DNA from: a virus
Length of the DNA: 64,000 bases
Strand: one strand, 5' to 3'
Virus record (IMG/VR): IMGVR_UViG_3300044816_000082
Span: 26,881-90,880 of that record
The number at the start of each line of letters is the position of its first letter. Positions within the stretch are counted from its first letter, which is position 1. The position numbers and the translations under genes are program-made. Below are positions 1 through 64,000 of this stretch, piece by piece. The notes beneath the pieces are model-generated. The model searched no databases, was not told the origin of the DNA, and saw only the letters and a program-made list of their open reading frames with translations.

Positions 1-123
1 ACAAGCCTGTTCGACGGGGACATCGTGGAGCAGGCTCTCGAGACGATGGACGATCTGCTCCCGCAGGGCATCGGGGTCGTGTGGAGCGTCCTCGAGGTCG
101 CGAACCGGGGGCGTGACTCGTGA
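1..123 (+). CDS. 3' end of a hypothetical protein truncated by the window edge
   Basis: Open frame 1 to TGA at 121-123, GTGA overlap with the next gene. Confidence 0.6.
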   Translation, partial: TSLFDGDIVEQALETMDDLLPQGIGVVWSVLEVANRGRDS

Positions 124-683
124 CCCCCGATGCGTTGCGCTGGGCCGCGCTCGGGCAGGCACTCGCGCGGCGCCTGGACCTGACGAACACCCTCAAGGCA
201 GCGACGTGGTGGCCGCACCCGGGCGGGTTCAGCGACGGCGACGCGATCCTGGGTGTTGGGGACCTGCAGAGCATGTTGAGCTACGACTCCGGGCTGTGGG
301 ACGCCGCCGGGGCCCCGTGGGAGTTCGTCCTGCAATTCGACTTCGCCGGTTACCCACTGGGGGACCAGGAACGGGCGGTCCTGGCGTGGCTGGCCTTGAA
401 CGACCCCGCGTACGGGCACCGTGCCACTGTGGAGGCGCTAGCGCGCGCCTACCGACACCGACCTATGCACCCGACGGGATTCGGCGTCACAGAGGCGTGC
501 TCAGCCTGTTTGGGGGGTGTTGGGGTCGGTGACCCGGGGGAGGAACGGGCGTGCGGGTGCTGGGGGTTGAGCCAACCGGTCTGCGGGACGTGCGTTGATC
601 CGGCGAGCCACCGGCACCTCACCCTCGCGGAGTGGCCCTGCGAGGACGCCCGGGCGCTGGTCCGGATCCACACCCCGGGATGA
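120..683 (+). CDS. hypothetical protein with Cys-rich C-terminus
   Basis: 187 aa, 4-nt overlaps at both ends, CxxC pairs. Confidence 0.7.
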   Translation: MTPDALRWAALGQALARRLDLTNTLKAATWWPHPGGFSDGDAILGVGDLQSMLSYDSGLWDAAGAPWEFVLQFDFAGYPLGDQERAVLAWLALNDPAYGHRATVEALARAYRHRPMHPTGFGVTEACSACLGGVGVGDPGEERACGCWGLSQPVCGTCVDPASHRHLTLAEWPCEDARALVRIHTPG

Positions 684-1276
684 ACGCCTCCGAGGTACTC
701 CAAGCGCTACTCACCCGGCACGAGCCGCCTCGGTGGGCTGCCTTTCCAGAGATGCGCATGGGGAAGATCGACACGCTGCGAGGGATCGACAGCCAACGCT
801 GCGACCTGTGGACTGTTGACCTGTGGCCGAGTTCCCTCGAGCGGATCGCATACGAGATCAAGGTCAGCCGTGCGGACTACGTCCACGAACTCAAGCACCC
901 TGAGAAGCGTCGGCTCGCCATGCTCATCAGCAACAGGTACTGCTTCGCTGTCCCGGCCGGCCTGATCCGACACAACGAGGTCCCCCTCGACTGCGGATTG
1001 GTCGAGGTCCACCCGAACGGGATCCGTGAGGTCGTCAGCGCACCCTGGCGTGACATCCCCCCACCGACCGCACGTTTCATCGCAGAGCTCGCTCGGCGCG
1101 CGATCGCCCCGGAGCAGCTCAGAGCCGCGGAGGTCCGACGTCGGGTCAGCATGCTCGAGGACACCGAACGTCGTCTCAAGATCGAGATCGGCCGGCAACG
1201 CGCTGCTCTCAGCGGCGCGCTGAGCACACCCGGGCAGGTCGCTGCTGCTCGGGCTCTGTCCCACATCGACCCGTAG
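680..1276 (+). CDS. MmcB-like PD-(D/E)XK nuclease-fold protein
   Basis: RCDLW...AYEIKVSRADY...KRR...YCFAVPAGLI...GLVEV; ATG at 680 overlaps upstream TGA. Confidence 0.7.
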   Translation: MNASEVLQALLTRHEPPRWAAFPEMRMGKIDTLRGIDSQRCDLWTVDLWPSSLERIAYEIKVSRADYVHELKHPEKRRLAMLISNRYCFAVPAGLIRHNEVPLDCGLVEVHPNGIREVVSAPWRDIPPPTARFIAELARRAIAPEQLRAAEVRRRVSMLEDTERRLKIEIGRQRAALSGALSTPGQVAAARALSHIDP

Positions 1277-1285
1277 GAGCTCCGC

Positions 1286-1945
1286 GTGGAGTACACCGTC
1301 CGTCCCCACACCCCCCCGTGGCCGCAGCGCTACGCGCCGCGGCAGGGTGCCTCCACGTTCCGTGCGTCGTGGAGCGACACCCTCCGGTTGCTCAGCTCCG
1401 AGATATGGACGCTTGACGGACGACAGGTCATCACCCAACTCGACGTCAAGGCCGATGACGTCCAGCAGGACGGGACGCTCCGCGCCGATGCCCGCGTCGG
1501 TCACCCCGGGGTGAGGATCTCGTTCCGCACCCCAGCGGCGCCCCTGATGTTCGCGACCGATGAGTACCCCGATTGGCAGATGAACGTCCGCGCGATCGCC
1601 CTCACCCTCAAAGCGCTCCGCGCCGTCGACAGGTACGGCATCATCCCCGAGGCGGCGCAGTACGCCGGGTTCCGGGCGAGCCCGACCGGAACAGGTGTGG
1701 ACGAGTCACCGATGTGGACGTCAGCGGAGGCTGCCGCGCGTCACCTGGCCGACCTCGCGAACCGAGCTGGACTGTCAGTGACCAGCGAGATGCTCCTTGA
1801 CAGCCCCGCGCAGCTACGCCGGGCATGGCTGGTCGTGGCGAAGACCGTGCATCCTGACGTTGGAGGGATGACCTTGGACTTCCAGAACGCTGAGGCAGCG
1901 CAGCGCAGGGTCGACGCCGACCAGCGATCGAGGGGGGTGACATGA
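1286..1945 (+). CDS. phage DnaJ-like protein with C-terminal J-domain-like HPD motif
   Basis: WQMNVRAIALTLKALRAVDRYG and KTVHPDVGG; SD AGGAG. Confidence 0.75.
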   Translation: MEYTVRPHTPPWPQRYAPRQGASTFRASWSDTLRLLSSEIWTLDGRQVITQLDVKADDVQQDGTLRADARVGHPGVRISFRTPAAPLMFATDEYPDWQMNVRAIALTLKALRAVDRYGIIPEAAQYAGFRASPTGTGVDESPMWTSAEAAARHLADLANRAGLSVTSEMLLDSPAQLRRAWLVVAKTVHPDVGGMTLDFQNAEAAQRRVDADQRSRGVT

Positions 1946-2379
1946 CCTACCCCGACCCGAACAGGTTCCGGGGTCGCCTCAAGGACTACCTCGCCTGGGC
2001 CGCCGACGGGTTCCGACCGACGCCGCTCTGGTGCGTGAAGCACTGGGTTCCGTGTCCCGTCGAGGGGAAACCGGGGCTGCTCGTCACGATCATCTTGCAG
2101 ACCGAGTTGATGAGCCAGATGCCCGCCGACGTCGGGGACGCGACCGGGATGAACTCGTGGCAGGCGAACCGGGTCACCCCGCTGTGCTGCGAACTCGGAG
2201 ACGAGCTCATGGCGTGGCTGTGGGAGGAGGTCGACGCACCGCACTGCGGTGTCCGACCTCCCGCCGGCCACCGATGGCAGCACGGCCGGGTCTGCTGGTA
2301 CCGCCCCGGACATCTGTTCGGCCACGAATGGGACAACCCCGGATCGATCTTCGCCCTGCGCCCTGGTGGGGCCGGCTAG
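1942..2379 (+). CDS. hypothetical protein
   Basis: ATGA-coupled, 145 aa. Confidence 0.6.
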   Translation: MTYPDPNRFRGRLKDYLAWAADGFRPTPLWCVKHWVPCPVEGKPGLLVTIILQTELMSQMPADVGDATGMNSWQANRVTPLCCELGDELMAWLWEEVDAPHCGVRPPAGHRWQHGRVCWYRPGHLFGHEWDNPGSIFALRPGGAG

Positions 2380-2387
2380 TGGCGGGC

Positions 2388-2627
2388 ATGGCCGCGGTCG
2401 CGTGCCGATCATGCCGGGCACGGATTGTGTGGGCTGTCACGGTGAACGGAAAGAGCATGCCTGTCGACTACGAACCCAACCCCGACGGCAACGTGATCCT
2501 CGACGCTTCGACGTCTGGTCCGCCCGTCGCGATCGTCAGGAGCGCCCCCGCTGAGCCTGGGGAGATCCGTCGGATGTCACATTTCGCAACTTGCCCGCGG
2601 GCCGGGTTGCACCGCAGGTCGCGGTGA
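2388..2627 (+). CDS. small Zn-binding phage protein
   Basis: CRSC...IVW...GKSMPVD..P..DGNV...SHFATCP pattern. Confidence 0.7.
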   Translation: MAAVACRSCRARIVWAVTVNGKSMPVDYEPNPDGNVILDASTSGPPVAIVRSAPAEPGEIRRMSHFATCPRAGLHRRSR

Positions 2628-2797
2628 GACGTGGAGGTTGCGCCAGAACGGGCGTAACGTCCCTGCGGGCAAAAGGGAGGGCCGGTCCGCTGACGACGGA
2701 CCGGCCCAAAGCTCCCCACCCGTCACCCAACGGAGGAACCGGCCTTGAGCGTACCCGCCGACAGAACGCACGGACCGACTGAGCTCCGAGCGATTCG

Positions 2798-3577
2798 GTG
2801 AGCCTCCGCGCGACCCTGTGGGCTCTCGACGACGCACCGACTGACGACCCCGCGGAGGTGGTCGTCCTGCTCGCTCTAGCCGACGACGCGGACACTGAGG
2901 GCCGAAACGCGTGGCCTTCACAGGTCCGCCTCGCGTCCCGATCTCGCTGCAGCCTGAGGACCGTGCAGCGTCGCCTCGTGGCGCTCGAGGACCGTGGCCT
3001 CATCGTCCGAAGCGAGACGACTGACTCCCGGTACCAGTCACTCCCTGTGAGGAAACGGCCCGTCTGCTACGAGCTCTCACTGCACTTGACACGTCAGCCT
3101 GACGCGTCAGGGGAGACCGCCGACCCCTCGTCTGACACGACAGATTCCGCATTTTTGACACGACAGTCAGTGGCGGACAACCCGAAGACCAACCCGTACG
3201 TTCAAGAGCAACCCGTTAGGGCCGCGAAACGCGGCACAAGAATCGCGGATCCCTTCACGCTCACCGACGGTGACATCGCCTTCGCTCGAGAGCGTCGTGT
3301 TGTGACGAGCCGCCTCGAGCTCGAAGTGATGCGTGAGGCATTCGTGGCGCACCACGCCGCGAAGGGCACGGTCAGCAAAGACTGGCGGGCGTCATGGCGA
3401 ACCTGGGTGCTGAACGCGGTGAAGTTCGGGGGCGGATCGGGTACGGTGCGCCGAGCGGTTGTGGGTGCGAACTCGCAGCACGAGGGACCGAGCAGGGCAA
3501 TGACCGGAGCCGAGTGGCTCGCAGAAGGCACGGCCGGGGTAGCTCCCGGGCCGGTACAGGAAGGGCTACCGCTGTGA
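2798..3577 (+). CDS. HTH replication initiator / replisome organiser
   Basis: LLALADDA...AWPSQVRLA..SRCSLRTVQRRL..LEDRGLI wHTH; C-terminal KDWRASWRTW; directly upstream of the ATPase. Confidence 0.75.
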   Translation: MSLRATLWALDDAPTDDPAEVVVLLALADDADTEGRNAWPSQVRLASRSRCSLRTVQRRLVALEDRGLIVRSETTDSRYQSLPVRKRPVCYELSLHLTRQPDASGETADPSSDTTDSAFLTRQSVADNPKTNPYVQEQPVRAAKRGTRIADPFTLTDGDIAFARERRVVTSRLELEVMREAFVAHHAAKGTVSKDWRASWRTWVLNAVKFGGGSGTVRRAVVGANSQHEGPSRAMTGAEWLAEGTAGVAPGPVQEGLPL

Positions 3578-4272
3578 GCAGCGAACCAACGTTGGTGGGC
3601 GAGAGCACCCCGGTTTGGCAGGACAGGATCCCGCCGGAGGTACGGGATCGGCTCGATGATGCTGGGTGGGATCAGGTGATGGTCGACGAGGGTCCGGCGG
3701 CGATCGCCGCAGAGGTTCGGGCCGTGCAGGAGCGGGCGCGTCGAGCGTGGTGGGAGCAGGCCGTCCCGGTCGACTTCCGGGCCGCGACCCTCGAGGCCGT
3801 GGGGATGCTCGGGGAGGGGCAGGCTGAGGCGATCCAGCGGTGGTTGCCGGGGACGACTCCGAACCTGCTGATCGTCGGTCAGACCGGGACGGGTAAGACC
3901 TACGCGGGGTATGCGGTGCTGCGGGAGGCTGCGCGCCTGGGGCAGTGGACGTGGGCATCAACTGCGTTCGAGCACGTCCGTAACAGCGGGTTCAGCGACG
4001 GCGACCCGAAGCTCGTGGAGAGGTCCTGCCGTGCTGACGTGCTGCTGCTCGACGACTTGGGGGCTGAGCGGACAACGGACTTCGCGGTGGAGTCGCTCGC
4101 GGCGCTGGTCGATGAGCGGCGGCGGGAGCACCGCCGTACGATCTTCACGACGAACCTCGGTCGGTCTGAGCTTGTGAAGCGGTACGACGACCGGATTGTG
4201 TCGCGGATCGCTGGCGGGGCATCGGTCGTGTTGCTGAACGGGACCGACCGCCGGTTCACGCAGTCGTGGTAG
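3574..4272 (+). CDS. DnaC/IstB-like AAA+ helicase loader
   Basis: Walker A GQTGTGKT, Walker B LLLDDLGAE, TIFTTNL, DRIVSRI. Confidence 0.9.
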   Translation: MSSEPTLVGESTPVWQDRIPPEVRDRLDDAGWDQVMVDEGPAAIAAEVRAVQERARRAWWEQAVPVDFRAATLEAVGMLGEGQAEAIQRWLPGTTPNLLIVGQTGTGKTYAGYAVLREAARLGQWTWASTAFEHVRNSGFSDGDPKLVERSCRADVLLLDDLGAERTTDFAVESLAALVDERRREHRRTIFTTNLGRSELVKRYDDRIVSRIAGGASVVLLNGTDRRFTQSW

Positions 4273-4396
4273 CCGACGCGCCGGGGCACCCGACGGTCGA
4301 GGCGCGGTTGTTCCGCGTGTCCTTGTCGGTGTGGGCCGCGATGATCGTGGCTGCGGTGACCTGGCGGGGTTGCCGGCGGACCCGAAGGACCCGACT

Positions 4397-6292
4397 GTGA
4401 CCAGCGCTGAGCTCGCCCCTGGTCCGCCTGTCGACGGTTGGGAGTTGCTCGCGCAGACCTACACAGGCGACCTGCGGATCCCGACGTTGGACAGCCCGAC
4501 CGTCGTGAGCCTGTTCTCGGGCGTCGGCGGGCTCGACGCTGGATTCGAGATGGCCGGGTACCGCGTCGCGGTGCAGGTCGAGAAGGACAAGAACTGCCAG
4601 ACCGTGCTGGGAGCACGGTTCCCCGATAGCCGAATCTTCGGTGACGTCACGGAGGTGTCCGTTGAGCAAGTCCTCGAGGCTTTGGGAGGACGACGACCCC
4701 ACATTCTCATCGGGGGGTTCCCCTGCACAGACCTCTCTGTGGCCGGGGGCCGTGCTGGACTGGCTGGCACACGGTCCGGTCTCTACGGCGAGCTTATTCG
4801 GCTTGCTGATGGCCTCCTGCCCGAGTGGGTGGTGGTCGAGAACGTCCCCGGGCTGCTCTCTGCCGACATCGATCCCGAAGCCAACGACGGCGCCGGATGG
4901 GGACCAGGAACCGCCATGGGACTTGTTCTCGGAGACCTCACCGGGTACCGCCCCCCCATCCCCGACGGTGGCTGGCGCAACAGCGGAGTGTGTGTGGGAC
5001 CCCTCAGATCCGTCGCTTGGCGCGTCCTTGACGCTCGACACTTCGGAGTCGCCCAGCGTCGCCGCCGGGTGTTCCTTGTCGCGCACGTTGGAGACGGGAC
5101 CGCACCTGCTGAGGTACTCCTTGAGCCCGAGGTCATGCGCGGGGATCCTCCGCAGGGCGTCGCGCCGCGGCCGCGCGCTTCCCGCCCAGTTGCACCGGCC
5201 GCTGTACGCGCAGGCGTCGGAACTGCTGACGGAGCAGGAGAGGGTGACGCTGGCCCCGCCCGGCCCTTGATGACCGCGGAGCAGGGCATCGTGAGCGCCC
5301 TAACGTCGAGCTTGGGTGAGGGTGGGCCGGACGCCGCGCATGCCCACGCGGGATGGTTCGTGGAGGTCGAGGAGCAGGACGTGACGAGCAGCCTGCTCGC
5401 GAGCGCCGGGGCAGGCCGTATCCGCACTGAGGAAGCCGCCGGCGGGCAACTCGTGCCGCTCGATGAGGGAGCTGGGTTCACCCTCGAGTACCTCGCAGGG
5501 AGCTGCCCTACCCAAGCGTGGGGATGGCTGCCTGACAGCAGCCCGTTCTACTTCCGCGCTCGACACGGCCGGTGGACGATCGAGGTCGGCAACATCGGTT
5601 GGCCGCTGCTGTACGACCAGTGGCCCGAGGACCCTGAGGTGCTCACGAGCGGCGAGGACCCGACCCACGGGCACATGTCCGCTCAGGACGTGCGCCGTAT
5701 CCTGAGCGAGACGTTCGCCGTCGGGGACACCCGAGCGACCGAGCTCGTCGTGGAGGCCGTGGACTTACGGAACGGCGGTCTGTCGACGGAGGTGACCAGC
5801 ACCCTGCAATCACATGGCCGGTCCTACTCGCTGAACGCACAACCGACGATCCTCGAGCACGTCCCGGACGTGACCGCGACGGTCACCGCCAAATGGGCCA
5901 AGGGCAGTGGGGGGCCGGCCGGCGATGAGGCGCAGAACCTCGTCGCGACCGACCCGGAGACGTACAACCCTGTCCCGATCGACCTCAAGGCTGCGACCAA
6001 GACCGACCACCGGACCGGCGTCGGGACCGTCGGCGCTGGTTTCGGTGACCCCGGAGACCCCATCGGCACCCTCACGACCGGCTCCACGCAGGGCGTCAGC
6101 GGTCCCCGTGTGCGACGCCTGACCCCCACGGAATGCGAGCGGCTGATGGGAATGCCGGACGGATGGTGCAACCCCGACGGGAAGACCTCTGACAGCGCGG
6201 TCTACCGCGCGTGTGGGAACGCTGTCGTGATGGCGGTCAGCGCATGGGTCGCGTGGCGCTTGGCTGCCTACGACGCCGGGTGGCGTCCCTGA
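4397..6292 (+). CDS. C5-cytosine DNA methyltransferase with long variable region
   Basis: SLFSGVGG (I), GGFPC (IV), ENVPG (VI), QRRRRVF (VIII), RRLTPTECERLMG (IX), GNAV (X); SD GAAGGA before GTG 4397. Confidence 0.93.
   Translation: MTSAELAPGPPVDGWELLAQTYTGDLRIPTLDSPTVVSLFSGVGGLDAGFEMAGYRVAVQVEKDKNCQTVLGARFPDSRIFGDVTEVSVEQVLEALGGRRPHILIGGFPCTDLSVAGGRAGLAGTRSGLYGELIRLADGLLPEWVVVENVPGLLSADIDPEANDGAGWGPGTAMGLVLGDLTGYRPPIPDGGWRNSGVCVGPLRSVAWRVLDARHFGVAQRRRRVFLVAHVGDGTAPAEVLLEPEVMRGDPPQGVAPRPRASRPVAPAAVRAGVGTADGAGEGDAGPARPLMTAEQGIVSALTSSLGEGGPDAAHAHAGWFVEVEEQDVTSSLLASAGAGRIRTEEAAGGQLVPLDEGAGFTLEYLAGSCPTQAWGWLPDSSPFYFRARHGRWTIEVGNIGWPLLYDQWPEDPEVLTSGEDPTHGHMSAQDVRRILSETFAVGDTRATELVVEAVDLRNGGLSTEVTSTLQSHGRSYSLNAQPTILEHVPDVTATVTAKWAKGSGGPAGDEAQNLVATDPETYNPVPIDLKAATKTDHRTGVGTVGAGFGDPGDPIGTLTTGSTQGVSGPRVRRLTPTECERLMGMPDGWCNPDGKTSDSAVYRACGNAVVMAVSAWVAWRLAAYDAGWRP
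4809..5270 (+). CDS. alternate-frame ORF nested in the C5 MTase (EcoHK31I beta-subunit-like)
   Basis: +1 frame encodes TLDTSESPSVAAGCSLSRTLETG...YSLSPRSCAGILRRASRRGRALP; start codon uncertain. Confidence 0.55.
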   Translation: MASCPSGWWSRTSPGCSLPTSIPKPTTAPDGDQEPPWDLFSETSPGTAPPSPTVAGATAECVWDPSDPSLGASLTLDTSESPSVAAGCSLSRTLETGPHLLRYSLSPRSCAGILRRASRRGRALPAQLHRPLYAQASELLTEQERVTLAPPGP

Positions 6293-6747
6293 TGGCCGGC
6301 GAGCGGGACCCGGATCTGCTCCGGATGCTCACCGTCCAACAGCCCCACGCCTACGCCCTCGCGGTCGGCCTGAAACCGGTCGAGAACAGGACGACCCGAA
6401 CGCGGCACCGGGGTCCGGTCGGGATCCACGCCGGGTTGCTGTGGAGCGTCCGCGGCCACCCCGATGCCCGCCTCGCGACCTTGGAGCACGCCCGTGCGGG
6501 AGGGCTGACGACGCTGTCGCGGGGGAGCCGTCCCGGTCCTGGGTGGGCGCGCGGGGCGGTGATCGCGGTCGCGCAGATCACCGGGTGCCACCTGGACGTC
6601 GGGTGCTGCCGACCGTGGGGTGAGGAAGGCACTTGGCATTGGGAGGTCGAGACCCCCCGGTTGCTGAGCGCCCCCGTCCCAGCTCGCGGTCAACTCGGCC
6701 TGTGGCAGGCATCGAAGGCGCTGCGCGACGCGGTGTCCGCGGCATGA
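6292..6747 (+). CDS. ASCH domain protein
   Basis: LTVQQPHAYALAVGLKPVENRT...IHAG...PVPARGQLGLW. Confidence 0.85.
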   Translation: MAGERDPDLLRMLTVQQPHAYALAVGLKPVENRTTRTRHRGPVGIHAGLLWSVRGHPDARLATLEHARAGGLTTLSRGSRPGPGWARGAVIAVAQITGCHLDVGCCRPWGEEGTWHWEVETPRLLSAPVPARGQLGLWQASKALRDAVSAA

Positions 6748-6959
6748 GCGAGGCACGGTGTGAACGCACCGAGCTCCTTGTCAGCGCCTGCGGGCATTGC
6801 CGCAGCGCGGCGGATCCCCGGGTCCCGGTCATGACCGTGATCGCCGCGAACTACAACGGGCACTGCGCCGCGTGCGACGAGCTCGTGGAGGCCGGCGACG
6901 CGATCGGGCACAGCACGGATGGGTGGGTCGGTATGCGGTGCTGCGGGATTAGGGCATGA
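6744..6959 (+). CDS. small Zn-finger protein
   Basis: CGHC and CAAC motifs, coupled at both ends. Confidence 0.6.
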   Translation: MSEARCERTELLVSACGHCRSAADPRVPVMTVIAANYNGHCAACDELVEAGDAIGHSTDGWVGMRCCGIRA

Positions 6960-8128
6960 CCGCGCATGTGCTCCGCGCGGATGCCCGGGCGTTGCCGCTC
7001 CCCAACGACAGCGTCGACGCTGTCGTGACGTCCCCGCCGTTCTTCTCGCTCCGTTCCTACCAGGACGGCGGGGAGCACTACGCCGGACAGATCGGGGATG
7101 AGGCCGACCCGGAGCTGTTCGTCGAGGCGCTGCTCGACGTGACCCGCGAATGCATGCGGGTCCTCAAACCGACCGGGTCGTTGTGGCTGAACCTCGGAGA
7201 CAAGTACGCAGAGCGGGCCGGTCCTGCCCGGGCGGGCGGCGTCGACGATGACCCGGCCGGGCCGCGTCGCCCCGCGAACCGGCCACCTCGGGGACGGCGG
7301 GGCAGTATCCGGGCGAAGTCCCTGATGGGCATTCCGTGGCGGTACGCCCTCGGGTGCATCGATGAACTCGGCCTGATCCTGCGCGCCGAGGTCGTGTGGC
7401 AGAAACCGAACGGCCTCCCGGAGTCCGTCACGGACCGAGTCCGGCGCTCGCACGAGACGTGGTTCCATCTTGTCCAGCAGCCCCGGTACTACAGCGCCGT
7501 CGACGAGCTCCGCCAGCCTCACCAAGCGTCGACAATGAGCCGAGCGCGGCATGCGACGGACAAGGCGATGAGTGGGCGCATGCACGGATCACCCGGGGAG
7601 AAGCGTGACCACGCGAATGCGTGGACGCCGTCCCCCCTCGGGGCGCTCCCCGGATCGGTGTGGACGGTCCCGACGTCGCCGCTCGATGTCCCCGACCACC
7701 TCGGGGTTGACCACTACGCCGCGTTCCCCCCCGAATGGCCCAAACGGTTGATCACCGGCTGGTCACCGCCGGGGATCTGCGTGCGCTGCGGGGCCGGGCG
7801 CCGCCCGGTAGCGGCCGTTGCTGTCCGGGAACCGAACGATCAGCCGGGCCGGACGATCCTCGGGTACGCCTGCGACTGCCCGACCCCTGACGCCCCGACC
7901 CGCCCCGCGGTGATCTTGGACCCGTTCGGGGGGACCGGCACGACCGCGATGGTCGCGTCGTGCCTGGGCCGGGTTGGGATCAGCGTCGACCTGAGCCACG
8001 ACTACAACCGCGTCGCCCGATGGCGCACAGGTGATCCGCGGCAACGCGCCCGGGTCCTTGAACTCCCCCCGCCAGCCGAACAGGCTGACGGCCAAACCAG
8101 CCTGTTCGACACCGTGGAGGACCTGTGA
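6956..8128 (+). CDS. beta-class amino (N4-C/N6-A) DNA methyltransferase
   Basis: TSPPF catalytic motif precedes ILDPFGGTGTT SAM motif; HYAAFP. Confidence 0.92.
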   Translation: MTAHVLRADARALPLPNDSVDAVVTSPPFFSLRSYQDGGEHYAGQIGDEADPELFVEALLDVTRECMRVLKPTGSLWLNLGDKYAERAGPARAGGVDDDPAGPRRPANRPPRGRRGSIRAKSLMGIPWRYALGCIDELGLILRAEVVWQKPNGLPESVTDRVRRSHETWFHLVQQPRYYSAVDELRQPHQASTMSRARHATDKAMSGRMHGSPGEKRDHANAWTPSPLGALPGSVWTVPTSPLDVPDHLGVDHYAAFPPEWPKRLITGWSPPGICVRCGAGRRPVAAVAVREPNDQPGRTILGYACDCPTPDAPTRPAVILDPFGGTGTTAMVASCLGRVGISVDLSHDYNRVARWRTGDPRQRARVLELPPPAEQADGQTSLFDTVEDL

Positions 8129-8508
8129 CCGTGACGAAGCCCGACTACACCGACCCGCTCATGGACGCGATCGGGTCCGCCGATTGCCACTGCGAGCCCG
8201 GCGACGGGACCTGCGCTGACTGGCCCAACCTGCTCGAGCGGCACCGGGCGATCGGTGAGGCCGTCCGCACCCGGATCCTCGCCGCGCCCCGCGTCGTCGC
8301 GACCTTGGTCGGTGACAACGCCGGCGTAGGCGACGGCGGGTACCGCGTCATCGGGGAGCTCATCACCCCTGACGACCCCGAAGCGACCGGCGTGTTCGTC
8401 CTCGCGAAGGGCACCGTCTACCGACTCAAGGCCGACGCCGGGTATGTCGTGAGTGTCCGGCCCGCTCCCGCAGGTGCCGAGGACGTCGCCCCGAGCGTGC
8501 CCGCATGA
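8125..8508 (+). CDS. hypothetical protein
   Basis: GTGA-coupled. Confidence 0.6.
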   Translation: MTVTKPDYTDPLMDAIGSADCHCEPGDGTCADWPNLLERHRAIGEAVRTRILAAPRVVATLVGDNAGVGDGGYRVIGELITPDDPEATGVFVLAKGTVYRLKADAGYVVSVRPAPAGAEDVAPSVPA

Positions 8509-9002
8509 CCGACCTGCTCCGTCCCGGGATCCCCGGTTTCCTGGCTCACCTCGACGTGTGGAACGGGCACCCGGTCGCCTGGTCTCAGTCCAGGGACGCG
8601 GACGGGAAACCGATGCTGTACCTCGACCCCCAGCGCCGGGACACCTGCTGGGCCGAACGTAGGTGCGGCGTCTGCTACCTCGACCTCGACTACAGACTGG
8701 GGTTCCTCGTCCAAGCACCCACCGACGAGCGTGCCCGCGCGGCCCGCTGGCACCTCCAAGCAGGGGTCCACCCACGCTGCGCGCCCTACGCCGGCCTCGA
8801 CGCCCACCCCGGCATGACCGTCTACGTGTGCATCACCCGTGGGTACAAGGTCCGGATGTGGACCGACCCCACCGACCGTGGACGCCCCGCGATCCGCAAA
8901 GCACACGCCGCGCCCTACACAAGCCTGGAGCGGCTCCCCGTCCCCACCGCAGTCCGACCCGACGGGACCCGCCGCACCCCAAGCGGGCTGGTCGTACCGT
9001 GA
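8505..9002 (+). CDS. hypothetical Zn-binding protein
   Basis: RRCGVC...HPRCA. Confidence 0.65.
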   Translation: MTDLLRPGIPGFLAHLDVWNGHPVAWSQSRDADGKPMLYLDPQRRDTCWAERRCGVCYLDLDYRLGFLVQAPTDERARAARWHLQAGVHPRCAPYAGLDAHPGMTVYVCITRGYKVRMWTDPTDRGRPAIRKAHAAPYTSLERLPVPTAVRPDGTRRTPSGLVVP

Positions 9003-9199
9003 CCCGCCCCGAACAGTTCGGGATCGCCCTGTGCAAGGAGTGCAAGCAGTACCCCGGCGAACTCTGGCCCGGTCAGCTCCACGCCTACTGCGACGCGTGT
9101 CGTGACATCCCCCCGATCCGCCGCCGGACCCCACAGACCGTCCTCGACGCCCTCGCCCTCGCTGAGGCAGCCGGACAGCCCATCCCGGGCCGGCGATGA
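8999..9199 (+). CDS. small Zn-finger protein
   Basis: CKEC...CDAC, coupled. Confidence 0.55.
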   Translation: MTRPEQFGIALCKECKQYPGELWPGQLHAYCDACRDIPPIRRRTPQTVLDALALAEAAGQPIPGRR

Positions 9200-9465
9200 T
9201 CCGCACCGCCGGCGGCACCGCGCCCGGCAGCCGACCCCTGCACATCCTCGCCCCCGACCCCGACCACCACGGCCTCGAACGCCCGGTGTGCGGCGCCAAC
9301 GAGTACGCCGTGGTGAGCCTGCGCGCTGACCTTGTCACCCTCGACCGGCGGTGCGCCGCTGACGGGTGTTACCAGGCGTGGCCCGTCACCGACACCGAAC
9401 AAGCCTTCACCGCCGCCCTCACGAGCCCGTGGGGACGCCGCTCAGCAGGAAGGACCACCCCTTGA
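9196..9465 (+). CDS. hypothetical protein
   Basis: Coupled 89-aa ORF. Confidence 0.55.
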   Translation: MIRTAGGTAPGSRPLHILAPDPDHHGLERPVCGANEYAVVSLRADLVTLDRRCAADGCYQAWPVTDTEQAFTAALTSPWGRRSAGRTTP

Positions 9466-9776
9466 TGGATGAAGCCGAGACGCCCCGCTCGCGTTACCAC
9501 CGCAAGACAGGTTTGACGACGAGCCCCGGACTGTTCTTCTGCGACTCCTGCGGTGCCCCCAAACCCGACACCACCCCCGGCCGGGCATGCCCCGACGGGT
9601 GCGGAAGCCGCGTCACAAGCAGCCGCCCCCCAGCGACCGTCAACGCAGCCCTCGCGATCCTCGAGCACAACGGATGGACAATCCGCACCGACTACACCCG
9701 CCGCAGCGCCTCCGAGCCATGGGAGCTCAACCCCTCTACGCTCCCCCAAAGCACCCACATCAGCGAGGAACGATGA
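9465..9776 (+). CDS. Zn-ribbon hypothetical protein
   Basis: TGATG coupling, SD GGAAGGA, CDSC...CPDGCGS. Confidence 0.6.
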   Translation: MDEAETPRSRYHRKTGLTTSPGLFFCDSCGAPKPDTTPGRACPDGCGSRVTSSRPPATVNAALAILEHNGWTIRTDYTRRSASEPWELNPSTLPQSTHISEER

Positions 9777-9937
9777 CGACCTGCACAGCCTGCGACGACC
9801 CCGACTGCTACACCCGCACCACCGACCGCCCCCCAGCCCCCCCACCCCGCCTCGGCCGGAAACGCTGCACCACCTGCGGATACCTCATGGACATCCTCAC
9901 GACCACCACCACCACCCACCCCTGCTGCACCCCATGA
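9773..9937 (+). CDS. small Cys-rich protein
   Basis: ATGA-coupled at both ends. Confidence 0.5.
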   Translation: MTTCTACDDPDCYTRTTDRPPAPPPRLGRKRCTTCGYLMDILTTTTTTHPCCTP

Positions 9938-10650
9938 CCACCATGACCCCAACACCACCCCGCAAGACCGGCCGGACCCTTCGCCTCACCCCTGACCTCC
10001 AAGAACGACTCTGCGCCCACCTCAGCGCCGGTCACTACCTAGACGCGTCCTGCCACCTAGAAGGCGTCGGCGCCAGCACCGTGTTCAGATGGCTCGCCCT
10101 CGGCCAAGACGAAGCCTTCCGCATCACCAACGGCATGACCGCCGCCGACCGCCGCGAACACAACGAACCGAGCGCCGCCAGCCAACGCCCCTACTTAGAG
10201 TTTCGAGAGGCCGTGCTCCGCGCACGTGCTGTTGCTGAGGACGTCGCCGTCAGTGTGGTCCGCAAGGTGATGGTCGGTGGGTTCGTCGTGGAGAAGCGCA
10301 CGATCACCGAGGGTGACCGGACCGAGTCGATCGAGCGGGTCGCGCAACCCGATGGGAAGCTCGCCCTTGAGTACCTGTCGAGGGTCGCCCCGCAACGCTG
10401 GGGACGGCAGCAACGGGTCGCGTTCACCACCGCGGAGGAACACGGCGCGACCGGCCACGACCAGCAAGACATTGCCTCTGGACGTGAGCTCCGCGCGCAC
10501 CTCGACGCGTTCTATCTCGCGCGGGGTGAGGAGCCACCGCCGGCGTTGCCCCCTGGCCCGAACGAGAGCCGTCCGTGGGAGGACGCGCCGGAATGGGACG
10601 GGTACGACGGGACCGACGATGAACCGCTCGAGGGGACCGTGGAACCATGA
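9934..10650 (+). CDS. terminase small subunit-like protein
   Basis: GRTLRLTPD...LSAGHYLDASC...GVGASTVFRW...EFREAV.RARA.AE...LALEYLSR..PQRWGR. Confidence 0.65.
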   Translation: MTTMTPTPPRKTGRTLRLTPDLQERLCAHLSAGHYLDASCHLEGVGASTVFRWLALGQDEAFRITNGMTAADRREHNEPSAASQRPYLEFREAVLRARAVAEDVAVSVVRKVMVGGFVVEKRTITEGDRTESIERVAQPDGKLALEYLSRVAPQRWGRQQRVAFTTAEEHGATGHDQQDIASGRELRAHLDAFYLARGEEPPPALPPGPNESRPWEDAPEWDGYDGTDDEPLEGTVEP

Positions 10651-10886
10651 CCGAGCTCCTGACCGACGCTGAGCACGCGCTCCTGGGCATGCTCGCGTCC
10701 GCGATGGAGGTGTACGCCCGGGATGTCGTCGTCGGCGGCCGGACCTATGAGCGGGACGTCGCGGAGTTCGCGGTGGCTCTCCACGTGCTGCAGAACATGG
10801 TCCTAGCGCAGGCCGCAGCCCGCGCCTACCCACGCAGGTACCGCCTCGCGGGGTTGAGCGTCGTCGACCGCACCGACGGGGTGTGA
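10647..10886 (+). CDS. hypothetical protein
   Basis: Coupled; IH/LQ..VLAQAAARAYP-type small phage protein. Confidence 0.65.
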   Translation: MTELLTDAEHALLGMLASAMEVYARDVVVGGRTYERDVAEFAVALHVLQNMVLAQAAARAYPRRYRLAGLSVVDRTDGV

Positions 10887-10887
10887 G

Positions 10888-11130
10888 GTGCCGACCCCCG
10901 AGCAGCAGGCTGCGTTGGACGCGCTCGTCGTCGCGTGTGGAGGTCCCGCGATCCGACCCAACACCACCCGGCGGGGTGGAAGACCCCCGCAGCACTGCTT
11001 CGCGTGCGGCGGGTATGAGGGGAAACTCAAGCGCCTCCGGGCGGGACGGTCCACGCAGGCGTGGTTCCACCCGGCGTGCCACAAACGCTGGCAGGCGGGT
11101 GCAGCGCCCGTCCCACCTGTGGTGTCGTGA
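10888..11130 (+). CDS. hypothetical protein
   Basis: CFAC...HPAC. Confidence 0.5.
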   Translation: MPTPEQQAALDALVVACGGPAIRPNTTRRGGRPPQHCFACGGYEGKLKRLRAGRSTQAWFHPACHKRWQAGAAPVPPVVS

Positions 11131-11732
11131 ACCCGCGGACGCACGCGGAGACGTTCAGCCTCGGCTCCGAGCTGACGCGCCTCACGAGCCTCGGTCTGCG
11201 CGATGACGTGCTCCTGTTCGCCCTCGGGGTGTACCTGGGGCAGCAGGAATGGACCCCGGGCACGACCCTGACGGTCGCGGGTTGCGCCCGGACCGTCCAC
11301 GCCCCCCGCGTCACGTCGGTGACGATCAACGGGATCCCCGACGTTCACGACGGCGCCCTCGACTGGGCACGGAATGTCCTACGAAACGACCTGCCCCGGC
11401 ACGTCCCCGAGCACGTCGCGCACCCCCGGGCGCCCCTCAAGTGTGCACGGTGTGGTGCCCCCGCGAACGGGTGGAACAGCGCCCACGCCCCCGTCATGGT
11501 CAACAACGAGGTGGTGTGGCGGCACTACTGCAAGCGCCACAAGGCAACGGCCCGGACCAACCCGACTGAGGGATGGAAGTTCGTCCGGACTCTCCCCCAC
11601 AACAGCGGAGGGCTGCTCCGCACCGCCCTCCCCGACATCGACGTCGACCAGCTCTACGCATGGGCTGTCCCGGGGTGGGCCGACTCGGACGGTCGTACCC
11701 GACCTGCTCTCCTGCGGCTCGTCACATGGTGA
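11127..11732 (+). CDS. hypothetical protein
   Basis: GTGA-coupled, CARC...CKRH. Confidence 0.6.
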   Translation: MNPRTHAETFSLGSELTRLTSLGLRDDVLLFALGVYLGQQEWTPGTTLTVAGCARTVHAPRVTSVTINGIPDVHDGALDWARNVLRNDLPRHVPEHVAHPRAPLKCARCGAPANGWNSAHAPVMVNNEVVWRHYCKRHKATARTNPTEGWKFVRTLPHNSGGLLRTALPDIDVDQLYAWAVPGWADSDGRTRPALLRLVTW

Positions 11733-11895
11733 AACGGGACGGTCCGGGTCGAGCTCCACGCTCACGCCGAGCTCCGGGTCGGGGACCCGCGAGCCGTGCA
11801 TCGGGAGCCCGGTACGACGATGCTCCCGCCGCCCTGGTCCTCGGTCTCGTCCTGAACTTCGTTCCCCTCGGGTCAGGGCCGGGTCGTCACTGGTG

Positions 11896-12237
11896 GTGAT
11901 AGCCGTTGCCCGGCGCGTCGTCAACAGCGACGGGACATCGCTCGGGTATCACCTGCTGCTGTGGTGCCCGGGTTGCGACCAGCTCCACGTCATCGACTAC
12001 ACCGGCCCCGACGGGGTCGTCCCGAAGGTCTGCTGGGAGTGGGACGGGAACCTCACCGCCCCCACCATCAGCCCCTCACTGCTATACACGTGGACGTCCG
12101 GTCCCGAACGGGTCGAGCACGTCTGTCATTCCCACATCGTCGCCGGGTCGTGGCAGTTCCTCGCGGACTGCACGCACACCCTTCGGGGTCAGACCGTGCC
12201 GCTCCCCGCCCTGCCCACATGGGTCACCCGCGAGTAG
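11896..12237 (+). CDS. DUF6527-like protein
   Basis: WCPGC...WDGN...PTISPSL...CHSHI..G.WQFL.DCTH.L.GQTVPLP. Confidence 0.75.
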   Translation: MIAVARRVVNSDGTSLGYHLLLWCPGCDQLHVIDYTGPDGVVPKVCWEWDGNLTAPTISPSLLYTWTSGPERVEHVCHSHIVAGSWQFLADCTHTLRGQTVPLPALPTWVTRE

Positions 12238-12414
12238 TATCACCACCCGTCGAGGGCACCTTGGTGGCGGTCCACGGCCGGGGCACCTGCCCCGTGCACG
12301 GCGAGGCCCCCGGGCAGCGCGGAGGCGCGGCGCTCGGGGATCCTCGCGACACGCGGACCCGCGCGGTGGTGGGAAGACAGCCAGCACCGGCGGGTCCGTT
12401 CTACGCTGCGACCC

Positions 12415-13104
12415 ATGACGACACCTGAGGTCCTCCCCGAAGCTGTGATACCCGGCCGTCGCCTCGGCCGGCACATCGAACACGATGAACGGTCCCGCGC
12501 CTACGCGGTCACGACTCGGCGGAAGAAACCCATCAGCCGCCGGTGGGCACGACGCAGCCCCGTGCTGGACCAGGGTCAGGTCGGAAGCTGCGTCGGGAAC
12601 ACGTTCGCGGGGTGGCTCGCGACCGACACCGCCCTTCGGCAGGGCACCACGACCGTCGATGAGTCCCTCGCCGTCGAGGTCTACGGACGCGCGACAGCCC
12701 TGGACAGGATCCCCGGGACATACCCGCCCGACGACACCGGGTCGACGGGGCTCGCGGGCGCGAAGGCGATGGTCGCCCTCGGCCTCGCGAAGGGCCCCTA
12801 CCACCACGCGTTCAGCGTGGCCGACGCCCTGCTGGCTCTGTCCTACGTCGGCCCGTTGTGCGTCGGGATCGAGTGGCGTGAGGGACTCGACACCCCCGAC
12901 CCGTCCGGGATGTGCACGTTCAGCGGCGCCGTCCGGGGTGGCCACGAGCAGTTGTGGGACGAGCTCGACGTGGAACACGGCGTCGTGTGGTTCACGAACT
13001 CCTGGTCAGACACTTGGGGCGTCGCCGGTCGGGCATGCCTGTCGATCGCGGACTTCGGCCGCGCGCTCGCTGCGCAGGGCGACGTGGTGGTCCTGACCGG
13101 ATGA
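12415..13104 (+). CDS. papain-like (C1) cysteine peptidase
   Basis: DQGQVGSCVG (Gln/Cys), GGHE (His), TNSW..WG (Asn); TACGCT 7 nt upstream suggests a leaderless transcript. Confidence 0.85.
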   Translation: MTTPEVLPEAVIPGRRLGRHIEHDERSRAYAVTTRRKKPISRRWARRSPVLDQGQVGSCVGNTFAGWLATDTALRQGTTTVDESLAVEVYGRATALDRIPGTYPPDDTGSTGLAGAKAMVALGLAKGPYHHAFSVADALLALSYVGPLCVGIEWREGLDTPDPSGMCTFSGAVRGGHEQLWDELDVEHGVVWFTNSWSDTWGVAGRACLSIADFGRALAAQGDVVVLTG

Positions 13105-13283
13105 GTACCTCCGATGACGACGACCTGACGGGGATCCTCAACGTCGAGGGGATCCGTGCGTACGCGGCAGGCAACGACGTCGCATCAGGGTCGACCGTCA
13201 TCGACGCGGTCAAGGCCGCGTTGGAGGACAGGTTGCGGCACCCCCGGACGATCCCGACCTCCCTCACGTCACCTGGCACCTGA
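13101..13283 (+). CDS. hypothetical protein
   Basis: ATGA-coupled, 60 aa. Confidence 0.5.
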   Translation: MSTSDDDDLTGILNVEGIRAYAAGNDVASGSTVIDAVKAALEDRLRHPRTIPTSLTSPGT

Positions 13284-13284
13284 C

Positions 13285-13713
13285 GTGGAACTCCACCGGG
13301 GGATCTGCCGAACAGTGCTCCTCATCGGCCCGTACGCGGTCAAGGTCCCCACGACCCGCCCCTACGGGCACCGCGGTGGTCTCAGCGAACGCCTCACAGC
13401 CCTCGCCCGCGGTGTCCTGGCGAACCAAAGCGAATACGCATGGCGGGGGCAGGACGGGCTCTGCCCGATCGTGTTGAGCCTCGCGAGCATCGTCCAGGTC
13501 TACGTCCGTTGCCGGCCCGTCACCGACGAGGAAGTCCCCGACCCCGAGCTCGACCCGGCGTGGTGGCGTGCGATCGCCCCGACGGTCCCGTTCGGGGACA
13601 AGAAGGCCGCGAACCTTGGGTGGCTCGGGGACCACCTCGTGTGGGTCGACTTCGATTCGACCTGGAATGGGTGCCCGCACACCCCTTGGAATGCCTTCCT
13701 CGACGATGACTGA
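13285..13713 (+). CDS. minimal protein-kinase-like protein
   Basis: GICRTV..AVKVP..NQSE..DKKAANLG..VWVDF. Confidence 0.5.
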   Translation: MELHRGICRTVLLIGPYAVKVPTTRPYGHRGGLSERLTALARGVLANQSEYAWRGQDGLCPIVLSLASIVQVYVRCRPVTDEEVPDPELDPAWWRAIAPTVPFGDKKAANLGWLGDHLVWVDFDSTWNGCPHTPWNAFLDDD

Positions 13714-13963
13714 CGGGTTCGTGCGGCTGACATACGACGCGACCCGGACCGTCCACCCGGGGGACGTCCTCGCGACCCGCCACGGCACCCGGTACCTGTG
13801 TGTCCGTAGCCGGGACGTCCAACGCCGCGACCCGCGCGCGGGCCGGCGGCAGGCACTGACCTGCGAGCGGCTCCCACCCGGGCACGATCTGGACACCGAC
13901 ACGGTGGTGCACCTCGTGATCTGGCACTCCCGGTCCCGGCGGGGGCGTACCCTGCCCGTCTAG
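13706..13963 (+). CDS. hypothetical protein
   Basis: Overlapping start, 85 aa. Confidence 0.55.
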   Translation: MTDGFVRLTYDATRTVHPGDVLATRHGTRYLCVRSRDVQRRDPRAGRRQALTCERLPPGHDLDTDTVVHLVIWHSRSRRGRTLPV

Positions 13964-14009
13964 TCGCCGGGTAGCCACCGGGCGATGAGCAGCACGATGA
14001 GGAGGACAA

Positions 14010-14468
14010 GTGAACGAGTTGCTCGCGCACCTACTCGGGGACTACGTGATCCAGACCGATCACATGGCCGCGCGTAAGACCGTCGCCCACGGCCCGGCCG
14101 TCGCCCACGCCGTCACGTACACCCTGCCGTTCCTGGCACTGACCCGTCGCCCGCAGGCACTCGCTGTCATCGCCGGCACGCACTTCGTCATCGATCGGTG
14201 GCGCCTCGCTAAGTACGTCGTGTGGGCCAAGAACCAAGCCGCCCCGGCGGCGTGGCGACACAGCTACGACGAGCACGTCGTGGGCACCGGCTACCACCGC
14301 GAGCGAGGTGACTGGGATGGTCCCACCGGGGATGACTGGGATGATGCGAAGTGCTCGGTGCAGGCCAAGCCCGCGTTCCTGGCCGTCTGGCTGCTGATCA
14401 TCGCTGACAACACCCTGCACGGCTGCCTGAACGCGTGGGCGCTGCGCCGCTGGCCCTCCCGTGCCTGA
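14010..14468 (+). CDS. DUF3307 membrane protein
   Basis: AHLLGDYVIQT..MA..K, THFVIDRW, IIADNTLH; SD GAGGAGG. Confidence 0.85.
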   Translation: MNELLAHLLGDYVIQTDHMAARKTVAHGPAVAHAVTYTLPFLALTRRPQALAVIAGTHFVIDRWRLAKYVVWAKNQAAPAAWRHSYDEHVVGTGYHRERGDWDGPTGDDWDDAKCSVQAKPAFLAVWLLIIADNTLHGCLNAWALRRWPSRA

Positions 14469-14637
14469 GGACCGACCCGACCCGAGCAGGTTGTGGCTGT
14501 GGGCTGCCCTGTCGTTCCCCAACTCACCTGATGAGCGCCGCACCCGCTACCTCGAACTGATGCGCGAGCACGGGCACCTCGAGCCCGCCGAACCGGGGGA
14601 GGACAGCGACCTGCCGTGCGGGTGGCCCGGTGCCTGA
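14461..14637 (+). CDS. 58-aa hypothetical protein (not in ORF track)
   Basis: GTG..TGA open frame (RYLELMREHGHL...LPCGWPG) filling the gap with 8-nt overlaps at both ends. Confidence 0.6.
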   Translation: MPEDRPDPSRLWLWAALSFPNSPDERRTRYLELMREHGHLEPAEPGEDSDLPCGWPGA

Positions 14638-14929
14638 GCGGATCCAGCGCAAGCGCACGAAGGGCTACCGCCTGCCACCCACTGCGGTGTACGTCGGCCG
14701 GCCGAGCAGGTGGGGCAACCCCTACCGGGTCGGTGACGACGGCACCGCCGAGCGGTGTGTGGAGCTGTACCGCGTCAGCGCCCTCGGGTGGTGGACAACG
14801 GGTTGGCGTGAGCACGTCCGCGCTGAACTCGCCGGGCGCGACCTGGCGTGCTGGTGTCCGCTGACGGACGCCAGCGGCAACCGATTCCCCTGTCACGCCG
14901 ACGTCCTACTCGAACTCGCCAACGAGTAA
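14630..14929 (+). CDS. DUF4326 protein
   Basis: VYVGRPSRWGNPY...LAGRDLACWC...CHADVL. Confidence 0.9.
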   Translation: MPERIQRKRTKGYRLPPTAVYVGRPSRWGNPYRVGDDGTAERCVELYRVSALGWWTTGWREHVRAELAGRDLACWCPLTDASGNRFPCHADVLLELANE

Positions 14930-14944
14930 CGTTCACCGACCGCA

Positions 14945-15003
14945 TAGAACCCTGCTAACCGGGTATACACTTAGTGCAGGGGCCGGACGTGCGATCCGGT
15001 CCC
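14945..15003 (+). promoter_or_regulatory. early-type promoter motif plus leader hairpin
   Basis: GCTAACCGGGTATACACT followed by hairpin 14979-15003. Confidence 0.75.
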
Positions 15004-15019
15004 GCTGGAAGGACCCAAG

Positions 15020-15337
15020 ATGACCACCATGGCCAAGCCCACCGTCGAGCCCTACCAACTCAAGAACGCGGCCGGCTCCTTGCGGGGTTACGCCGCGATG
15101 CAGGCCGATGACTGGCAGCCGGAGTACGAGGCATGGCGACACGGCGGGTGGTACGTCATCACCGTGCGGTACCCCTCCGGGGCCGTGGGCTGCGTGAGCC
15201 GCAACTACCCGGACGGGAAGTGGCGGGTGGTGTGCGGTGACCACGACATCACCTACCCGAACCGGACCGCCGCCGCCAAGGCCGAGCGGGACATCGCCAC
15301 CCTTGAGTGGCACACCCTGATCGCCACTGCCTCGTGA
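15020..15337 (+). CDS. hypothetical early protein
   Basis: SD GGAAGGA downstream of promoter motif. Confidence 0.75.
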   Translation: MTTMAKPTVEPYQLKNAAGSLRGYAAMQADDWQPEYEAWRHGGWYVITVRYPSGAVGCVSRNYPDGKWRVVCGDHDITYPNRTAAAKAERDIATLEWHTLIATAS

Positions 15338-15591
15338 GCGCCGCGGTCAGGATCGTGAAGCTCTACCTACGGGCCGACGGGACCGTCCGGTCCGCGACGG
15401 TGTTCCTGCCCGGCTACGTCGAGGTCACCGTCGATGTCACCACGGGCGTTGTCAGCTACGCCTCGGACTGGACCGTGGACGGCGACACCCTGGCCTGGGG
15501 CCGTAACTACGGCCCCAGCACGTACGGCCACACTGACGTTGTGCTCGTCCCGTCGCTCCTCAAGGCTGTGCAGGCCGCGGTGGAAGCGTAG
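15334..15591 (+). CDS. hypothetical protein
   Basis: GTGA-coupled. Confidence 0.65.
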   Translation: MSAAVRIVKLYLRADGTVRSATVFLPGYVEVTVDVTTGVVSYASDWTVDGDTLAWGRNYGPSTYGHTDVVLVPSLLKAVQAAVEA

Positions 15592-15640
15592 GAACAGCGC
15601 TTACCGGGTATACAATCAGTAGGCAGGGTTGCTCCCCGCC
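15592..15640 (+). promoter_or_regulatory. early-type promoter motif
   Basis: GCTTACCGGGTATACAAT (-10 TACAAT). Confidence 0.75.
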
Positions 15641-15657
15641 ACGACGGAAGGACCATC

Positions 15658-15960
15658 ATGTACGTGACCGCGAAGCTCCACACGATGCGCAAACCGCAGC
15701 GCTTCCACGTCAGCCCCATGAGCGACGGCCGGATCCTCGTCCAGAGCGACAAGAGCATCGGGGTGTTTGACTTCCGCACCTGCGAGGGTGTCCTGAACGT
15801 GAAGGGCCACTACTTCCCGCACCTCAACCGTGCGCTCGGCGCGATGGCGTTCACGTTCCCGCTCGAGTTCGTCACCGAGTGCCTCGAGGCATCGCCGGCG
15901 CTCGACAGCGTCACCCACATGGGCGGCGTGACGTTCGTCAACACGATCGAGGTGATCTGA
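15658..15960 (+). CDS. hypothetical early protein
   Basis: GGAAGGACCATCATG start context. Confidence 0.75.
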   Translation: MYVTAKLHTMRKPQRFHVSPMSDGRILVQSDKSIGVFDFRTCEGVLNVKGHYFPHLNRALGAMAFTFPLEFVTECLEASPALDSVTHMGGVTFVNTIEVI

Positions 15961-16205
15961 TGGACTACGGGATCCTGTTCAGCCACGCGTCCGAGGACAC
16001 CATCCCCGGTCTCGTGTCGGGATCGTTCCCGAACATGGTCGCAGCCAGCAACGCGGCCATAAAGGTCACCCGCGCGGCGGGGGTCCGTTTCACCCTGGTG
16101 CAACGCTCGTCCCCCGACGCCCCGTGGCTGTCCCGGAAGGGACTGACCCCACGGGAGCGTCTCCACGAGGGGATCAACGCGGACTGGCACGGCTGGTCCC
16201 GCTGA
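15960..16205 (+). CDS. hypothetical protein
   Basis: TGATG coupling. Confidence 0.6.
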   Translation: MDYGILFSHASEDTIPGLVSGSFPNMVAASNAAIKVTRAAGVRFTLVQRSSPDAPWLSRKGLTPRERLHEGINADWHGWSR

Positions 16206-16258
16206 CCCCACCCGGGGGCGGGTAGCTACCCGCCCCCCCAACCCAAGGAAGGACCATC

Positions 16259-16666
16259 ATGATCGCGATTCTCGACCTCGTCGCCCGCAACGGCATCCCG
16301 TTCCGGGTCGTGTTCTACCACCCCGGCGAGTCAGGGCCCTACCCGGCCGCGGCTGACCCCGAGCACCCGATCGTCGAGTTCTACGTCCGGCGTTTCCCCC
16401 ACACCGACCACGGTCAGTTCGTGTCCCGGTACTACGCCGACACGATCCTTCGTCGGGGGTCGTTCCCGATGGGTCCCGGTCCGCTCAACCTCGACGGGGG
16501 TATCCCTGCGTGGAACATCGACGCGGACAGCATGGTGCTCGTCAGGGACTTCCTGACCCACCACCACCCCGCTGTGGTCGACTGCTGCCTCCGAGCCGGT
16601 CACGTCCCGCCCTGCACCGAAGGGGTCGCGCAGGTACCCCCCGCGAACCTGTGCAGAATCACCTGA
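16259..16666 (+). CDS. hypothetical early protein
   Basis: GGAAGGACCATCATG; VEFY..RF.H...GQFVSRYY.DT...LNLDGGIPAW.ID. Confidence 0.75.
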   Translation: MIAILDLVARNGIPFRVVFYHPGESGPYPAAADPEHPIVEFYVRRFPHTDHGQFVSRYYADTILRRGSFPMGPGPLNLDGGIPAWNIDADSMVLVRDFLTHHHPAVVDCCLRAGHVPPCTEGVAQVPPANLCRIT

Positions 16667-16717
16667 CACAGCACGTCAACCCGCTATACAATGAGGGTGA
16701 GAGGGGTAGCGCCCCTC
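16663..16717 (+). promoter_or_regulatory. early-type SigA-like promoter plus hairpin
   Basis: CTGACA-N18-TACAAT; 34/37 identical to 44619-44655. Confidence 0.8.
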
Positions 16718-16736
16718 CCCGATGGAAGGACTGATC

Positions 16737-17237
16737 ATGACCACAAGCACCGTCCACATGGACACGCTGAACGCTGTCCTCAACGCCTACGTCACCGAGA
16801 CCAGCGGCGACGCGTGGCTCGAGGGCGGCGGGGGTGCCGGCCCGTGGATCTACGCACCCACCATGAACGGGTGGACCGTCGTCATCGACGTCACCCTCGA
16901 GCGGTGGGAAGCGTCCCGGCAGCACGACGACTACGACCCGGTGGCGCTCCCCGACGGCCCGGCCATCGACGCGCCCGTCACGGACGTCGTCGCGTGGATG
17001 CGACGTTGCTGCGACGCCGAACCGGACCGGGACTCGCGGCAGTACGTGATCGGTCTTCCCGTCGTCATCACCGTCGCGAGCGACGGGACCGTGACGGCGG
17101 AGGTCGACCTGAGCGAGGCCGACGACATCTACGACGTGTCAGTCCCCGAGGGGCAGGACACGAGCGCGTCAGCCCTCGACCACGACGCGTCCCGGATCGC
17201 GCACGCAGCCAGCACCGGGCAGGTCACGGTCCGATGA
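16737..17237 (+). CDS. hypothetical acidic early protein
   Basis: SD GGAAGGA. Confidence 0.7.
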   Translation: MTTSTVHMDTLNAVLNAYVTETSGDAWLEGGGGAGPWIYAPTMNGWTVVIDVTLERWEASRQHDDYDPVALPDGPAIDAPVTDVVAWMRRCCDAEPDRDSRQYVIGLPVVITVASDGTVTAEVDLSEADDIYDVSVPEGQDTSASALDHDASRIAHAASTGQVTVR

Positions 17238-17602
17238 TCACCCCGGGCCTCGTCAAGGGTCGCGCTGAGAGCCACCCATGTACTCGCTGCGACCACCTTG
17301 GGCGGGTGACCTACCTCGCGTTCGGCACGTTCGTGTCGACCAAGACCTGCCCGGCGTGCGGTGGGCTCGGCATGGTCACCCTTCCCCGCGCCCCCCTCGT
17401 CCTTGCCCCGCACGTCCTCGACACGATCACCGAGCTTGACCTGATCGACGGTGGGTGGACGACACGTTGCACTGCCTGCGGGGACCTGCTTGACGACCCG
17501 GTCGACGCCTCCCGGTACAGCACGCTGTGCGCCGGGTGCCGCGCTGAGGAAGCATTCCGCGACGGCGACCACGATGCCTACGATCGCAGGGGAGACAGGT
17601 AA
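17234..17602 (+). CDS. Zn-finger protein
   Basis: CTRC..LG, CPACGGLG, CTAC, CAGC. Confidence 0.65.
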   Translation: MITPGLVKGRAESHPCTRCDHLGRVTYLAFGTFVSTKTCPACGGLGMVTLPRAPLVLAPHVLDTITELDLIDGGWTTRCTACGDLLDDPVDASRYSTLCAGCRAEEAFRDGDHDAYDRRGDR

Positions 17603-17805
17603 TGGAACCGCTCAACGGCGCCGGCCACTACCGCGAGGCTGAGCGGCTCCTGAACGACGCCGCGAGGATCGCCCACGAGGGGGAGCCTCAGACCTACTGG
17701 TACTCGGAGCAGGTCCAGGGCCGGGTCCAGGCAGCGGCCGTCCACGCGCAACTCGCGACGGCCGCCGCGCTGCTCGGTGAGTTCGAGCAGGGACACGACA
17801 CGTGA
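17602..17805 (+). CDS. hypothetical protein
   Basis: HYREAERLL...AAAVHAQLA; TAATG coupling. Confidence 0.7.
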   Translation: MEPLNGAGHYREAERLLNDAARIAHEGEPQTYWYSEQVQGRVQAAAVHAQLATAAALLGEFEQGHDT

Positions 17806-17972
17806 ACCGGCACGACGCTGAGCACCTCAACCGTTGGCATGATGACGGGACCTACCTTGAGCGGTTGTGGGCCGCGTTGACCCGCGAACCTCTCCCACCG
17901 ATCCCCCGACCCCGAGCTGAGGCCGAAGTGACCGCGACGGACGAGCCCCGCGTGAGCAGGAGCACCCGATGA
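17802..17972 (+). CDS. 56-aa hypothetical protein (not in ORF track)
   Basis: GTGA and ATGA overlaps at both ends. Confidence 0.5.
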   Translation: MNRHDAEHLNRWHDDGTYLERLWAALTREPLPPIPRPRAEAEVTATDEPRVSRSTR

Positions 17973-18343
17973 GTGGCCGACGATCCCGGCAACAACGCAC
18001 CCTCGTCGCGGTCGTTGAGGAGCATTACGACACCGCCGCGTCCCCCGGGTTGTGCGTGAACACCCCCGAGGCGATCGCGGAGATGAAGCAGCTCACCCAC
18101 GATGGGATCATCGCGGAGGCCGGGCACCGGAGGCGCTCCGGGGTCCGCTGGGGGATCTGGTACGGCGCTGAGGCAACGTCCATGTACGAGGAGATGATCA
18201 GCGAAACGGACACCCAACCCGACCCCAGGACCGTCGAGGTGTACCGCGCGTACCTCGCTGAGCACGGTCCGAACGCCGTCCTGGTCGTCGCGATGATCGA
18301 CGTCGTCCCGCCCTCCGGTCGGGTCCTGCTGGGACCGGGATGA
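17969..18343 (+). CDS. hypothetical protein
   Basis: Coupled, 124 aa. Confidence 0.65.
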   Translation: MSGRRSRQQRTLVAVVEEHYDTAASPGLCVNTPEAIAEMKQLTHDGIIAEAGHRRRSGVRWGIWYGAEATSMYEEMISETDTQPDPRTVEVYRAYLAEHGPNAVLVVAMIDVVPPSGRVLLGPG

Positions 18344-18702
18344 GTGCCCTCCCGCACGCGAAACGGCCCTGCGGTGCGTGCCCATGGCGCGTCGACGTCG
18401 ACCCGGGCGAGTTCCCCCCCGACAGGTACGCGTGCCTCGCTCGGACCTCCGCGGATCAACGGACCGGCGCGAGCGCGAGCGTCGAGGCACCGATGTTCGC
18501 GTGCCACCTGTCCCCTGACGGGAAGGAACGAGCATGCGCCGGGTGGCTCGCTGTTGAGGGCGCGGGGCACGTCGGGGTGCGACTCGCGGTCGTGACCGGC
18601 CGGCTCCCGAGCACGACCCTTCGCCCGGGGAAGGGCTGGCCCGAGCTGCACCCTGACTACGCCACCTTGGCAGCGATCAATGGACTAGGAGAGATCCCAT
18701 GA
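18340..18702 (+). CDS. DUF6283-like Cys-rich protein
   Basis: PCGACPWR.D...MFACH...CAGWL...H..VRLA. Confidence 0.75.
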   Translation: MSALPHAKRPCGACPWRVDVDPGEFPPDRYACLARTSADQRTGASASVEAPMFACHLSPDGKERACAGWLAVEGAGHVGVRLAVVTGRLPSTTLRPGKGWPELHPDYATLAAINGLGEIP

Positions 18703-19019
18703 CAGACGGCGACCCCGTCGACGAGCTCGACGTCATCGAGGCTGTGGTGGAGGACCTGGAGGACTTGTATAGCGATGCCGAACGTATCGGTAGGCGTCCC
18801 GTCGGCCTGGTACGGGACGCTGTCCACGATCGCGGGTGTCCTGGCGATGCCCGTGAGGCACGCCTCGAGCGGGACCTCGACAACGCCCGGGAGCGCCTCG
18901 CGACAGCCCTGAACGGCAGGAAGTGGAGCGCCGACGTGATCCCGCCGCCCCTCGAGGAATCACTGCGGCGCGTCGAGGCACTCCTCCTGATCGCACCCGA
19001 CAGCCCGGAGCATAGATGA
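18699..19019 (+). CDS. hypothetical protein
   Basis: Coupled, SD AGGAG. Confidence 0.6.
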   Translation: MTDGDPVDELDVIEAVVEDLEDLYSDAERIGRRPVGLVRDAVHDRGCPGDAREARLERDLDNARERLATALNGRKWSADVIPPPLEESLRRVEALLLIAPDSPEHR

Positions 19020-19276
19020 GCAAAGGCCGGTCCCGTGCGACGGTGACGCCAGCAGCACCGGACTTCCACCGGGTCCGGCACTTCGGGTACAGCCCGGTTG
19101 GGACGGAGGTCTGCCTGTACTGCGCGGTCATGTTCGACCCCGGTGAGATGCGCTACCAACTCGTCGATACCCGGTTCGTGTACCCAATGGGAGCGATCTT
19201 GCCGCTGCACCTGTCGTGCGCCCGTGCGCGTAAGGCCAACCCGCCACCGCCCCGCGAAAGGATCTGGCATCAGTAG
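19016..19276 (+). CDS. hypothetical protein
   Basis: CLYC...HLSC. Confidence 0.55.
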   Translation: MSKGRSRATVTPAAPDFHRVRHFGYSPVGTEVCLYCAVMFDPGEMRYQLVDTRFVYPMGAILPLHLSCARARKANPPPPRERIWHQ

Positions 19277-19477
19277 ATGAACACCGACCCGACCCGACCC
19301 TGCTGCGACCTTCACTGGAACGGCGGCATCAACTGGTGGGGAACCACCCATGACTGTCCGCGTGACGGGGAGGGCATGACGCTCTGCTGCGGGCGGACGC
19401 CCTTCGACCTGCCCCGTTCCGACCACATGACGATCGACGCCACACTCGTCACTTGCACCGGGAACCGTCATCTCTGA
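19277..19477 (+). CDS. small Cys-rich protein (possibly the N-terminal part of the next ORF)
   Basis: CCGRTPFDLP..D.MT.D..LVTC. Confidence 0.55.
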   Translation: MNTDPTRPCCDLHWNGGINWWGTTHDCPRDGEGMTLCCGRTPFDLPRSDHMTIDATLVTCTGNRHL

Positions 19478-19550
19478 CTTCGAGGCCACCGCCCTGCAGG
19501 ACCTGCTCACCAAGGCCAAGGCGCTCGGCGTCCCGGACGACCACCCGCGC

Positions 19551-20048
19551 GTGTTGGAGGTACAGGCCATGCTCGAGCACGGACCCGGGTCGTGGGCTGC
19601 CCGACGCTGGCACGAACTCCACCCCGACGAAGGCCCGAATATTATTCGAGGCTGCTGTTACGGCGAGCTCCAGTCCTGGGACCGCTGCACATGCTGGACG
19701 CCGGTGTTCGACACCGAGCAGGCGATTCCTCAAGTCATCACCGACCGCGCCGAGCTCGTCGCTGCGGACACGCTGTGCGGGGACTGCGCCTACCGACCCG
19801 GGTCGCCCGAGCGGGAGGACACGTACACCCGCGAGACGCTCTACAGCCTCGCGTCCCGCGACCAGGCGTTCTACTGTCACCGCGGAATGCGCCGCCCTGT
19901 GGCGTACGAGCATCCGGACGGGCGCCGGGTGGAGAGCTCCGGGGATGACTGGACACCCGCGATCGTGGACAGCGTCCCGTACCAGGCCGACGGGACGCCG
20001 GGGGTGCTGTGCGCTGGGTGGGCCGCGCAGCGCCGCCGGGTCACATGA
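19551..20048 (+). CDS. Cys-rich hypothetical protein
   Basis: CTCW.PV...CGDCAYRPGSPER...FYCH.GM...CAGW. Confidence 0.7.
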   Translation: MLEVQAMLEHGPGSWAARRWHELHPDEGPNIIRGCCYGELQSWDRCTCWTPVFDTEQAIPQVITDRAELVAADTLCGDCAYRPGSPEREDTYTRETLYSLASRDQAFYCHRGMRRPVAYEHPDGRRVESSGDDWTPAIVDSVPYQADGTPGVLCAGWAAQRRRVT

Positions 20049-20332
20049 CGCTGCTCGCGCCGTTCGAGGAGGACGCCCTCGAACGATGGGCCGACCACGG
20101 CGGGGCGCTCGTGGTCTGCATCGATGACGCCGAGGACCCGACCCGGGCTAGCGTCATCGCGCTGCGCCCCGGCGCGGACCCGGCCGACTCCCTGCTGCAC
20201 TGGCGCAAGTGGGTCGCTCGGCACTACGACCGGGTCCTGACGGAGGTTGTGGTTGTGCGGTGCGAGTGGCGAAACACCTGGGTTGACGTCGCCCGCGCCG
20301 GGATCATCAGCGAACCCGCGACCGCGACCTGA
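20045..20332 (+). CDS. hypothetical protein
   Basis: ATGA-coupled. Confidence 0.6.
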   Translation: MTLLAPFEEDALERWADHGGALVVCIDDAEDPTRASVIALRPGADPADSLLHWRKWVARHYDRVLTEVVVVRCEWRNTWVDVARAGIISEPATAT

Positions 20333-20353
20333 GCACCGGGCCGGCGTTAGCCT
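20323..20353 (+). promoter_or_regulatory. late-type promoter
   Basis: CGCGAC-N19-TAGCCT. Confidence 0.65.
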
Positions 20354-20384
20354 GCCGTTCAACACCGACCCGTCGGAGGACCTC

Positions 20385-20453
20385 ATGGCATCAACCCGCG
20401 CAGCGCTCGGCAAGACGGTCCGCGTCATCGCCGTGTCGTTCACCAAGAACTAG
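20385..20453 (+). CDS. 22-aa microprotein MASTRAALGKTVRVIAVSFTKN
   Basis: SD GGAGG, preceded by late-type promoter. Confidence 0.5.
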   Translation: MASTRAALGKTVRVIAVSFTKN

Positions 20454-20479
20454 CCGAGCTCGGCGTAGCGTCCCCGGCC

Positions 20480-20728
20480 ATGACAACACAGATCGCCCTC
20501 GAAACCGTCACCGCGGTGATGATCAACACCGATGAGTGGGTCGAGGTTGAGGTCGGTCATACGACCGTCGACACGGTCGCGATCACGAGCCCCGGTCCGC
20601 GAGACGGGCAGCGCACTATGCACCTGGACGCGCAGGCAGCGGGAGGTCCGCACCTGGCGTTCACCGACAAGCACGGAGCGCGGGTCGTCGTCCCCGTGTC
20701 CGCTGTGCAAGCGTGGCGTCTGCGCTGA
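20480..20728 (+). CDS. hypothetical protein
   Basis: 82 aa, TAGCGT 8 nt upstream. Confidence 0.65.
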   Translation: MTTQIALETVTAVMINTDEWVEVEVGHTTVDTVAITSPGPRDGQRTMHLDAQAAGGPHLAFTDKHGARVVVPVSAVQAWRLR

Positions 20729-20780
20729 GCACCCCCAACCCCGGCCGGTAGGCGACCCGGCCTTCATGGAAGGACCAAGC

Positions 20781-21902
20781 ATGCGTGTGACCACGTTCAA
20801 CTACCGCCGCGACGGCAGCCGCGAGTATCGGATCCACCGAGCATGGACGGTCCGGGACATCCCCCGCTGGGCGTTGCTGCTGTGCCGCCTGTTCGGTCAT
20901 CGGCCTGTCACCGCCGGGTTCGACAGCAAGCACATCCCGCCGAGCCGGTGGGTCGAGTGCCGACGCTGCGGATCCCGTCCCCAATGGCAAGGCCGGTTGA
21001 GCGCCCTGGCTCACCCCCATATCGGGAAGCGGTACCGCGGTCAGTGGGCACCGGACGACACCGCCGACCTGATCCTGCGCGCTGGGGAACTCACCCATCC
21101 CCGGTACAAGATCAAGGACGATGAACTGCCCTCCTTGCCGTGCAAACCATGGAGCGCCTCTCCCCGACGGGCCACGTTCCGCACTGAACTGAGCATGCGG
21201 CGCCGATGGTTACGCGACGGGCTGCTAGACCTGACGTTCCGGTTCACCACCGACGCGTACGACGGTGGCATGGGGATCTGGCTGACCATCGGGCCGTTGT
21301 TCATCAGCGCCGACCTTGAGCATGCGTTCGAGCGGTTCCACCGCTGGCTCAAGCACGGGTCGTTGGATGAACGCGAGTTCGAGGTCGGGATACGAGGCTG
21401 GACTCTGCACCTCACCCCGTGGGGCGTCGCGCATTCGTGGACCCGGGCGGATCCGTGGTGGAAACGTGGCGTGTCGATCGACCTCAAGGACAGGATCCTC
21501 GGCCGGCCGATCTACACCACCGTCACGGTCGAGGAACCAACGAGCGTGATCGTTCCCATGCCGGAAGGTCCCTACGCTGCGACGATCACTCTCGAGCGGG
21601 CCATGTGGGAACGCCCGCGCCTGACCCGCCTGACCCGGAACGTCGTGTACCGGTACGACCTGACGCCGGCCCATCACATCCCCGCACCGGGGAAGGGCGA
21701 GAACTCGTGGGACTGCGGTGATGACGGGACGTGGTCGATAAGCGGTCCTTGCGCAGGACCGGACACGGAGTGGAAAGCGAAGGCTGTGGGCGATCTCGTC
21801 GCGTCGTGCTTGCGTAGTCGTGAGCGGTACGCGTCATCGTCGTGGGTACCGGACGCGGGGTGGCCGAGCGAGGACGAGCGACTCGGTCGCGTCCCGGCGT
21901 GA
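20781..21902 (+). CDS. hypothetical protein with N-terminal DUF1660-like motif
   Basis: LLCRLFGH...CRRCG; C-terminal PGKGENSWDCGDDG; SD GGAAGGA. Confidence 0.75.
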   Translation: MRVTTFNYRRDGSREYRIHRAWTVRDIPRWALLLCRLFGHRPVTAGFDSKHIPPSRWVECRRCGSRPQWQGRLSALAHPHIGKRYRGQWAPDDTADLILRAGELTHPRYKIKDDELPSLPCKPWSASPRRATFRTELSMRRRWLRDGLLDLTFRFTTDAYDGGMGIWLTIGPLFISADLEHAFERFHRWLKHGSLDEREFEVGIRGWTLHLTPWGVAHSWTRADPWWKRGVSIDLKDRILGRPIYTTVTVEEPTSVIVPMPEGPYAATITLERAMWERPRLTRLTRNVVYRYDLTPAHHIPAPGKGENSWDCGDDGTWSISGPCAGPDTEWKAKAVGDLVASCLRSRERYASSSWVPDAGWPSEDERLGRVPA

Positions 21903-22336
21903 GCCCGGCAACCCGCAACCCGGGTGTGCCGTCGAAAGCGGGTGCTCCCCGTCCTGACGGGTTCCTGCTCCGCCCCGCCCCGACCGCGGAGCACCTGTGC
22001 ACCCCACCCATGCGGGAAGTCCGGATCTACGCCCCCCGCGGGCCGGCCGTCGGGGAGCGCTGCACATGCCGGGCTGACACCGGGGAGGTCGATGTCGAGT
22101 GTCCCGCCGACGGCACCCCCACGCCCCGCGCATACCACCCTGAGGACGTCCCCGACGGTGAACCTGGGACGTTGTGGCGATGCAGGTGCGGCCAACCGTG
22201 GCAGCTCCGGGTCCGGCAGGTCGAGCGGGATCGTGGGGTGTATCACGGGGTGCGGGTGTGGGACCGGACCTCCGAACGACAGGTCAGGCGAGCGCTGCGC
22301 CGCGCCCGCCGGCGAGGGTGGTGGCGACGTGGCTGA
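21899..22336 (+). CDS. hypothetical protein
   Basis: GTGA-coupled; HLCTPP...WRCRCG. Confidence 0.5.
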   Translation: MSPATRNPGVPSKAGAPRPDGFLLRPAPTAEHLCTPPMREVRIYAPRGPAVGERCTCRADTGEVDVECPADGTPTPRAYHPEDVPDGEPGTLWRCRCGQPWQLRVRQVERDRGVYHGVRVWDRTSERQVRRALRRARRRGWWRRG

Positions 22337-22601
22337 CACTGTCGACCGCCGGGTCGTGGAGCTAACGGCCCGTGCCCGCGCCCAAGCGCAGCACAGGTAC
22401 CGCACCGGGCGGATACTCCCCGACCCTGCTCTGAACGGTCGCGGACGGGTGCTGTTCACTGTGCTCTGCACCTGCGGGGAACAGACGGAGAGCCTGCACG
22501 AGCCGGACCTTGAACCGTGGATCGCGCGGCATGTCGAGAACAACGCCCGCGTCGCCGCGGCCTCGGCGCTCGCTGATCTCGGACAGGAGGGCCATGAGTG
22601 A
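22329..22601 (+). CDS. hypothetical protein
   Basis: Overlapping; CTCG...WIARH. Confidence 0.55.
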   Translation: MADTVDRRVVELTARARAQAQHRYRTGRILPDPALNGRGRVLFTVLCTCGEQTESLHEPDLEPWIARHVENNARVAAASALADLGQEGHE

Positions 22602-22878
22602 CCATCCCTTGCCGCTCGGGGCATGCCCGATCCCCGGGTGCAGCAGTTTCGGGGGAAGCCTCCACGACGCCCCGGCGCATGAGCGGTGGGCGATGACCGG
22701 GGCACCCCTCTCCGTCAACACGCCGGTGGTCGCGGCCGTGTCCTCAACGATCTTGTCGCCGCGCTGCGGGCACCCCGGTCCCCTGGTGCTCAACGGAGGG
22801 GGGTACGCCGGGTGTGACCTCCCCTTTGACCACGAGGGGGATCAGCACAGTTTCACCGTGAAGTGGGCACGAGGATGA
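22594..22878 (+). CDS. hypothetical protein
   Basis: SD AGGAGG. Confidence 0.55.
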   Translation: MSDHPLPLGACPIPGCSSFGGSLHDAPAHERWAMTGAPLSVNTPVVAAVSSTILSPRCGHPGPLVLNGGGYAGCDLPFDHEGDQHSFTVKWARG

Positions 22879-23168
22879 ACAGATGGACGCAGGTCTTGCC
22901 GTGGATCCCGGTCGACGTCGCGGACGCCCTCCGCACGGGGTGCATCACCGTCGCGGGCATCATCGTCGTGACCGCGTTGTGGTCTATGCGGACACGGTCC
23001 ACGTCGCACCGGCAACAAGCCCGGTACCTCGGGCTCGCGCTGTTCGCGGTCGCTGCGATCTACACCGAGATCGATCGGTTCCACACAGGGGCGACGATCA
23101 GGCTCCCCGTGACGGTCTTCGCGGTCCTCGCGTCGATGTACGGGCTCAGCCACGAACGGCAATCCTGA
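22875..23168 (+). CDS. small membrane protein (about 3 TM)
   Basis: Three hydrophobic segments. Confidence 0.65.
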   Translation: MNRWTQVLPWIPVDVADALRTGCITVAGIIVVTALWSMRTRSTSHRQQARYLGLALFAVAAIYTEIDRFHTGATIRLPVTVFAVLASMYGLSHERQS

Positions 23169-23737
23169 TGACCCAACCCGCGCCCGAGCGCGGCCGGACC
23201 GTGACTGGCCCTGGCGGGATCCCCTTCCCTGCCTCGCAGGTCCTCGATCAGTCGGGGCCGGCGAACCTGCTCGGGGGCTGCGCCGGGTGCGGGAGCTGCT
23301 GCAGCAACCTGACCATCTCGTTCAGCCCCGACCAGATCCGCGAAGCCGTCCTGCTCCTCGACGCCGCCGACGCTGACGCAGCCGCAGGGGAACCCCACCC
23401 GGACTACAGCGAGCAGGAACGCCGCAACATTCGGTGGCTCGGGCAGCTCATCGAGAAGGGACCTCGTGTCCTCGGGCAGCATGCCTACTCCTGCCCGATG
23501 CTCGACCCGATCAGCCGCTTGTGTACCGCCCATGAACGCCGCCCGCAGGTGTGCATCGGGTTCCCGTTCTACGGGAGGTCCCCGGCCGATGACCCGGCCG
23601 AGATGAGCGACGGGTGTTCCTACCAGTGGGAACTTCCCGTCGAGCTCCGCGCACCCCTGACAGGTGGTCTCGGCACGGCAGGGTGGGAGGGCCCCACAGG
23701 TCCCGTTGGGCGCCTGATCCCGCTCTGGCCGGCGTAG
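23168..23737 (+). CDS. YkgJ-like CxxCxxCC metal-binding protein
   Basis: CAGCGSCC...CPMLD...CTAHERRPQVC.GFPF. Confidence 0.8.
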   Translation: MTQPAPERGRTVTGPGGIPFPASQVLDQSGPANLLGGCAGCGSCCSNLTISFSPDQIREAVLLLDAADADAAAGEPHPDYSEQERRNIRWLGQLIEKGPRVLGQHAYSCPMLDPISRLCTAHERRPQVCIGFPFYGRSPADDPAEMSDGCSYQWELPVELRAPLTGGLGTAGWEGPTGPVGRLIPLWPA

Positions 23738-23738
23738 G

Positions 23739-23769
23739 CGCGACCCTGCCACGGGTCGGGTCGTAGCCT
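23739..23769 (+). promoter_or_regulatory. late-type promoter
   Basis: CGCGAC-N19-TAGCCT. Confidence 0.7.
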
Positions 23770-23805
23770 GCCCCCGAGTAGCCCACACAGCTTCGGAGGA
23801 ACCTC

Positions 23806-24225
23806 ATGACCGTTCGCCAGTACGGCCCCTCGGCTCAGACGGTCGTACCGACCGCGGCCAACAAGGTCACCGTCAAGGACAAGGCTGGCAGCGCGGTGAC
23901 GCTGTCGACGGCCGTCGCGCTCGACGGAAGCGGGAGGGTGTCGTTTGCGGTCGACGACGCGGTCGTGACCGCTCGGGACCTGTACGTGACGGTCCTCAAC
24001 GACGACGGGAAGACCAGCACCGACCGCTGGCACATCGGGTCGGCCGCGACCGCGGGGCAGCTCCGGAAGGACATCGCGGCGGCGACCGCCGGGTTGCAGA
24101 CCGCGATCAGCGGCTGGGGCGCCCCGTCGGGGACGTACACGGTCGGGAAGGACACGGCGATCCTCGCAGCGCTTAAGGTCGTCGCGTCCCTCGCGCAGCA
24201 CGACAGCGCTGCGACTGCTGGCTAA
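23806..24225 (+). CDS. Ala/Thr/Val-rich, possibly virion-associated protein
   Basis: SD GGAGG, late promoter, structural-like composition. Confidence 0.65.
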   Translation: MTVRQYGPSAQTVVPTAANKVTVKDKAGSAVTLSTAVALDGSGRVSFAVDDAVVTARDLYVTVLNDDGKTSTDRWHIGSAATAGQLRKDIAAATAGLQTAISGWGAPSGTYTVGKDTAILAALKVVASLAQHDSAATAG

Positions 24226-24434
24226 CGGAGCGGGCGTGCTCGTGCGGGGTTCCACGCCCTCGCACGAGCACGACCTCACCCCTATCCTGCAGGGGATGAA
24301 GGTCACGAAGTGGGGACGGCTGTGGCGTGGACACATCCGGGTCGTCCCACCACATCGCTCCCGAAACGTCGCCGGGCCGTTGTACTCTGCGGCGATGTCG
24401 GGCGAGCGACCCGACGTGGAGGAAGGCACCTGCC

Positions 24435-24821
24435 ATGGGAACGAGGACGACCCGCGTAGGCGGAGGTAAGGTCCCGACCGGATCGGTGGCTGCTGCTCAA
24501 CCCCCGGTGGGGGGGAGCAAGACCAAACCGATCGCGATAGATGACCCGGCCGATCGTGCCCGGCGTGCTCAGCTCTACCGTGAACGCACAGGTCGGGTCG
24601 TGTCCGTGGCGCTCAGCACCGGGGTCCCCCACTGGTTGACGGTCCTGCTCGAGGCGTGCGTCAAGCCCGCCCGGCGTAACCCCACACTCGCGGACGCCCT
24701 CGCCGGCGTACCGGAGAAGTACCGCGCGGCACCGGCCGTGCCCGACCCGAAGGACAGCCATGACCGAAACCAAGACAGCCCTCGACCCCGCAGTCCTCGG
24801 GCTCAGCGAAAGGGCGAATGA
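24435..24821 (+). CDS. hypothetical protein
   Basis: SD GGAGGAAGG; overlaps the next gene. Confidence 0.5.
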   Translation: MGTRTTRVGGGKVPTGSVAAAQPPVGGSKTKPIAIDDPADRARRAQLYRERTGRVVSVALSTGVPHWLTVLLEACVKPARRNPTLADALAGVPEKYRAAPAVPDPKDSHDRNQDSPRPRSPRAQRKGE

Positions 24822-25377
24822 GGAGACCGTCACGGCGCTGGCTGCAAACGCCGTCGCGATCAGCGATCGCCTCCTGCTCCTCGCGGACGGCGGAGGTGAT
24901 GACCTGATGCTCGCGGAGCTGCAGACCCTTCGTACCCGCCCCGCTGTCGAGCTCCGCGACCTCGCGGCCGTCGCCCGACACCTCGGGCTGGCCGACGTCG
25001 TGACGACCGCCGACGACGCGTACAGCGTCCGGACCACCTCAGGTGGCCCAGCGCGGCCGCCGTTGTGGTTCACCGTCCCGCCCTACGCGCCCCCATCGGC
25101 GCTCGCGGTCCCCGACCCGACCGGGCCCGACGTCCAGGCGTACCTCGAGGTCGTTCTGGCGGAGGCCGACGACGCCCTCGACGGTGGTCTGGTCAGGACC
25201 CTCGCGACAGGGTGGGTGCAGGTCCTGTTCCTGCACGGCGCCGACAGTTCGAGTGACGATGCGCACCGCGCGGGCCGGGCGTTGTGCTCCGCCCCGGGAT
25301 GTACCACCAAGCATGGGGTCCGGTCGGTGTATCCGTGCGCGACGCGTGAGGTACTCACCGCCACCCTCCCCGAATGA
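24760..25377 (+). CDS. hypothetical protein
   Basis: SD GAAGGA, 205 aa. Confidence 0.65.
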   Translation: MTETKTALDPAVLGLSERANEETVTALAANAVAISDRLLLLADGGGDDLMLAELQTLRTRPAVELRDLAAVARHLGLADVVTTADDAYSVRTTSGGPARPPLWFTVPPYAPPSALAVPDPTGPDVQAYLEVVLAEADDALDGGLVRTLATGWVQVLFLHGADSSSDDAHRAGRALCSAPGCTTKHGVRSVYPCATREVLTATLPE

Positions 25378-25850
25378 CCGGGTTCGACGAGGAACGGTTA
25401 CTCGCCGCTGTCCTTCTGGTAGGCCACACAGGAGCCAAGGACTTCGAGGTCGGGTTCCTGTACGACGACGTTCCCATCGACAAGGCCGACTGGTGGGCCA
25501 AAGCTCAGTACCAGGGCACCCGGATCACCGTCGAGCACCACGACGGTCCCGTCGCCGCCGCTGAGGCGCTCGCAGGACGGTTGTTGACGAGCGCCAAGTG
25601 CATGTGGTGCGACGGTCTGATCACGCTCAACCCGGCCGGCGCCGTGGCGTGGCCGAGCGCGGTGCTCGGTGACGGCTCGGTGCTGCCTGACAGTCAGGCT
25701 GGCTTCGAGGCGATGGGACAGTGTTTCTGGCGTCGCGAGGGAGCGCGGTGGGAACCGGGGTGCATCCACGGTGCCAGCACCGCACCCAAGGCGCCGAAGA
25801 ACCGTGCTGACCGACGTCGCCTCCACCGCGACTACGAAGCATCCCGGTGA
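25374..25850 (+). CDS. hypothetical protein
   Basis: ATGA-coupled; WWAKAQYQGTRI. Confidence 0.7.
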   Translation: MTGFDEERLLAAVLLVGHTGAKDFEVGFLYDDVPIDKADWWAKAQYQGTRITVEHHDGPVAAAEALAGRLLTSAKCMWCDGLITLNPAGAVAWPSAVLGDGSVLPDSQAGFEAMGQCFWRREGARWEPGCIHGASTAPKAPKNRADRRRLHRDYEASR

Positions 25851-25865
25851 GCGAGAGGCCGGGTT

Positions 25866-26156
25866 GTGGCTGAGCTCGACCCCGACGTCGTGGCACGCGC
25901 TGTCCTGGCGTGGAACACCGAACCGACCGGGACTCACCCCAGCGCGGAACTCGTCGCGCTCGCGTCGGCTGTCCTTGCCCGCCGGCCCCGCGCCCTCGTC
26001 CAGATCCACGCGCTATACGCGGTCACCGACAGCCTCACCGGACTCACCACACCGTGCTGTACCTGCGGGTGGACGTCACCGCAGACCGTCCCCTACGACC
26101 CCCCGAGCTCGGTCGAGAAGCGGTACCTCGCCCTCGGCGTCGCTACCCACCCGTGA
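25866..26156 (+). CDS. hypothetical protein
   Basis: 96 aa, coupled to the HNH gene. Confidence 0.55.
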   Translation: MAELDPDVVARAVLAWNTEPTGTHPSAELVALASAVLARRPRALVQIHALYAVTDSLTGLTTPCCTCGWTSPQTVPYDPPSSVEKRYLALGVATHP

Positions 26157-26530
26157 CCGCTGAGTCCTCTACACGCGCGGCCGTCGCGGACCGCAGCCAA
26201 GGTCGCTGCGAAATGGGGTGCGGGCAGCGGGCAGTGAACGTCCACCACCGCCTCAACCGATCTCAGGGTGGGGTGTGGTGCCCCAGCAACGCCCTCCACC
26301 TCGACGGGAGCGGGACGACCGGGTGCCACGGGAGGATCGGCGCGAACCCCGAGTGGGCGTACGCAGAGGGACTCCTCATCCACAGGGGGCAGGACCCGCG
26401 ACTGGTCCCTGTCCGCCTCCAACACCCCGTGTACCTGGCGTGGTGGTTCCTTCTGGACGCAGGGGGTGGGGTGGTGTTCCACGAGGACTACCCAACCCCG
26501 TCAGCACAGGTCACCGGACTCATCGCCTGA
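26153..26530 (+). CDS. HNH endonuclease
   Basis: RCEMGC...HHRLNRSQGG...SN.LHL.GSGTTGCHG.I. Confidence 0.8.
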   Translation: MTAESSTRAAVADRSQGRCEMGCGQRAVNVHHRLNRSQGGVWCPSNALHLDGSGTTGCHGRIGANPEWAYAEGLLIHRGQDPRLVPVRLQHPVYLAWWFLLDAGGGVVFHEDYPTPSAQVTGLIA

Positions 26531-26542
26531 ACAGGACCTAGC

Positions 26543-26583
26543 GCGCTAACGTGGTTGACAATGAGGGGGCAAGCGGCCCCTTC
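26543..26583 (+). promoter_or_regulatory. degenerate early-type promoter plus hairpin
   Basis: GCTAACGTGGTTGACAATGAGGG then GGGG-CAAGCGG-CCCC. Confidence 0.55.
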
Positions 26584-26600
26584 CGTCGAGGAGGACACCC

Positions 26601-26873
26601 ATGAGACACCACCACTACCCGCACCACCCGCGGGTACTCGACCTCATCCACCACGCCGTGTCGCACCGTAAGCCCCGGCCACCGTCGTACGCGTCGGTAG
26701 CGTTCAGCGCCCCCGTGCTGCTGTGGAGCTTCCTTCTCGCCGCGATCCCCGGTGCCGGTGCCGCGTGGCTGTGGCAGCCCCTCGGCCCGATCGTCCTGAT
26801 CATCGTCGCGGTGTACCTCATCGACCTGTTCGGCAGGCTCGGCCGGCGTGAACAGCAACGGCAACGACGATGA
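26601..26873 (+). CDS. small membrane protein (2 TM)
   Basis: SD GAGGAGG; hydrophobic segments. Confidence 0.65.
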   Translation: MRHHHYPHHPRVLDLIHHAVSHRKPRPPSYASVAFSAPVLLWSFLLAAIPGAGAAWLWQPLGPIVLIIVAVYLIDLFGRLGRREQQRQRR

Positions 26874-27097
26874 GTCTGCTGCACGGGCGGTCCCCCGCTG
26901 ATCGGGTCGAGCAGGCGAAGGCGCACTGTGAGTACCTGCGGGTCGCGATCCTGCGCGCCCCGTGGGCGCACCTCGAGAAGACCGCGGACCATCCGACGAA
27001 CTGCCCGACGCCGTGTGCGCACGAGCAGCGGCTCCGCGCACAGCTCGACGTGTACCTCGACGCGTTCCTCGAGGAACACCCCCACCCGACCGGGTGA
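26870..27097 (+). CDS. hypothetical protein
   Basis: ATGA-coupled. Confidence 0.6.
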   Translation: MSLLHGRSPADRVEQAKAHCEYLRVAILRAPWAHLEKTADHPTNCPTPCAHEQRLRAQLDVYLDAFLEEHPHPTG

Positions 27098-27249
27098 ACG
27101 TCGGTGTGTCACGGCACCCGCCGGGGTTAGGGTCGTGTCACCCTTCCCGGATGAACGTCACCGACCTCCGGGGAGCACGCCTAGCCCGGCTGCGCCGGAT
27201 CGCCCCGACGCACCCGGTCTTCCGCGTCCCCACCCAGCGGGACACCCCG

Positions 27250-27310
27250 GTTACACCGACGCTAACCGGGTATACACTTGTTGTAGGGGACCGGGTAGCC
27301 ACCGGGTCCC
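27250..27310 (+). promoter_or_regulatory. early-type promoter plus hairpin
   Basis: GCTAACCGGGTATACACT; hairpin loop GTAGCCA; SD GAGGAGG follows. Confidence 0.7.
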
Positions 27311-27366
27311 GCGAGGAGGTTCCTGATGACCCTGACCTACGGCTGGTGTGGAACCACCATGCATCC

Positions 27367-27392
27367 ACTCGGTAGCGGCGGTGGGCACGATG
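27367..27392 (+). repeat. gene-junction repeat CYCGGTAGCGGCG (1 of 5 copies)
   Basis: Copies at 27367, 27651, 27853, 33484 and 34289. Confidence 0.7.
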
Positions 27393-27683
27393 CCTGAGCA
27401 GCCTTCCCGTGTGGTTGCTGAGACGTGCGCCAGCCTGCTCACCGACCCGAACAGACACCATCACCGCTGCGACCTAGCCCCTGGACACGACGGGGACGAG
27501 CATCGCCATCAGATGCCCGGCTACGCGCTGACCTGGCTAACAAGGGACGAGTCGTCCCTCACCGGACGACTCGAAGGGTTCTGTGGACAGGAGCCCGACC
27601 ACGGCCCGCACACCACTCGTTTCATGTGGTGCATCGGTCACGGACCAACGCCCGGTAGCGGCGGCACGGAGGGCGAGCGGTGA
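27390..27683 (+). CDS. His/Cys-rich hypothetical protein
   Basis: C.L..GH.G..H and CG...DHGPH...C.GH motifs. Confidence 0.55.
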   Translation: MPEQPSRVVAETCASLLTDPNRHHHRCDLAPGHDGDEHRHQMPGYALTWLTRDESSLTGRLEGFCGQEPDHGPHTTRFMWCIGHGPTPGSGGTEGER

Positions 27684-27883
27684 GCGCCCGAGCGTGGATT
27701 GCGCGCAAGAACGGGCAGCACAGCGACCAGGCCAAGGCCGACCGCAAGGAGGCCAAGAGGCGTTGTCGTCACTGCCCGGAGCCGTGGTACGACCATGCCT
27801 ACGGCGACACTGGCAAGCGCGGCCTGACCCATCGACTGGACGCGCAGCCAGCACCCGGTAGCGGCGGTGGGTCCGATGTCTGA
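27680..27883 (+). CDS. hypothetical protein
   Basis: Coupled. Confidence 0.5.
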   Translation: MSARAWIARKNGQHSDQAKADRKEAKRRCRHCPEPWYDHAYGDTGKRGLTHRLDAQPAPGSGGGSDV

Positions 27884-28166
27884 GGGGAGCACGCCGAAGC
27901 CCATAACGAGCGACAACGTAGACACCTGGCTCTGCACCGTCCAGGGGGTTGCGCACGACTTCCGGCTCCGCGAGTGGCAAACCGCTTGGAACACTGTTCG
28001 CACTTCCTGGGTGTGCATCTGGTGCAACGGGATCGCCTGTGGCGACCACGACGAGGTCGACCCGTGCTGGCTCATCTACCACCACCCGACTGCGCACAAG
28101 ACACGTTCTGGTGTCGTCTGGCCGCTAGGAGGAGCGCGCCCGCGACCGACCGCTAAGGCGGGCTGA
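27876..28166 (+). CDS. Cys/His-rich hypothetical protein
   Basis: CIWC...ACG...DPCWLIYHH. Confidence 0.6.
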   Translation: MSEGSTPKPITSDNVDTWLCTVQGVAHDFRLREWQTAWNTVRTSWVCIWCNGIACGDHDEVDPCWLIYHHPTAHKTRSGVVWPLGGARPRPTAKAG

Positions 28167-28182
28167 AAGCGGGTTCGTGGCG

Positions 28183-28239
28183 CACCCCGTCAACCGGGTA
28201 TACGATGGTGGGCAGCCCGGTCGGGATAGCCACCCGACC
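28183..28239 (+). promoter_or_regulatory. early-type promoter plus hairpin
   Basis: GTCAACCGGGTATACGAT; GGTCGGG-ATAGCCA-CCCGACC. Confidence 0.75.
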
Positions 28240-28258
28240 CGAACGCTAGGAGGACCTC

Positions 28259-28396
28259 ATCGCATACCTACGGCGCCTGCTCTGCGGTGCCCTCGGCCAC
28301 CGTCCGTCCCTAACCGAATGGGTCACCACCGACAAGCGCAGCGTGCTCCGTCCCTGCACACGTTGCGGTGCCTACCTCAAGAGAGAAGCCCGATGA
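28259..28396 (+). CDS. 45-aa DUF1660-like ORF lacking a canonical start (ATC)
   Basis: SD AGGAGG then ATC; LLCGALGH...CTRCG; ATGA overlap with the next gene. Confidence 0.5.
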   Translation: MAYLRRLLCGALGHRPSLTEWVTTDKRSVLRPCTRCGAYLKREAR

Positions 28397-28752
28397 CGAC
28401 TGATGTACCCCCTGACGCCGGCCGTGCTGTCCTCGACGTCGAGCTCGTCCTGATGGACGCCGCCGCGAAGTTGTACGGGAGCTTCCGTGACGCCGCAGAG
28501 GCGCAACCCGATGCCAGGGTGACTCCGGAAACCATCGACGCGCTGCGGATCAGGACCGCCGATGAGATCGAGACAGGAGCGAGTGAGGTCGCCCTGAAAC
28601 TCCGCAACGCGGTCCGGGACCGGATCCGGGAACGCAGGACGAGGGACGGACTCGAGTGGCATGAGGACGCATGCAACCTGCCTACGTCCGAGACCGAGGT
28701 GCTGTGCATCCTCGCGGTCGGGCACGTCGGTGCTCACCTACCGGAGGTCTGA
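28393..28752 (+). CDS. hypothetical protein
   Basis: ATG 28393. Confidence 0.6.
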   Translation: MTTDVPPDAGRAVLDVELVLMDAAAKLYGSFRDAAEAQPDARVTPETIDALRIRTADEIETGASEVALKLRNAVRDRIRERRTRDGLEWHEDACNLPTSETEVLCILAVGHVGAHLPEV

Positions 28753-28755
28753 CCC

Positions 28756-29268
28756 GTGGCGACGTTCACGCACAATCGGTGGGTCGAACGACGCGCCGTC
28801 GCCCACCTCGGTAGCTCTGACGACCTGTCGCGTGGGTACTTCCAACTCGCCGTCGACGCCGCGGCCGAAGCCGGGCTGTCCCCCACAGGCAAGTGCACCG
28901 GCCACGTCCGCGACAGTGACCCGAGCAAGGGCGAGACACCCGACGGTGTGATCATCACGATCGACGTCCAATGCGAGGACCACGACGAGAAGGCTCCCGC
29001 CATGGTGGCCGCGTTCAGCCCCGACGAGCTGCTCCGGGAGGCACTGTTCAACCCTGGACAGGTATGTGTCGACACCGGCCGGCACACGTTCCTCCCCGCC
29101 GACAGCGAACGGTTCCGGACCTACCCCGAGTCGTTCGCGACGTGCCTCGCGTGCGGGGCCGTCGTCACCGCCTACGCGATCGCGACCTCCGCCGGCCTCG
29201 CCTGGTGCGCCTGCTCCCGTTGGGAACAGGCCGACCTGATCAAGGCCGGGTGCATCCACGGTGTCTGA
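28756..29268 (+). CDS. hypothetical protein
   Basis: SD GGAGG, 170 aa. Confidence 0.65.
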   Translation: MATFTHNRWVERRAVAHLGSSDDLSRGYFQLAVDAAAEAGLSPTGKCTGHVRDSDPSKGETPDGVIITIDVQCEDHDEKAPAMVAAFSPDELLREALFNPGQVCVDTGRHTFLPADSERFRTYPESFATCLACGAVVTAYAIATSAGLAWCACSRWEQADLIKAGCIHGV

Positions 29269-29905
29269 CGCGCTCCTCGAGCGGGCTCTCGCTCCCGTCC
29301 AAGCTCTCGCCTTCGCGGTTCACACCCTGGACGCGGCGGAGGTTGAACGGACGATCGGGTGGCTCCGTCAACACGCACTCGCGGACGCCGCCCTGGTCCT
29401 GCTCGCGGGGATGGTCGACATCGACCGCCCGGTCAGCGATCTCCTCGCGTGGAAGGACGAGCAGATCGCAGCGCAAGCCCGCGCAACCGCGCGCCGGGGC
29501 GCACGGCTCCTACCGTGCGGGACCCCAGCGGCGTACGCCCGGCACCGCAAGCACGGTGAGGAGCCATGCGAGGCGTGCATGATCGCGAACCGGCTCAGGA
29601 ACCGAGACCGCTACCAGCAGCAACTGCTCGGCGGGAAGGTCGTTCGTAAGCCCCTCGCTCCGTGCGGGACCCACGCCGCGTACACCCGGCACAAGAAACG
29701 AGGGGAACCTATCGATGAGGTCTGCGACCTCGGGGAGAGCGCCTACCAGCACGAGCGGTACGTCGCCCGGACCGGTCGAGATGATGCCCCTCGACGCCCC
29801 CGAAACCGCCCGCTAACCGACTATACTCCGGTGGTCGGGTCGAGCGAACCGTCGGAGGAAGGACACCCCCGCATGACCATCACCTCGTCAAGGAGCTCCC
29901 CATGA
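29261..29905 (+). CDS. protein with two PCGT.AAY.RH...GE repeats (putative Zn-binding DNA binder)
   Basis: PCGTPAAYARHRKHGEEPCEAC and PCGTHAAYTRHKKRGEPIDEVC. Confidence 0.75.
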   Translation: MSDALLERALAPVQALAFAVHTLDAAEVERTIGWLRQHALADAALVLLAGMVDIDRPVSDLLAWKDEQIAAQARATARRGARLLPCGTPAAYARHRKHGEEPCEACMIANRLRNRDRYQQQLLGGKVVRKPLAPCGTHAAYTRHKKRGEPIDEVCDLGESAYQHERYVARTGRDDAPRRPRNRPLTDYTPVVGSSEPSEEGHPRMTITSSRSSP

Positions 29906-30132
29906 TCGATCCGGCTGTTGTGGCGAAGATGACCGACGCTGAAATGAGGGGCGCAGCAGCAGCGCGGGGGGCCGCGGAGGCCGATGCGCTCGGGGACGAG
30001 TTCAGGGTGATCCGTGACAAGGCTGTCGTGGCGATGCTCAAGGGCGGGAAGCGACCGGCGGAGGTCGCCCGGGTCATTGGGGTGACCCGCGCGTACATGG
30101 CACGTTGGCGTGGGGTCAACGCCGATGGCTGA
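29902..30132 (+). CDS. small HTH protein
   Basis: PAEVARVIGVTRAYMARW; degenerate early motif GCTAACCGACTATACT at 29812. Confidence 0.7.
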   Translation: MIDPAVVAKMTDAEMRGAAAARGAAEADALGDEFRVIRDKAVVAMLKGGKRPAEVARVIGVTRAYMARWRGVNADG

Positions 30133-30397
30133 GGTCGTGCTCTACGAGGTCCCCCTCACAGTCTGCTGGGCATGCCTGAGCGGCGAGGAAGGTGAGTGTC
30201 ACAGCCCCGGGTGCGCGTTCTTCATCTGCCCGGCCCCGACCGCTGAGCAGGCCGAGCGGCTGCTGTCCGCCATGGCGAACGCGACGTGCGTCGAGTGCGG
30301 CCACGAGCGCGGGCAGCACTGGCAGTACCACCACACCTGCCAGCTCTGTCAGGACGACGGGCAGCGGTGCTCCGCGTTCAGCGGCGGCCACGGATGA
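30125..30397 (+). CDS. Cys-rich hypothetical protein
   Basis: C.ACL.GE.GECHSPGC. Confidence 0.6.
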   Translation: MAEVVLYEVPLTVCWACLSGEEGECHSPGCAFFICPAPTAEQAERLLSAMANATCVECGHERGQHWQYHHTCQLCQDDGQRCSAFSGGHG

Positions 30398-30639
30398 CGC
30401 CTGAGCAAGAGACCGCAGGGGGGTCTCTCGTGGCTGATGAGCACAGGTACCCGGATCGCGTCGAGAGGGCACGGGCGGTCCTCACGAGCGAGTGGCAGAC
30501 GTTTCACGAACTGTTCCCCGGCATATGGGGGCTGGACGCGAAGTGGGAGACGGGCGCTCTGGTATGGCTACGGAACCGGCGCCTCGTGGAATCCCGCTTC
30601 ACCGCCGCTGGCGTCACGCAGTGGAGGACTCGTGGCTGA
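30394..30639 (+). CDS. hypothetical (winged-helix-like) protein
   Basis: Coupled. Confidence 0.5.
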   Translation: MTPEQETAGGSLVADEHRYPDRVERARAVLTSEWQTFHELFPGIWGLDAKWETGALVWLRNRRLVESRFTAAGVTQWRTRG

Positions 30640-31006
30640 CGTCAGGGCTCGTGCTGTCGACGCGGTCTTGGCGTTGTGGCGTACGAGCGGGGAGGACGAC
30701 CCGTCGTGGCCCGACCACGCCGGCCGGATCGTCGACGTCGTCATCGCAGCTCTCCCCCCTGTCCTCGCCCCGGGGGAGTCCCCGCTGATCGACCTGCTCG
30801 CAGCGCTCAAGGTCGCGCCGGGGAACCTCGAGCGGGTACGCATGGCGCAGGTCGTGATCGACCGGGTCGCGGAGGTACGGGACTTGTCGATCAAGGCGGT
30901 GTGGGCGACCCGCCCTGACGGCGCGACCGCGTCGGGCCTCGCCCGGCACACAGGTGTCCCGGTAGGTATCGTGAACGTCGTCATACACGGAAGGGACCGA
31001 CGATGA
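30632..31006 (+). CDS. hypothetical protein with possible C-terminal HTH
   Basis: ASGLARHTGVPVGIV; SD GGAGG. Confidence 0.55.
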   Translation: MADVRARAVDAVLALWRTSGEDDPSWPDHAGRIVDVVIAALPPVLAPGESPLIDLLAALKVAPGNLERVRMAQVVIDRVAEVRDLSIKAVWATRPDGATASGLARHTGVPVGIVNVVIHGRDRR

Positions 31007-31239
31007 GGGCAGACCTCCCCGACCCTGCAAGCGCGTGGAAGCGATACGAGAACGGCGCTGGGCCGATGCACGAACTGACCGTCACGATCGCTCGTGTCCT
31101 CCACAACACCTTTCGCTCGGATGGTTCGATCCGCAAGTCGTGGGACGAGGACGTGGTCACAGACCAGTGGCTCGCGGTTGGCTCCTGGCAGGCCGCTGAG
31201 CGTGTCGTTGCCGTGCTGCCGATGGTGGTGAAGCCATGA
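31003..31239 (+). CDS. hypothetical protein
   Basis: Coupled. Confidence 0.55.
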   Translation: MRADLPDPASAWKRYENGAGPMHELTVTIARVLHNTFRSDGSIRKSWDEDVVTDQWLAVGSWQAAERVVAVLPMVVKP

Positions 31240-31568
31240 CCAGCGAGGGGGGTCCATCCCGTGTGGCCGTCCCGCTCGTCCTGCTCCGCGAGGTTCTCGC
31301 GCTTAGCCCTCGGACTATGGACCGTCCCAAGCCGCATCGCCAACCAACTCGTCACGGAAGGTGCACGATGACAGACCAAGACGTCACCGAAGGTCGAGAA
31401 CAGTGCGAGAACATCCTCGCCACAGTCCACATCGCACGGCAACAGATCTACGAGCTCGTCGCTGCGAATCGACTCACGCGCATTGACGCCGCGAAGCTCC
31501 TCGTCGATTCGTATGCCGTTGAGGGTGAAGCGCAGGGCGCGTTGTTGCTGTACGGCGGTGCTGCATGA
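31236..31568 (+). CDS. hypothetical protein (start may be 31368)
   Basis: Coupled; SD GGAAGG before the internal ATG. Confidence 0.45.
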   Translation: MTSEGGPSRVAVPLVLLREVLALSPRTMDRPKPHRQPTRHGRCTMTDQDVTEGREQCENILATVHIARQQIYELVAANRLTRIDAAKLLVDSYAVEGEAQGALLLYGGAA

Positions 31569-31874
31569 CGTGCCGGGGGTTGCAACGGAATGTTCATGTC
31601 TTTCCGTTGTTCCTCGTCACGTTGCCGATGTGCTTGCTGTTGATCGTTCTCATCTTTCTCGCGGCGACTGGACATCACCCGACGTCGTGCGGTGCCCGAT
31701 GAATACGGGTTCTTGTTGCGCTCACTCTGACGATGAGCACACCGGAGTTGAGGGCGACTGTTGCCGCTGTAGCTGCGTGAGGTGGGCGCACGGAAAGGGT
31801 CCTTCTATGCCGGTTGAGCCGGGGCGTTCTCTCTCACCTGAACCCACCCCATCGGATGAGCGGGTGTCGTCGCC

Positions 31875-32693
31875 ATGAAGGTGGTCGCAGCCACCTCGGG
31901 CGGCCTGGGGAGCTTCGGGGCCAACGTCCGCGCCGTCGAGCGGTACGGCGCAGAGAACGTCACTGCTCTGTTCACCGACGTGCTCATGGAGGACCAGGAC
32001 GTCTACCGCTTCCTGGTGGAGTCGTGCGAGGCGCTGGGGATCAAGTTGGAGATCGCCTGCGACGGGCGCACGCCCTGGGACGTCGCCCACGAGGAAGGCT
32101 TCATCCCGAACAACATGGTGCCGCTGTGCTCCCGCATCCTCAAGATCGAGCCTGCCCGACGCTGGATCGAGGCCAACGCCCCCGATGCCCTGCTCGTCTA
32201 CGGCATCGGCTGGGACGAGGCGCACCGCGCCGGACCCATCGCGGAGGCCCAGCGCCCACGTGATGTGTGGTCGCCAATGCTCGAAGCGCCCTACTTCGAC
32301 AATGACGACCTAGCCCGCCTCGCACGCTCCTACGGCATCGAGCCGCCCCGCATGTACGCCGCTGGCTACGCCCACGCCAACTGCGCCGGAGCCTGCTTCC
32401 GGGCCGGTCACGCAGCCTGGCGGCTCGTGCTCCGCGACAGCCCCGACCTGTTCCTCTGGCACGAGTGGCAGGAGCACCACTGGCGGCGCACCTGGGGACG
32501 ATGGGCAGCGGTGCTCAAGTGGCGCACCAAGGAGCGCGACGGCCAGCCCATGACGCTGCAGACCTTCCGGCACCTCATCGAGGCCGAGGACTACGGCCAG
32601 CTCGACCTTATGGACTTCGGCGGCTGCGGCTGCAACCCCGGCGACAGCGCAGGGCTGTTGCTCCAGATTGGCTCACGAAGGGACGCGGCATGA
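31875..32693 (+). CDS. PAPS-reductase-like PP-loop protein
   Basis: SGGLGS, LFTD..MED.D.YRF, CSRILK, PRMY..GYAHANC.GAC.RAG. Confidence 0.8.
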   Translation: MKVVAATSGGLGSFGANVRAVERYGAENVTALFTDVLMEDQDVYRFLVESCEALGIKLEIACDGRTPWDVAHEEGFIPNNMVPLCSRILKIEPARRWIEANAPDALLVYGIGWDEAHRAGPIAEAQRPRDVWSPMLEAPYFDNDDLARLARSYGIEPPRMYAAGYAHANCAGACFRAGHAAWRLVLRDSPDLFLWHEWQEHHWRRTWGRWAAVLKWRTKERDGQPMTLQTFRHLIEAEDYGQLDLMDFGGCGCNPGDSAGLLLQIGSRRDAA

Positions 32694-32695
32694 CG

Positions 32696-33097
32696 CTAGC
32701 CCGTCATCCCGGCCAGGAAGGACGCCACCCGGTGCGAGGCGTGCCGGTCGCGGTTGTTCTTCGCCATGTCGTACAGCCCGGTCGTGCGCGGGTCGGCGTG
32801 CCGCATGGCGATCTGCATGTCCCTCATCGGCACACCGCTGACCAGGCCGCTCGTGCAGAACGTGCGCCTGAGCCCGTGCGGGGTGATGTGGTGGCAGCCG
32901 GCGACCTGCCCGATGCGCGTGACGAGGCGTCGGGCGTCCTGCTCGGTGAGCGCGTTCCCCGCCTGGTTGTGGAGCAGCGGTCCGCTCGTCCGCGTGCCGA
33001 CGACCTCACGGACGGCCCGCATGACTGGGATGGGGAGCGGGATCGTCGCGGGCTTGCTGCCCTTCCCGATGAAGGTGAGCATGTCGTACCCGCCGAA
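32696..33097 (-). pseudogene. C-terminal fragment of a tyrosine recombinase
   Basis: IGKG, TPHGLRRT, RHADPRTTGLY present; N-terminal domain and first catalytic Arg absent. Confidence 0.8.
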
Positions 33098-33163
33098 GGG
33101 TGACCGGCCTCCATTCGGCTGCTGCCTGCTCATCTTCACATCCACCGCCGAGGAGGCTGCCAC

Positions 33164-33526
33164 ATGACCGCTGAGGGGCGTACTCGCTCACCATGCCCAA
33201 GCATCTACCCGCCGAGCGCCGACGCACCTCACGCGGGCACCGGCTGGTCCAGGCCGCTGCGATGCGTGATGAGCACGGACCACTGGCCCGAAGGTGTGAC
33301 GCCCCCGGTCCACTGGAACGGCGGCATCTCCTGGCGCGACGAGCCCACCCCGACGCCCGGAACGACGTGCGGCACGTTCGGCTGCGACGAGCCCGCCGTG
33401 GTCCGCATCATCAGGGGCGAGGAGTGGTTCCCCGGCTGGTACTGCGCCGAGCACGGCGAGACAGCACCCGCCAGGACTCCGTCACTCGGTAGCGGCGGTT
33501 CGGATCAGGCTGGGCAACCCGGATGA
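33164..33526 (+). CDS. hypothetical protein
   Basis: SD GAGGAGG. Confidence 0.6.
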   Translation: MTAEGRTRSPCPSIYPPSADAPHAGTGWSRPLRCVMSTDHWPEGVTPPVHWNGGISWRDEPTPTPGTTCGTFGCDEPAVVRIIRGEEWFPGWYCAEHGETAPARTPSLGSGGSDQAGQPG

Positions 33527-34146
33527 GTGAGCGTGACCACGTGACTCCGAAGCGAACATGCGAACGGGCTGGATGCACCGAGCCCCACAAGGCGAACGGG
33601 CTGTGCCACAAGCACTACAACCGAGAACGGGACCGCACCGGGCGAGAGCGGCCCGATCGGGTACTCGCCTGTCGGGCACGCGGTCGAGCGGTCGCCGCCC
33701 TCATCAAGGCTCATCCGGGTGAGTACGCCGAGTTGCTTACAGAAGCAACCGCCAGCGTGCACGAGGAGCACCTGCACCTCGCGGCCTTAGCAGCAGAGGC
33801 CGGCCTCGACCCGAAGCAGGGCATCGTGCGCCTGCGAAAAGGGCCACGCCCGACAGACCAGGAGGTCGAAGACCGTATCGACTTGAGCGTGACCTCATCC
33901 TGTGACGCCTGCGCGAGCTTCCACCGCACCGACCACTCCTGCTCATCCTGCGAGGACCGCACTTGGCAAGCCGCTTGCCAAGTGCGGCCGACATCGACGC
34001 CGCTTGCCAAGTTGAGCCCGGAGCAACGGATCGAGCGGGCACTGCGCGCGGGCAAGTCGGCACGCTGGATCGCTGACAACCTTGCCGAACCGATACAGCT
34101 CATCCTGCGTGTCCTCGATCGACTCCGATCGGAGAATTGGTCATGA
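33523..34146 (+). CDS. Zn-finger/HTH hypothetical protein
   Basis: CERAGC...GLCHKHY; C-terminal SARWIADNL. Confidence 0.6.
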   Translation: MSERDHVTPKRTCERAGCTEPHKANGLCHKHYNRERDRTGRERPDRVLACRARGRAVAALIKAHPGEYAELLTEATASVHEEHLHLAALAAEAGLDPKQGIVRLRKGPRPTDQEVEDRIDLSVTSSCDACASFHRTDHSCSSCEDRTWQAACQVRPTSTPLAKLSPEQRIERALRAGKSARWIADNLAEPIQLILRVLDRLRSENWS

Positions 34147-34472
34147 CGCAGGTACAGGCAGCCGTCCGGCGGATTGAGGCGTTGCTGGACTCCTACACCC
34201 GCGCGGGCGGCAACCTCGACCCTGAACTCATCTACGCCCACAACGACAACGAGTTGCGCGTGAGTGACCTGCGTCTACTTCTGGCGACACTCGGTAGCGG
34301 CGTTCCGATGTCTGAGGGGCACGCTCCGGTTGTCTGCCGGTGCATCGAGATCGAGGGTGGCATGGACCGGACGGTGTGCCGTGCGGACGAGCACCGCGAC
34401 TACTGCGAGAACCGAGCTTGTTGCGCAGAACGCGGACACGAAGGCGACTGCGACGAGACGGCTGCGTTGTGA
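34143..34472 (+). CDS. hypothetical protein, probable fusion of two small ORFs
   Basis: Internal junction repeat plus ATGTCTGAG at 34308. Confidence 0.55.
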   Translation: MTQVQAAVRRIEALLDSYTRAGGNLDPELIYAHNDNELRVSDLRLLLATLGSGVPMSEGHAPVVCRCIEIEGGMDRTVCRADEHRDYCENRACCAERGHEGDCDETAAL

Positions 34473-34825
34473 CTGAGGCGGCGGTGCCGGTGCAGGACGC
34501 GTTGTGGGACGAACCACCCCCACCCGTCGTGAACATCGAATACCGAGGGCTGACACTGCAGGAGCAGTTCGAGGCGTTCCACAACGCGAACCCGTGGGTC
34601 ATGCAGGCACTCGTAAGGCTGTCGTTGCAGGCACTCGCGGACGGCCGGCGTCGCCTCGGGATCAAGATGCTCGTCGAAGTCCTGCGCTGGCAGTATGGGC
34701 GGGCCACGACCGGGTCCGACTTCCGGCTCAACAACAACTACTCATCGAGGTACGTCCGCGCGATCATCGGGGCGCACCCCGAGCTCGCTGACCTGTTCGC
34801 GACCCGAGAACTGAGGACACCATGA
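34469..34825 (+). CDS. conserved phage hypothetical protein
   Basis: FEAFH.ANP...IKML.EVLRW...FRLNNNY...Y.R...LF..RELR. Confidence 0.75.
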   Translation: MTEAAVPVQDALWDEPPPPVVNIEYRGLTLQEQFEAFHNANPWVMQALVRLSLQALADGRRRLGIKMLVEVLRWQYGRATTGSDFRLNNNYSSRYVRAIIGAHPELADLFATRELRTP

Positions 34826-35202
34826 GTAGGAACCTCCGATCAGGAGTCCCCGTCGGGCAGCAACTCGCGCTCCTCGTCGACGTCACCCCCGCCGCCGAAC
34901 CTGCCGTCGCGGACATCCTGACCGAACGTCTCCGACAGGTCGCTCTGTGGGGCGGTCCCGACGCTGACGACAAACGAGACGCCGATCAGTGGCTCGCGCT
35001 CACAGGTGGCTACCTCGGGAAGGCACACGAGGCGAGCATCGCTGTGCACGACGCCACCGTGTACGGCGCTGATCCCGAGCAACAAAACGCGGCCGTCGCT
35101 GAGTACCGCCGGCGCCTCGTCCAGGTCGCGGCCCTCGCGACTGCGGCCGTCGAAAGCCTTGATCGTCTGATCGCCCACGAGTCCCTCACCGACAAGGAAT
35201 GA
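34822..35202 (+). CDS. MazG-like all-helical protein
   Basis: ERLRQ..LWG...RLVQVAALA.AAVESLDR. Confidence 0.55.
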   Translation: MSRNLRSGVPVGQQLALLVDVTPAAEPAVADILTERLRQVALWGGPDADDKRDADQWLALTGGYLGKAHEASIAVHDATVYGADPEQQNAAVAEYRRRLVQVAALATAAVESLDRLIAHESLTDKE

Positions 35203-35717
35203 ACCTGATGCCCCTGCTGACCTGCACCGAATGCCTCGACACCGGATTCCGTAGCTGGGACGGAGTCCCACGAGCATGCCCGTCGTGCGACATCGGCCGG
35301 GCGTGGGAAACGAACCGTCGCCGCGCCCTCGACCCCAGCACCGGGAACAGCGAGGGGCGGCAACTCCTCCCCCCAGGTGGCGATGTGCTCCTCGCCCAAG
35401 CTCGCCGCGATGCTGTCGGGCTCCCCCTCGGCGCGATCGAGGAAGGACTACCCGTCCGCGGGGTCGTCCCCGCGCATGTGTTGCTCGCGACCGAGCAGGC
35501 CGTGCAGGAGGCACGTGCGACTGCGGTGTCGCTGAGCTCAGCGTTCGCGGCGTGCCTCGCTGACCTCGAGGAAGGTGTCGCGGTATCGAACGTGCTCGAC
35601 AGGTGGAAGCCAGCGCTCGTTGACCTCCCCGAGTGGGCCGAACCGATGATGAACCGCTCAGCCGGCCGGAACCGGACACGGAAGGCGACCGCGATCGCGG
35701 CGCCCCTCACCCCATGA
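35199..35717 (+). CDS. hypothetical protein
   Basis: CTECLDTG...CPSC; coupled. Confidence 0.6.
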   Translation: MNLMPLLTCTECLDTGFRSWDGVPRACPSCDIGRAWETNRRRALDPSTGNSEGRQLLPPGGDVLLAQARRDAVGLPLGAIEEGLPVRGVVPAHVLLATEQAVQEARATAVSLSSAFAACLADLEEGVAVSNVLDRWKPALVDLPEWAEPMMNRSAGRNRTRKATAIAAPLTP

Positions 35718-36416
35718 TCGAACAGCACTACCGAGTGCTCGACCTGTTTAGCGGAGCTGGCGGTGCCGGCATGGGCTACTACCGGGCGGGCTTCGACGTG
35801 TACGGGGTGGACATTGAGGACCACGCCGACTACCCCTTCGACTCGGCTATCGCGGACGCGCTCGACTTCATGGCCGAGCCCGGCTGGGGCTGACCCATTC
35901 GACGCGATCCACGCCTCCCCGCCTTGCCAGGCCAAGACCACCATGAGCAACAGATACCGCGGCAAGGGCGGGTACACCGACAGCCACGTGAGCCTCATCA
36001 CGCCCGTTCGTGAGCGGCTTGAGGCGACCGGGAAGCCCTACGTCATCGAGAACGTGTGCGGTGCACGGCCTGAGATGCGCGCTCCGATCACGCTCAGGGG
36101 GGGCATGTTCGGGCTCCGCGTCGAGCGTCCTCGCCTGTTCGAGAGCAACGTGCCGCTGACCGCCCCGCCGGCTCGTAAGGTTGTCGACCCGATCGGCATC
36201 TACGGCAAGCGACAGGGACCGGACGGTCGGCGTCTGTGGACCCGCAAGGACGGCTCGATCCAGCGCGCCCCTCGGACGCTCGCGGAGGCGCAGGAGGCGA
36301 TGGATGTGGGCTGGATGACGGTATGGGAGGACATCACCGAGTGCATCCCGCCTGCGTACACCGCGCACATCGGGATCCAACTTCTCGACTACTTAAGCTA
36401 TGAGGCAGCAGTATGA
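35714..36416 (+). pseudogene. small C5-cytosine methyltransferase-like gene split by a +1 frameshift
   Basis: VLDLFSGAGG in the first frame; IHASPPCQ, IENV, RPRLFE, IPPAY in the second; break at G4 35886-35889. Confidence 0.8.
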
Positions 36417-36476
36417 CCGGGCTGTTCTGACACACCGAGTCACCACAGAACACGGTCTGTTAAGCCACTACGGGGC

Positions 36477-38195
36477 ATGATCTGCGATGCGATGCCTGCC
36501 CCGACCTCAACGATCGCCCGTGACGTCCTCTGGACCCTTGTCCGAGAGCGACGTCCTGAGTTCGTGCGTGCCTGGTGGAGAGCAGCCGGCCCACGGGAAC
36601 GCGCTGCTGTCCAAGCGAGCGCGTTGCATGAGATGGGCGCGGAACACGCGGTGTGGCGCAACGACCCCCGCGGGTTCACCGAGTGCGTCCTCGGGCAAGG
36701 GCTGTGGAGCAAGCAACGAGCGATCCTCGACAGCGTCGGGCGGAACAAACGGACCGCGGTCCCGAGCTGTTTCGGTGTTGGCAAGACGCTTGCGGCGGCC
36801 GCCGCGACGTGCCATCACGTCTGCGTCTACCCGCCCGGGACGGCACTCGCGATCACGACCGCGACCCGGTTCCGTCAGGTCAAACGGCAGATGTGGCCTG
36901 AGATTCGTAAGCTCGCGAACCGAGCTGGGTTGCCGGGGCAGGTCGATACGACGCAGTGGAAGATGACGACAGGTGCGGGGGTCGAGACCGTCGTCGCGTA
37001 CGGGTTCTCAGCTCCCCCGAACGATGAGGCCGCGACGCATGGGATCCACGCTCCGCACATCCTGCTCGTCGTTGATGAGGCCGGTGGTATCGGTAAACCG
37101 CTCGGTCGGGGGATGCGAGGCATCCTGGCCGGCGAGGGCGCCAAGGGCGTGTTCATCGGGAACCCCGCCACCGACGATGAGGACACGTGGTTCGAGAACC
37201 TCTGCGACAGCGCCGATGTGTCGCTCGTCAGGATCGGGGTGCCCGACACCCCCCACTGGACAGGTGAACGAACCCCCCGCTGCTATGCGTGCCCTCCCAC
37301 GGTCCGCCCCCACCCTGTCGCGACGCACCTCGTCGACAAGGAATGGGAACGGGGGGTCGTTCTCGACTACGGCAAGGACAGCCCGTACTACCAGTCGAAA
37401 GCCCTCGGTCGGTTCCCGAAAGGAGGGGCTGACCGGGCGATCCCCTCGACGTGGCTCGAGGAGGCCGCGGACCTGGGTGTCCAGGGCAACGGGCTCCCGA
37501 ACATCTCCCGGGACCTGCTCGGGAACTACTACGCTTGGCAACCCGCACCCGGGTCGTGGATCAGGCTCGGTGTCGACGTCGCTTCCGACGGTGGTGACGA
37601 GCTCGCCATCAGCCGCTGTGAAGGCGACGTCGCCCGGGTCCGGAAGTACCGCGCCGGGGCGGACAACTACAACAGCGTCAACGTCGCCGGGTACATCCTC
37701 GAGGAGATCCGCGAAGCCGAACAGCTCCGACAACTCCTCGGCACCTCCTACCCCGTCAGGGTCAAGATCGACGCGATCGGGGTCGGGTGGGGGGTCTGCG
37801 GCATCCTCGAGACGTGGGCTGCGGAGGGTGTCCACAACGCTGAGATCGTCCGGGTCATCGTCAGCGAGAAACCCCACCCGCGGAACGCGGCCGACGACAG
37901 CACCCTACGTCCCAAGATCAAACGGGATGAGATGTGGCTTGCGATGCGCGCTCTGCTCCAACCCGATGAGGATGGGCAGCAAGGCATCGCTCTCGACATT
38001 GACGATCACACCCGCGCGCAGCTCGCGAGCCCCAAGTCATCGACGAACGCGACGACGGGAATGACGACGATCGAGTCAAAGAAGTCCCTCAAGGGACGGG
38101 GGTTGCGAAGCCCTGACCGTGGCGAGTCGGTGCTGCTGAGCGTCTACGAACCGCTTCCGTTGCGCCGCCGTGACCGGATCATCGCCGGTGCTTAG
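36477..38195 (+). CDS. terL: terminase large subunit
   Basis: Walker A SCFGVGKT, Walker B LVVDEA, IGNP, nuclease LGVDVA..G.D, SPDRGE. Confidence 0.92.
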   Translation: MICDAMPAPTSTIARDVLWTLVRERRPEFVRAWWRAAGPRERAAVQASALHEMGAEHAVWRNDPRGFTECVLGQGLWSKQRAILDSVGRNKRTAVPSCFGVGKTLAAAAATCHHVCVYPPGTALAITTATRFRQVKRQMWPEIRKLANRAGLPGQVDTTQWKMTTGAGVETVVAYGFSAPPNDEAATHGIHAPHILLVVDEAGGIGKPLGRGMRGILAGEGAKGVFIGNPATDDEDTWFENLCDSADVSLVRIGVPDTPHWTGERTPRCYACPPTVRPHPVATHLVDKEWERGVVLDYGKDSPYYQSKALGRFPKGGADRAIPSTWLEEAADLGVQGNGLPNISRDLLGNYYAWQPAPGSWIRLGVDVASDGGDELAISRCEGDVARVRKYRAGADNYNSVNVAGYILEEIREAEQLRQLLGTSYPVRVKIDAIGVGWGVCGILETWAAEGVHNAEIVRVIVSEKPHPRNAADDSTLRPKIKRDEMWLAMRALLQPDEDGQQGIALDIDDHTRAQLASPKSSTNATTGMTTIESKKSLKGRGLRSPDRGESVLLSVYEPLPLRRRDRIIAGA

Positions 38196-38344
38196 CAGCG
38201 TGTCACCGCCGAACGAATCCGCTCCACCCCGTACCGTCCCCGCTAAGGCACCGGACGCCGACAGGACCCGACACCACATGACCCCCACATCTCCACACCT
38301 CGGCACCGCACGTTCTGTGAGTGTGCGCAGCGGGAGGTGGGCGT

Positions 38345-38635
38345 ATGCCAGCGCGTAAGGACCTCAGCGAGGAGCACACCTGGGTGGCTGCTGCGGAGGT
38401 CCCGATAGCCCAACGGATCGTGGCCGGGGCGTACCGCCGCGGCGCTGCTCAGGTGGAGGAAGCAACATGGGTCAAGGTGCTGGACGTCTACTGCGCCTAC
38501 TGCCGGCGGACGTTCGAGTCAGCTCGGGACGTGCCGTGCGACAAGGCCGGTTCGGTGCTGCGGGGTGGTCCGAACGGGACGCGGCGCCGCCCGGTCGACC
38601 TTCCTATCGCGACCGAAGCCACCCGCGCGCCCTAG
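38345..38635 (+). CDS. hypothetical Zn-binding protein
   Basis: SD GGGAGG; VYCAYCRR...LRGGP. Confidence 0.6.
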   Translation: MPARKDLSEEHTWVAAAEVPIAQRIVAGAYRRGAAQVEEATWVKVLDVYCAYCRRTFESARDVPCDKAGSVLRGGPNGTRRRPVDLPIATEATRAP

Positions 38636-38638
38636 CCT
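38608..38638 (+). promoter_or_regulatory. late-type promoter, leaderless to GTG 38646
   Basis: CGCGAC-N19-TAGCCT-N7-GTG. Confidence 0.7.
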
Positions 38639-38645
38639 GCACGCT

Positions 38646-38879
38646 GTGACGACACCTGACCCCCCCAACACGGGGGTACCCACGACACGCGTCGGGCTGG
38701 GGTTCGTGATCGCTCTGGTCGACGCGGTCGCGTTGCTGCTGATCGTGGCCGGGTCGGTCCTTGCCTGCGTGGCCGGGTGGATCGGGGCCGGCCGGGTGGG
38801 ACTTCTCGCTGTCCTTGGAGGTGTGCTGCTGCTCCTCGGCATCCTGCTCGGTCTGACCGGAGGCGACGATGGCACGTAG
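38646..38879 (+). CDS. small 2-TM membrane protein
   Basis: Long hydrophobic stretches; directly upstream of the portal. Confidence 0.65.
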   Translation: MTTPDPPNTGVPTTRVGLGFVIALVDAVALLLIVAGSVLACVAGWIGAGRVGLLAVLGGVLLLLGILLGLTGGDDGT

Positions 38880-41800
38880 GTTCCTGTCAGGGGTGCAACT
38901 CAAAGGACGGCCGCTGCAGACCGTGCTTCCGTCGGGGGCCGTTGATGTGCACGGTGGACCTCGGGAGCGTAAGGAACTGGTCTTGTCGTCCTACTTCGGG
39001 GGCGGTCTGGTCAGCGCGAACCCGGCAGGGCCGGCGGGGAAGGCATGGACGTGGCAGCGGGGAGTGGTCGAGGGATACAGCCGGGTCGTGTGGTGCTACC
39101 GGGCGGTGGAGGTCCTCGCGGGGGTCTACAGCAGGCTCCCGCTGATGGTCGCGGACATCCTCACGCTCGGGGCCGATCGTGAACCGGAGCTCGTCTTGGA
39201 CGACCCGCTCCTGCCGTTGCTGAGCCAGTACGGACACGCGAACCCGGTCGAGACTGGGCAGCAGTACCGGCACCGCAAGGCGCAGCAGGTGCTGCTGAGC
39301 CCGCGCGGGACGTTCACGGAGGTACTCAAAAGCCGCGGCGGGACGCCCCTGTCGCTGACGCTGCTGCCCCCTGGCCGGACCAGGATCGTCGCGGCGAAGG
39401 ACGGGAGCATCGACCACTACGAGGTCGACCCGCACCGGCCCGGCGACAGGATCCGACCGATCGAACCCGATCTTGTGCTGTGGGACCGGGACCCGCACCC
39501 CGACAACCCCTACGCTGGGATGACGCCCCTCGAGGCGGCGGGGTTGACGTTGGAGACCGATCACTTCGCGCGCCTGTTCAACCGGTCCTACCTCGCGAAC
39601 GACGACGGGGTCGCAACGATCGTCGGGGTCGAACCCTCCGATGACGACAGCGGTGAGCTCAGCGAGGAGGAAAGCGAACGGATCGAACGCAAGATCGGGG
39701 GCAACGGGGTCCTCGACGCCGGCCGGACCATCGTCGTCGACGGGAAGGTCACGATGGTCGATGTGGGCCGTACCCCCCGCGATGCGTCGTACGGCGAGCT
39801 GCGCCTCGCAGGCCGGGACGAGATCAGCATCGCCTTCTACGTGCCCTTGTCGAAGATGGGCGACGCCTCGGGGCGGACCTATGCGAACGCAGGTCAGGAA
39901 GATGACAACTGGTGGCCGGAACGGGTAGCGCCGTTCGCGGACGCCCGCGCGGGCGCGTACAACCCCCTCACCGACGATGGGCTCGCGGTCATCCCGGACT
40001 ACAGCCGCGTGGAGGCGCTCAACAACCTGCGCCGCAAGCGTCGGGAGGAGATGTCCGCGGAGGTCACCGCCGGGCTGCGGACCCCGCTGTCCTACGCCCG
40101 CCGAACCGGGCAGCTCGGCACCGGGGACTTCCCCGACGTCCCCGGTACCCGGGTGCTGTGGCGCACCGGTGGTGTCCCGATCGGGGATCCCGCCGATGTT
40201 GCGGAGGCCGAGAAACTCACGATCATCTCCGCGCCTGTCGCGCCACCCGCCACGGGCACTCAACCCCTATCGGTACCGCCGGCGAACGTCCCAACGCCCG
40301 TGGAGGGTAAGCGTGCCGCACGAGCGCACCACACGAAAGCGGGACCGGGCCGTGACCAGGACGACGACGCGGAGGATGATCGAGCGGCGCTGGACGCCGC
40401 GGTTGAGGGGGCGCTCGCGGCACTGGCGACCCGCCAGACCGATCAGGCACTCGCGCGACTGAGTGGCGTCAAGGCGCGCCGCGACACCCGGTATTGGAAC
40501 CCCCCGGGTCGTAAAACGATCAATCCCGACGACGTCGCGGACCCGGAGGTGTGGGCGCAGCAGGCGTACGACGCGACTGCTCCGCTCCTCGCTCAAGGCG
40601 CCGCGCAGGCCGGTGTCGGGACCTACGATCAGCTCGCAGCGCAGGGCGTCGACGTCGCCCCCGAGGAACTCCCACCGGAGGAAACGTCCGACCCGCTCAT
40701 CGATGCGCTCGTCACGGTCGCTATGGCCGCGATCGGGACCGCCCCCATGACGGTCCCCGCCGCGGCGGTCCCGATCATTGCCTACCTCGCGGGGCGGGGA
40801 GCGTTCGAGGCGGCGCAGGTCATCGCGGACGCGGCGCGGGCCCGCGCTGAGCGGGTACGGGCTGCGCTCGCTGAGGCGCAGCACCTCGCTCCGCTCGCCG
40901 GCCGGGACGCCCTCACGCCCGTGCAGGACGCTGTACGAGTCGCCGCTGGGGACGCCCTGGCGTGGGCGAAACGTAACGCCACCGTCGCGGTCACCGCCGC
41001 CGTCGAAGGGACCCGTACCCGGATTCTTACCGCTGCTGGGGACCGCGTCGAGCGGATCTGGCGGACCCGCCGCGATGACAAGGTCCGTCCGGCGCATGAG
41101 GAAGCGGAGGGGCAGGTCCGGCGTGCTGCGGCGCCGTTCGACGTCGGTGGGGAGGAACTCCGCTGGCCCGGCGACCCCCTCGGGAGTCCGGAGAACATCA
41201 TCAACTGTGTTCCGCCCTGGCAGACCGTCAGCCCTGTCGGGGACTTGCTCGCGGTGCTACGGGCGCCCTATGACGGGCTGCTCTACACGGTGACGACGCG
41301 GAGCGGCCGCGTCCTGTCCGGTACAGCGCAGCACCCTGCACTCACCGACCGAGGATGGGTCGGCCTCAGCAGCCTGAGCATGGGCGACCACCTCATCGGC
41401 GAGGCGCTCGGACAGGCACGTCACGCCGGGACCAAGGGCGACCCCGCGGGCACACCAGACGTACAGGACGCGCCAACCCGCGCCGACGAGCTGTTCCATG
41501 CGGTCGCTCAAGCGGGGAACCAACAGCGGGTGGCCCGGCTGGCGGTGAACCTCCACGGCGACCTGGCCGATGGTGATGTCGACGTTGTAGCGACCGACTG
41601 CGACTTGCCTCCCGAGAACGACCCCACGCTCGCGGAGCAGATCGCACAGTTCGTCTTCACCGAGGTTCACCCGGCCGTCACGCTGCCGAGTGACAGCCCG
41701 CGCAGCCATCGACTCGTCGGTGTCGCGCTGTCCGCGGCGCGCAGCGTGAGCCGCGGCAGCGAGTGTCCGGCGGTCGTCGGGGCTGGTACGCGCCATGCGG

Positions 41801-44325
41801 GTCAACATGGCGTCACCCCGACCCCGGATAGGCACGCCCTCGCGCTCGAAACGTCGGCGCAGCGCGTCCCGGCTCACTCCGAGTTCGCGGGCGAGGGCAT
41901 TCTCGGACTCTCCGGCGAGGTACCTGTCGGAGATCCCCTCGGGCAGGGTCAGGTGACGACGCTTCCCGCGCAGAGGGATACCCGCCTCACGGATCACGTC
42001 GTAGACCCTGGTCAGGGACTGGTGGAGGTCCCGGGCGATCTCGCCGACGTTCTGCCCTTCGACGTAGCGACGGACGAGATCGTCTCGATCGACTCGCGCT
42101 GGTATCGCGGTCACGTCTACACCCTCCACACAAGCACCGGCATCTACCTCACAGACGGGCTGTCGAGTCGTAACTGCCGCTGTCGCGTATCTTACCGGAT
42201 CCGGCGCAAGGGCGTCCCGTACGTCAAGGCCCTCGAGGGCGAGCTCGAGGGCAAGGTGTTCGAGGAGGACAAGCACCCCCGCGGGTTCCACGGACGGTTC
42301 GGGCACGTCGTCAAGACCGAAGCAGAGGGGCTGTCCGACGCCCTCGAGGTCCACCACGCCCCGAGCGGTCCTGAGGAAATGACCGCGGAGTCGCTGCACG
42401 CGCGGGCGCGGAAGGGCGAGAAGCTCGCTGGTCGGACCGTGACGCTGCTCGGCGCGACGTCCGGGGATCCCTACGACGTGACCCTCACGCGGGAGCCGCA
42501 GGTCCACCCTGACGGGATCGTTCTGAACTTCCACCGCGGCTACGACGCCGACGGGGAACTGCGGGTCGGGCAGCGAAAGCTCGAACCCGACGAGGTGATC
42601 CACCTGCACCCGGCCGTGATCGCTGACGTCATGCACGGCGCCGACCCGACGCATCACGCCCTCGGGGGTGAGGGTCACCTGCAGCTCCCCGAGGGGATCC
42701 GGCGGGGCAAGAACCACGTCCGGGCCGTCGCTGCTGCACGTGCCGTCATCGGGGAACGTCCAGGTCGGCGCCTGCGGACCCCCGAGAACGACAGTGAGGT
42801 CGAGCGGTACAACGGTCTCATCGCGATCAACCAGGAGGGGGTCGACAGGTGGAAGCACGCCCTCGCGACGGGGATCGTGCCGATCGACAACGCCGGCGGG
42901 CAGGAGGGCGTCAAGTTCGGGTCGCGGCGAGACGAGTACGGGCTGCACACGAGCAGGTCGGAGGCGCAGGACTACCTCGATCAGTACCAGGGGACCGTCG
43001 ATCGGATTACCGCGAAACGCGATGAGTACCTCGCCTTCCTGCACAAGCAGAACGTCTATCCGCAGGGTGGGCGGTGGGAGTACGACACCGACACCGGTCA
43101 CGCGCATCTCACGGCGGTCCTTTCGGCGGGGAAGACCCTCGACGCGAAAGCGACCCGCAGAGCTGACCGGGCGATCTTGGCCGAAGGTGTCAACGACGCC
43201 GCGGTCCGGGCTCGTCTGGACGTGATCGAGGCTGAGTTCACCGCAGCTCGGCGTGCGCGCAGCGCCGTCCTCGAGTCCCTGGCCGGGAAGGACGACATTG
43301 AGGCGCGTAAGGCGGTGCTCGACGCGCTTCCACAGACCCACCCGCAGGTGTACGCCCGGTTCGAGGCTGCGTTCGCAGCATCAGAGGCCGCCGCTGGCGC
43401 GTGGACAGAGGCGTGGTCCCGGCGCAACGAGATCACCCGGCAGGCGTACCTCGAGGTCCTGCATGAGGTCCGGCCGATGGGTGCCGGTGACACCGGCGGG
43501 CACGACCTGCTCGCAGAGGGCATGAGAGGGACGTACAGCGGACGGGTGCGTGACCTCAAGGTCGGGGACAGGTTCCCCTACGCAGATGATCCGCAGGGCG
43601 GGCGCAGGTACCGGGTCGTGCAGGCCACCCGACCCGACCCGGACAATCCCGGGAAGTGGCTCGTCACGACCGCCGATGAGGACGGGACACGGGCGCTTGA
43701 GGGACGGTTCTACGCTGATGAGCATGTTGAGCTCGACCCGCCGAAAGGATGGGTCCCGTCCCCGACTGCGGGTGAGAGCAACGCGATCATCGCGCTGCGC
43801 GCCGCGGAACGGTTCTACCCGACGTCGTGGATCGCGGCGAGCCGCGGGACCGGGCAGATGCGCGTGGGACATGTCGAGCGTGGGTTCTACAGCGCGGAGA
43901 AGGCCGTCATCGCCCTGTCAGGTACCGACGCCGACCTGAACCGGGTCGCGGTCCACGAGCTCGGGCACCGCGCTGAGTACACCGTCGATGGGCTGATGAC
44001 GTTGGAGTTCCAACTCCACTACGAGCGGACCGCGACGAAGCCTGGTGCGAAGGTGCATCCCCGCAACGAGCTCCGACAACTCGACGGCTACCCCACCGGG
44101 GAGGTCGCGCAGGCCGATCAGTACCCCACGGCGTACAGCGGCCGGGTGTACGGCAGGGGCCGGCCCGAGAACGCCTGGGAGGTGTTCTCGACCACCATCG
44201 AGTCGCTGTTCGGGGGCAGCTCGCATGCTGATGAGCAGATGCGCCAGTTCGGGCTGGGTGTCCTCGCGACCCTCGGGCCGGCGAGCGCGGCCCCGCCGAC
44301 GTTCGTGCCAGACGTGCGTCCGTAG
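38869..44325 (+). CDS. portal protein - MuF fusion with intein and C-terminal HExxH metallopeptidase-like domain
   Basis: HK97-like portal N-terminus (YAGMTPLEAA, EISIAF.VP..MG...RTYAN); MuF WRTRRDDKVRPAH...PF.VGGE.LRWPGDP.G.PENIINCRC after splicing; HELGH at 43954-43968. Confidence 0.88.
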   Translation: MARRFLSGVQLKGRPLQTVLPSGAVDVHGGPRERKELVLSSYFGGGLVSANPAGPAGKAWTWQRGVVEGYSRVVWCYRAVEVLAGVYSRLPLMVADILTLGADREPELVLDDPLLPLLSQYGHANPVETGQQYRHRKAQQVLLSPRGTFTEVLKSRGGTPLSLTLLPPGRTRIVAAKDGSIDHYEVDPHRPGDRIRPIEPDLVLWDRDPHPDNPYAGMTPLEAAGLTLETDHFARLFNRSYLANDDGVATIVGVEPSDDDSGELSEEESERIERKIGGNGVLDAGRTIVVDGKVTMVDVGRTPRDASYGELRLAGRDEISIAFYVPLSKMGDASGRTYANAGQEDDNWWPERVAPFADARAGAYNPLTDDGLAVIPDYSRVEALNNLRRKRREEMSAEVTAGLRTPLSYARRTGQLGTGDFPDVPGTRVLWRTGGVPIGDPADVAEAEKLTIISAPVAPPATGTQPLSVPPANVPTPVEGKRAARAHHTKAGPGRDQDDDAEDDRAALDAAVEGALAALATRQTDQALARLSGVKARRDTRYWNPPGRKTINPDDVADPEVWAQQAYDATAPLLAQGAAQAGVGTYDQLAAQGVDVAPEELPPEETSDPLIDALVTVAMAAIGTAPMTVPAAAVPIIAYLAGRGAFEAAQVIADAARARAERVRAALAEAQHLAPLAGRDALTPVQDAVRVAAGDALAWAKRNATVAVTAAVEGTRTRILTAAGDRVERIWRTRRDDKVRPAHEEAEGQVRRAAAPFDVGGEELRWPGDPLGSPENIINCVPPWQTVSPVGDLLAVLRAPYDGLLYTVTTRSGRVLSGTAQHPALTDRGWVGLSSLSMGDHLIGEALGQARHAGTKGDPAGTPDVQDAPTRADELFHAVAQAGNQQRVARLAVNLHGDLADGDVDVVATDCDLPPENDPTLAEQIAQFVFTEVHPAVTLPSDSPRSHRLVGVALSAARSVSRGSECPAVVGAGTRHAGQHGVTPTPDRHALALETSAQRVPAHSEFAGEGILGLSGEVPVGDPLGQGQVTTLPAQRDTRLTDHVVDPGQGLVEVPGDLADVLPFDVATDEIVSIDSRWYRGHVYTLHTSTGIYLTDGLSSRNCRCRVSYRIRRKGVPYVKALEGELEGKVFEEDKHPRGFHGRFGHVVKTEAEGLSDALEVHHAPSGPEEMTAESLHARARKGEKLAGRTVTLLGATSGDPYDVTLTREPQVHPDGIVLNFHRGYDADGELRVGQRKLEPDEVIHLHPAVIADVMHGADPTHHALGGEGHLQLPEGIRRGKNHVRAVAAARAVIGERPGRRLRTPENDSEVERYNGLIAINQEGVDRWKHALATGIVPIDNAGGQEGVKFGSRRDEYGLHTSRSEAQDYLDQYQGTVDRITAKRDEYLAFLHKQNVYPQGGRWEYDTDTGHAHLTAVLSAGKTLDAKATRRADRAILAEGVNDAAVRARLDVIEAEFTAARRARSAVLESLAGKDDIEARKAVLDALPQTHPQVYARFEAAFAASEAAAGAWTEAWSRRNEITRQAYLEVLHEVRPMGAGDTGGHDLLAEGMRGTYSGRVRDLKVGDRFPYADDPQGGRRYRVVQATRPDPDNPGKWLVTTADEDGTRALEGRFYADEHVELDPPKGWVPSPTAGESNAIIALRAAERFYPTSWIAASRGTGQMRVGHVERGFYSAEKAVIALSGTDADLNRVAVHELGHRAEYTVDGLMTLEFQLHYERTATKPGAKVHPRNELRQLDGYPTGEVAQADQYPTAYSGRVYGRGRPENAWEVFSTTIESLFGGSSHADEQMRQFGLGVLATLGPASAAPPTFVPDVRP
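41206..42174 (+). mobile_element. intein (323 aa) in the MuF NCRC motif
   Basis: N-terminal Cys (CVPPWQTV), block B GTAQHPALT.RGW, block F VYTLHT, ends ...SSRN followed by Cys. Confidence 0.88.
41257..42114 (-). CDS. antisense HTH-HTH-DUF559/Vsr-like endonuclease nested in the intein
   Basis: GTG start with GGAGG 8 nt upstream; two RY..G.S...ARxLxxS repeats; GEDEL..LL.ERG....QVAVGRYNVD....VAVEV...GWRVLYVW. Confidence 0.8.
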   Translation of the reverse strand: MTAIPARVDRDDLVRRYVEGQNVGEIARDLHQSLTRVYDVIREAGIPLRGKRRHLTLPEGISDRYLAGESENALARELGVSRDALRRRFEREGVPIRGRGDAMLTRMARTSPDDRRTLAAAAHAARRGQRDTDESMAARAVTRQRDGRVNLGEDELCDLLRERGVVLGRQVAVGRYNVDITIGQVAVEVHRQPGHPLLVPRLSDRMEQLVGAGWRVLYVWCARGVALGPGVTCLSERLADEVVAHAQAAEADPSSVGECRVLRCTGQDAAAPRRHRVEQPVIGRP

Positions 44326-44340
44326 CGCTACCGTCTGACG

Positions 44341-44622
44341 ATGCGTGTCACCGGGTGGATCAGCCAGCAGCCCTACGACGTTCAGTGGGGCGGCGGGATG
44401 GTGTGGGGCAACGACCACACCAACGGGACTGAGGCCACGCTGACGCTGCTCGAGAGCAGCGTCGGGCGCTCGTTCGACCCGGGCCCGGGAATGCCCGACC
44501 TTGTGCTGAGCCTCGATGATCCGCGCAGCGTGCTCGGGTGCCTGAACGGGTCAACGACCCTCGGGACGGTTGAGGACGGGCCGCTGCTCGCTCCGCCGTT
44601 ACCCGAAGGCGCGATCGGCTGA
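44341..44622 (+). CDS. small acidic protein, candidate immunity to the MuF C-terminal domain
   Basis: Follows the MuF fusion; TACCGT 6 nt before ATG. Confidence 0.6.
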   Translation: MRVTGWISQQPYDVQWGGGMVWGNDHTNGTEATLTLLESSVGRSFDPGPGMPDLVLSLDDPRSVLGCLNGSTTLGTVEDGPLLAPPLPEGAIG

Positions 44623-44680
44623 CACCGCGCGTCAACCCGGTATACAATGAGGGTGCAGGGCAGGCGAGCGACCCGCCCCG
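44619..44680 (+). promoter_or_regulatory. early-type promoter plus hairpin
   Basis: CTGACA-N18-TACAAT; hairpin loop CGAGCGA. Confidence 0.8.
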
Positions 44681-44695
44681 CGAGGAGGAAACGAG

Positions 44696-45172
44696 ATGAG
44701 CCAAGGACCAGCCACCGCGAGCAGCACCTACCTGTGTCCCGACTGCGATCAGGCGTTCACCGGGCTCGGCGGGGCGATGTGGGAGCACAAGTACACCCAC
44801 CGTCCCTACACGGCGGTCGACCCGAGCACGCCGCAGCGGTACACGCGGTTGTTCGCGACCGTCGAGGAGGCACGGGCGTGCGCGCAGGGCGGCGTCGTGA
44901 AGGACGCCCGGACTGACAAGGTTGTCCCGGTGAACGTGGGCCGCATATGCGCGAGCTGCGAGGCTCCCGTCACCTACGCCCCGGAGACCGGCAGGTCGAG
45001 TTGGCGGCACACCGACCCGACGACCCCGGAGCACGGATGGGTCGACCCGATGTCGCAGTGCCCCACCTGCGGGGAACGGTCGGCGGTGTGGGAGGTGCGG
45101 GACACCAACTGGGGTATCCAGTCCGACTGCGCGGCCTGCGGGTACAGCCACTACATGTCGATCGGTGACTAG
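44696..45172 (+). CDS. Zn-finger moron protein
   Basis: CPDC, CASC, CPTC, CAAC; SD GAGGAGG. Confidence 0.7.
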   Translation: MSQGPATASSTYLCPDCDQAFTGLGGAMWEHKYTHRPYTAVDPSTPQRYTRLFATVEEARACAQGGVVKDARTDKVVPVNVGRICASCEAPVTYAPETGRSSWRHTDPTTPEHGWVDPMSQCPTCGERSAVWEVRDTNWGIQSDCAACGYSHYMSIGD

Positions 45173-45229
45173 AACCGCGCTAACCGGGTATACATCCATT
45201 GTGGGAGGTGGGCAAGCGGCCCACCTCCC
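45170..45229 (+). promoter_or_regulatory. early-type promoter plus hairpin
   Basis: TAGAACCGCGCTAACCGGGTATACA; GGGAGGTGGG-CAAGCGG-CCCACCTCCC. Confidence 0.8.
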
Positions 45230-45242
45230 GGGAAGGAACATC

Positions 45243-45731
45243 ATGACCAACGCCCTTGGGCCGGTGACGATCGACGGGATGCTGACTGTCACCGCGTCGT
45301 ACGACCCCACCGATCGGTGGAACGGGTTCATCACCACCCCGTACGTCACCCGCGAGCAGGCCGAGCGGATCGCCGCGTGGCTCAGAGGGGACCCCGGCGA
45401 GATGCAGCACATCCACTTCGACGGCGACGTCCTCGTGCTGACCACCCTCGAGGATGAGGAACCCGAGCAGGAGCGGGTCGAACCCGTCGACGGGCTGTAC
45501 CCCGTCGGGTTCGGGTGGGTCTGGACCGAGGCTGAGGAGGACACGCTCGCGACGTCGCACGCACCTGACGTCGACGCGACCATCAAGGTCGAGGTCCTGC
45601 GCGACGGCAAGGTCCTGACGACCTGCGCTGACGCCAACGCTGCGTTTGCGTGGCTGCAACGCCACCAATGCATGAGCGTCGACTGGGCAATCCGGCACGA
45701 GGGCTACTCCATGCGACAGGTGACGGCATGA
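45243..45731 (+). CDS. hypothetical moron protein
   Basis: RWNGF..PY.T.E.A...DGLYPVGFGW.W; second module AF.WL.RHQ.MSVDWA..HEGY. Confidence 0.75.
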   Translation: MTNALGPVTIDGMLTVTASYDPTDRWNGFITTPYVTREQAERIAAWLRGDPGEMQHIHFDGDVLVLTTLEDEEPEQERVEPVDGLYPVGFGWVWTEAEEDTLATSHAPDVDATIKVEVLRDGKVLTTCADANAAFAWLQRHQCMSVDWAIRHEGYSMRQVTA

Positions 45732-45907
45732 GGATGACCGATGTGCTGAACAGCGTCGCGAGTTCGATCAACGCCTCACCTTGGTCCGTGCGGGTCGACA
45801 CCCCAACTGTCACCGCTGAGGGCACCGACAACGCCCTCGGAGAGGTCACGTTCCGCACCGCGAGTGGCGCCGTGTACTACCTGACGCTCATCGAGGTACC
45901 GAGCTAA
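45728..45907 (+). CDS. hypothetical protein
   Basis: ATGA-coupled. Confidence 0.55.
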   Translation: MRMTDVLNSVASSINASPWSVRVDTPTVTAEGTDNALGEVTFRTASGAVYYLTLIEVPS

Positions 45908-45930
45908 GGGCGACCCTCGCACCCCGACCG

Positions 45931-45964
45931 TGACACCCTCACCCCGAACCGGGTGAGGGTGTCA
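45931..45964. promoter_or_regulatory. perfect 14-bp inverted repeat overlapping a variant late promoter
   Basis: TGACACCCTCACCC-CGAACC-GGGTGAGGGTGTCA; GGCGAC(45909)-N19-CACCCT. Confidence 0.65.
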
Positions 45965-45986
45965 GGCTGTGCGAGGGAGGACGACC

Positions 45987-48539
45987 GTGGCAAGCCAGAC
46001 CAAGGCCGCGAGCCGCAAGTGCAAGTTCTGCTCCTCTGACGCAAAGGTCGGTGTCGATCCGAAAGCCGATGGCAAGGACCGGGTCCTGACGTGCGTCAAG
46101 CACACCGGCATGGGACGGCGCGTCGCAGGTCCCGGGGCGACCGTCAGCAAGCTCGGGAAGACCGACGGGAAGCACCTCCCCGGGTTGCACGACCAGTCGA
46201 TGCACGCCCACCGTGTCACGATCGTCCACCCTGACGGATCGACGACCCGGTACACCGCGCACGGGAGCGTCACGACCGTTCCCTACACCGCCGGCCCCCC
46301 CGAGGGGCTACGGCAGATGGTCACCGACGCCGGTGGGTTCAAGGCCATGGCCGCGGAGGAACTCGCGGTCCTAGCCCGACAGATCGCGCTGCTCATCACC
46401 GGGAACCTGTCGGGGATGAAAGCAGCGCAGGCATCGGTCACCGACGATCCGCTGACCGCAGCGGTTCTCAAGCGCCTCAACGACCTCCGCGACCAGGATG
46501 TCGACCTCCTCGATGAGGGTGTGTTCAACGCGCTCATCCAGTCGCTGCAGACCGAAATGGTCGACGGGACAGGGGTTGGGGAAGTCAAGTCGATCGGCCC
46601 CGGACAGGTCAGGGCGCTGTTCGAGTACAAGGCGGCGAAGTACACCGAGACGCTGCACCCCCGCGACAAGCACGGCCGGTTCACGTTCCTCGGGGCCCTC
46701 GTCCATGACGCGCAGGGCGGGGGGCACATCGTCGCGCAGGACGGGAAGGGGAAGGTCACCGTACGGGATGCGCACGGCGCTGAGCACACGATCGCGTCGA
46801 AGGCCACCGAGGTCGCCCCCGAGGGTCACGCCCACCACGACAGCCACCTCGGATCCGTGCAGGTCGGGGATCATGTGAAGTCCCGGCAGATGCCCGCGGG
46901 GATGACCGCTGCGCAGGACGCGAGTAAGGGCGACGTCGCCGGCAAGGTCGTCAAGGTCGAACACCACGAGGCGCACGGGAAGGCGCACGTCACCCTTCAC
47001 CTCGAGGACGGATCGACGGTCAAGGGCGGGCATCACGAGCCGGTCGGGGTCAGCGCGGAGAACCTGATGCCCCCGACCAGGCTGGGCAAGACGAAGGTCG
47101 GGGACCTCAAGCAGGGCGACCACGTCCACGTCGCGGGGAAACCCATGCTGATCACGCACCACAGCAAGCGTGAGGACGGGAAGGTCGACGTCGGGATCGC
47201 GGGAGCTGCCCCCTCACCGATCGCGGCTGACCGCGAGTTCGACGCCAGCCGGCCTGGGGAGCGTGCTCGCGCGGTCCATGCCGTCCCGACCGGGTCGCAC
47301 AACTACGACGAGCACGGCAACGACCTGAGCACTCCTGAGGGGTTGCACGCACATCTCGGGACGCACTCTGGCGGGGACGCGGTCCCGAAGTTCGGGAAGG
47401 ACGAGCACGCCGCGTTCGCGCAGATGCACGACCGCGCCCACGCGATCGGCGTCGATGATCACAGTCACCCGGCTGAGCACGCCTCAACGCCCGACGGGGC
47501 ACCCGGTGAGGCTGCGAAGGCCACCGCGAAGCCCTTGCCGCCCGATGCTCTCGGGGCTGGGGGCTACGGGCACACCGAGCAGGCGATGCAAGCGCGTGGG
47601 GACCACCGTGACCATCCGTCGCCTGCCGGGGTCTACGCGGCCGGGGACCCTCGTAACGACCCGACGTACGACGCCTACACCAAAGAGCTCGACGCCAAGA
47701 TCCAGGCCGCGCACGACGCTGGCCTGGACACGGAGTCGATGCACACCCTCGTTGACCCCGTGACGGGTGAACGGAGCTGGTCACCGCAGCGGAAGGCTGA
47801 GCACGACGCGATCGTCAACGAGATCATGACGCAGCACGCGGCGGTCCCGGCCGACAAGCGGGCGGTCATGCTCGGCGGGCTCCCGGGGGCTGGTAAGAGC
47901 ACGTTCCTCCGCGAGCACGGCGACAAACTCGGGCTCACCGTCGATGCGAAGGGGAACCCGACGAACGCGATCGTCGTCAACCCCGACGAGATGAAGAACC
48001 TCCTGCTGTCCCGCAACGACGCTGCCGGGAACCCGATGGTCACCCGTGTCCCCGGGTTGTCAGACGGTGAACACGCATCCCTCATGCACGAGGAGAGCAG
48101 CCACCTCGCGAAGATGCTCCACCGGACCGCCACCGCGCAGGGCAAGAACGTGGTGTACGACATCACCTTGGGGAATGCCCGCAAGGCGCAGGAGAAGTAC
48201 CTGAGCAACGGTGAGGGGACCGGCGCGAAGGACCTCGGCTACGGCGTCCACGCGGCGTTCGTCGACGGTGATATGGCGACGTCGCTGCACCGCGCCGGGC
48301 TCCGCCACAAGGCGCTGAACAAGGACACCGGGCAGCGTACGCACTCGGGGCGGTATGTCCCGTACGGGCACATCATGGCGGAGGGACCACGTCAGGGCGA
48401 TGTGACCAGCGATGGGACCCCCGCGATGAGCCACAACCGGGTTGAGTACGACAAGCTCGTCAAGCAGGGCGCGTTCGACAGCGCGATCCGGATGGACAAC
48501 AAGACCGGGGCGTTCGCCACCGACCACCCCGCTCGCTAA
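45987..48539 (+). CDS. multidomain head-associated protein with C-terminal zeta-toxin-like P-loop kinase
   Basis: MLGGLPGAGKST, VNPDEMK, HEESS, NVVYDITL, GRYVP; HPRDKHGRF motif. Confidence 0.85.
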   Translation: MASQTKAASRKCKFCSSDAKVGVDPKADGKDRVLTCVKHTGMGRRVAGPGATVSKLGKTDGKHLPGLHDQSMHAHRVTIVHPDGSTTRYTAHGSVTTVPYTAGPPEGLRQMVTDAGGFKAMAAEELAVLARQIALLITGNLSGMKAAQASVTDDPLTAAVLKRLNDLRDQDVDLLDEGVFNALIQSLQTEMVDGTGVGEVKSIGPGQVRALFEYKAAKYTETLHPRDKHGRFTFLGALVHDAQGGGHIVAQDGKGKVTVRDAHGAEHTIASKATEVAPEGHAHHDSHLGSVQVGDHVKSRQMPAGMTAAQDASKGDVAGKVVKVEHHEAHGKAHVTLHLEDGSTVKGGHHEPVGVSAENLMPPTRLGKTKVGDLKQGDHVHVAGKPMLITHHSKREDGKVDVGIAGAAPSPIAADREFDASRPGERARAVHAVPTGSHNYDEHGNDLSTPEGLHAHLGTHSGGDAVPKFGKDEHAAFAQMHDRAHAIGVDDHSHPAEHASTPDGAPGEAAKATAKPLPPDALGAGGYGHTEQAMQARGDHRDHPSPAGVYAAGDPRNDPTYDAYTKELDAKIQAAHDAGLDTESMHTLVDPVTGERSWSPQRKAEHDAIVNEIMTQHAAVPADKRAVMLGGLPGAGKSTFLREHGDKLGLTVDAKGNPTNAIVVNPDEMKNLLLSRNDAAGNPMVTRVPGLSDGEHASLMHEESSHLAKMLHRTATAQGKNVVYDITLGNARKAQEKYLSNGEGTGAKDLGYGVHAAFVDGDMATSLHRAGLRHKALNKDTGQRTHSGRYVPYGHIMAEGPRQGDVTSDGTPAMSHNRVEYDKLVKQGAFDSAIRMDNKTGAFATDHPAR

Positions 48540-48553
48540 CCGGGTATACGCTG
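48535..48553 (+). promoter_or_regulatory. early-type promoter motif overlapping the zeta stop codon
   Basis: GCTAACCGGGTATACGCT. Confidence 0.7.
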
Positions 48554-48574
48554 CAGCTAACGGAGAGGGAGGCC

Positions 48575-48946
48575 ATGAGCGCAATCAGCGACGCGGTCGC
48601 GTCCAAGAAGGGGAAGGAGCTCGTCGACTTCCTCGCGACCTACCCGTACGACCCGGTGCCCCGGCGCACGGTGCCGGCCGTCGGCAGCCCCGCGTACGGC
48701 GACTGGTACAACGACGTGGCCGAACCGGGGGGTGGCTACATCCCGAACACCTGGGATGAGGTCGACTACCTGCACGACACCAAGGTGCTCGACAACGACA
48801 CGTACTACGCGGCGCTCAAGGCCCGGACCGCCGGGTGGAAACCGGCCGGCGGTCCCGCGGGGACTGAGGTCGAAGCCGAACCCGGGGAGGGCAAACCCGC
48901 CCCCGACGAGGCGAAGCGGCTCACGTTCGTCCGCCCCCCTGCGTAG
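48575..48946 (+). CDS. small acidic protein, candidate zeta antitoxin
   Basis: Directly downstream of zeta with its own promoter motif; SD GGGAGG. Confidence 0.65.
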   Translation: MSAISDAVASKKGKELVDFLATYPYDPVPRRTVPAVGSPAYGDWYNDVAEPGGGYIPNTWDEVDYLHDTKVLDNDTYYAALKARTAGWKPAGGPAGTEVEAEPGEGKPAPDEAKRLTFVRPPA

Positions 48947-48950
48947 CGGT

Positions 48951-48981
48951 CGCGACGTTGCGCCACGCGCGGTCGTAGCCT
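48951..48981 (+). promoter_or_regulatory. late-type promoter, leaderless
   Basis: CGCGAC-N19-TAGCCT-N7-ATG. Confidence 0.75.
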
Positions 48982-48988
48982 GCGCCGC

Positions 48989-51900
48989 ATGACGACGGCA
49001 ATCGCGGAAGCCTTCCACAAGGCACAACGCGCACCGGGTAGCCCTGAGGACATCACGTACAAGGTCGCGAGCAGGGCCGTCGCCGGGATCCTCACCGGAT
49101 CCGAGGATGGCGTCGTTGAGGCACTCGTGTCGGTTACCGGCATCCCCGACGAGGTCGATGACGTCATCGTCCCCGGCGCCTACGTCCCGAGCCTCAAGGT
49201 CCGCACCCCCAAGGGGGTGTGGAGCCACGACTGGGACGTGTGGGTATCCCGCACGGAGGGCATCGCTGAGCTCATGCCCGGCGACGGGCGGATCCCCGAG
49301 CTCGACCGCAGGGGCAACCCTTGGCCGGCTGAGGCCGGGGCGCTATGGGTCAAGACCCGGTTCAACCTCGGGACCGTCGCCGGGCGCGATGCGTACAGCA
49401 ATGTCCTGTTCTTCGGTGACGAGGTCGAGTGGTGCGTTGATGAGGACACGGAGATCCTCACCGCGCGGGGGTGGCTGCGCTACGACCAGCTCACCACGGA
49501 CGACCACGCCTACGCGCTCGACACCGAGACGCTGACGTCCCGGTTCGAGCCCGTGCAGGCCGTGAACGTCTGGCCCGCCAAGCAGCGCACCTTGCGGCAC
49601 ATCGAGACAGGCGGGTTCTCGTCCCTCACAACCGCTGCGCATCGCTGGCCGACCGTGCAGGTGCGGGACCGTCACGGGGCGGTCCGGTGGCGCACGACCG
49701 AGCAGCTCCGTGCATGGGACAGCCTGTTCCGCTGCGCTCCCCACTTCGAGGCGCCGACCGAGGCTAAGTGGTCGGACGGGCTCGTCGAACTCGTGGCGTG
49801 GGTGTGGTGTGAGGGCTGGCGCGCCGCCGACACCCTGTTCATCGGGCAGTCACACGCGGTGAACCCCGAGAAGGTCGGAGCGATCCGGCGCGCGCTCGCC
49901 ACGACCTTCCCGGGCGCGTGGAGTGACGGCACCGCCGATGGGGGCATGACGCGGTTCCGGCTGCACAAGGCCGCGGCCGCTGTCATCGAAGGCTGCATCG
50001 GCCCCGACAAGGAACCGACCCCTGAGTTCCTGCTCGCCCTCACCCCCGCGCAACTACGTCTGCTCGTTGAGCGCTGCCTCGACGGCGACGGAACCCGCAC
50101 CCCGTCTGGACAGCGCACGTGGTCGCAGGTCGCACAGGCCGGGGTCGACGCCTTCCAGATGGCGTGCGCCCTTGGCGGCATCCCGACGCAGACGCATCCC
50201 GGCAAGGACTACGGCAACAGGTTCGGTCGCGCCCCGCAGACCGTAGGACTACTCCGCAAGGGCGTCACGGCGCCGCTCGCGAGCATCGCGACGAAGTCGT
50301 ACGGCTACAAGCCCGGCCCGGCCAAGACCCCCGCGATCGACCAGCTCGTCACGCACGAGGGCATCGTGTGGTGCCCAACGACCCCGAGCGGAACGTGGCT
50401 CGCCCGCCGCAACGGGTCGGTGTACTTCACCGGCAACTCCGTCGGGTACAACGTGCCGTCCGGCAAGAGCCGGAAGGTCAACGGCAAGCGCCTGATCTAC
50501 TACATGGACACCTTCGAGTATTGCCCGGTGCTGTTCGGGGCAGCGCCGTTGTCCGGGACCGTCGCGCTCGGGGAACGTAAGCGGCGCGCTGGGGAACAGA
50601 CCCTCGATGTGCAGCTCGCGCTCGAGGGGAAGAACCTCGCGGACAACCTCGACCTCGAGGGCAAGAGCAAAACCGGGGTCGATACCCACCCGGTCGGTGC
50701 CGAACGTCTCGCGGAGTATTGGGAGCACGGCGAGGGCGCCGCGAAGATCGCATGGGGGACCGATGGGGACCTCATGCGCTGCGTAGACCTCGTCGTCGAG
50801 CACGCCCACATGACGCCGGAAAAGGCGAAGGGTTACTGCTTCGCGGGTGAGACGGAGATCCTGACGCGCGATGGGATCGTCTCGCTCGGGGAGTCTGCTG
50901 GCACGGACGTGTGGGTGCTGACGGCCCCTGACCCGACAGGTCCCCACTCGCAGCCCGTCCGGCGCGACGGCCGATGGGTGCAGGCTGAGGTCCACGACTT
51001 CGGCGAGCAGCCCGTGCTCAGCGTCACACTCCGTCGGGGCAAGCAGCGGCAGACGATCCGAGCGACCGCTGAGCACACATGGTTCGCCTCCCCCGACTCC
51101 AAGAGCCGACGACGGCTCGCGGTTCAGGCCGTGCAGACCGCCGACTTGCGACCCGGTATGTCCCTCGCCGCGCTGCTGCCGAAGGCACCTACATCGGACC
51201 GGGTCGTCTCGCCCTTCGGGGTCGCGGCAGGGGCCGTGTTCGGAGACGGGCACACCGTGCCGGGTCAGGGCGCGCAGATCGACCTGTGGGGGGACAAGGA
51301 CGCGGAGCTGCTGCGCTACTTCGACGGCTGCAGCCAGTCGCCGCGCAAGACCAGCAACGGGGTTCCCGGTGTCCGCGTCCGGGGCATCCCCGCCTCGTTC
51401 AAGGCTGCCCCTCGCATGGACGAGGGAGCGGCCTACCTGCTCGGGTGGCTCGCCGGGTATGTGGCCGCCGACGGCACCGTCAGCGAGCTCGGAGTTGTCT
51501 CGCTGTCCTCTGCGCGTCACGAGAACCTGCTGCTCGCCAAGAAGATCGCGGACCGTCTCGGGATTGCCACGGGGCAGATCGGCACCCGTCAGCGGGTGGG
51601 GCTCGGTGACGTACCCACCGACCTGCACAAGATGACGTTCCTGACCGCGACGGTCCCGCCGCAGATGCTCGTGTTGTCCGAGCACAGACGCCGGTTCGAC
51701 GCCGCTCGGGCACGTGCGGGCAAGGAGACGCTGCCCGTCCGATGGGTCGTGGAGTCCGTCGAGGACCTAGGCGAGGTCGAGCGCGTCTACTGCGCCGTCG
51801 TCCCCGACACAGAGACGTTCGCTCTCGCGGACTACCTGTGGGTCCACAACTGCGCGCTGCGCCACCGTGGCGCAACGGGAGGCTGGCCCGGCCACGCCCC

Positions 51901-52675
51901 CGCCGAGGAGGCCGAAGCGGCCGCCAAGAAGGGAAGCAAGATCATGGGCACCGAGACCGAGACGAACGACACCGGGACCACGATCGAGGTCAAGGCGTAC
52001 GGGGTGATCCCGGGGAGCAGGGAAGCGCTCGACGAGGCGCTGCGGGGTGCGTTGGAGGACGCGTTGCTCCCGGAACCTGTCGAGTCCGAGGGTGGGATGA
52101 CGAGCAGGCAGGGGTACCTGAGCATCGACGGGACGTTCCCCGACCACGTGATCTGCACCGTCACCGACTACAGCGACGGGGACAACGACAAGCAGTCCTG
52201 GTCGGTGCCGTACACGATCACCGGGGACGTCGACGGTGATGATGACGATGTGACGCTCGGGGAACCCTCTCCCGTCGAGTTGCAGATCGTTGTCCTGCCC
52301 GACGTCGACAGGGCCGCAGACGACGATGATGAGCAGGTCCCACCGGAGGTCGTGGACGGCGCGAACTTGGCGATGAAGACCCTCGGGGTCTTCCTCGGCA
52401 CGTTGGAGGCGAAAGCGGTGTCGGCCGTCCCGATCGATGACGACAGTGGCGGCAAGGACGCGCAGGACGGCCCGCCCCAACCGAACCCGGTTGCGGGGCA
52501 CCTGATCCGTCGCCTTCGGCTCGCTCACGCGCACCTCGGGAGCGCCCTGGCGAGCATGGGGGTGAGCCCGAACCCGGTCACGATCGGGACCGACGCCAAG
52601 CAGCACCCCGCCGCGGGTGCTGACGAGGACGACGTCGAGCTGCTCCTGACCCGCGCAGCAGCCCTCAACATCTGA
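48989..52675 (+). CDS. HK97-type prohead protease with C-terminal extensions and two inteins
   Basis: VEALVSVTG..D...DVI.PGA, WSHDW, W-SVGY after splicing, EYCPVLFGA. Confidence 0.88.
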   Translation: MTTAIAEAFHKAQRAPGSPEDITYKVASRAVAGILTGSEDGVVEALVSVTGIPDEVDDVIVPGAYVPSLKVRTPKGVWSHDWDVWVSRTEGIAELMPGDGRIPELDRRGNPWPAEAGALWVKTRFNLGTVAGRDAYSNVLFFGDEVEWCVDEDTEILTARGWLRYDQLTTDDHAYALDTETLTSRFEPVQAVNVWPAKQRTLRHIETGGFSSLTTAAHRWPTVQVRDRHGAVRWRTTEQLRAWDSLFRCAPHFEAPTEAKWSDGLVELVAWVWCEGWRAADTLFIGQSHAVNPEKVGAIRRALATTFPGAWSDGTADGGMTRFRLHKAAAAVIEGCIGPDKEPTPEFLLALTPAQLRLLVERCLDGDGTRTPSGQRTWSQVAQAGVDAFQMACALGGIPTQTHPGKDYGNRFGRAPQTVGLLRKGVTAPLASIATKSYGYKPGPAKTPAIDQLVTHEGIVWCPTTPSGTWLARRNGSVYFTGNSVGYNVPSGKSRKVNGKRLIYYMDTFEYCPVLFGAAPLSGTVALGERKRRAGEQTLDVQLALEGKNLADNLDLEGKSKTGVDTHPVGAERLAEYWEHGEGAAKIAWGTDGDLMRCVDLVVEHAHMTPEKAKGYCFAGETEILTRDGIVSLGESAGTDVWVLTAPDPTGPHSQPVRRDGRWVQAEVHDFGEQPVLSVTLRRGKQRQTIRATAEHTWFASPDSKSRRRLAVQAVQTADLRPGMSLAALLPKAPTSDRVVSPFGVAAGAVFGDGHTVPGQGAQIDLWGDKDAELLRYFDGCSQSPRKTSNGVPGVRVRGIPASFKAAPRMDEGAAYLLGWLAGYVAADGTVSELGVVSLSSARHENLLLAKKIADRLGIATGQIGTRQRVGLGDVPTDLHKMTFLTATVPPQMLVLSEHRRRFDAARARAGKETLPVRWVVESVEDLGEVERVYCAVVPDTETFALADYLWVHNCALRHRGATGGWPGHAPAEEAEAAAKKGSKIMGTETETNDTGTTIEVKAYGVIPGSREALDEALRGALEDALLPEPVESEGGMTSRQGYLSIDGTFPDHVICTVTDYSDGDNDKQSWSVPYTITGDVDGDDDDVTLGEPSPVELQIVVLPDVDRAADDDDEQVPPEVVDGANLAMKTLGVFLGTLEAKAVSAVPIDDDSGGKDAQDGPPQPNPVAGHLIRRLRLAHAHLGSALASMGVSPNPVTIGTDAKQHPAAGADEDDVELLLTRAAALNI
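49433..50437 (+). mobile_element. intein 1 (335 aa, LAGLIDADG-type) immediately before the protease Ser
   Basis: CVDEDTEILT.RGW, TTAAHRW, CLDGDG, VWCPTT, ends TGN followed by Ser. Confidence 0.9.
50837..51850 (+). mobile_element. intein 2 (338 aa, LAGLIDADG-type)
   Basis: CFAGETEILTRDG, ATAEHTW, VFGDG, LAGYVAADG, VYCAVV, ends VHN followed by Cys. Confidence 0.92.
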
Positions 52676-52681
52676 CCCGCC

Positions 52682-52712
52682 CGCGACGTAACCGTATCTA
52701 CGCCACTACCGT
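52682..52712 (+). promoter_or_regulatory. late-type promoter, leaderless
   Basis: CGCGAC-N19-TACCGT-N7-ATG. Confidence 0.75.
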
Positions 52713-52819
52713 CCCGGGCATGGCGAATGTGACGGTCACGATCAGCAACCCGCTCACAGCAGCTCAGGCTGCGTCGCTCGGGATGCCCGGGGTGGCGGTG
52801 AACCCCGGGGACGTCGTGA
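52706..52819 (+). repeat. left arm of perfect 114-bp inverted repeat
   Basis: Exact reverse complement of 55815-55928. Confidence 0.95.
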
Positions 52820-53304
52820 CGCTCCCGGACACGGTCGCCGCGCACCTCGTCAGCATCGGCTACGCGAGCCTCGGCGTCCCGAGCGGATACCCCATCCCCC
52901 CGCCGACCCCACGCGTCACGCTCGACGAGGCGATCATGACCAACTCGGTCAGCACGACCTCGACAGCAGGGATTCCGATACCCGGCTTTGAGGTCAGCTC
53001 ACTGTTCGACGGCGTGACACCCGCCCGCCTGATCCTCGACTGCATGTTGTCCAACTCCGTCGCCGGCGTCCTCGGTTACGTGTTCATTCAGGAGAACGGG
53101 TCCAACATCGCAGTCGCGTCAACGACGCTCGGACCGGCCAACCAGATCAGCTCCTGCCACCGCGAGGTGTCACTCACCGGGTCTGAGCGGATGCCCTCGG
53201 CGGGCTACCACACCTACACGACGGTCCTGGTCGTTGCGACAGGGACGGGGACGATTTACAACGCGTTCGTCGAGCAGAGCATCCTGAGACTGGAGACGGC
53301 GTAA
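52720..53304 (+). CDS. putative virion decoration/adaptor protein A
   Basis: First 33 aa identical to 55288-55914; beta-rich C-terminus. Confidence 0.7.
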   Translation: MANVTVTISNPLTAAQAASLGMPGVAVNPGDVVTLPDTVAAHLVSIGYASLGVPSGYPIPPPTPRVTLDEAIMTNSVSTTSTAGIPIPGFEVSSLFDGVTPARLILDCMLSNSVAGVLGYVFIQENGSNIAVASTTLGPANQISSCHREVSLTGSERMPSAGYHTYTTVLVVATGTGTIYNAFVEQSILRLETA

Positions 53305-54071
53305 TGGTCCACGTTAAGACGACGACAGGCCAGGGTGCGTACGGCACCGAGGCTTTCACGATGGCCGTGCGGAGCGACTACAACCCTGCCCTACGGGCCA
53401 AGAGGGCGGTGTTGTACTGCCACGGTGGGAACGGGACCGCCTACCAGGGGGTTCGCGAGGGAGCGACCTTCCCGAGCACCAACCAGCTCATGCGGGCGAT
53501 CGTCATGGCCGGCTACCCGGTCTTCGCCGCCGACATGGGCGGGACCGCGTTCGGGAACGACGCCACCTTGGCAGCGATGTCCGCCTACTACGACATCGTG
53601 ATGACCTTCGGTGTGGGCAATCCCGGAGGCAAGGCCGGTGGGGTCTTCATCGTCGGGCACAGCATGGGTGGTCTGACCGCTCTCAACTTCGCGCGGGCCA
53701 ACAAGGCGAAGGTCGCGGGCTGCGTCCTGCTCCAGCCCCTGATGAACGTGCAGGACGTGAAGTCCCGCAACGTCCTCGGTCTCGCCTCGACCGTCGACGC
53801 TGCCTACGGCGGGGCCTACAACAACGGCACGCACGGCCTGACCCACAATCCGTTCGTGTACGCCGGGGCCGACCTGGCATCGGGGGTCGATGCGCAGGTG
53901 TGGTACTCCTCCGACGACGCGACGGTGATCCCCGCGAGCACCGTTACCCCGGTCTTGGCTGCGATGGGATCGCACGCCGAGGCGCACCCGATGCCCGGTG
54001 CGCACGCCGATGCATTCATCGGAGGCGTCAACCCCGCCGCGGTCCTTACGTGGATGGCTGCGCGTAACTAG
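53304..54071 (+). CDS. alpha/beta hydrolase (esterase)
   Basis: LYCHGG, GHSMGG nucleophile elbow, late Asp and His. Confidence 0.85.
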   Translation: MVHVKTTTGQGAYGTEAFTMAVRSDYNPALRAKRAVLYCHGGNGTAYQGVREGATFPSTNQLMRAIVMAGYPVFAADMGGTAFGNDATLAAMSAYYDIVMTFGVGNPGGKAGGVFIVGHSMGGLTALNFARANKAKVAGCVLLQPLMNVQDVKSRNVLGLASTVDAAYGGAYNNGTHGLTHNPFVYAGADLASGVDAQVWYSSDDATVIPASTVTPVLAAMGSHAEAHPMPGAHADAFIGGVNPAAVLTWMAARN

Positions 54072-54095
54072 CGGACGGTCAAGAGGCGAGGTCGC

Positions 54096-55295
54096 CTAGT
54101 TCCTAACGGGGTACCCGGTGGAGTAGGTGTAGGCGATCCCTTGGCCCTGACTGTCATCGGCGTAACCACCGGCGACTGCATTGGCCACCGCTGCTGCGTA
54201 GTTGCGCGGGTAGTCGCTCCCGTCGAAGTAGTGGTGCGCCTCGTACAGGAAGTTGCTGGCGCTGTCGGTGATCCAGGGGTTGCCGTTCACCGCTGCCCAG
54301 TTGTAGGCGCTGCCGTAGTCCCCGCCCCCGCCACCCGCAACCATGATCTTCTTCGTGTCGCTGTTGGCCCGGATGGCGGTCACTGCCGCCTGCGATGCTG
54401 CTTGCCAAGCGGCGACGGACGCGGACGCGGGCTCGTTCATGAGGTCGTAGGCCAGGACGCTCTGGTTGGTCTTCCAATGCGCGCTCAACCGGGACCACAG
54501 GTCAGCGAAGGCAGCGGTGGTCACCGTCCCGGTCCCGAGGGGTGTCGAGACACCCACCGATCCGTTGTCCAAGAAGTAGGTACCGAAGTTGTGGATGTCG
54601 GGGATGACCGCCAGTCCGGCGGCGCCGGCCGCTGCGATGGCCGCGTCGATCCTCGCCATCTCGGTCGTGTCCAGCGGCCCACCGAGGACCCGCTGCACCC
54701 GTTCCCAGCGCATCGGGAGCCGGATCAGGTCGACACCACGTGAGGCTAGGAAGTCGAAGCTGGCCCTTCGACCGTAACTCCACTGATGGGCGTAACGGTC
54801 GGTCGCGTCGTACGGGCCGTCCAGGCCGAAGGTCCAACCGGGTCGTTCGCGGACGTTGCTCGCCGGGTCTGTCACTCCTGCTGCGGCGTTCAACTTCAGC
54901 GCCAGCGGGTACTCGCCGCCGATGTAGTTCACGCCGGTCCGGATCCGTTTGGTCGGGGTGCTGAGGTGCTTCTCCAGTTGCGCTGCCTGCGCTGCTGCCT
55001 GCGCCAGCGGCGCAGCGGTCGTCGACCCGTTCGCTGCTACGTATGCCGGGAGCCCCGGTACCCATGCCGGGTCACCGAACGTGTCCCCCACCCCGAAGTA
55101 CGTCACCCACAGCCCAGCGGCATCGCACGCTGACAGGAACGATTCCCCGAGCAGGTTCCACTTGGCCGCGTCCGGACCGTTGGGCCAGCCTGCTTCCCCG
55201 ATGTAGCCACCTGTGATCCCGTGCGCCGACAGCCAAGAGGTGAACACTCCTAGCTGGCTCAGGGTCCTTACTCCAAGGGCGTCCATCTCAGGCAC
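54096..55295 (-). CDS. circularly permuted GH5-like glycoside hydrolase
   Basis: GVN, IRLPMRWER, DIHNF, LMNEP, YEAHHYFD; nucleophile motif YIGEAG lies at the N-terminus. Confidence 0.82.
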   Translation of the reverse strand: MPEMDALGVRTLSQLGVFTSWLSAHGITGGYIGEAGWPNGPDAAKWNLLGESFLSACDAAGLWVTYFGVGDTFGDPAWVPGLPAYVAANGSTTAAPLAQAAAQAAQLEKHLSTPTKRIRTGVNYIGGEYPLALKLNAAAGVTDPASNVRERPGWTFGLDGPYDATDRYAHQWSYGRRASFDFLASRGVDLIRLPMRWERVQRVLGGPLDTTEMARIDAAIAAAGAAGLAVIPDIHNFGTYFLDNGSVGVSTPLGTGTVTTAAFADLWSRLSAHWKTNQSVLAYDLMNEPASASVAAWQAASQAAVTAIRANSDTKKIMVAGGGGGDYGSAYNWAAVNGNPWITDSASNFLYEAHHYFDGSDYPRNYAAAVANAVAGGYADDSQGQGIAYTYSTGYPVRN

Positions 55296-55914
55296 CGTAG
55301 ACGGCGAGGAAGGTGGTTCCGCCGCTGATCAGCGCGGGGGTGGTGCCGTCTTCTGAGGACAGGTGCAGCAGCCAGGTGACGGTGGCACCGGGGGTCAGCC
55401 CGGACACATATTGTGAGGCTGTCTTGAACAGGCGTTTGGTCTGGTCGGTGACCGCCCAATAGGCACCCATCGATCCCAGTGCTGCTGTCCAGACGCTCAG
55501 CGCGCTGTTGACCCCGTCGGTGGTGCTGGCGATCATCGCCCCGACGTCCACCCGCACCCTGCCTGAGGTAGGGACCGCGAAGCTCACCTTGAGCAGGTTG
55601 GTGTCGAGCGGGGTGGGCGCTCCTGACGCGACGGAGTATCCCCCCGCCGGGTCCGGTTTCGACGCAGCAGCCAACATGCCAGTTGTGAGCGCCGCGAGAG
55701 CGGCTGCGAGCTCGGCAGCGTTGATGTAGTGCACGGGACTCGGGGCGCCACCCGGGGCGCCGGGGACTGCATACCCGATCCCGATGAGGTGCGCGGCGAC
55801 CGTGTCGAGGACGCTCACGACGTCCCCGGGGTTCACCGCCACCCCGGGCATCCCGAGCGACGCAGCCTGAGCTGCTGTGAGCGGGTTGCTGATCGTGACC
55901 GTCACATTCGCCAT
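55288..55914 (-). CDS. putative virion decoration/adaptor protein B
   Basis: Shares N-terminus with 52720-53304. Confidence 0.7.
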   Translation of the reverse strand: MANVTVTISNPLTAAQAASLGMPGVAVNPGDVVSVLDTVAAHLIGIGYAVPGAPGGAPSPVHYINAAELAAALAALTTGMLAAASKPDPAGGYSVASGAPTPLDTNLLKVSFAVPTSGRVRVDVGAMIASTTDGVNSALSVWTAALGSMGAYWAVTDQTKRLFKTASQYVSGLTPGATVTWLLHLSSEDGTTPALISGGTTFLAVYGA

Positions 55915-55928
55915 GCCCGGGACGGTAG
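55815..55928 (-). repeat. right arm of perfect 114-bp inverted repeat
   Basis: Exact reverse complement of 52706-52819. Confidence 0.95.
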
Positions 55929-56005
55929 AGCGCCTGGTCGCTCAACGTCGCGGGGCAGTCAGAGCGGGCGCAGACGCGACGTTACGCGTGCGGGATCTCT
56001 ACGGT
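55922..56005. promoter_or_regulatory. back-to-back late-type promoters
   Basis: Minus: CGCGAC(55952-55947)-N19-TACCGT; plus: CGCGAC(55975)-N19-TACGGT. Confidence 0.75.
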
Positions 56006-56078
56006 GCGCGTCAGGTCATCGTCGCGGACGGTGACGGGCACAACCTCAGACCGTGAAACAGCCCGCGAGGAGCAGACC

Positions 56079-57449
56079 ATGACCACCGAGACCGACGTAC
56101 GACCCTCCGAGGTCAAGAGCCGCCTCCGCGAGCTCAACACTGCCCTCGCTGAGGAACGTAAGACGATCGATGCCGTGACGGCCGCGTTCAAGGTCGAGGG
56201 CAAGAACGTCGAGGTCACGACCGAGCAGCGCGACGACCTCCGCAAGGCCGTCGCGAATGGTGAGGAGCTCAAGAGCCTCATCAGCGACCTCGAGCGCGCC
56301 AACGGCATCGGGGACTTCCTCGACCAGGCCGCCGGGACCGGAACGGCCGGTGAGGACCAGGCCAGCCGGCAGAACGACGGCGGCGGCCGGCAGGCCGCGT
56401 GGGGCCGCAAGAGCCTCGGTGAGCTCGTCACCGACTCCGACATCCGCGCCCGCCTCGCGGACGGCGCCACGAGCGCCACGCTGGAGGTCAAGGGCCGCAA
56501 CATCGGGATGATGGGCTACGCCTTCGGTGGTGGCCTTGAGCAGAAGGACGTCTACACCGCGGCCGGTGGCAGCTTCACCATCCCGGCCTTCGGCAGCCAG
56601 CAGAACGACGGCCTGATCATCCCGGCCTATCGCACCCTGCGGATCCGCGACCTGTTCCCCGTCGCCGGTACCACCGCGAACCTCATCGAGTACGTCCGCC
56701 GGACCGGGTACGTGAACAACGCCCGGACCGTCGCGGAACGGACCGCCGCGGACGGCAGCGCCGCGACGGGCGGCGGCACCGACGTGTTCGGGCTCAAGCC
56801 CCCGAGCAACCTGACGTTCACTGCGCAGCAGGCGCCCGTCAGGGTCATCGCTCACACCATCGACGTGAGCAAGACCGTCCTCGACGACGAGCCCCGGCTG
56901 CAGGACACGATCAACGGCGAGATGCTCTACGGACTCCGCCTCACCGAGGACGCTGAGATCCTGTTCGGTGACGGGACCGGCAGCCACCTCACGGGGATCC
57001 TGAACACCGCCGGGATCCAGGCGTACGCGCAGAGCAGCGGTCCCTCGACCGACTACAAGAGCGACGCTGTCCGGCGGGCACTGACCCGCATCATGCTCGC
57101 CTACTACGACGCCACCGGCCTCGTCCTCCACCCCTTCGACTGGGAGGACACCGAGCTCGAGAAGGACAGCCAGAACCGCTACATCCTCACGCAGAACGTT
57201 GCCGTGGGGGCGCAGAAGCAGCTCTGGACCGTCCCCGTCGTCGCGACCCCCGCGATGACGCAGGGCACCTTCCTCGCGGGTGCCTTCGGCCTCGGCGCCA
57301 AGCTCTACGACCGCGAGAGCGCCACGATCGCCGTCAGCACCGAGACCCGCGACCTGTTCGACCGCAACGCCGTCGCGATCCGCGCGGAGGAAAGGGTGGC
57401 CTTGGAGGTTGGTCGCCCAGAAGCCTTCGTCAGGGGCGCTTTCAGCTAG
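56079..57449 (+). CDS. HK97-fold major capsid protein with delta domain
   Basis: LTIRDL-like RTLRIRDLFP, IAH...SK.VLDD, ED.EIL.GDG, LHP.DW, F.RN.VAIRAEER.AL.V.RPEAFV; strong codon bias. Confidence 0.93.
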   Translation: MTTETDVRPSEVKSRLRELNTALAEERKTIDAVTAAFKVEGKNVEVTTEQRDDLRKAVANGEELKSLISDLERANGIGDFLDQAAGTGTAGEDQASRQNDGGGRQAAWGRKSLGELVTDSDIRARLADGATSATLEVKGRNIGMMGYAFGGGLEQKDVYTAAGGSFTIPAFGSQQNDGLIIPAYRTLRIRDLFPVAGTTANLIEYVRRTGYVNNARTVAERTAADGSAATGGGTDVFGLKPPSNLTFTAQQAPVRVIAHTIDVSKTVLDDEPRLQDTINGEMLYGLRLTEDAEILFGDGTGSHLTGILNTAGIQAYAQSSGPSTDYKSDAVRRALTRIMLAYYDATGLVLHPFDWEDTELEKDSQNRYILTQNVAVGAQKQLWTVPVVATPAMTQGTFLAGAFGLGAKLYDRESATIAVSTETRDLFDRNAVAIRAEERVALEVGRPEAFVRGAFS

Positions 57450-57471
57450 GCGGCACCCATCTCAGGCTAGT

Positions 57472-57504
57472 CAGAAGCCCCGCACTTTTTGTGTGGGGCT
57501 TCTG
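57472..57504 (+). terminator. hairpin terminator after the MCP gene
   Basis: CAGAAGCCCCGCAC-TTTTT-GTGTGGGGCTTCTG. Confidence 0.75.
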
Positions 57505-57580
57505 CTATTGTCGGTGCGAAAGGTGCCCCCGACAGCGAGTCGGATCGCTTCGGGGGCGTGGACGACCGGAAGGGGTCGAC

Positions 57581-58378
57581 GTGTCGGATCGTATGTGCTC
57601 GGTGGACGAGTGTGATCGCAGGGCCGTGACGCGCGGTTGGTGCCCCGGGCATTACGCGCGGTGGAAGGCAACGAACGAGACGCCGTCGGGGCCGTTGCGG
57701 GTGATGGGCGCTCGGGTACAGAAGGTGTGCGAGGGCTGTGACATCAAGTTCGAGGTGATGCCCAACAGGTCTGGGCAGCGGTTCCATTCGGCCGCTTGTG
57801 CTCGAGCCTCGGGGTTGAAGCCCCGAACTGGTGAGGAGCGTCCTTGCGCGGCGTGCACCAAGGCGGTGTACGTGCCCCTGTACCGGCTAGCTGGGGTCGA
57901 CGACGGGACGTTCTCGGTGTCGTGCTCGACCGCGTGTCAGGCCGTGGCTCAGACGCGGCGAGTGGAGTGGCGCTGCGCGGGCTGTGACATCACGGAGATG
58001 CGTCCTGCGTCGAAGGCGGCGCAGACGTATCACTCGCGGGAGTGCTGGCGGGCGCATCGTGATGAGGTGCGTCGCGGGAAGCGCCACAAGCGGTCGGATG
58101 GGTACGTGGAGCTGTGGCGTCCAGAGCACCCGGCGGCGCAGCCGTCGACGGGGTTCATCATGGAGCACCGAGTGGTGATGGAGGGCATGATCGGGCGGGT
58201 GCTGCGCTCCTCTGAGGAGGTGCATCACCGCAACGGGCAGCGCTCGGACAACCGCCCGGAGAACCTTGAGTTGTGGGTGGTGTCGCAACCCGCTGGGCAG
58301 CGGGTCGAGGATCGTGTTGCGTGGCATCGTGCGGAGCTCGCCCTGCTTGAGGATGCTGTAGCTCGCCTCTCGAGGTGA
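57581..58378 (+). CDS. free-standing HNH homing endonuclease with Zn-finger repeats
   Basis: GYV...EHR.VME..IGR.L...EEVHHRNGQRSDNRPENLELW. Confidence 0.9.
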   Translation: MSDRMCSVDECDRRAVTRGWCPGHYARWKATNETPSGPLRVMGARVQKVCEGCDIKFEVMPNRSGQRFHSAACARASGLKPRTGEERPCAACTKAVYVPLYRLAGVDDGTFSVSCSTACQAVAQTRRVEWRCAGCDITEMRPASKAAQTYHSRECWRAHRDEVRRGKRHKRSDGYVELWRPEHPAAQPSTGFIMEHRVVMEGMIGRVLRSSEEVHHRNGQRSDNRPENLELWVVSQPAGQRVEDRVAWHRAELALLEDAVARLSR

Positions 58379-58422
58379 TCGCCGTCGCTGCCCACCTTCC
58401 CCGGGGCAGCGGCTGTCGCGGA

Positions 58423-58453
58423 CGCGACCGTCACCTGCTAAGCGCTCTAGCGT
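58423..58453 (+). promoter_or_regulatory. late-type promoter
   Basis: CGCGAC-N19-TAGCGT. Confidence 0.7.
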
Positions 58454-58668
58454 TCCGGTGGTCACGCGGGTGGGGCTCATGGGTCGGGCGTTCCCGGTGA
58501 CGTCCCGGCTGTCCCCCCGTCGAGCTGCACGTCCGGTGCCTCGGCCCGGCGGGGGGCAGCTCGGGGCCCTGCGGGACGCAGACGGGACGCAAGGGGTCCG
58601 GGCGCCCTACGGTCTGGCTTGTCGTCGGGCACAGCGCCCGTGAGAGCGAGAAGCAACGGAGGGCCACC

Positions 58669-59115
58669 GTGTCCGAGGACAGCACCCCCAAGAAGACCAC
58701 CGGCAAGGGCGCCGCTTCGGCCCCGAAGCAGGCGCCGCTCGTCCCGCCGTCTGTGCCCCCGGGCGCGTTCGACGACGAGCCCCACGTCGACACGGCGTTC
58801 CGCACCAACGAGGAGCTCGAGAACGAGCGCCGCCTCGTCGCGCCGCCCGTCCCGCGTCCGGAGGAGGCGAGCCTCAAGACGGGCTTCGCGGATGACAGCG
58901 ACACCGCTGACCTCGAGGCGTTGCGGTCCGACGACGGGGACACCCTCGTGACGCTCCGCGAGAACGTCTACGAGGAGCTGCCGGTGCCCAACAGCACCCG
59001 CACTACGCACGTCCTCAAGTACGCCAAGGGGCAGGCCGTGCCCCGCAAGGTCCTCGACGCGCACAAGGGCCGGGCCACCGAGGACAAGCGCTCCTCGGCC
59101 ACCGAGTCCAAGTAA
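58669..59115 (+). CDS. hypothetical late protein
   Basis: SD GGAGG; follows the MCP. Confidence 0.7.
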   Translation: MSEDSTPKKTTGKGAASAPKQAPLVPPSVPPGAFDDEPHVDTAFRTNEELENERRLVAPPVPRPEEASLKTGFADDSDTADLEALRSDDGDTLVTLRENVYEELPVPNSTRTTHVLKYAKGQAVPRKVLDAHKGRATEDKRSSATESK

Positions 59116-59148
59116 CCCGGCCTCGGCCGACCACGAGAGGACAGCTCC

Positions 59149-59415
59149 ATGGCTGAGGCCGCACCCCGCGACCCGTCGGTTCGGCTGACGCGTCGCTGCG
59201 ACTTCTGCGGGCAGATCGACGATCACCCGCACATCGTGCTGATGCAGGCCGACGGGACGGTGGAGTCGGGTCACCACGACTGCGCCGCGGACAGAGGCAG
59301 CGTCAAGGCCGCCGCGATCGTGGCAGCGGCCAAGGGCAAGCAGGGTGAAGCCCTGACCCGCTTCCTGACCAAGGGCGGCGCGGATCACCTCAGCACTGCC
59401 GTCGAGGAGGGCTAA
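59149..59415 (+). CDS. hypothetical protein
   Basis: CDFCGQIDDHPH...HHDC. Confidence 0.7.
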   Translation: MAEAAPRDPSVRLTRRCDFCGQIDDHPHIVLMQADGTVESGHHDCAADRGSVKAAAIVAAAKGKQGEALTRFLTKGGADHLSTAVEEG

Positions 59416-59418
59416 GCC

Positions 59419-59817
59419 GTGGGTTCGATGGAGCAGAGCACGTCCAACAATGTTCTCGACGCCCTGATGGGGACGGCGGTGTTCGTCGCCACGGTCGCCC
59501 CCATCAGGTGCCGTCTGATGACGGCCAACGGCTCGGCCACGGCGGCCGGTACGGAGCTCGCGACGTCCGGTGGCTACACCGCCGGTACGGGTGCCCCGTC
59601 GGTCACGTTCGCGGCTGCTGCGGCGGGTGCGGCCGCGTCCAACTCGGCTGTGACGGTCACCAACATGCCCGCCACCACGATCGTCGGTGTCGAGCTGTGG
59701 GACAGCGCCGGGACCCCCGACCGCAAGTGGTGGGGGGCTCTGACGTCGAGCAAGACGACGAACGCCGGGGATACCTTCGCCGTCGCGGCGGGGGCGCTCG
59801 TGGCGAGCATGCCGTAG
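59419..59817 (+). CDS. putative minor virion/tail protein
   Basis: ELATSGGY...VTF...SN...VGVELWDS...WGAL...KT..AGD pattern. Confidence 0.7.
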   Translation: MGSMEQSTSNNVLDALMGTAVFVATVAPIRCRLMTANGSATAAGTELATSGGYTAGTGAPSVTFAAAAAGAAASNSAVTVTNMPATTIVGVELWDSAGTPDRKWWGALTSSKTTNAGDTFAVAAGALVASMP

Positions 59818-59820
59818 CTC

Positions 59821-61977
59821 ATGGCGACGGACCTTTTCGCCAACGCGGCGCAGACGACTCTCACGGCGCAGGCCGCTGTGGGGGACGTGACGTTCACGGT
59901 CGCCTCCTCAGCGGCCTTCCCCTTCCCCACCGCGGGCCAGTACCGGGCCGTGGCGACCCCTCCGGGGCAGGGGGTGACCTCGGAGTTCGTACTCGTGACC
60001 GCAGCGCCCTCCGGGACGTCTGTGACCGTCACGAGGGCACAGGAGGGCAGCACAGCGCAGACGCTGCCGATCGGCACGACGCTGTCGCACGTGCTGACGG
60101 CCGGGTGGGCTGCGTCGCTGCTCAAGAAATCGGATGGTGATGCCTCGTACACATCGGTTGCTCCTGGCTCCGGGCTGACCCCGGCAGTCGTTCGGACCAA
60201 CCCGGCCAGTCCCCAGGCCGTCCCGCTCCGCAGGGTGATGGTTAAGGTCGCAGCGATCAACGCGGGCACCCCGTCACGGGTGAAGGTCTGCACCTTCGGT
60301 GACTCCTACGGGCAGAAGGTCTACGGCCAGATCGCGCCGTTGCTGGCCCGGATGTTCGGTGGCACTGCGGGCAGCATCAACACGGGCGTGTCGGGGACCG
60401 GCGCTCTCGCGATCTCCAACACGACCGGCGCGGTCACCGACAACCTCGCGGACTTCGACGCCTCCGTGACCGGCCAGACCACCACCTACACCACGGGTGG
60501 GAACCGCACCTACGCATCGGCGGCGCAGGTCACCGACACGCTGAAGGTCTACTACGTCATCGAGGACCCCGCGAACAACAAGGGTGGCGGGACGTTCAAG
60601 CTTCAGGTCAACGGCGTGGACGCGGCTGGCTTCACGAACGTCAGTGCGGCAGGTGCCGGTGGCTCCAACCCGACCCTGGGAATCGCCACTGTCACGCCCA
60701 CTCGCGCGAGCAACACCCTGACGATCGTGAACCTGACCGGCAAAGTCCGGGTCTTGCACGTCGGGATGGAAGACAGCCTCTCGTCGGGCCTGATGAGCAT
60801 CAACGTCGGCGTCGGTGGGCTCTGCCTGGACGACGCGATGCAGAACGCCAATGCTCGGGCGATCTTCTCGGCGTTCCTCGCGGACCAGAGCCCCGACCTG
60901 ATGACCTTCGAGATGAAGGAGGCATCGGTCTACAGCGGTGTGAGCAGCGGCAGCACGCTCAACTCGGGCCTGACCTACCAGCAGCGCCTGACGACGTTCT
61001 TCGCCGCTACCACCGCTGGCGCACCCCTCATGGACATCATCGCGATCGGTACCCCCGCTGTGAGCGAGAACGGCAGCGGCAACCAGGCCGACATCCTCGT
61101 CCAGAACACGCAACTCCTCGCCGCAACCCAGGCAGCAGGACAGATCTTCTACGACACATACGCCCTCTTCAAGGCGAGCATGACCAGCACCCCGGCGCAG
61201 GACTGGGCCGTGATCGTCGCGGAGGGGTGGCAGGGCGATGGCACCCACATCGCCGCCGCCGCCGATCAACTTCGCGGCATGGCCCTCATGCGGGACCTTG
61301 GGCTACTGACCCTCTACGGGCGACGATTCCCGCTCGACCTGAACGCTGCGAAGGCGCAGACCGATCAGGTCATCTTCAACGCTCTCGGCGCTGCCACACC
61401 CGAAGGTGTGTTCAAGAGCGACACGCTCAGCAACGATGTCTACTTCCTCGGCAAGCGATATCTGCGGGGTTACGAGCCGACCCAGGCCACGGAGTACTGG
61501 CGGCTCGCGACCGACAACGGTCGGCTGTCCTACGTTCCGACCTACTGCGGATTCGGCGCGGGGAAGGCGAAGATCGTCGGTCTCGGTGCACGGGTCCTCG
61601 GAGTCGTCGGTGGCGACAACGACAACAACTACGGTGACGTGCAGGCCCGATCCCTGGCGGCACTCGTCCAGACTCTCAACGGTGTCTCTGGGGCCGTCAG
61701 CATCGACCTGAACAACGGTGCGCTGATCGTCCTCAACCTGACCGGCAACATCACGTCCCTGGCGTTCACCAACGCAGGGACGACAGGGCAGGAAGTCACG
61801 CTGCACTTCGTGCAGGACGCCACAGGGGGGCGCACCCTTGCGGGCGTGTCCGGGTCGGTGAAGCCCGCCACGACAGGCTTGACCCTCGCTGCGGCCGCGA
61901 CGAAGCGGGACGTCGTGAAGTTCCAGCAGATCGGTGGCTCGTTCTACCAGATCACACCGCTCGTCACCCAGGCTTAA
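59821..61977 (+). CDS. fibre/spike protein with SGNH-esterase-like domain
   Basis: N-terminal TVTRAQEGSTA; FGDSY and DGTH; C-terminal IDL..G...LTGN...QDATGGRTL. Confidence 0.75.
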   Translation: MATDLFANAAQTTLTAQAAVGDVTFTVASSAAFPFPTAGQYRAVATPPGQGVTSEFVLVTAAPSGTSVTVTRAQEGSTAQTLPIGTTLSHVLTAGWAASLLKKSDGDASYTSVAPGSGLTPAVVRTNPASPQAVPLRRVMVKVAAINAGTPSRVKVCTFGDSYGQKVYGQIAPLLARMFGGTAGSINTGVSGTGALAISNTTGAVTDNLADFDASVTGQTTTYTTGGNRTYASAAQVTDTLKVYYVIEDPANNKGGGTFKLQVNGVDAAGFTNVSAAGAGGSNPTLGIATVTPTRASNTLTIVNLTGKVRVLHVGMEDSLSSGLMSINVGVGGLCLDDAMQNANARAIFSAFLADQSPDLMTFEMKEASVYSGVSSGSTLNSGLTYQQRLTTFFAATTAGAPLMDIIAIGTPAVSENGSGNQADILVQNTQLLAATQAAGQIFYDTYALFKASMTSTPAQDWAVIVAEGWQGDGTHIAAAADQLRGMALMRDLGLLTLYGRRFPLDLNAAKAQTDQVIFNALGAATPEGVFKSDTLSNDVYFLGKRYLRGYEPTQATEYWRLATDNGRLSYVPTYCGFGAGKAKIVGLGARVLGVVGGDNDNNYGDVQARSLAALVQTLNGVSGAVSIDLNNGALIVLNLTGNITSLAFTNAGTTGQEVTLHFVQDATGGRTLAGVSGSVKPATTGLTLAAAATKRDVVKFQQIGGSFYQITPLVTQA

Positions 61978-62143
61978 ACACTCGGTAAGCCCAGCCACAT
62001 TGCGAACCGTGAGACAGTGGTGAGCGCTTCCACGAAGGGGGGTCCCAGATGTGTAACTGCTGTCCCGGCGGTCGGCGGATCGACTGCCTGTGCCCCTGTC
62101 ATGGGGCAGCGCGCGAAGCGTCAATCGAGAGCCCCGTCGCCCG

Positions 62144-62449
62144 GTGACCACCACCGTGGACTTCGACCTGTGCCACTCGAACTACGGCAACGGCGACACC
62201 CACACCAACCCGTCCTACTGCGGCAATGAGCCGTGGCGCTTCCGCGAGGCTCTCGACGCTGCTGACGGCGACCTTGACAAGCGCAGGCAGGCGTACCGGG
62301 AGAACACCCCAGCCACCTACTTCAAGTGCGCCTCGAAGGCCGACAACGTCATCTCGTTCCCCTGCACGGGGTCCAAGCACCTCGACCACAAGACCGTGAT
62401 CCGCTGCTCCTGTGCCTGCCACCACATCGCCATGAGGGGGAACCAATGA
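62144..62449 (+). CDS. hypothetical protein
   Basis: Cys-rich; ends CSCACH. Confidence 0.55.
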   Translation: MTTTVDFDLCHSNYGNGDTHTNPSYCGNEPWRFREALDAADGDLDKRRQAYRENTPATYFKCASKADNVISFPCTGSKHLDHKTVIRCSCACHHIAMRGNQ

Positions 62450-62628
62450 CTGAGCCGACGCTAGGGGGACAGCTCGGTCTGCTGACCAAGGCGACCAGCT
62501 TGGACCTGCGCGCCCGCTGGCACTACCGGCAGCTCTGCCGTCACGAGCGGCTGATGAAGCGGCACGGCCACGCCATCCGCGAACTGCAGCCTGCGGCCGA
62601 CACCGTCAACCAGGCGCTCGGCACCTGA
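62446..62628 (+). CDS. hypothetical protein
   Basis: ATGA-coupled. Confidence 0.5.
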   Translation: MTEPTLGGQLGLLTKATSLDLRARWHYRQLCRHERLMKRHGHAIRELQPAADTVNQALGT

Positions 62629-62805
62629 GCGCGTCAAGCGACGCCCCGCCCCTTTTCGTCACAGTTAGGTCACAGCCGTCGTCTTCGTGGCGACCAACGG
62701 TCATCGGTGACGTACTAAGAGGTAGCCCCCCAAACAGGGGCGCCCCCGCCGGTGGTGGAACACCAGACGGGGGCTGTGATCGACCACCAGTTGGGGTGGA
62801 AGACC

Positions 62806-63159
62806 GTGTCGAACCGTACTGCCCTGCAGCTCGTCCCAGCCAGCACCGACGGCGCGTCGCAGCCGTCCGAACCGCACCGGTACGACGAGGCCGTCGAAGC
62901 CTTCCTGGCTGGCTACTCTGGCGAGACGCACCGCGCCTACCGCTACCACCTGCAGATGTACCGCCGTTGGTGCGATGCCCGCGGCATGCACCCCTTCGAT
63001 GCCCGAAGGCCCGACCTGCGCGCCTACCTGGCCTGGCTGCAGGAACCCGCACGCAAGGCCCCGGGCGGATGGTCCCAGTCCACCGTGCAGATCCGCATCA
63101 ATGCCGTCCGGGTCTTCTACCGCGAGTCCGTCGTCGATGAGTACCTGCTCATCGACCCG
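62806..63159 (+). pseudogene. N-terminal SAM-like fragment of a tyrosine recombinase
   Basis: AFLAGYSG.T.RAY..L..Y.RWC...STV..RI.AVR.FYR..V.DE.L..DP, then unrelated sequence. Confidence 0.8.
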
Positions 63160-63335
63160 CGGCTCTACAGTGGCCAGCTCGGGCGTCGAGCGCGTGGGAG
63201 GACCATCCGCACCACGGCCACAGACTCATCGCCAAGGGGACAAGTTGGTCCGGACGGGTGATCCTGGGGTGGCTAGAACCTGTCGATGAGACAGACGGCA
63301 CGTGGCGGCTTCGCAGCGCACGCGCAGGAACTTAG
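63159..63335 (+). pseudogene. startless 3' remnant of a small BrnT-like/toxin-like gene
   Basis: Frame ALQWPA..AWEDHPHHGHRLIAKG...GRVILGWLEPVDE..GTWRLRSAR with no start codon. Confidence 0.4.
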
Positions 63336-63367
63336 GGGAGGCTTCCCCTGTTTGCACAAGAGGAGGC

Positions 63368-63595
63368 ATGATGACCGGCATGGACAACGAGCGCGCAGAC
63401 TGGTTCGACGACGACAACGTGTCGTTCGACGACGCCCTTGACAGGTTTGACGCTCTTCATCCTGCGCCAACTTGCGGCCCGTTGGGCTTCGGTGCGGTTC
63501 TGGTGACCGCACCCCCGACCTACGGCGGCAAGACCGTCACGGCGCACGCGCCCCAGGTCAACACGCCCATGCGAGTCAGCGCCGCCGCCCACTGA
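63368..63595 (+). CDS. small protein with acidic N-terminus (antitoxin-like)
   Basis: SD GAGGAGG; DWFDDDNVSFDDALDRFDAL. Confidence 0.5.
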   Translation: MMTGMDNERADWFDDDNVSFDDALDRFDALHPAPTCGPLGFGAVLVTAPPTYGGKTVTAHAPQVNTPMRVSAAAH

Positions 63596-63600
63596 CAGGG

Positions 63601-64000
63601 ATGACGATCTTCGAGGACGCGCGCGTCACCATTCTGCTCGCAGACCACATCGGCATCGATGGCGGCGGCAAGGCAAATGTGCTCGGCGCGGGCTTCACCG
63701 TCACCGGCATCGGTCCTCAAGGCTTGAGTGCTGCTCAGCACCTCTTGATCTTCATCGACCTGCCGCCCAAGCACGCCGGCGCAGAGTTCGCGCTGTCTCT
63801 TGAGCTCAGGGATGAGACGACGGGATCGTCGTTCAACGTCGTGGGTCCGGACGGCACGTCCCAACCTCTCCGTGTACAGCAGATGGTCCGCGGCGAGCGA
63901 CCCATGGTCCCCAACGTGTACCTGCCCGACACAGTCCCTATCCGCGTCCAGCTGAACCTCGCCTTCCCGAACGGCTTGCCGCTTGCGCCGGGACACAACT
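63601..64000 (+). CDS. DUF6941-like protein truncated by the window edge
   Basis: MTIFEDARVTILLADH...GGKANVLGAG...; open to the window end. Confidence 0.6.
   Translation, partial: MTIFEDARVTILLADHIGIDGGGKANVLGAGFTVTGIGPQGLSAAQHLLIFIDLPPKHAGAEFALSLELRDETTGSSFNVVGPDGTSQPLRVQQMVRGERPMVPNVYLPDTVPIRVQLNLAFPNGLPLAPGHN

Follow-up and report, generated by a model that had tools for sequence, protein, structure and literature searches.

The uncultured phage analysed here, an IMG/VR genome of 90,880 bp with 68% GC whose host group is the high-GC bacteria, carries a repeated hairpin with AGC at the apex of its loop, mostly placed between a promoter and an SD. This AGC-loop hairpin is a real, uncatalogued control element, since it recurs in two Streptomyces-type phages that look unrelated, the 127-kb IMG/VR phage G002 and the cultured Streptomyces phage Gilgamesh. 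The genome holds at least 19 copies, 14 inside the window (the whole stretch of 64,000 nt that was analysed) and five upstream of it.

The hairpin and its copies

Common to the copies are an apical AGC (UGC twice), a loop length of 3-7 nt, closure by two G-C pairs and a 5' arm rich in G. In this phage the 5' arms hold 72 G vs. 24 C and the 3' arms 29 G vs. 71 C, and a stem made of a G-run and then a C-run is found also in G002 and Gilgamesh. The features of the window, in window coordinates, are the following.

3531..3553 (w3542), plus strand: leader hairpin CGGCCGGG-GTAGCTC-CCGGGCCG, 20.9 bits with covariance model R2, then SD AGGAAGGG and the GTG start of a DnaC/IstB-like loader gene
13964..13985, plus strand: hairpin TCGCCGG-GTAGCCA-CCGGGCGA, directly behind the upstream stop codon; conserved promoter motif absent, TACCCT ending 10 nt upstream
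14954..14972, plus strand: promoter-like motif GCTAACCGGGTATACACT, -10 read as TACACT
14979..15003, plus strand: hairpin GGGGCCGGA-CGTGCGA-TCCGGTCCC, UGC apex, 7 nt past the -10, SD GGAAGGA next
15599..15617, plus strand: promoter-like motif GCTTACCGGGTATACAAT
15622..15640, plus strand: weak hairpin GGCAGG-GTTGCTC-CCCGCC, UGC apex, one mismatch
16214..16237, plus strand: hairpin GGGGGCGGGT-AGCT-ACCCGCCCCC, 10 bp, tetraloop; no promoter motif upstream
16663..16692, plus strand: sigma-70-type promoter CTGACA-18-TACAAT, including motif AACCCGCTATACA, independently called by a promoter scan
16701..16717, plus strand: hairpin GAGGG-GTAGCGC-CCCTC, further closure to an AGC triloop possible
20743..20762, plus strand: hairpin of doubtful membership GGCCGG-TAGGCGAC-CCGGCC, 8-nt loop without AGC, no promoter motif
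24395..24417, plus strand: hairpin ATGTCGGG-CGAGCGA-CCCGACGT, adjoining SD GGAGGAAGG, 28.5 bits; TACTCT ends 6 nt upstream
26541..26562, plus strand: variant promoter GCGCTAACGTGGTTGACAAT, -10 read as TAACGT, found also upstream of the hairpin at genome position 25426
26563..26583 (26565), plus strand: hairpin GAGGGGG-CAAGCGG-CCCCTTC, pentaloop AAGCG, including a G.U pair
27261..27279, plus strand: promoter-like motif GCTAACCGGGTATACACT
27287..27310, plus strand: hairpin GGGACCGG-GTAGCCA-CCGGGTCCC, one bulge, then SD and a 23-codon ORF
28189..28207, plus strand: promoter-like motif GTCAACCGGGTATACGAT
28219..28239, plus strand: hairpin GGTCGGG-ATAGCCA-CCCGACC, SD AGGAGG next
29812..29830, plus strand: promoter-like motif GCTAACCGACTATACTCC
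29838..29850, plus strand: hairpin of doubtful membership GGT-CGAGCGA-ACC, loop sequence kept, three in-register pairs, MFE fold using another loop
44631..44651, plus strand: promoter-like motif GTCAACCCGGTATACAATGAG, TGACAC at -35 spacing before it
44658..44678, plus strand: hairpin GGGCAGG-CGAGCGA-CCCGCCC, one mismatch, best-scoring copy (31.4 and 29.6 bits)
45179..45197, plus strand: promoter-like motif GCTAACCGGGTATACATC
45202..45230 (45203), plus strand: hairpin TGGGAGGTGGG-CAAGCGG-CCCACCTCCCG, 11-12 bp, pentaloop AAGCG, adjoining SD GGAAGGA; z = -5.5 vs. shuffles
48535..48553, plus strand: promoter motif GCTAACCGGGTATACGCT without hairpin

The copies outside the window lie at genome positions 20341 (which can close to an AGC triloop), 22267, about 24830 and 25426, and at 22156-22184 on the minus strand.

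A first-pass annotation of this DNA had described a hairpin between promoter and SD with a uniform NN(A)GCNN heptaloop. Nine of the hairpins that it named (13964, 14979, 16214, 16701, 26565, 27287, 28219, 44658, and 45203) were found, are GC-rich with dG values from -11 to -28 kcal/mol and all precede an SD, while w3542, w24395 and the five copies outside the window had been missed. Its placement between promoter and SD applies to most copies, with nine of the 12 listed there following the promoter motif and 13964, 16214, and 20743 standing without it. The GC-containing apex is conserved, but the heptaloop definition proved too narrow: 16214 closes to an AGCU tetraloop, so that the heptaloop reading was out of register, 26565 and 45203 are pentaloops, and 16701 can close further. 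Of the remaining copies named there, 15622 is present with UGC at its apex, whereas 20743 has too large a loop and the copy given at about 29836 retains the loop sequence but little of the stem.

The stems range from 5 to 12 bp. RNase III processing sites of the T7 type have a duplex of about 20 bp or longer, often with an internal loop, and the stems fall short of this. No T-run or U-tract follows the hairpin at any copy, in agreement with the first-pass annotation, and no hairpin is among the terminator-like sites, the number of which equals that in shuffles. Against Rfam 15 the 64 kb gave no match at gathering score and, at E ≤ 5, only two chance miRNA matches, both off the hairpins.

Position in the leaders

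A TANNNT -10 box ends 5-12 nt upstream of the stem in 12 of the 18 plus-strand copies that were taken into the scans for -10 boxes and boxA (background 1%, P 2e-20). Altogether at least 14 of the 19 hairpins stand behind a -10 box, and no recognisable promoter was found at five of the 19, nor at several G002 copies. When leaders were picked by promoter motif alone (n = 11), an AGC-centered hairpin was present in seven of them vs. 1.5% of random 45-nt windows (binomial P about 4e-11), and in nine with an [A/T]GC apex (P 3e-13). The motif at 48535 stands without a hairpin, and the hairpin is therefore not part of the promoter itself.

On the other side, the stem of most hairpins in all three phages ends 0-12 nt upstream of the SD. 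The SDs are of generic types (GGAAGGA, GGAGG or AGGAGG) and always lie outside the conserved hairpin, as does the start codon; the spacing from loop to start varies by more than 10 nt. The orientation of the hairpin matches the direction of the downstream gene, rare opposite-strand copies included, and these genes are mostly small and without family (orphans).

Covariation and occurrence in other phages

In a covariation set of 40 distinct copies from the three phages, paired cells amounted to 90.4% vs. 61.7% in shuffles and compensatory cells to 74 vs. 21, with both-sided change in all seven pairs; these counts are inflated by the selection of copies partly for pairing. Within the loop, G18 and C19 do not vary and conservation of A17 is at least 90%. 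Since the stems change compensatorily while the loop core is constant, both within this phage and across the three, sequence comparison supports a structure selected as a fold, and the structured RNA element with differing stems and a constant loop proposed in the first-pass annotation is thereby upheld. Sequence-specific recognition usually leaves such a pattern, with the loop invariant and the stems free to vary. The ratio of G.U to A.C in the stems is 24:4 in G002 and 6:1 in Gilgamesh; in this phage it is 6:6, and its own stems therefore do not pick out a strand.

The covariance-model search proposed along with that annotation, which had suspected an undescribed element, returned no Rfam family and located the element in G002 and Gilgamesh. 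With matches to R2 counted at E ≤ 1, this phage had 19, G002 41 (about 40 copies, loop AGAGCGA), Gilgamesh nine (7-9 copies, loop AGAGCAA) and each of seven other actinophages 0-2 weak ones. The element is lineage-specific. In G002 TACNNT is followed by 7 nt to the core stem, and in Gilgamesh TACTAT by 7-8 nt to the stem, where the hairpins lie 17-25 nt upstream of the independently annotated starts of genes 114, 121, 122, and 124. Among the Gilgamesh stems (MN234216.1) are those at 102442, 107279, 79706, and 86923. Gilgamesh has also long GC hairpins behind stop codons, and because these are without a conserved loop, the AGC-loop element is distinct from generic hairpins. Promoters and genes differ among the three phages while the loop core stays the same, and by tblastn their shared proteins are structural and recombination proteins only, with no non-structural or candidate binding protein in common.

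A 15-mer of the G002 hairpin matched IMG/VR mostly by chance, in coding sequence, and three related contigs of 78-89 kb contain one leader copy each and no family. For the host genomes with related prophage-like contigs (Actinophytocola, Nonomuraea and Streptosporangium), which are Mb-sized, the covariance model is too weak, and the G002 13-mer occurred in them no more often than its reversed control. Capsid relatives of this phage exist at 61-85% identity. The nearest IMG/VR contig (L026, 63% capsid identity) consists of structural genes only, without the element, and megablast of 20 kb vs. cultured phages found no close relative. The promoter 15-mer in IMG/VR gave low-GC chance matches only, the promoter plus SD pattern in JGI metagenomes chance matches only, and protein-guided scans with an 850-aa protein and the exonuclease retrieved no close relative.

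Possible roles of the hairpin

The explanation that we prefer, with a little under an even chance of being correct, is a 5'-terminal helix protecting early or middle phage mRNAs, with the loop as the recognition tag of a trans-acting factor. The hairpin would act in cis as an RNA stem-loop in a cassette composed of host-type promoter, hairpin, SD and start codon, which would serve early or middle, mostly small phage genes. Located about 5-12 nt past the -10 hexamer, the stem would have its first base at about +1 to +5 in the predicted mRNA, and the triphosphate end would therefore be buried in a G-rich/C-rich helix reaching almost to the SD; were the starts further downstream, the 5' arm would be absent from the transcript. 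Actinobacteria have decay routes that depend on RNase E, RNase J and pyrophosphohydrolase, and the helix may shield the message from these forms of 5'-end-dependent entry while keeping the SD free. As five of the 19 copies are without a recognisable promoter, a strictly 5'-terminal role cannot cover all copies, and at the promoterless ones the helix could provide a stable end after processing. Here we infer the transcription start, action at the RNA level, the stabilizing role and the binding factor alike.

Stability alone does not explain the invariant loop. The apical AGC, in a loop of GAGCGA type, may be the tag for a putative trans-acting factor, by which tagged messages would be treated alike. 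This factor may be host-derived, because the three phages share no candidate protein, and a scan of about 40 of the about 134 proteins vs. Pfam and PHROGs gave no binding-factor candidate; of the protein-binding element proposed at first pass, the loop signature thus stands and the protein was not found among those scanned. A more far-reaching view, possible though doubtful, sees in the AGC hairpin a regulon tag of a type so far undescribed in actinophages. Tens of phage messages would present the GAGCGA-type loop at their 5' end to a dedicated RNA-binding factor, of host or phage origin, which would switch the whole early/middle gene set on or off through antitermination, selective protection or selective decay.

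The data do not choose among antitermination, mRNA protection and translational control. A nut-like system, where a factor on the nascent loop would make RNA polymerase resist Rho or downstream stops, in the manner of lambda N at boxB, agrees with the promoter-proximal hairpin at nearly every early promoter, with the loop as a mark for protein recognition and with copies inside operons, as nutR is. We nevertheless regard it as rather unlikely: none of the loops (CGAGCGA, GUAGCCA, AAGCG, AGCU) is a GNRA-like pentaloop and no boxA-like sequence (YGCUCUUUA regex) occurs from -60 to +80 nt at the 18 plus-strand copies, two absences that count against the boxB-like option named at first pass. There are, moreover, no predicted intrinsic terminators needing read-through, 19-40 sites per genome vs. 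two in lambdoid phages, a tight SD linkage (0-12 nt) that antitermination does not need, and no N- or Q-like antiterminator among the proteins scanned, N proteins being small and poorly modelled. Translational control, for which T4 RegA and the coat-protein operators are models, would have a factor or the ribosome on the loop beside the SD raise or stop translation of the tagged genes, and we hold this unlikely. It would fit the short distance from stem end to SD at most copies of the three phages, the persistence of the element with the SD even where the promoter is missing and the unexplained conserved start-associated motifs that Cluster K/EF actinophages carry at the same place (PMC3203893; PMC7302621). 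However, SD and start codon are never within the hairpin, the distances from loop to start differ by more than 10 nt, the proteins scanned included no candidate repressor and the model leaves the constant spacing from the -10 box unexplained.

A boundary of PeSL (promoter-early stem-loop) type, at which the stem-loop would attenuate upstream transcription or, at the DNA level, be a recombination hot spot shuffling small genes, appears improbable to us, notwithstanding the same layout of sigma-70-type promoter, G-run/C-run stem-loop, SD and ORFans in many repeats (PMC2839356; PMC4122927), the mostly orphan genes downstream and the crossover within a PeSL loop reported for RB49 (PMC4122927). In RB49/phi1 the stem-loop lies mostly inside or upstream of the promoter, whereas here it always comes after the -10 and would therefore also be in the new transcript; it has no T-tail, which mycobacterial RNA polymerase needs (PMC3993855); the diverged stems offer little homology for recombination; and the loop is strand-specific and conserved between phages without common cassette genes. 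The view that these are ordinary GC-rich intergenic palindromes, whose AGC reflects descent of duplicated leaders, draws on the ease with which high-GC DNA folds: the mean folding energy is only modestly unusual (-17.1 vs. -13.4 kcal/mol for background 45-nt windows, a third of which reach -15 kcal/mol), and some copies are clear paralogues (14979 and 27287, 13964 and 27287). This view is disfavoured, and we consider it very improbable, given the enrichment statistics, the loop kept on fully diverged stems, the recurrence of the loop core in two other phages whose promoters and genes are different and the seven control phages without the element.

Several further candidates were dropped. Pairing of the loop with a downstream GCU was as frequent as expected by chance; mimicry of GNRA, T-loop or anticodon did not hold consistently across loop classes; the ANTAR target model requires two hexaloop hairpins; and a kissing partner at genome 20241-20263 (loop CUCGCUA) is a single case that fits the CGAGCGA class only. 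A phiC31-like model fails on a different promoter and on hairpins upstream of promoters, and Chidiebere-type Gordonia phages have a different leader design.

Almost nothing is known, to our knowledge, of post-transcriptional control in actinophages, where SAS/ESAS have been unexplained since 2011. Here a compact motif is present in 7 to about 40 copies per genome in three otherwise unrelated-looking phages, one of which, Gilgamesh, grows on Streptomyces lividans and thus offers a ready test system. The element could give RNA catalogues a concrete family, provide a direct pull-down bait for the putative RNA-binding factor and perhaps be used in Streptomyces engineering as a portable leader where stable expression is wanted. 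Should it be a 5' stabilizer only, it would be a tidy, unsurprising variant of known phage expression cassettes.

Comparison with known systems

For phiC31, Ingham et al. (1993, 1995) and Smith et al. (1999) reportedly described early promoters, inverted repeats that are conserved and terminators lacking U-tracts. It resembles the present case in being a Streptomyces phage, in its family of repeated early promoters and in its intergenic hairpins without U-tails. Inspection of NC_001978 shows, in contrast, another promoter (GGGTTGCCGACTCCCTTAC) and hairpins upstream of promoters, with no AGC-loop leader hairpins and one weak R2 match. The boxB/nut sites of lambdoid phages are likewise small promoter-proximal hairpins with a protein-read loop and a stem that matters only as a helix. 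BoxB has a stem of 5 bp and a pentaloop that is GNRA-like (GAAAA, GAAGA or GACAA); here such a pentaloop and boxA are absent, and tens of copies each stand next to an SD. The E. coli ompA leader and the B. subtilis aprE and phage SP82 stabilizers are 5'-terminal stabilizers, with a stable helix few nt from the 5' end, the ribosome site close by and little single-stranded RNA exposed. These are single cases without a conserved loop, whereas the AGC-loop hairpin forms a genome-wide family with a predicted 5' end.

The start-associated sequences (SAS) and extended SAS (ESAS) described in mycobacteriophages of Cluster K and Microbacterium phages of Cluster EF are also strand-specific conserved motifs upstream of some starts. 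They are specific to actinophages, and it has been proposed that a factor from the host or the phage binds them (PMC3203893; PMC7302621). The SAS 13-mers GGGATAGGAGCCC and GGGAAAGGACCCC and the G002 sequence GGGAGAGCGACCC have in common the format GGG-7 nt-CCC. The 13-nt SAS motif is, however, asymmetric and occupies the SD position, unlike the separate, generic SD found here, and the ESAS repeats are conserved in sequence, with little support for an mRNA hairpin according to their authors, whereas here the stems covary and the loop is conserved.

PeSL cassettes are known from the T4-type phages RB49/phi1, PST, and nt-1 (Arbiol et al. 2010, PMC2839356; Comeau et al. 2014, PMC4122927) and consist of a repeated host sigma-70-type early promoter, a G-run/C-run stem-loop, SD and start codon, in many copies per genome ahead of small, mostly orphan genes. 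The corresponding unit in this phage has 11 motif promoters, one of them independently called (CTGACA-18-TACAAT). PeSL stem-loops are found for the most part between or across the -35 and -10 boxes or on their upstream side, and have been shown to terminate (PMC2839356; PMC4122927), while here the stem follows the -10 by 5-12 nt and has no T-tail; PeSL loops are not conserved, whereas the AGC core is kept across stems and in three phages. The AGC-loop hairpin is best classed as a new, PeSL-like variant of the promoter-hairpin-SD cassettes.

Leader hairpins and their distribution

A GC-rich inverted repeat lies directly 5' of the SD at every site proposed by the first-pass annotation, with folding energies of -11 to -28 kcal/mol, and this AGC-loop hairpin is a real element. 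The fixed heptaloop ascribed to it did not hold, as loop forms vary between copies, although the apical GC core is indeed shared. Common to all good copies are the apical AGC, two closing G-C pairs and a G-rich 5' arm (72 G vs. 24 C over the 5' arms), with UGC at the apex instead of AGC at 14979 and 15622. Near 29836 the CGAGCGA sequence is retained, yet just three pairs form in register, and the site at 20743, with an 8-nt loop lacking AGC, is a doubtful copy. The range of the element exceeds the coordinates first proposed, two window copies and five upstream of the window having been added, and its initial description was looser than the sequence warrants (genome, whole-record coordinates):

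window 16214, 10-bp stem with AGCU tetraloop
window 16701 and genome 20341, closure to an AGC triloop possible
window 26565 and 45203, AAGCG pentaloop
window 3542 and 24395, added copies
genome 20341, 22267, ~24830 and 25426, added copies upstream of the window
genome 22156-22184, minus strand, added upstream copy preceding a minus-strand gene

Another hairpin upstream of the window, TGACCCGC-CTCGCTA-GCGGGTCG (genome 20241-20263, L024:2241-2263), lies within a gap of 251 nt; UCGCU in its loop complements the AGCGA found in loops of the CGAGCGA class, a single case that is probably due to chance.

Putative promoter motif and leader architecture

Most hairpins are preceded by the conserved motif gCTAACCGGGTATACA, a 13-mer with eleven leader-position copies at ≤3 mismatches and two more as GCTAACGTGGTTGAC variants:

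window 14954-14972, 15599-15617, 16675-16692, 27261-27279 and 28189-28207, gCTAACCGGGTATACA
window 29812-29830, 44631-44651, 45179-45197 and 48535-48553, gCTAACCGGGTATACA
genome 20314, plus strand, and genome 22205, minus strand, gCTAACCGGGTATACA outside the window

We read TACNNT within the motif as a -10 box, and the motif as a whole as spacer plus -10 box, both conserved, of a host-type promoter; an operator role is possible for the invariant ACCGGGTA spacer. The two best copies have the hexamer TGACAC 17-18 bp further upstream, and a promoter scan independently called CTGACA-18-TACAAT at 16663-16692. TANNNT ends 5-12 nt 5' of the first paired base in 12 of 18 plus-strand hairpins, vs. 1% of random positions (P ~2e-20), and two further hairpins have the motif but an imperfect -10. 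With the usual transcription start some 7 nt past the -10, the first paired base would fall at roughly +1 to +5 of the predicted transcript; from stem end to SD there are 0-12 nt in most copies. The placement between promoter and SD stands for most copies, but not for about five hairpins without a visible promoter; these, together with the promoter copy at 48538, which has no hairpin, indicate that the two elements are separable.

A second intergenic motif, GGCGCGACCCTGCC ... GTCGTAGCCTGC, precedes structural/late genes and probably represents a separate (late) promoter class, as no AGC-loop hairpin ever comes after it:

window 23738-23805, 45908-45986, 48947-48988 and 52676-52719, second motif
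genome 3231 and 4032, second motif

Past hairpin 28219 and its SD AGGAGG (window 28248-28396), ATC (28259) is the sole codon both in phase and normally spaced, hence a possible AUC start; from it runs a 45-codon ORF containing cysteine pairs, which may encode a small zinc-ribbon-like protein. Very short ORFs lie directly 3' of two leader hairpins (window 29873-29905 and 27326-27397), one of 10 codons whose stop overlaps the ATG of the next gene (ATGA), the other of 23 codons.

Chance or selection

High-GC DNA folds readily. Mean MFE was -17.1 kcal/mol in the eleven promoter-defined leaders vs. -13.4 in random 45-nt windows (P 0.001), and z-scores of these leaders against shuffles were mixed; folding energy by itself is weak evidence, while the architecture is not. 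An AGC-centered hairpin occurs in 7 of the 11 leaders selected by the promoter motif only, vs. 1.5% of random windows (P 4e-11), and an A/T-GC-centered one in 9 (P 3e-13). Among perfect-stem hairpins (7-nt window), a central AGC was found in 10/98 intergenic vs. 13/724 coding cases. In an ungapped alignment of 17 copies 84.9% of cells pair (62.9% in shuffles) and 24 cells are compensatory vs. 8 in shuffles, a count inflated because the copies had been picked as hairpins.

Conservation in other phages

The IMG/VR virus record (90,880 bp, with a 127-bp terminal repeat; the window is its bases 26,881-90,880, at 66-71% GC) carries about 134 genes by our calls, nearly all on the plus strand. Identifiable products include a portal fusion protein, an HK97-type capsid, DNA methylases, RecT, an IstB-like loader and a GH5 enzyme; neither tRNAs nor Rfam matches were found. 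Capsid identity is 44% with 90-kb Gordonia phages and 37% with Streptomyces phage Gilgamesh (MN234216.1), and no cultured phage matched at the DNA level. Three large proteins are unusual:

window 38869-44325, 1818-aa protein with N-terminal portal domain
window 45987-48539, 850-aa protein with C-terminal Zeta-toxin/AAA_33 kinase-like domain
window 48989-52675, 1228-aa protein with LAGLIDADG and intein-splicing signals

A covariance model built from 17 copies was run on records found via capsid similarity. Among the first five, IMGVR_UViG_2932604667_000002 (G002; 126,865 bp, 69% GC, capsid 45% identical) stood out with 31 hits, of which 28 share a strand, against 0-1 in each of the remaining four. 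The G002 cassette has the same layout as in this phage: TTGCCA, 17 bp and ..AAATACCGGTACNNT, 7 nt before the core stem, then GTTGGG-AGAGCGA-CCCGAC, a few nt, GGAGG and the start codon. Of the 53 AGAGCGA occurrences in G002, 37 lie within such hairpins, and several copies set this loop on very different stems (GTCCGGG/CCCGGCC, TAGGCCCGG/CCGGGCCTA, TCGCCGG/CCGGCGA, TCGTCCAGG/CCTGGGCGA); the few opposite-strand copies precede genes of that strand. The promoter motif has a related version there, ATACCGGTAC.

In Gilgamesh, the nearest cultured relative of G002, the hairpin occurs 7-9 times, on unrelated stems and with AGAGCAA, AGAGCAG or CGAGCAU as the loop, 7-8 nt past GTGTACTAT and 17-25 nt 5' of independently annotated starts (genes 114, 121, 122, and 124). 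A long GC hairpin also lies right past the stop codon in every gap between Gilgamesh genes 115-121 (103108-106812), with neither T-tail nor conserved loop; because these other gaps of the operon hold such loop-unconserved hairpins, the AGC-loop class is distinct.

Across 40 distinct copies aligned from the three phages, 90.4% of cells pair vs. 61.7% in shuffles and 74 are compensatory vs. 21, with both-side changes at all seven pairs; within AGC, G and C do not vary and A reaches ≥90% conservation. A second covariance model (E ≤ 1) matched 19 times in this phage, 41 in G002 and 9 in Gilgamesh, compared with one match each in phiC31 and IMG/VR record G018, two weak ones in GAL1 and none in Rainydai, Peebs, GMA6, Cantare or record G017. 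The covariance search proposed at first pass thus recovered the element in other actinophages with compensatory stem changes, and the hairpin is absent from Rfam; at least three actinophages carry the element, and the three studied here have in common only structural proteins plus, partly, RecT, exonuclease and loader. Three IMG/VR contigs of 78-89 kb (L121, L131, L162) hold one leader each, CGGG-AGAGCGA-CCCG followed by GGAG and ATG, and the covariance model found no larger hairpin family in them.

Possible function and comparison with known elements

We favor a 5'-terminal RNA helix, the 5' end being predicted from the distance to the -10. Such a helix would bury the triphosphate and leave almost no single-stranded RNA 5' of the ribosome site, so that messages would be shielded from 5'-end-dependent decay, and at internal junctions it could yield stable processed ends. 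Stability cannot account for the invariant AGC loop, which implies a putative factor reading it; with no candidate common to the three phages, host and phage origins are equally likely. Weak points of the 5'-helix mechanism are the promoter-less copies and the wobble pairs of this phage's stems, which at 6 G.U vs. 6 A.C show no strand asymmetry.

The location beside the SD also brings to mind a translational operator, a reading we consider unlikely. Antitermination appears less probable still; the boxB-like identity initially suggested was abandoned, and a boxB/nut site rejected, because neither a GNRA-like loop nor a boxA is present. The hairpins have no T-tail, as the first-pass annotation had noted, and are therefore not intrinsic terminators; according to PMC3993855, mycobacterial RNA polymerase requires a U-tract. 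Stems of merely 5-12 bp led us to reject an RNase III site. A phiC31-like element was likewise rejected, the early promoter of NC_001978 being GGGTTGCCGACTCCCTTAC and its hairpins lying upstream of the promoter.

The PeSL stem-loops of T4-type phages resemble the present cassette in overall arrangement and in their G-run/C-run stems, but they are terminators located mostly within or upstream of the promoter (PMC2839356, PMC4122927) and lack a conserved loop, and a PeSL-type attenuator or recombination role is the least probable of these readings. The start-associated SAS/ESAS motifs of Cluster K mycobacteriophages share the leader location of the AGC-loop hairpin; SAS, however, constitutes the SD, and the ESAS repeats do not covary (PMC3203893). 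The AGC-loop hairpin is a variety of the promoter-hairpin-SD cassette, distinguished by its conserved loop.

Follow-up and report, generated by a model that had tools for sequence, protein, structure and literature searches.

Host gene and intein

The window, a stretch of 64,000 nucleotides of viral DNA, derives from an uncultured phage with a 91-kb genome and a GC content of 69%. Its plus strand carries a single long gene that encodes a fusion of a portal protein with a MuF protein and is interrupted, within the MuF part, by an intein. The features of this strand are the following.

38869-44325, plus strand: host gene (extein), encoding a portal-MuF fusion protein of 1818 amino acids (open reading frame list, Pfam)
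41197-41205, plus strand: codons I-I-N, the N-extein side of the putative homing site (conservation of ...NIIN|CRC...)
41206-42174, plus strand: class-1 intein of 323 amino acids, Cys1...Asn323 followed by Cys+1 (translation, intein-less relatives, AF2 model)
41206-41403, plus strand: N-terminal splicing lobe, intein amino acids 1-66, with blocks A and B and TAQHP at amino acids 40-44 (pLDDT 65-90)
41596-42063, plus strand: 'shadow' linker, intein amino acids 131-286, free of stop codons and predicted to be disordered (pLDDT ~30)
42067-42174, plus strand: C-terminal splicing lobe, intein amino acids 288-323, with blocks F and G (pLDDT 75-92)
42175-42183, plus strand: codons C-R-C, the C-extein side of the putative homing site (intein-less relatives)

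The host protein matches the Pfam family Phage_portal over amino acids 77-365 (93.8 bits) and, weakly, Phage_Mu_F over amino acids 708-780, just N-terminal to the intein. The intein boundaries are fixed by 19 MuF relatives in IMG/VR that lack the intein and read without interruption through ...IN|CRC..., with the longer motif ...NIIN|CRC... conserved. Block B reads T40-A-Q-H43-P, block F reads G-H-V-Y-T-L-H-T and the C-terminal end is S-S-R-N. The Cys1, terminal Asn and +1 residue of a class-1 intein are found here and in 20 relatives, 23 loci retain blocks A, B, F and G, and GHVY-L-T ... N|C is kept in the C-terminal lobe across the family. The penultimate residue, which is Arg here rather than His and may bear on how efficiently this copy splices, is variable within the family. 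The structured parts of the AF2 model superpose on the splicing domain of the Mtu RecA intein (2IN8; Z 12.6, rmsd 1.7 over 107 amino acids), and nearly all of the 50 best structural matches belong to intein splicing domains or to closely related HINT domains (Hedgehog, BIL). The Pfam match to Intein_splicing is split and, at 22.5 bits, lies under the cut-off of 35.8. With its blocks, its HINT fold and its intein-less relatives, the 323-amino-acid intein that had been proposed at the IN|CRC motif of MuF is confirmed at 41206-42174.

It had also been proposed that the insert between the splicing blocks contains no LAGLIDADG or HNH motif and reads as the stop-free shadow of the opposite strand. 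This description holds: a Pfam search of the sense insert found neither LAGLIDADG nor HNH, no Pfam domain was found in the linker (amino acids 131-286), the AF2 model predicts this linker to be disordered, and the sense frame of the insert evolves with little constraint (see below). A beta-hairpin at intein amino acids 105-129 is predicted with moderate confidence and lies within the stretch opposite the catalytic domain of the nuclease described in the next section.

The protease gene of the same phage also contains an intein, of the canonical type with an in-frame endonuclease.

The antisense nuclease gene

A second gene runs on the minus strand, wholly inside the intein. Its features are the following.

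41257-42114, minus strand: nuclease gene, 285 amino acids plus stop, in exact codon-complement register with the intein (translation, homologues, AF2)
42123-42127, minus strand: GGAGG, Shine-Dalgarno-like, with an 8-nt spacer to the GTG; complement of the block-F codons T-L-H (read directly)
41842-42087, minus strand: two tandem helix-turn-helix (HTH) motifs, antisense amino acids 10-91 (Pfam; AF2 helices 10-91)
41299-41673, minus strand: Vsr/DUF559-like nuclease core, antisense amino acids 148-272, opposite intein amino acids 32-156 including block B (VIA-align, profile match)
41530-41580, minus strand: predicted catalytic motif D179 ... E188-V-H190 ... H195 (alignment of homologues)

The gene starts with GTG at 42114 and ends with a stop codon at 41259-41257. 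The original prediction of a 285-residue frame from 42114 to 41257, inside the intein, with a GTG start and GGAGG 8 nt upstream, was accurate in all its coordinates and motifs. An equivalent GAG(G) is found in most relatives, and in 15 of 20 it lies opposite CTC, which encodes the block-F Leu. The start codon itself is the complement of the block-F His codon (CAT/CAC giving ATG/GTG); as its conservation follows in part automatically from that of the His codon, the conserved antisense start is weak independent evidence for the gene. A scan of 40900-42700 that does not cover actinophage promoters found no sigma-70-like promoter or terminator.

The N-terminal region matches HTH_58 in two stretches, at 29.8 bits against a cut-off of 23.8, as well as the families HTH_38, HTH_28, CENP-B_N and HTH_23, and resembles the HTH of resolvases with a Z of ~7. 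AF2 models the 285-amino-acid protein with a pLDDT of 89.9. When compared with known structures using VIA-align, the model is closest to Vsr (1CW0, Z 11.0, rmsd 2.8 over 110 amino acids; 1VSR, Z 10.0) and to the homing endonuclease I-Bth0305I (3R3P, Z 9.9, rmsd 3.1 over 92 amino acids, identity ~18%), while the next unrelated structures score at Z of 8.8 or less. Foldseek alone returned nothing at E <= 0.001, its top match being Vsr with an E of 0.015. The structure search suggested for the antisense frame has thus yielded a Vsr-like fold, and the two HTH repeats and Vsr/DUF559-like domain read from the sequence are both upheld. The profile of the nuclease family matches the endonuclease-like protein 3HRL (E 2.9e-7, profile positions 105-199). 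In Pfam, MTES_1575 scores 18 bits as an REase match on the window protein, under its cut-off of 38.2, and PF18741 is precomputed on 13 of 31 protein homologues.

D179 and E188 are invariant in 32 aligned homologues, and all of the 8 closest share H190 and H195. Judged from the motif and from Dassa et al. (2009), rather than from a residue-level superposition, D179, E188, H190 and H195 probably correspond to D51, F62, H64 and H69 of Vsr. Where Vsr has Phe62, the Vsr-like nucleases of fractured genes all carry Glu (Dassa et al. 2009, PMC2677866), and placement against Vsr suggests that E188 is this residue.

Relatives and conservation of the arrangement

In a tblastn search the nuclease matched 123 phage records, with a best E of 1e-43 for Fosterous and Affeca (43.6% identity over 90% of the query); Vivi2, Angelicage, Malisha, APunk, Sampson and ViaConlectus are also among the best matches. 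Thirty-one protein homologues were found, all metagenomic, and many of these may themselves be antisense-in-intein frames called on short contigs. With blastn against phages, the sole match was one of 66 nt to Gordonia phages, indicating that the locus has no close DNA relatives. No close sibling of this phage, with or without the intein, was found, and the best relatives are ~43% identical in the nuclease.

The arrangement is widely conserved. At 23 of 24 loci, and at three further loci (L045-L047), a nuclease homologue lies wholly inside a long open reading frame of the opposite strand, across a GC range of 0.45-0.71. Nuclease homologues occupy the same register at all 26 embedded loci as in the window, with sense codon position 1 facing antisense position 3 (frame -1). 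The phages concerned infect Gordonia, Mycobacterium, Pseudomonas, Salmonella, Klebsiella, E. coli and other hosts. Conserved sense motifs NFHGD and VDVV are the codon complements of antisense VAVEV and YNVD, respectively. In each of ten GenBank phage records examined that contain the embedded form, those of Jersey-like Salmonella phages included, the gene is annotated in part or not at all.

The same intein and nuclease are found in at least three or four unrelated exteins, among them MuF, UDG-like genes and a capsid protease-MuF fusion. In Acinetobacter phage IME285, a homologue of the nuclease is free-standing: it is an annotated coding sequence with a GC content of 0.39 whose opposite strand is closed, and it is convergent to an intein-less MuF gene, ~45 nt from the CKC site (...M|CKC...). 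The family thus shows both sporadic presence at one site and spread to unrelated genes; this spread, together with a free-standing relative beside an empty site, is the signature of a homing endonuclease.

Open frames and selection on the two strands

At 69% GC, open frames are a poor guide to coding. The antisense frame is open for 694 amino acids, extending well outside the intein, and the chance probabilities of finding no stop at this locus are ~0.37 and 0.23. Other antisense open reading frames of the window reach 223-478 amino acids, and no Pfam family match was found in the long ones. With a chance probability of ~0.2-0.4, the two open frames prove nothing here, and the open frame was rejected as evidence in this window. 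The evidence that exceeds chance is homology, fold and the pattern of selection, rather than the open frame.

The position is different among relatives of 45-54% GC, in which the probability that the nuclease gene contains no TTA, CTA or TCA was calculated, along with the reverse test. The values are 1.3e-3 (ES2), 4.7e-3, 7e-4, 1.4e-4, 1.8e-6 (L024) and 3e-4 (Snoke), and the reverse test gave 7e-5 to 3e-7. Double openness in these relatives is far beyond chance and is under selection. Counts of the Pro codon CCA, the shadow of Trp TGG, are suggestive in some loci, the test not being clean. The overlap is cheap to maintain because, in codon-complement register, avoiding just TTA, CTA and TCA, each of which has synonymous alternatives, suffices for the nuclease gene to leave the frame of the host protein open.

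Per-strand dN/dS, the check suggested for homologous MuF inteins, places constraint on the sense frame in the splicing lobes and on the antisense frame in the insert. Among relatives, omega in the lobes is 0.02-0.36 for the sense frame and ~1 for the antisense frame, while in the insert it is 0.17-0.35 for the antisense frame and 0.8-1.3 for the sense frame; a sliding dN/dS profile agrees with this flip. For pairs that include the window, antisense omega is 0.4-0.5, an imprecise estimate for this copy since such pairs are near saturation (dS > 1). In two stretches of ~20 codons each (intein amino acids 41-60 and 101-120), divergence is low at sense position 1 as well as at sense position 3, a pattern that suggests purifying selection on both strands acting through the same bases.

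Interpretation and alternative explanations

The element very probably belongs to the 'anti-sense VSR-like HEN' group of mobile class-1 inteins. That it is a dual-coding mobile element, with splicing encoded on one strand and an HTH-Vsr nuclease on the other, was the core of the original prediction, and this part is well supported by sequence, fold and comparison; the accompanying claim of novelty was wrong, as discussed in the final section.

A mechanism can be proposed that is consistent with the architecture, folds, conservation and direction of selection observed. The whole 323-amino-acid insert would be translated within the portal-MuF precursor. The splicing lobes (amino acids 1-66 and 288-323) would then form the HINT domain, excise the insert and join ...IIN to CRC..., while the ~155 residues between them would make up a disordered loop for which the sole requirement is the lack of a stop codon. 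The minus strand would be transcribed and translated as a separate gene, giving a site-specific nuclease in which two HTH DNA-binding motifs precede a Vsr/DUF559-type catalytic core. Its translation would begin opposite the block-F His codon, from a ribosome-binding site that lies opposite the block-F Leu codon. During co-infection, the most likely targets of the nuclease are intein-less MuF alleles, which it would cut close to the INCRC codons, and repair of the cut would copy intein and nuclease together (homing). As for the benefit of the arrangement, it is speculation that the timing of nuclease expression is decoupled and that the nuclease is kept out of the capsid precursor.

At 69% GC a codon-complement frame is usually open, and it could be argued that the antisense frame is a GC-driven shadow without a product, the sense insert being a degenerate in-frame endonuclease or a plain linker; the frame here runs for 694 amino acids, far past the intein, antisense frames of 223-478 amino acids occur elsewhere in the window, and the chance probability of openness at this locus is ~0.2-0.4. 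However, those other shadow frames lack a Pfam match, whereas the nuclease matches HTH_58 over the cut-off and has a confident Vsr-like model, a DUF559-type profile match, 31 protein and 123 phage homologues and a free-standing homologue in a 39% GC phage. Its frame is also under purifying selection while the sense frame drifts, and a shadow without a product is extremely unlikely. If instead the nuclease is real and the open sense frame incidental, the head gene might be 'fractured', with a split intein, two polypeptides and trans-splicing. It was between the halves of split inteins, in phage 'fractured genes', that Vsr-like nucleases were originally discovered (PMC2677866), and openness of the sense frame in the window is not beyond chance. 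Nevertheless, the host gene is a single uninterrupted frame of 1818 amino acids, with no stop to end an N-terminal half and no start or Shine-Dalgarno sequence before block F, and the nucleases of fractured genes lie on the same strand between separate frames. The mid-GC relatives, furthermore, keep the sense frame open against odds of 1e-3 to 2e-6, which would be hard to account for unless ribosomes read through; a fractured gene is very improbable.

Two further explanations accept an intact intein with an antisense protein and question homing itself. The two HTH motifs are typical of regulators, and the protein may have been co-opted for another role, for example as a transcription regulator or an anti-defence nuclease. 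Against this, at least three or four unrelated exteins harbour the protein together with the intein, its free-standing relative adjoins an empty target site and its HTH and Vsr-like layout resembles that of I-Bth0305I-type enzymes, so that co-option is given very little credence. The copy might also be a fixed, vertically inherited relic, in which the intein splices and the nuclease is inactive or has ceased homing. No close sibling, intein-less or intein-bearing, was found, the best relatives being ~43% identical in the nuclease; omega for the window pairs is just 0.4-0.5, at saturated distances; and several VSR-type intein clusters look vertically inherited according to a recent preprint (bioRxiv 10.1101/2025.01.02.630785). 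The frame is nevertheless intact over 285 codons, with its start and Shine-Dalgarno sequence present, all family-invariant residues are kept, including D179 and E188, along with H190 and H195, and the model confidence equals that of an ordinary protein. A relic is unlikely, and a mobile intein with an active antisense nuclease remains the preferred reading.

It is possible, though somewhat less likely than not, that the overlap is more than filler opposite a gene, with purifying selection on both strands and start signals hard-wired in block F. If so, it would constitute a deeply conserved bifunctional antisense overlap, extending from phages of Actinobacteria to those of Gammaproteobacteria, in which recombination cannot separate intein from nuclease; the family, with > 100 GenBank phages in which annotation of the nuclease would in every case be missing or incomplete, would be far commoner than the actinophage survey suggests.

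The element illustrates a route by which a selfish nuclease can join an intein without fusion. As the free-standing relative in IME285 sits beside an empty target site, it also supports the view of intein evolution in which splicing came first and the nuclease invaded later. For annotation, the consequence is that a real gene has been systematically missed, including in the Jersey-like Salmonella phages used in biocontrol.

Comparison with known systems

The arrangement had been thought undescribed, which proved incorrect: inteins with an anti-sense VSR-like HEN in MuF-like proteins have been reported (bioRxiv 10.1101/2025.01.02.630785). In this preprint, Gosselin, Arsenault and Gogarten describe 'VSR -1 ORF' inteins in MuF-like minor capsid proteins of actinobacteriophages, and Supplemental Table 1 lists Fosterous, Vivi2, Affeca, Angelicage, Malisha, APunk, Sampson and ViaConlectus under this heading. 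The best tblastn matches of the present nuclease are these listed phages, and the features of the family as given there are found here: a MuF extein, the ..IN|CRC.. site, a class-1 intein, a Vsr-like nuclease in antisense frame -1 and an unstructured in-frame insert. Similarity to Vsr 1CW0 is comparable, at Z 10.6 over residues 144-267 in the preprint and Z 11.0 over 148-272 here. The present copy differs in being ~43% identical in the nuclease and in residing in a portal-MuF fusion gene of an uncultured 91-kb phage. The preprint surveys PhagesDB only and, as far as its available text extends, includes no proteobacterial members, codon-avoidance or dN/dS tests, or block-F start signals, all of which are present in this analysis. 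What is added here is the occurrence of the family in proteobacterial phages, together with the tests for selection and the start signals written in block F. The concept is already published, and the locus contributes breadth and tests but no new principle. In the literature on the head-morphogenesis intein of Salmonella phages, no description of the antisense gene was found.

Antisense endonucleases of the LAGLIDADG type are known from the Synechocystis DnaX and Chloroflexus SpoVR-like inteins (Gorbalenya 1998 and Gogarten 2002, as cited in bioRxiv 10.1101/2025.01.02.630785). These too appear, from that account, to be full inteins with an endonuclease frame opposite the insert, although the nuclease belongs to another superfamily and the hosts are cellular, in contrast to the Vsr/PD-(D/E)XK nuclease and phage host seen here.

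In fractured genes, the two halves of a split intein flank a free-standing endonuclease gene of the Vsr-like or GIY-YIG type (Dassa et al. 2009, PMC2677866). They share with the present element a Vsr-like nuclease with an N-terminal DNA-binding region, its location at the usual position of a homing endonuclease and an occurrence mainly in phages. Their host gene, however, is divided into two open reading frames with the nuclease in the same orientation, whereas here the intein is contiguous and overlapped by the nuclease in antisense. I-Bth0305I, which the available text of PMC3239194 describes as an experimentally demonstrated Vsr-like homing endonuclease with a cleavage site adjacent to the point of its own insertion, has the same catalytic fold (Z 9.9), but its gene lies in a group I intron of recA rather than antisense within an intein. 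Finally, canonical LAGLIDADG and HNH inteins have in common with this element a HINT domain and an endonuclease placed between its N and C lobes. In those inteins the endonuclease is in frame; here the other strand would encode it as a polypeptide of its own, and what stands in frame is predicted to be disordered filler.

The host gene and its intein

The source IMG/VR phage record, of which the window is a part, is complete, with a length of 90.9 kb and terminal repeats. The GC content of the window is ~69%.

Features of the intein locus
38869-44325, + strand: portal-MuF fusion ORF, 1818 aa; Pfam gives Phage_portal (93.8 bits) and, directly upstream of the intein, a weak Mu-F match
41206-42174, + strand: class-1 intein, a 323-aa insert with Cys1, block B T-A-Q-H-P, block F G-H-V-Y-T-L-H-T and terminal Asn, then Cys-Arg-Cys
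42114-41257, - strand: antisense nuclease ORF, 285 aa; GTG start and GGAGG upstream with an 8-nt spacer

Portal and MuF are joined here as a single ORF, in which the region C-terminal to the intein (aa ~1110-1818) has no Pfam match at E <= 1. The uninterrupted sequence ...IN/CRC... (slashes mark splice junctions) is found in 19 MuF relatives in IMG/VR; thus, the intein boundaries are exact and intein-less alleles exist.

Pfam finds neither LAGLIDADG nor HNH in the sense frame of the insert. An AlphaFold2 model built from a 12-sequence alignment is structured at aa 1-66 and 288-323, is of moderate confidence at aa 90-130 and has a pLDDT of ~30 across aa 131-286. The structured parts match the splicing domain of the Mtu RecA intein (2IN8) with Z 12.6 and rmsd 1.7 over 107 residues, and intein splicing domains, together with close HINT relatives (Hedgehog, BIL), make up nearly all of the best 50 structure matches.

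A 1228-aa ORF of the same phage (48989-52675, +) has an in-frame LAGLIDADG_3 match (aa 816-861, score at cut-off) and a weak Intein_splicing match (aa 674-954). If these are genuine, the phage would carry a canonical intein with an in-frame nuclease beside the antisense type. Long antisense ORFs at this gene (50249-51685, 51767-52606 and 48557-49228) have no Pfam match.

The antisense gene and its predicted product

Translation reproduced the antisense ORF of the original prediction in all its coordinates and motifs, from the GTG at 42114 to the end at 41257, and the assignments made there, a helix-turn-helix (HTH) and DUF559/Vsr-like nuclease opposite an insert devoid of LAGLIDADG or HNH motifs, were likewise upheld. 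HTH_58 matches two stretches of the protein at 29.8 bits (cut-off 23.8), several further HTH families also match, and REase MTES_1575 does so weakly. In a model from 32 homologues (mean pLDDT 89.9), residues 148-272 resemble the Vsr-DNA structure 1CW0, with Z 11.0 and rmsd 2.8 over 110 aa, as well as Vsr 1VSR (Z 10.0) and the catalytic domain of the homing endonuclease I-Bth0305I (3R3P; Z 9.9), while the N-terminus resembles resolvase-type HTH domains (Z ~7). The family profile also finds the endonuclease-like protein 3HRL (E 2.9e-7). D179 and E188 are invariant in the 32 homologues, and H190 and H195 in the eight closest; by the placement against Vsr made here, E188 would occupy the position of Vsr Phe62.

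Four homologues (P0012, P0014, P0015 and P0021) have a C-terminal extension with Cys-His-Cys-Gly-Cys-Gly and a conserved ...P..Y/F.SGH... tail (columns ~470-521 of the homologue alignment, A1); this extension may be a zinc ribbon or, alternatively, shadow sequence of another host gene.

Conservation of the overlap

Antisense codons are exact reverse complements of sense codons, such that sense position 3 is antisense position 1. In this register, a stop on the other strand arises solely from TTA, CTA or TCA. As these codons are rare at 69% GC, openness alone is no more than chance in the window: the chance probability of double openness is ~0.37 and 0.23, the antisense frame at the intein stays open for 694 aa, and elsewhere in the window, antisense ORFs of 223-478 aa lack Pfam matches.

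The decisive evidence for a more-than-chance overlap is comparative and comes from related phage sequences. tblastn with the antisense protein gave matches in 123 phage records, 62 Salmonella phage records among those carrying the element. In 10 of the 11 inspected, the match lies opposite an annotated MuF or head-morphogenesis gene, namely in Gordonia phages Fosterous, Malisha and APunk, a Pseudomonas phage, Cronobacter phage ES2, Edwardsiella phage MSW-3, Klebsiella phage RCIP0015, E. coli phage Snoke, Salmonella phage vB_StyS-sam and Mycobacterium phage Sejanus. In the eleventh, Acinetobacter phage IME285, the nuclease gene is free-standing. In 24 loci and three more, the homologue lies wholly within a long opposite-strand ORF in all except IME285, with the same register in every enclosed locus from 0.45 to 0.71 GC.

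Existing annotation captures the element incompletely in two records. That of Snoke (MK931441.1, 1390-3249) has the intein (273 aa, PF14890) without the 250-aa antisense nuclease, and that of vB_StyS-sam (1994-2395) has merely a 133-aa nuclease fragment, as a hypothetical protein.

Double openness was assessed from each locus's own codon usage, and in mid-GC members it is far beyond chance: 1.3e-3 for ES2, 4.7e-3 for MSW-3, 7e-4 for RCIP0015, 3e-4 for Snoke, and 1.4e-4 and 1.8e-6 for two further loci, L014 and L024. The reverse openness test gave 7e-5 to 3e-7.

Selection on the two strands

Nei-Gojobori omega among homologous inteins
Two splicing lobes: sense 0.02-0.36; antisense about 1
Insert: sense 0.8-1.3; antisense 0.17-0.35

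Constraint thus flips from the sense strand in the splicing lobes to the antisense strand in the insert, in keeping with the dual coding originally predicted. In the closest pair, Fosterous and Angelicage, for which alignment is unambiguous, divergence at sense positions 1, 2 and 3 is 0.23, 0.03 and 0.12 in the insert and 0.00, 0.02 and 0.32 in the N lobe. Within the insert, the sense frame conserves the motifs N-F-H-G-D and V-D-V-V and two invariant Pro, which are codon complements of nuclease V-A-V-E-V, Y-N-V-D and two Trp.

The nuclease ORF covers nearly all of the intein, ending 15-72 nt inside its N-terminal end in most loci. The block-F His codon supplies its start as a complement (CAT giving ATG in 13 loci, CAC giving GTG in seven); as a conserved His yields such a start automatically, this is weak evidence alone. 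The block-F Leu codon has the SD-like GAG(G) as its complement and is CTC in 15/20 loci, among them every one of the seven enterobacterial, Pseudomonas and mid-GC members, though CTC is a non-preferred Leu codon there. This bias, like the presence of CAT in high-GC phages, where that codon is rare, is no more than suggestive.

Intein aa 32-156, block B included, face the catalytic domain, and the C-terminal nuclease strand Y-R-V-I-R-G is the complement of sense T-P-N-H-P-V. Sliding windows among relatives reveal low, even divergence at sense positions 1 and 3 in two stretches of ~20 codons, from which neighbouring stretches differ:

~41326-41385, intein aa 41-60
~41506-41565, intein aa 101-120

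As a lead, both strands may be constrained at once here: block B faces the C-terminal strand of the nuclease, and a sense hairpin faces the catalytic motif.

Origin and mobility

In IME285 (MH853786.1, 413-2118; 39% GC), the homologue is an annotated gene of 311 aa (+) that converges on a MuF-like gene of 258 aa lacking the intein. The two genes share 7 nt at their 3' ends, ~45 nt from the ...M/CKC... site of MuF at which relatives carry the intein, and the strand opposite the nuclease is closed. Intein and antisense nuclease also occur together in UDG-like genes (L016, 3411-4223; L020 and L021, 3396-4208; junctions ...M/C...N/CRPP and ...S/C...N/CHPP), in other exteins (L017, 3396-4238; L023; L018/L019) and in the capsid maturation protease-MuF fusion of Sejanus. 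The free-standing gene and the several host genes fit the invasion of an intein by a homing endonuclease, as the literature proposes.

Proposed function and alternatives

Architecture, folds, conservation and the direction of selection are shown by the analysis. Very probably the sense strand encodes an intein that splices in cis and has a disordered, stop-free loop as its middle part, and the minus strand encodes a separately translated HTH and Vsr-like homing nuclease that would target the empty INCRC site. Antisense transcription and translation, cleavage, the target site and splicing are presumed steps of this scheme. A promoter scan of 40900-42700 found no sigma-70-like site, its model not being that of actinophage promoters. 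A reasonable putative benefit is the uncoupling of nuclease timing from late head-gene expression.

A shadow ORF would suit the high GC of the window, yet set against the comparative evidence it is scarcely credible. The HTH matches might suggest a co-opted regulator, a highly improbable role for the protein. A fractured gene or trans-splicing is very doubtful for an intein with both splicing lobes in one ORF. That the element is a fixed relic with a dead nuclease is unlikely, and would qualify the window copy alone.

Relation to described inteins

The observation of an intein with an antisense nuclease is confirmed, and its reading as a dual-coding element is right at its core on comparative evidence; the accompanying claim that the arrangement was undescribed does not stand, as it had appeared in a preprint (Gosselin, Arsenault and Gogarten, bioRxiv 10.1101/2025.01.02.630785, October 2025 version). 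This PhagesDB survey reports 63 inteins with non-canonical endonucleases, 'anti-sense VSR-like HEN' inteins among them, and only non-canonical inteins as invaders of minor capsid proteins. It describes an in-frame insert without recognisable structure and an antisense product whose residues 144-267 match Vsr 1CW0 (Z 10.6). Its Supplemental Table 1 lists 'VSR -1 ORF' MuF-like genes in Malisha, Vivi2, Angelicage, Affeca, Fosterous, Sampson, APunk, ViaConlectus, REQ3 and Keitabear, and most such phages are best tblastn matches of the antisense protein. As cited there, antisense LAGLIDADG inteins are known from Synechocystis DnaX and a Chloroflexus SpoVR-like protein (Gorbalenya 1998, Gogarten 2002), and Vsr-like nucleases also accompany split inteins (Dassa 2009). 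The accessible parts of the preprint and of the literature searched contain no report of the large proteobacterial-phage membership (the Salmonella records among others), of codon-avoidance and dN/dS tests, of the block-F start signals or of the free-standing Acinetobacter neighbour. The in-frame insert, Vsr match and minor capsid host of the preprint are closely paralleled at the window intein; as both arrangement and family are described there, the element is a divergent new member (~43% identity) of the 'VSR -1 ORF' family.
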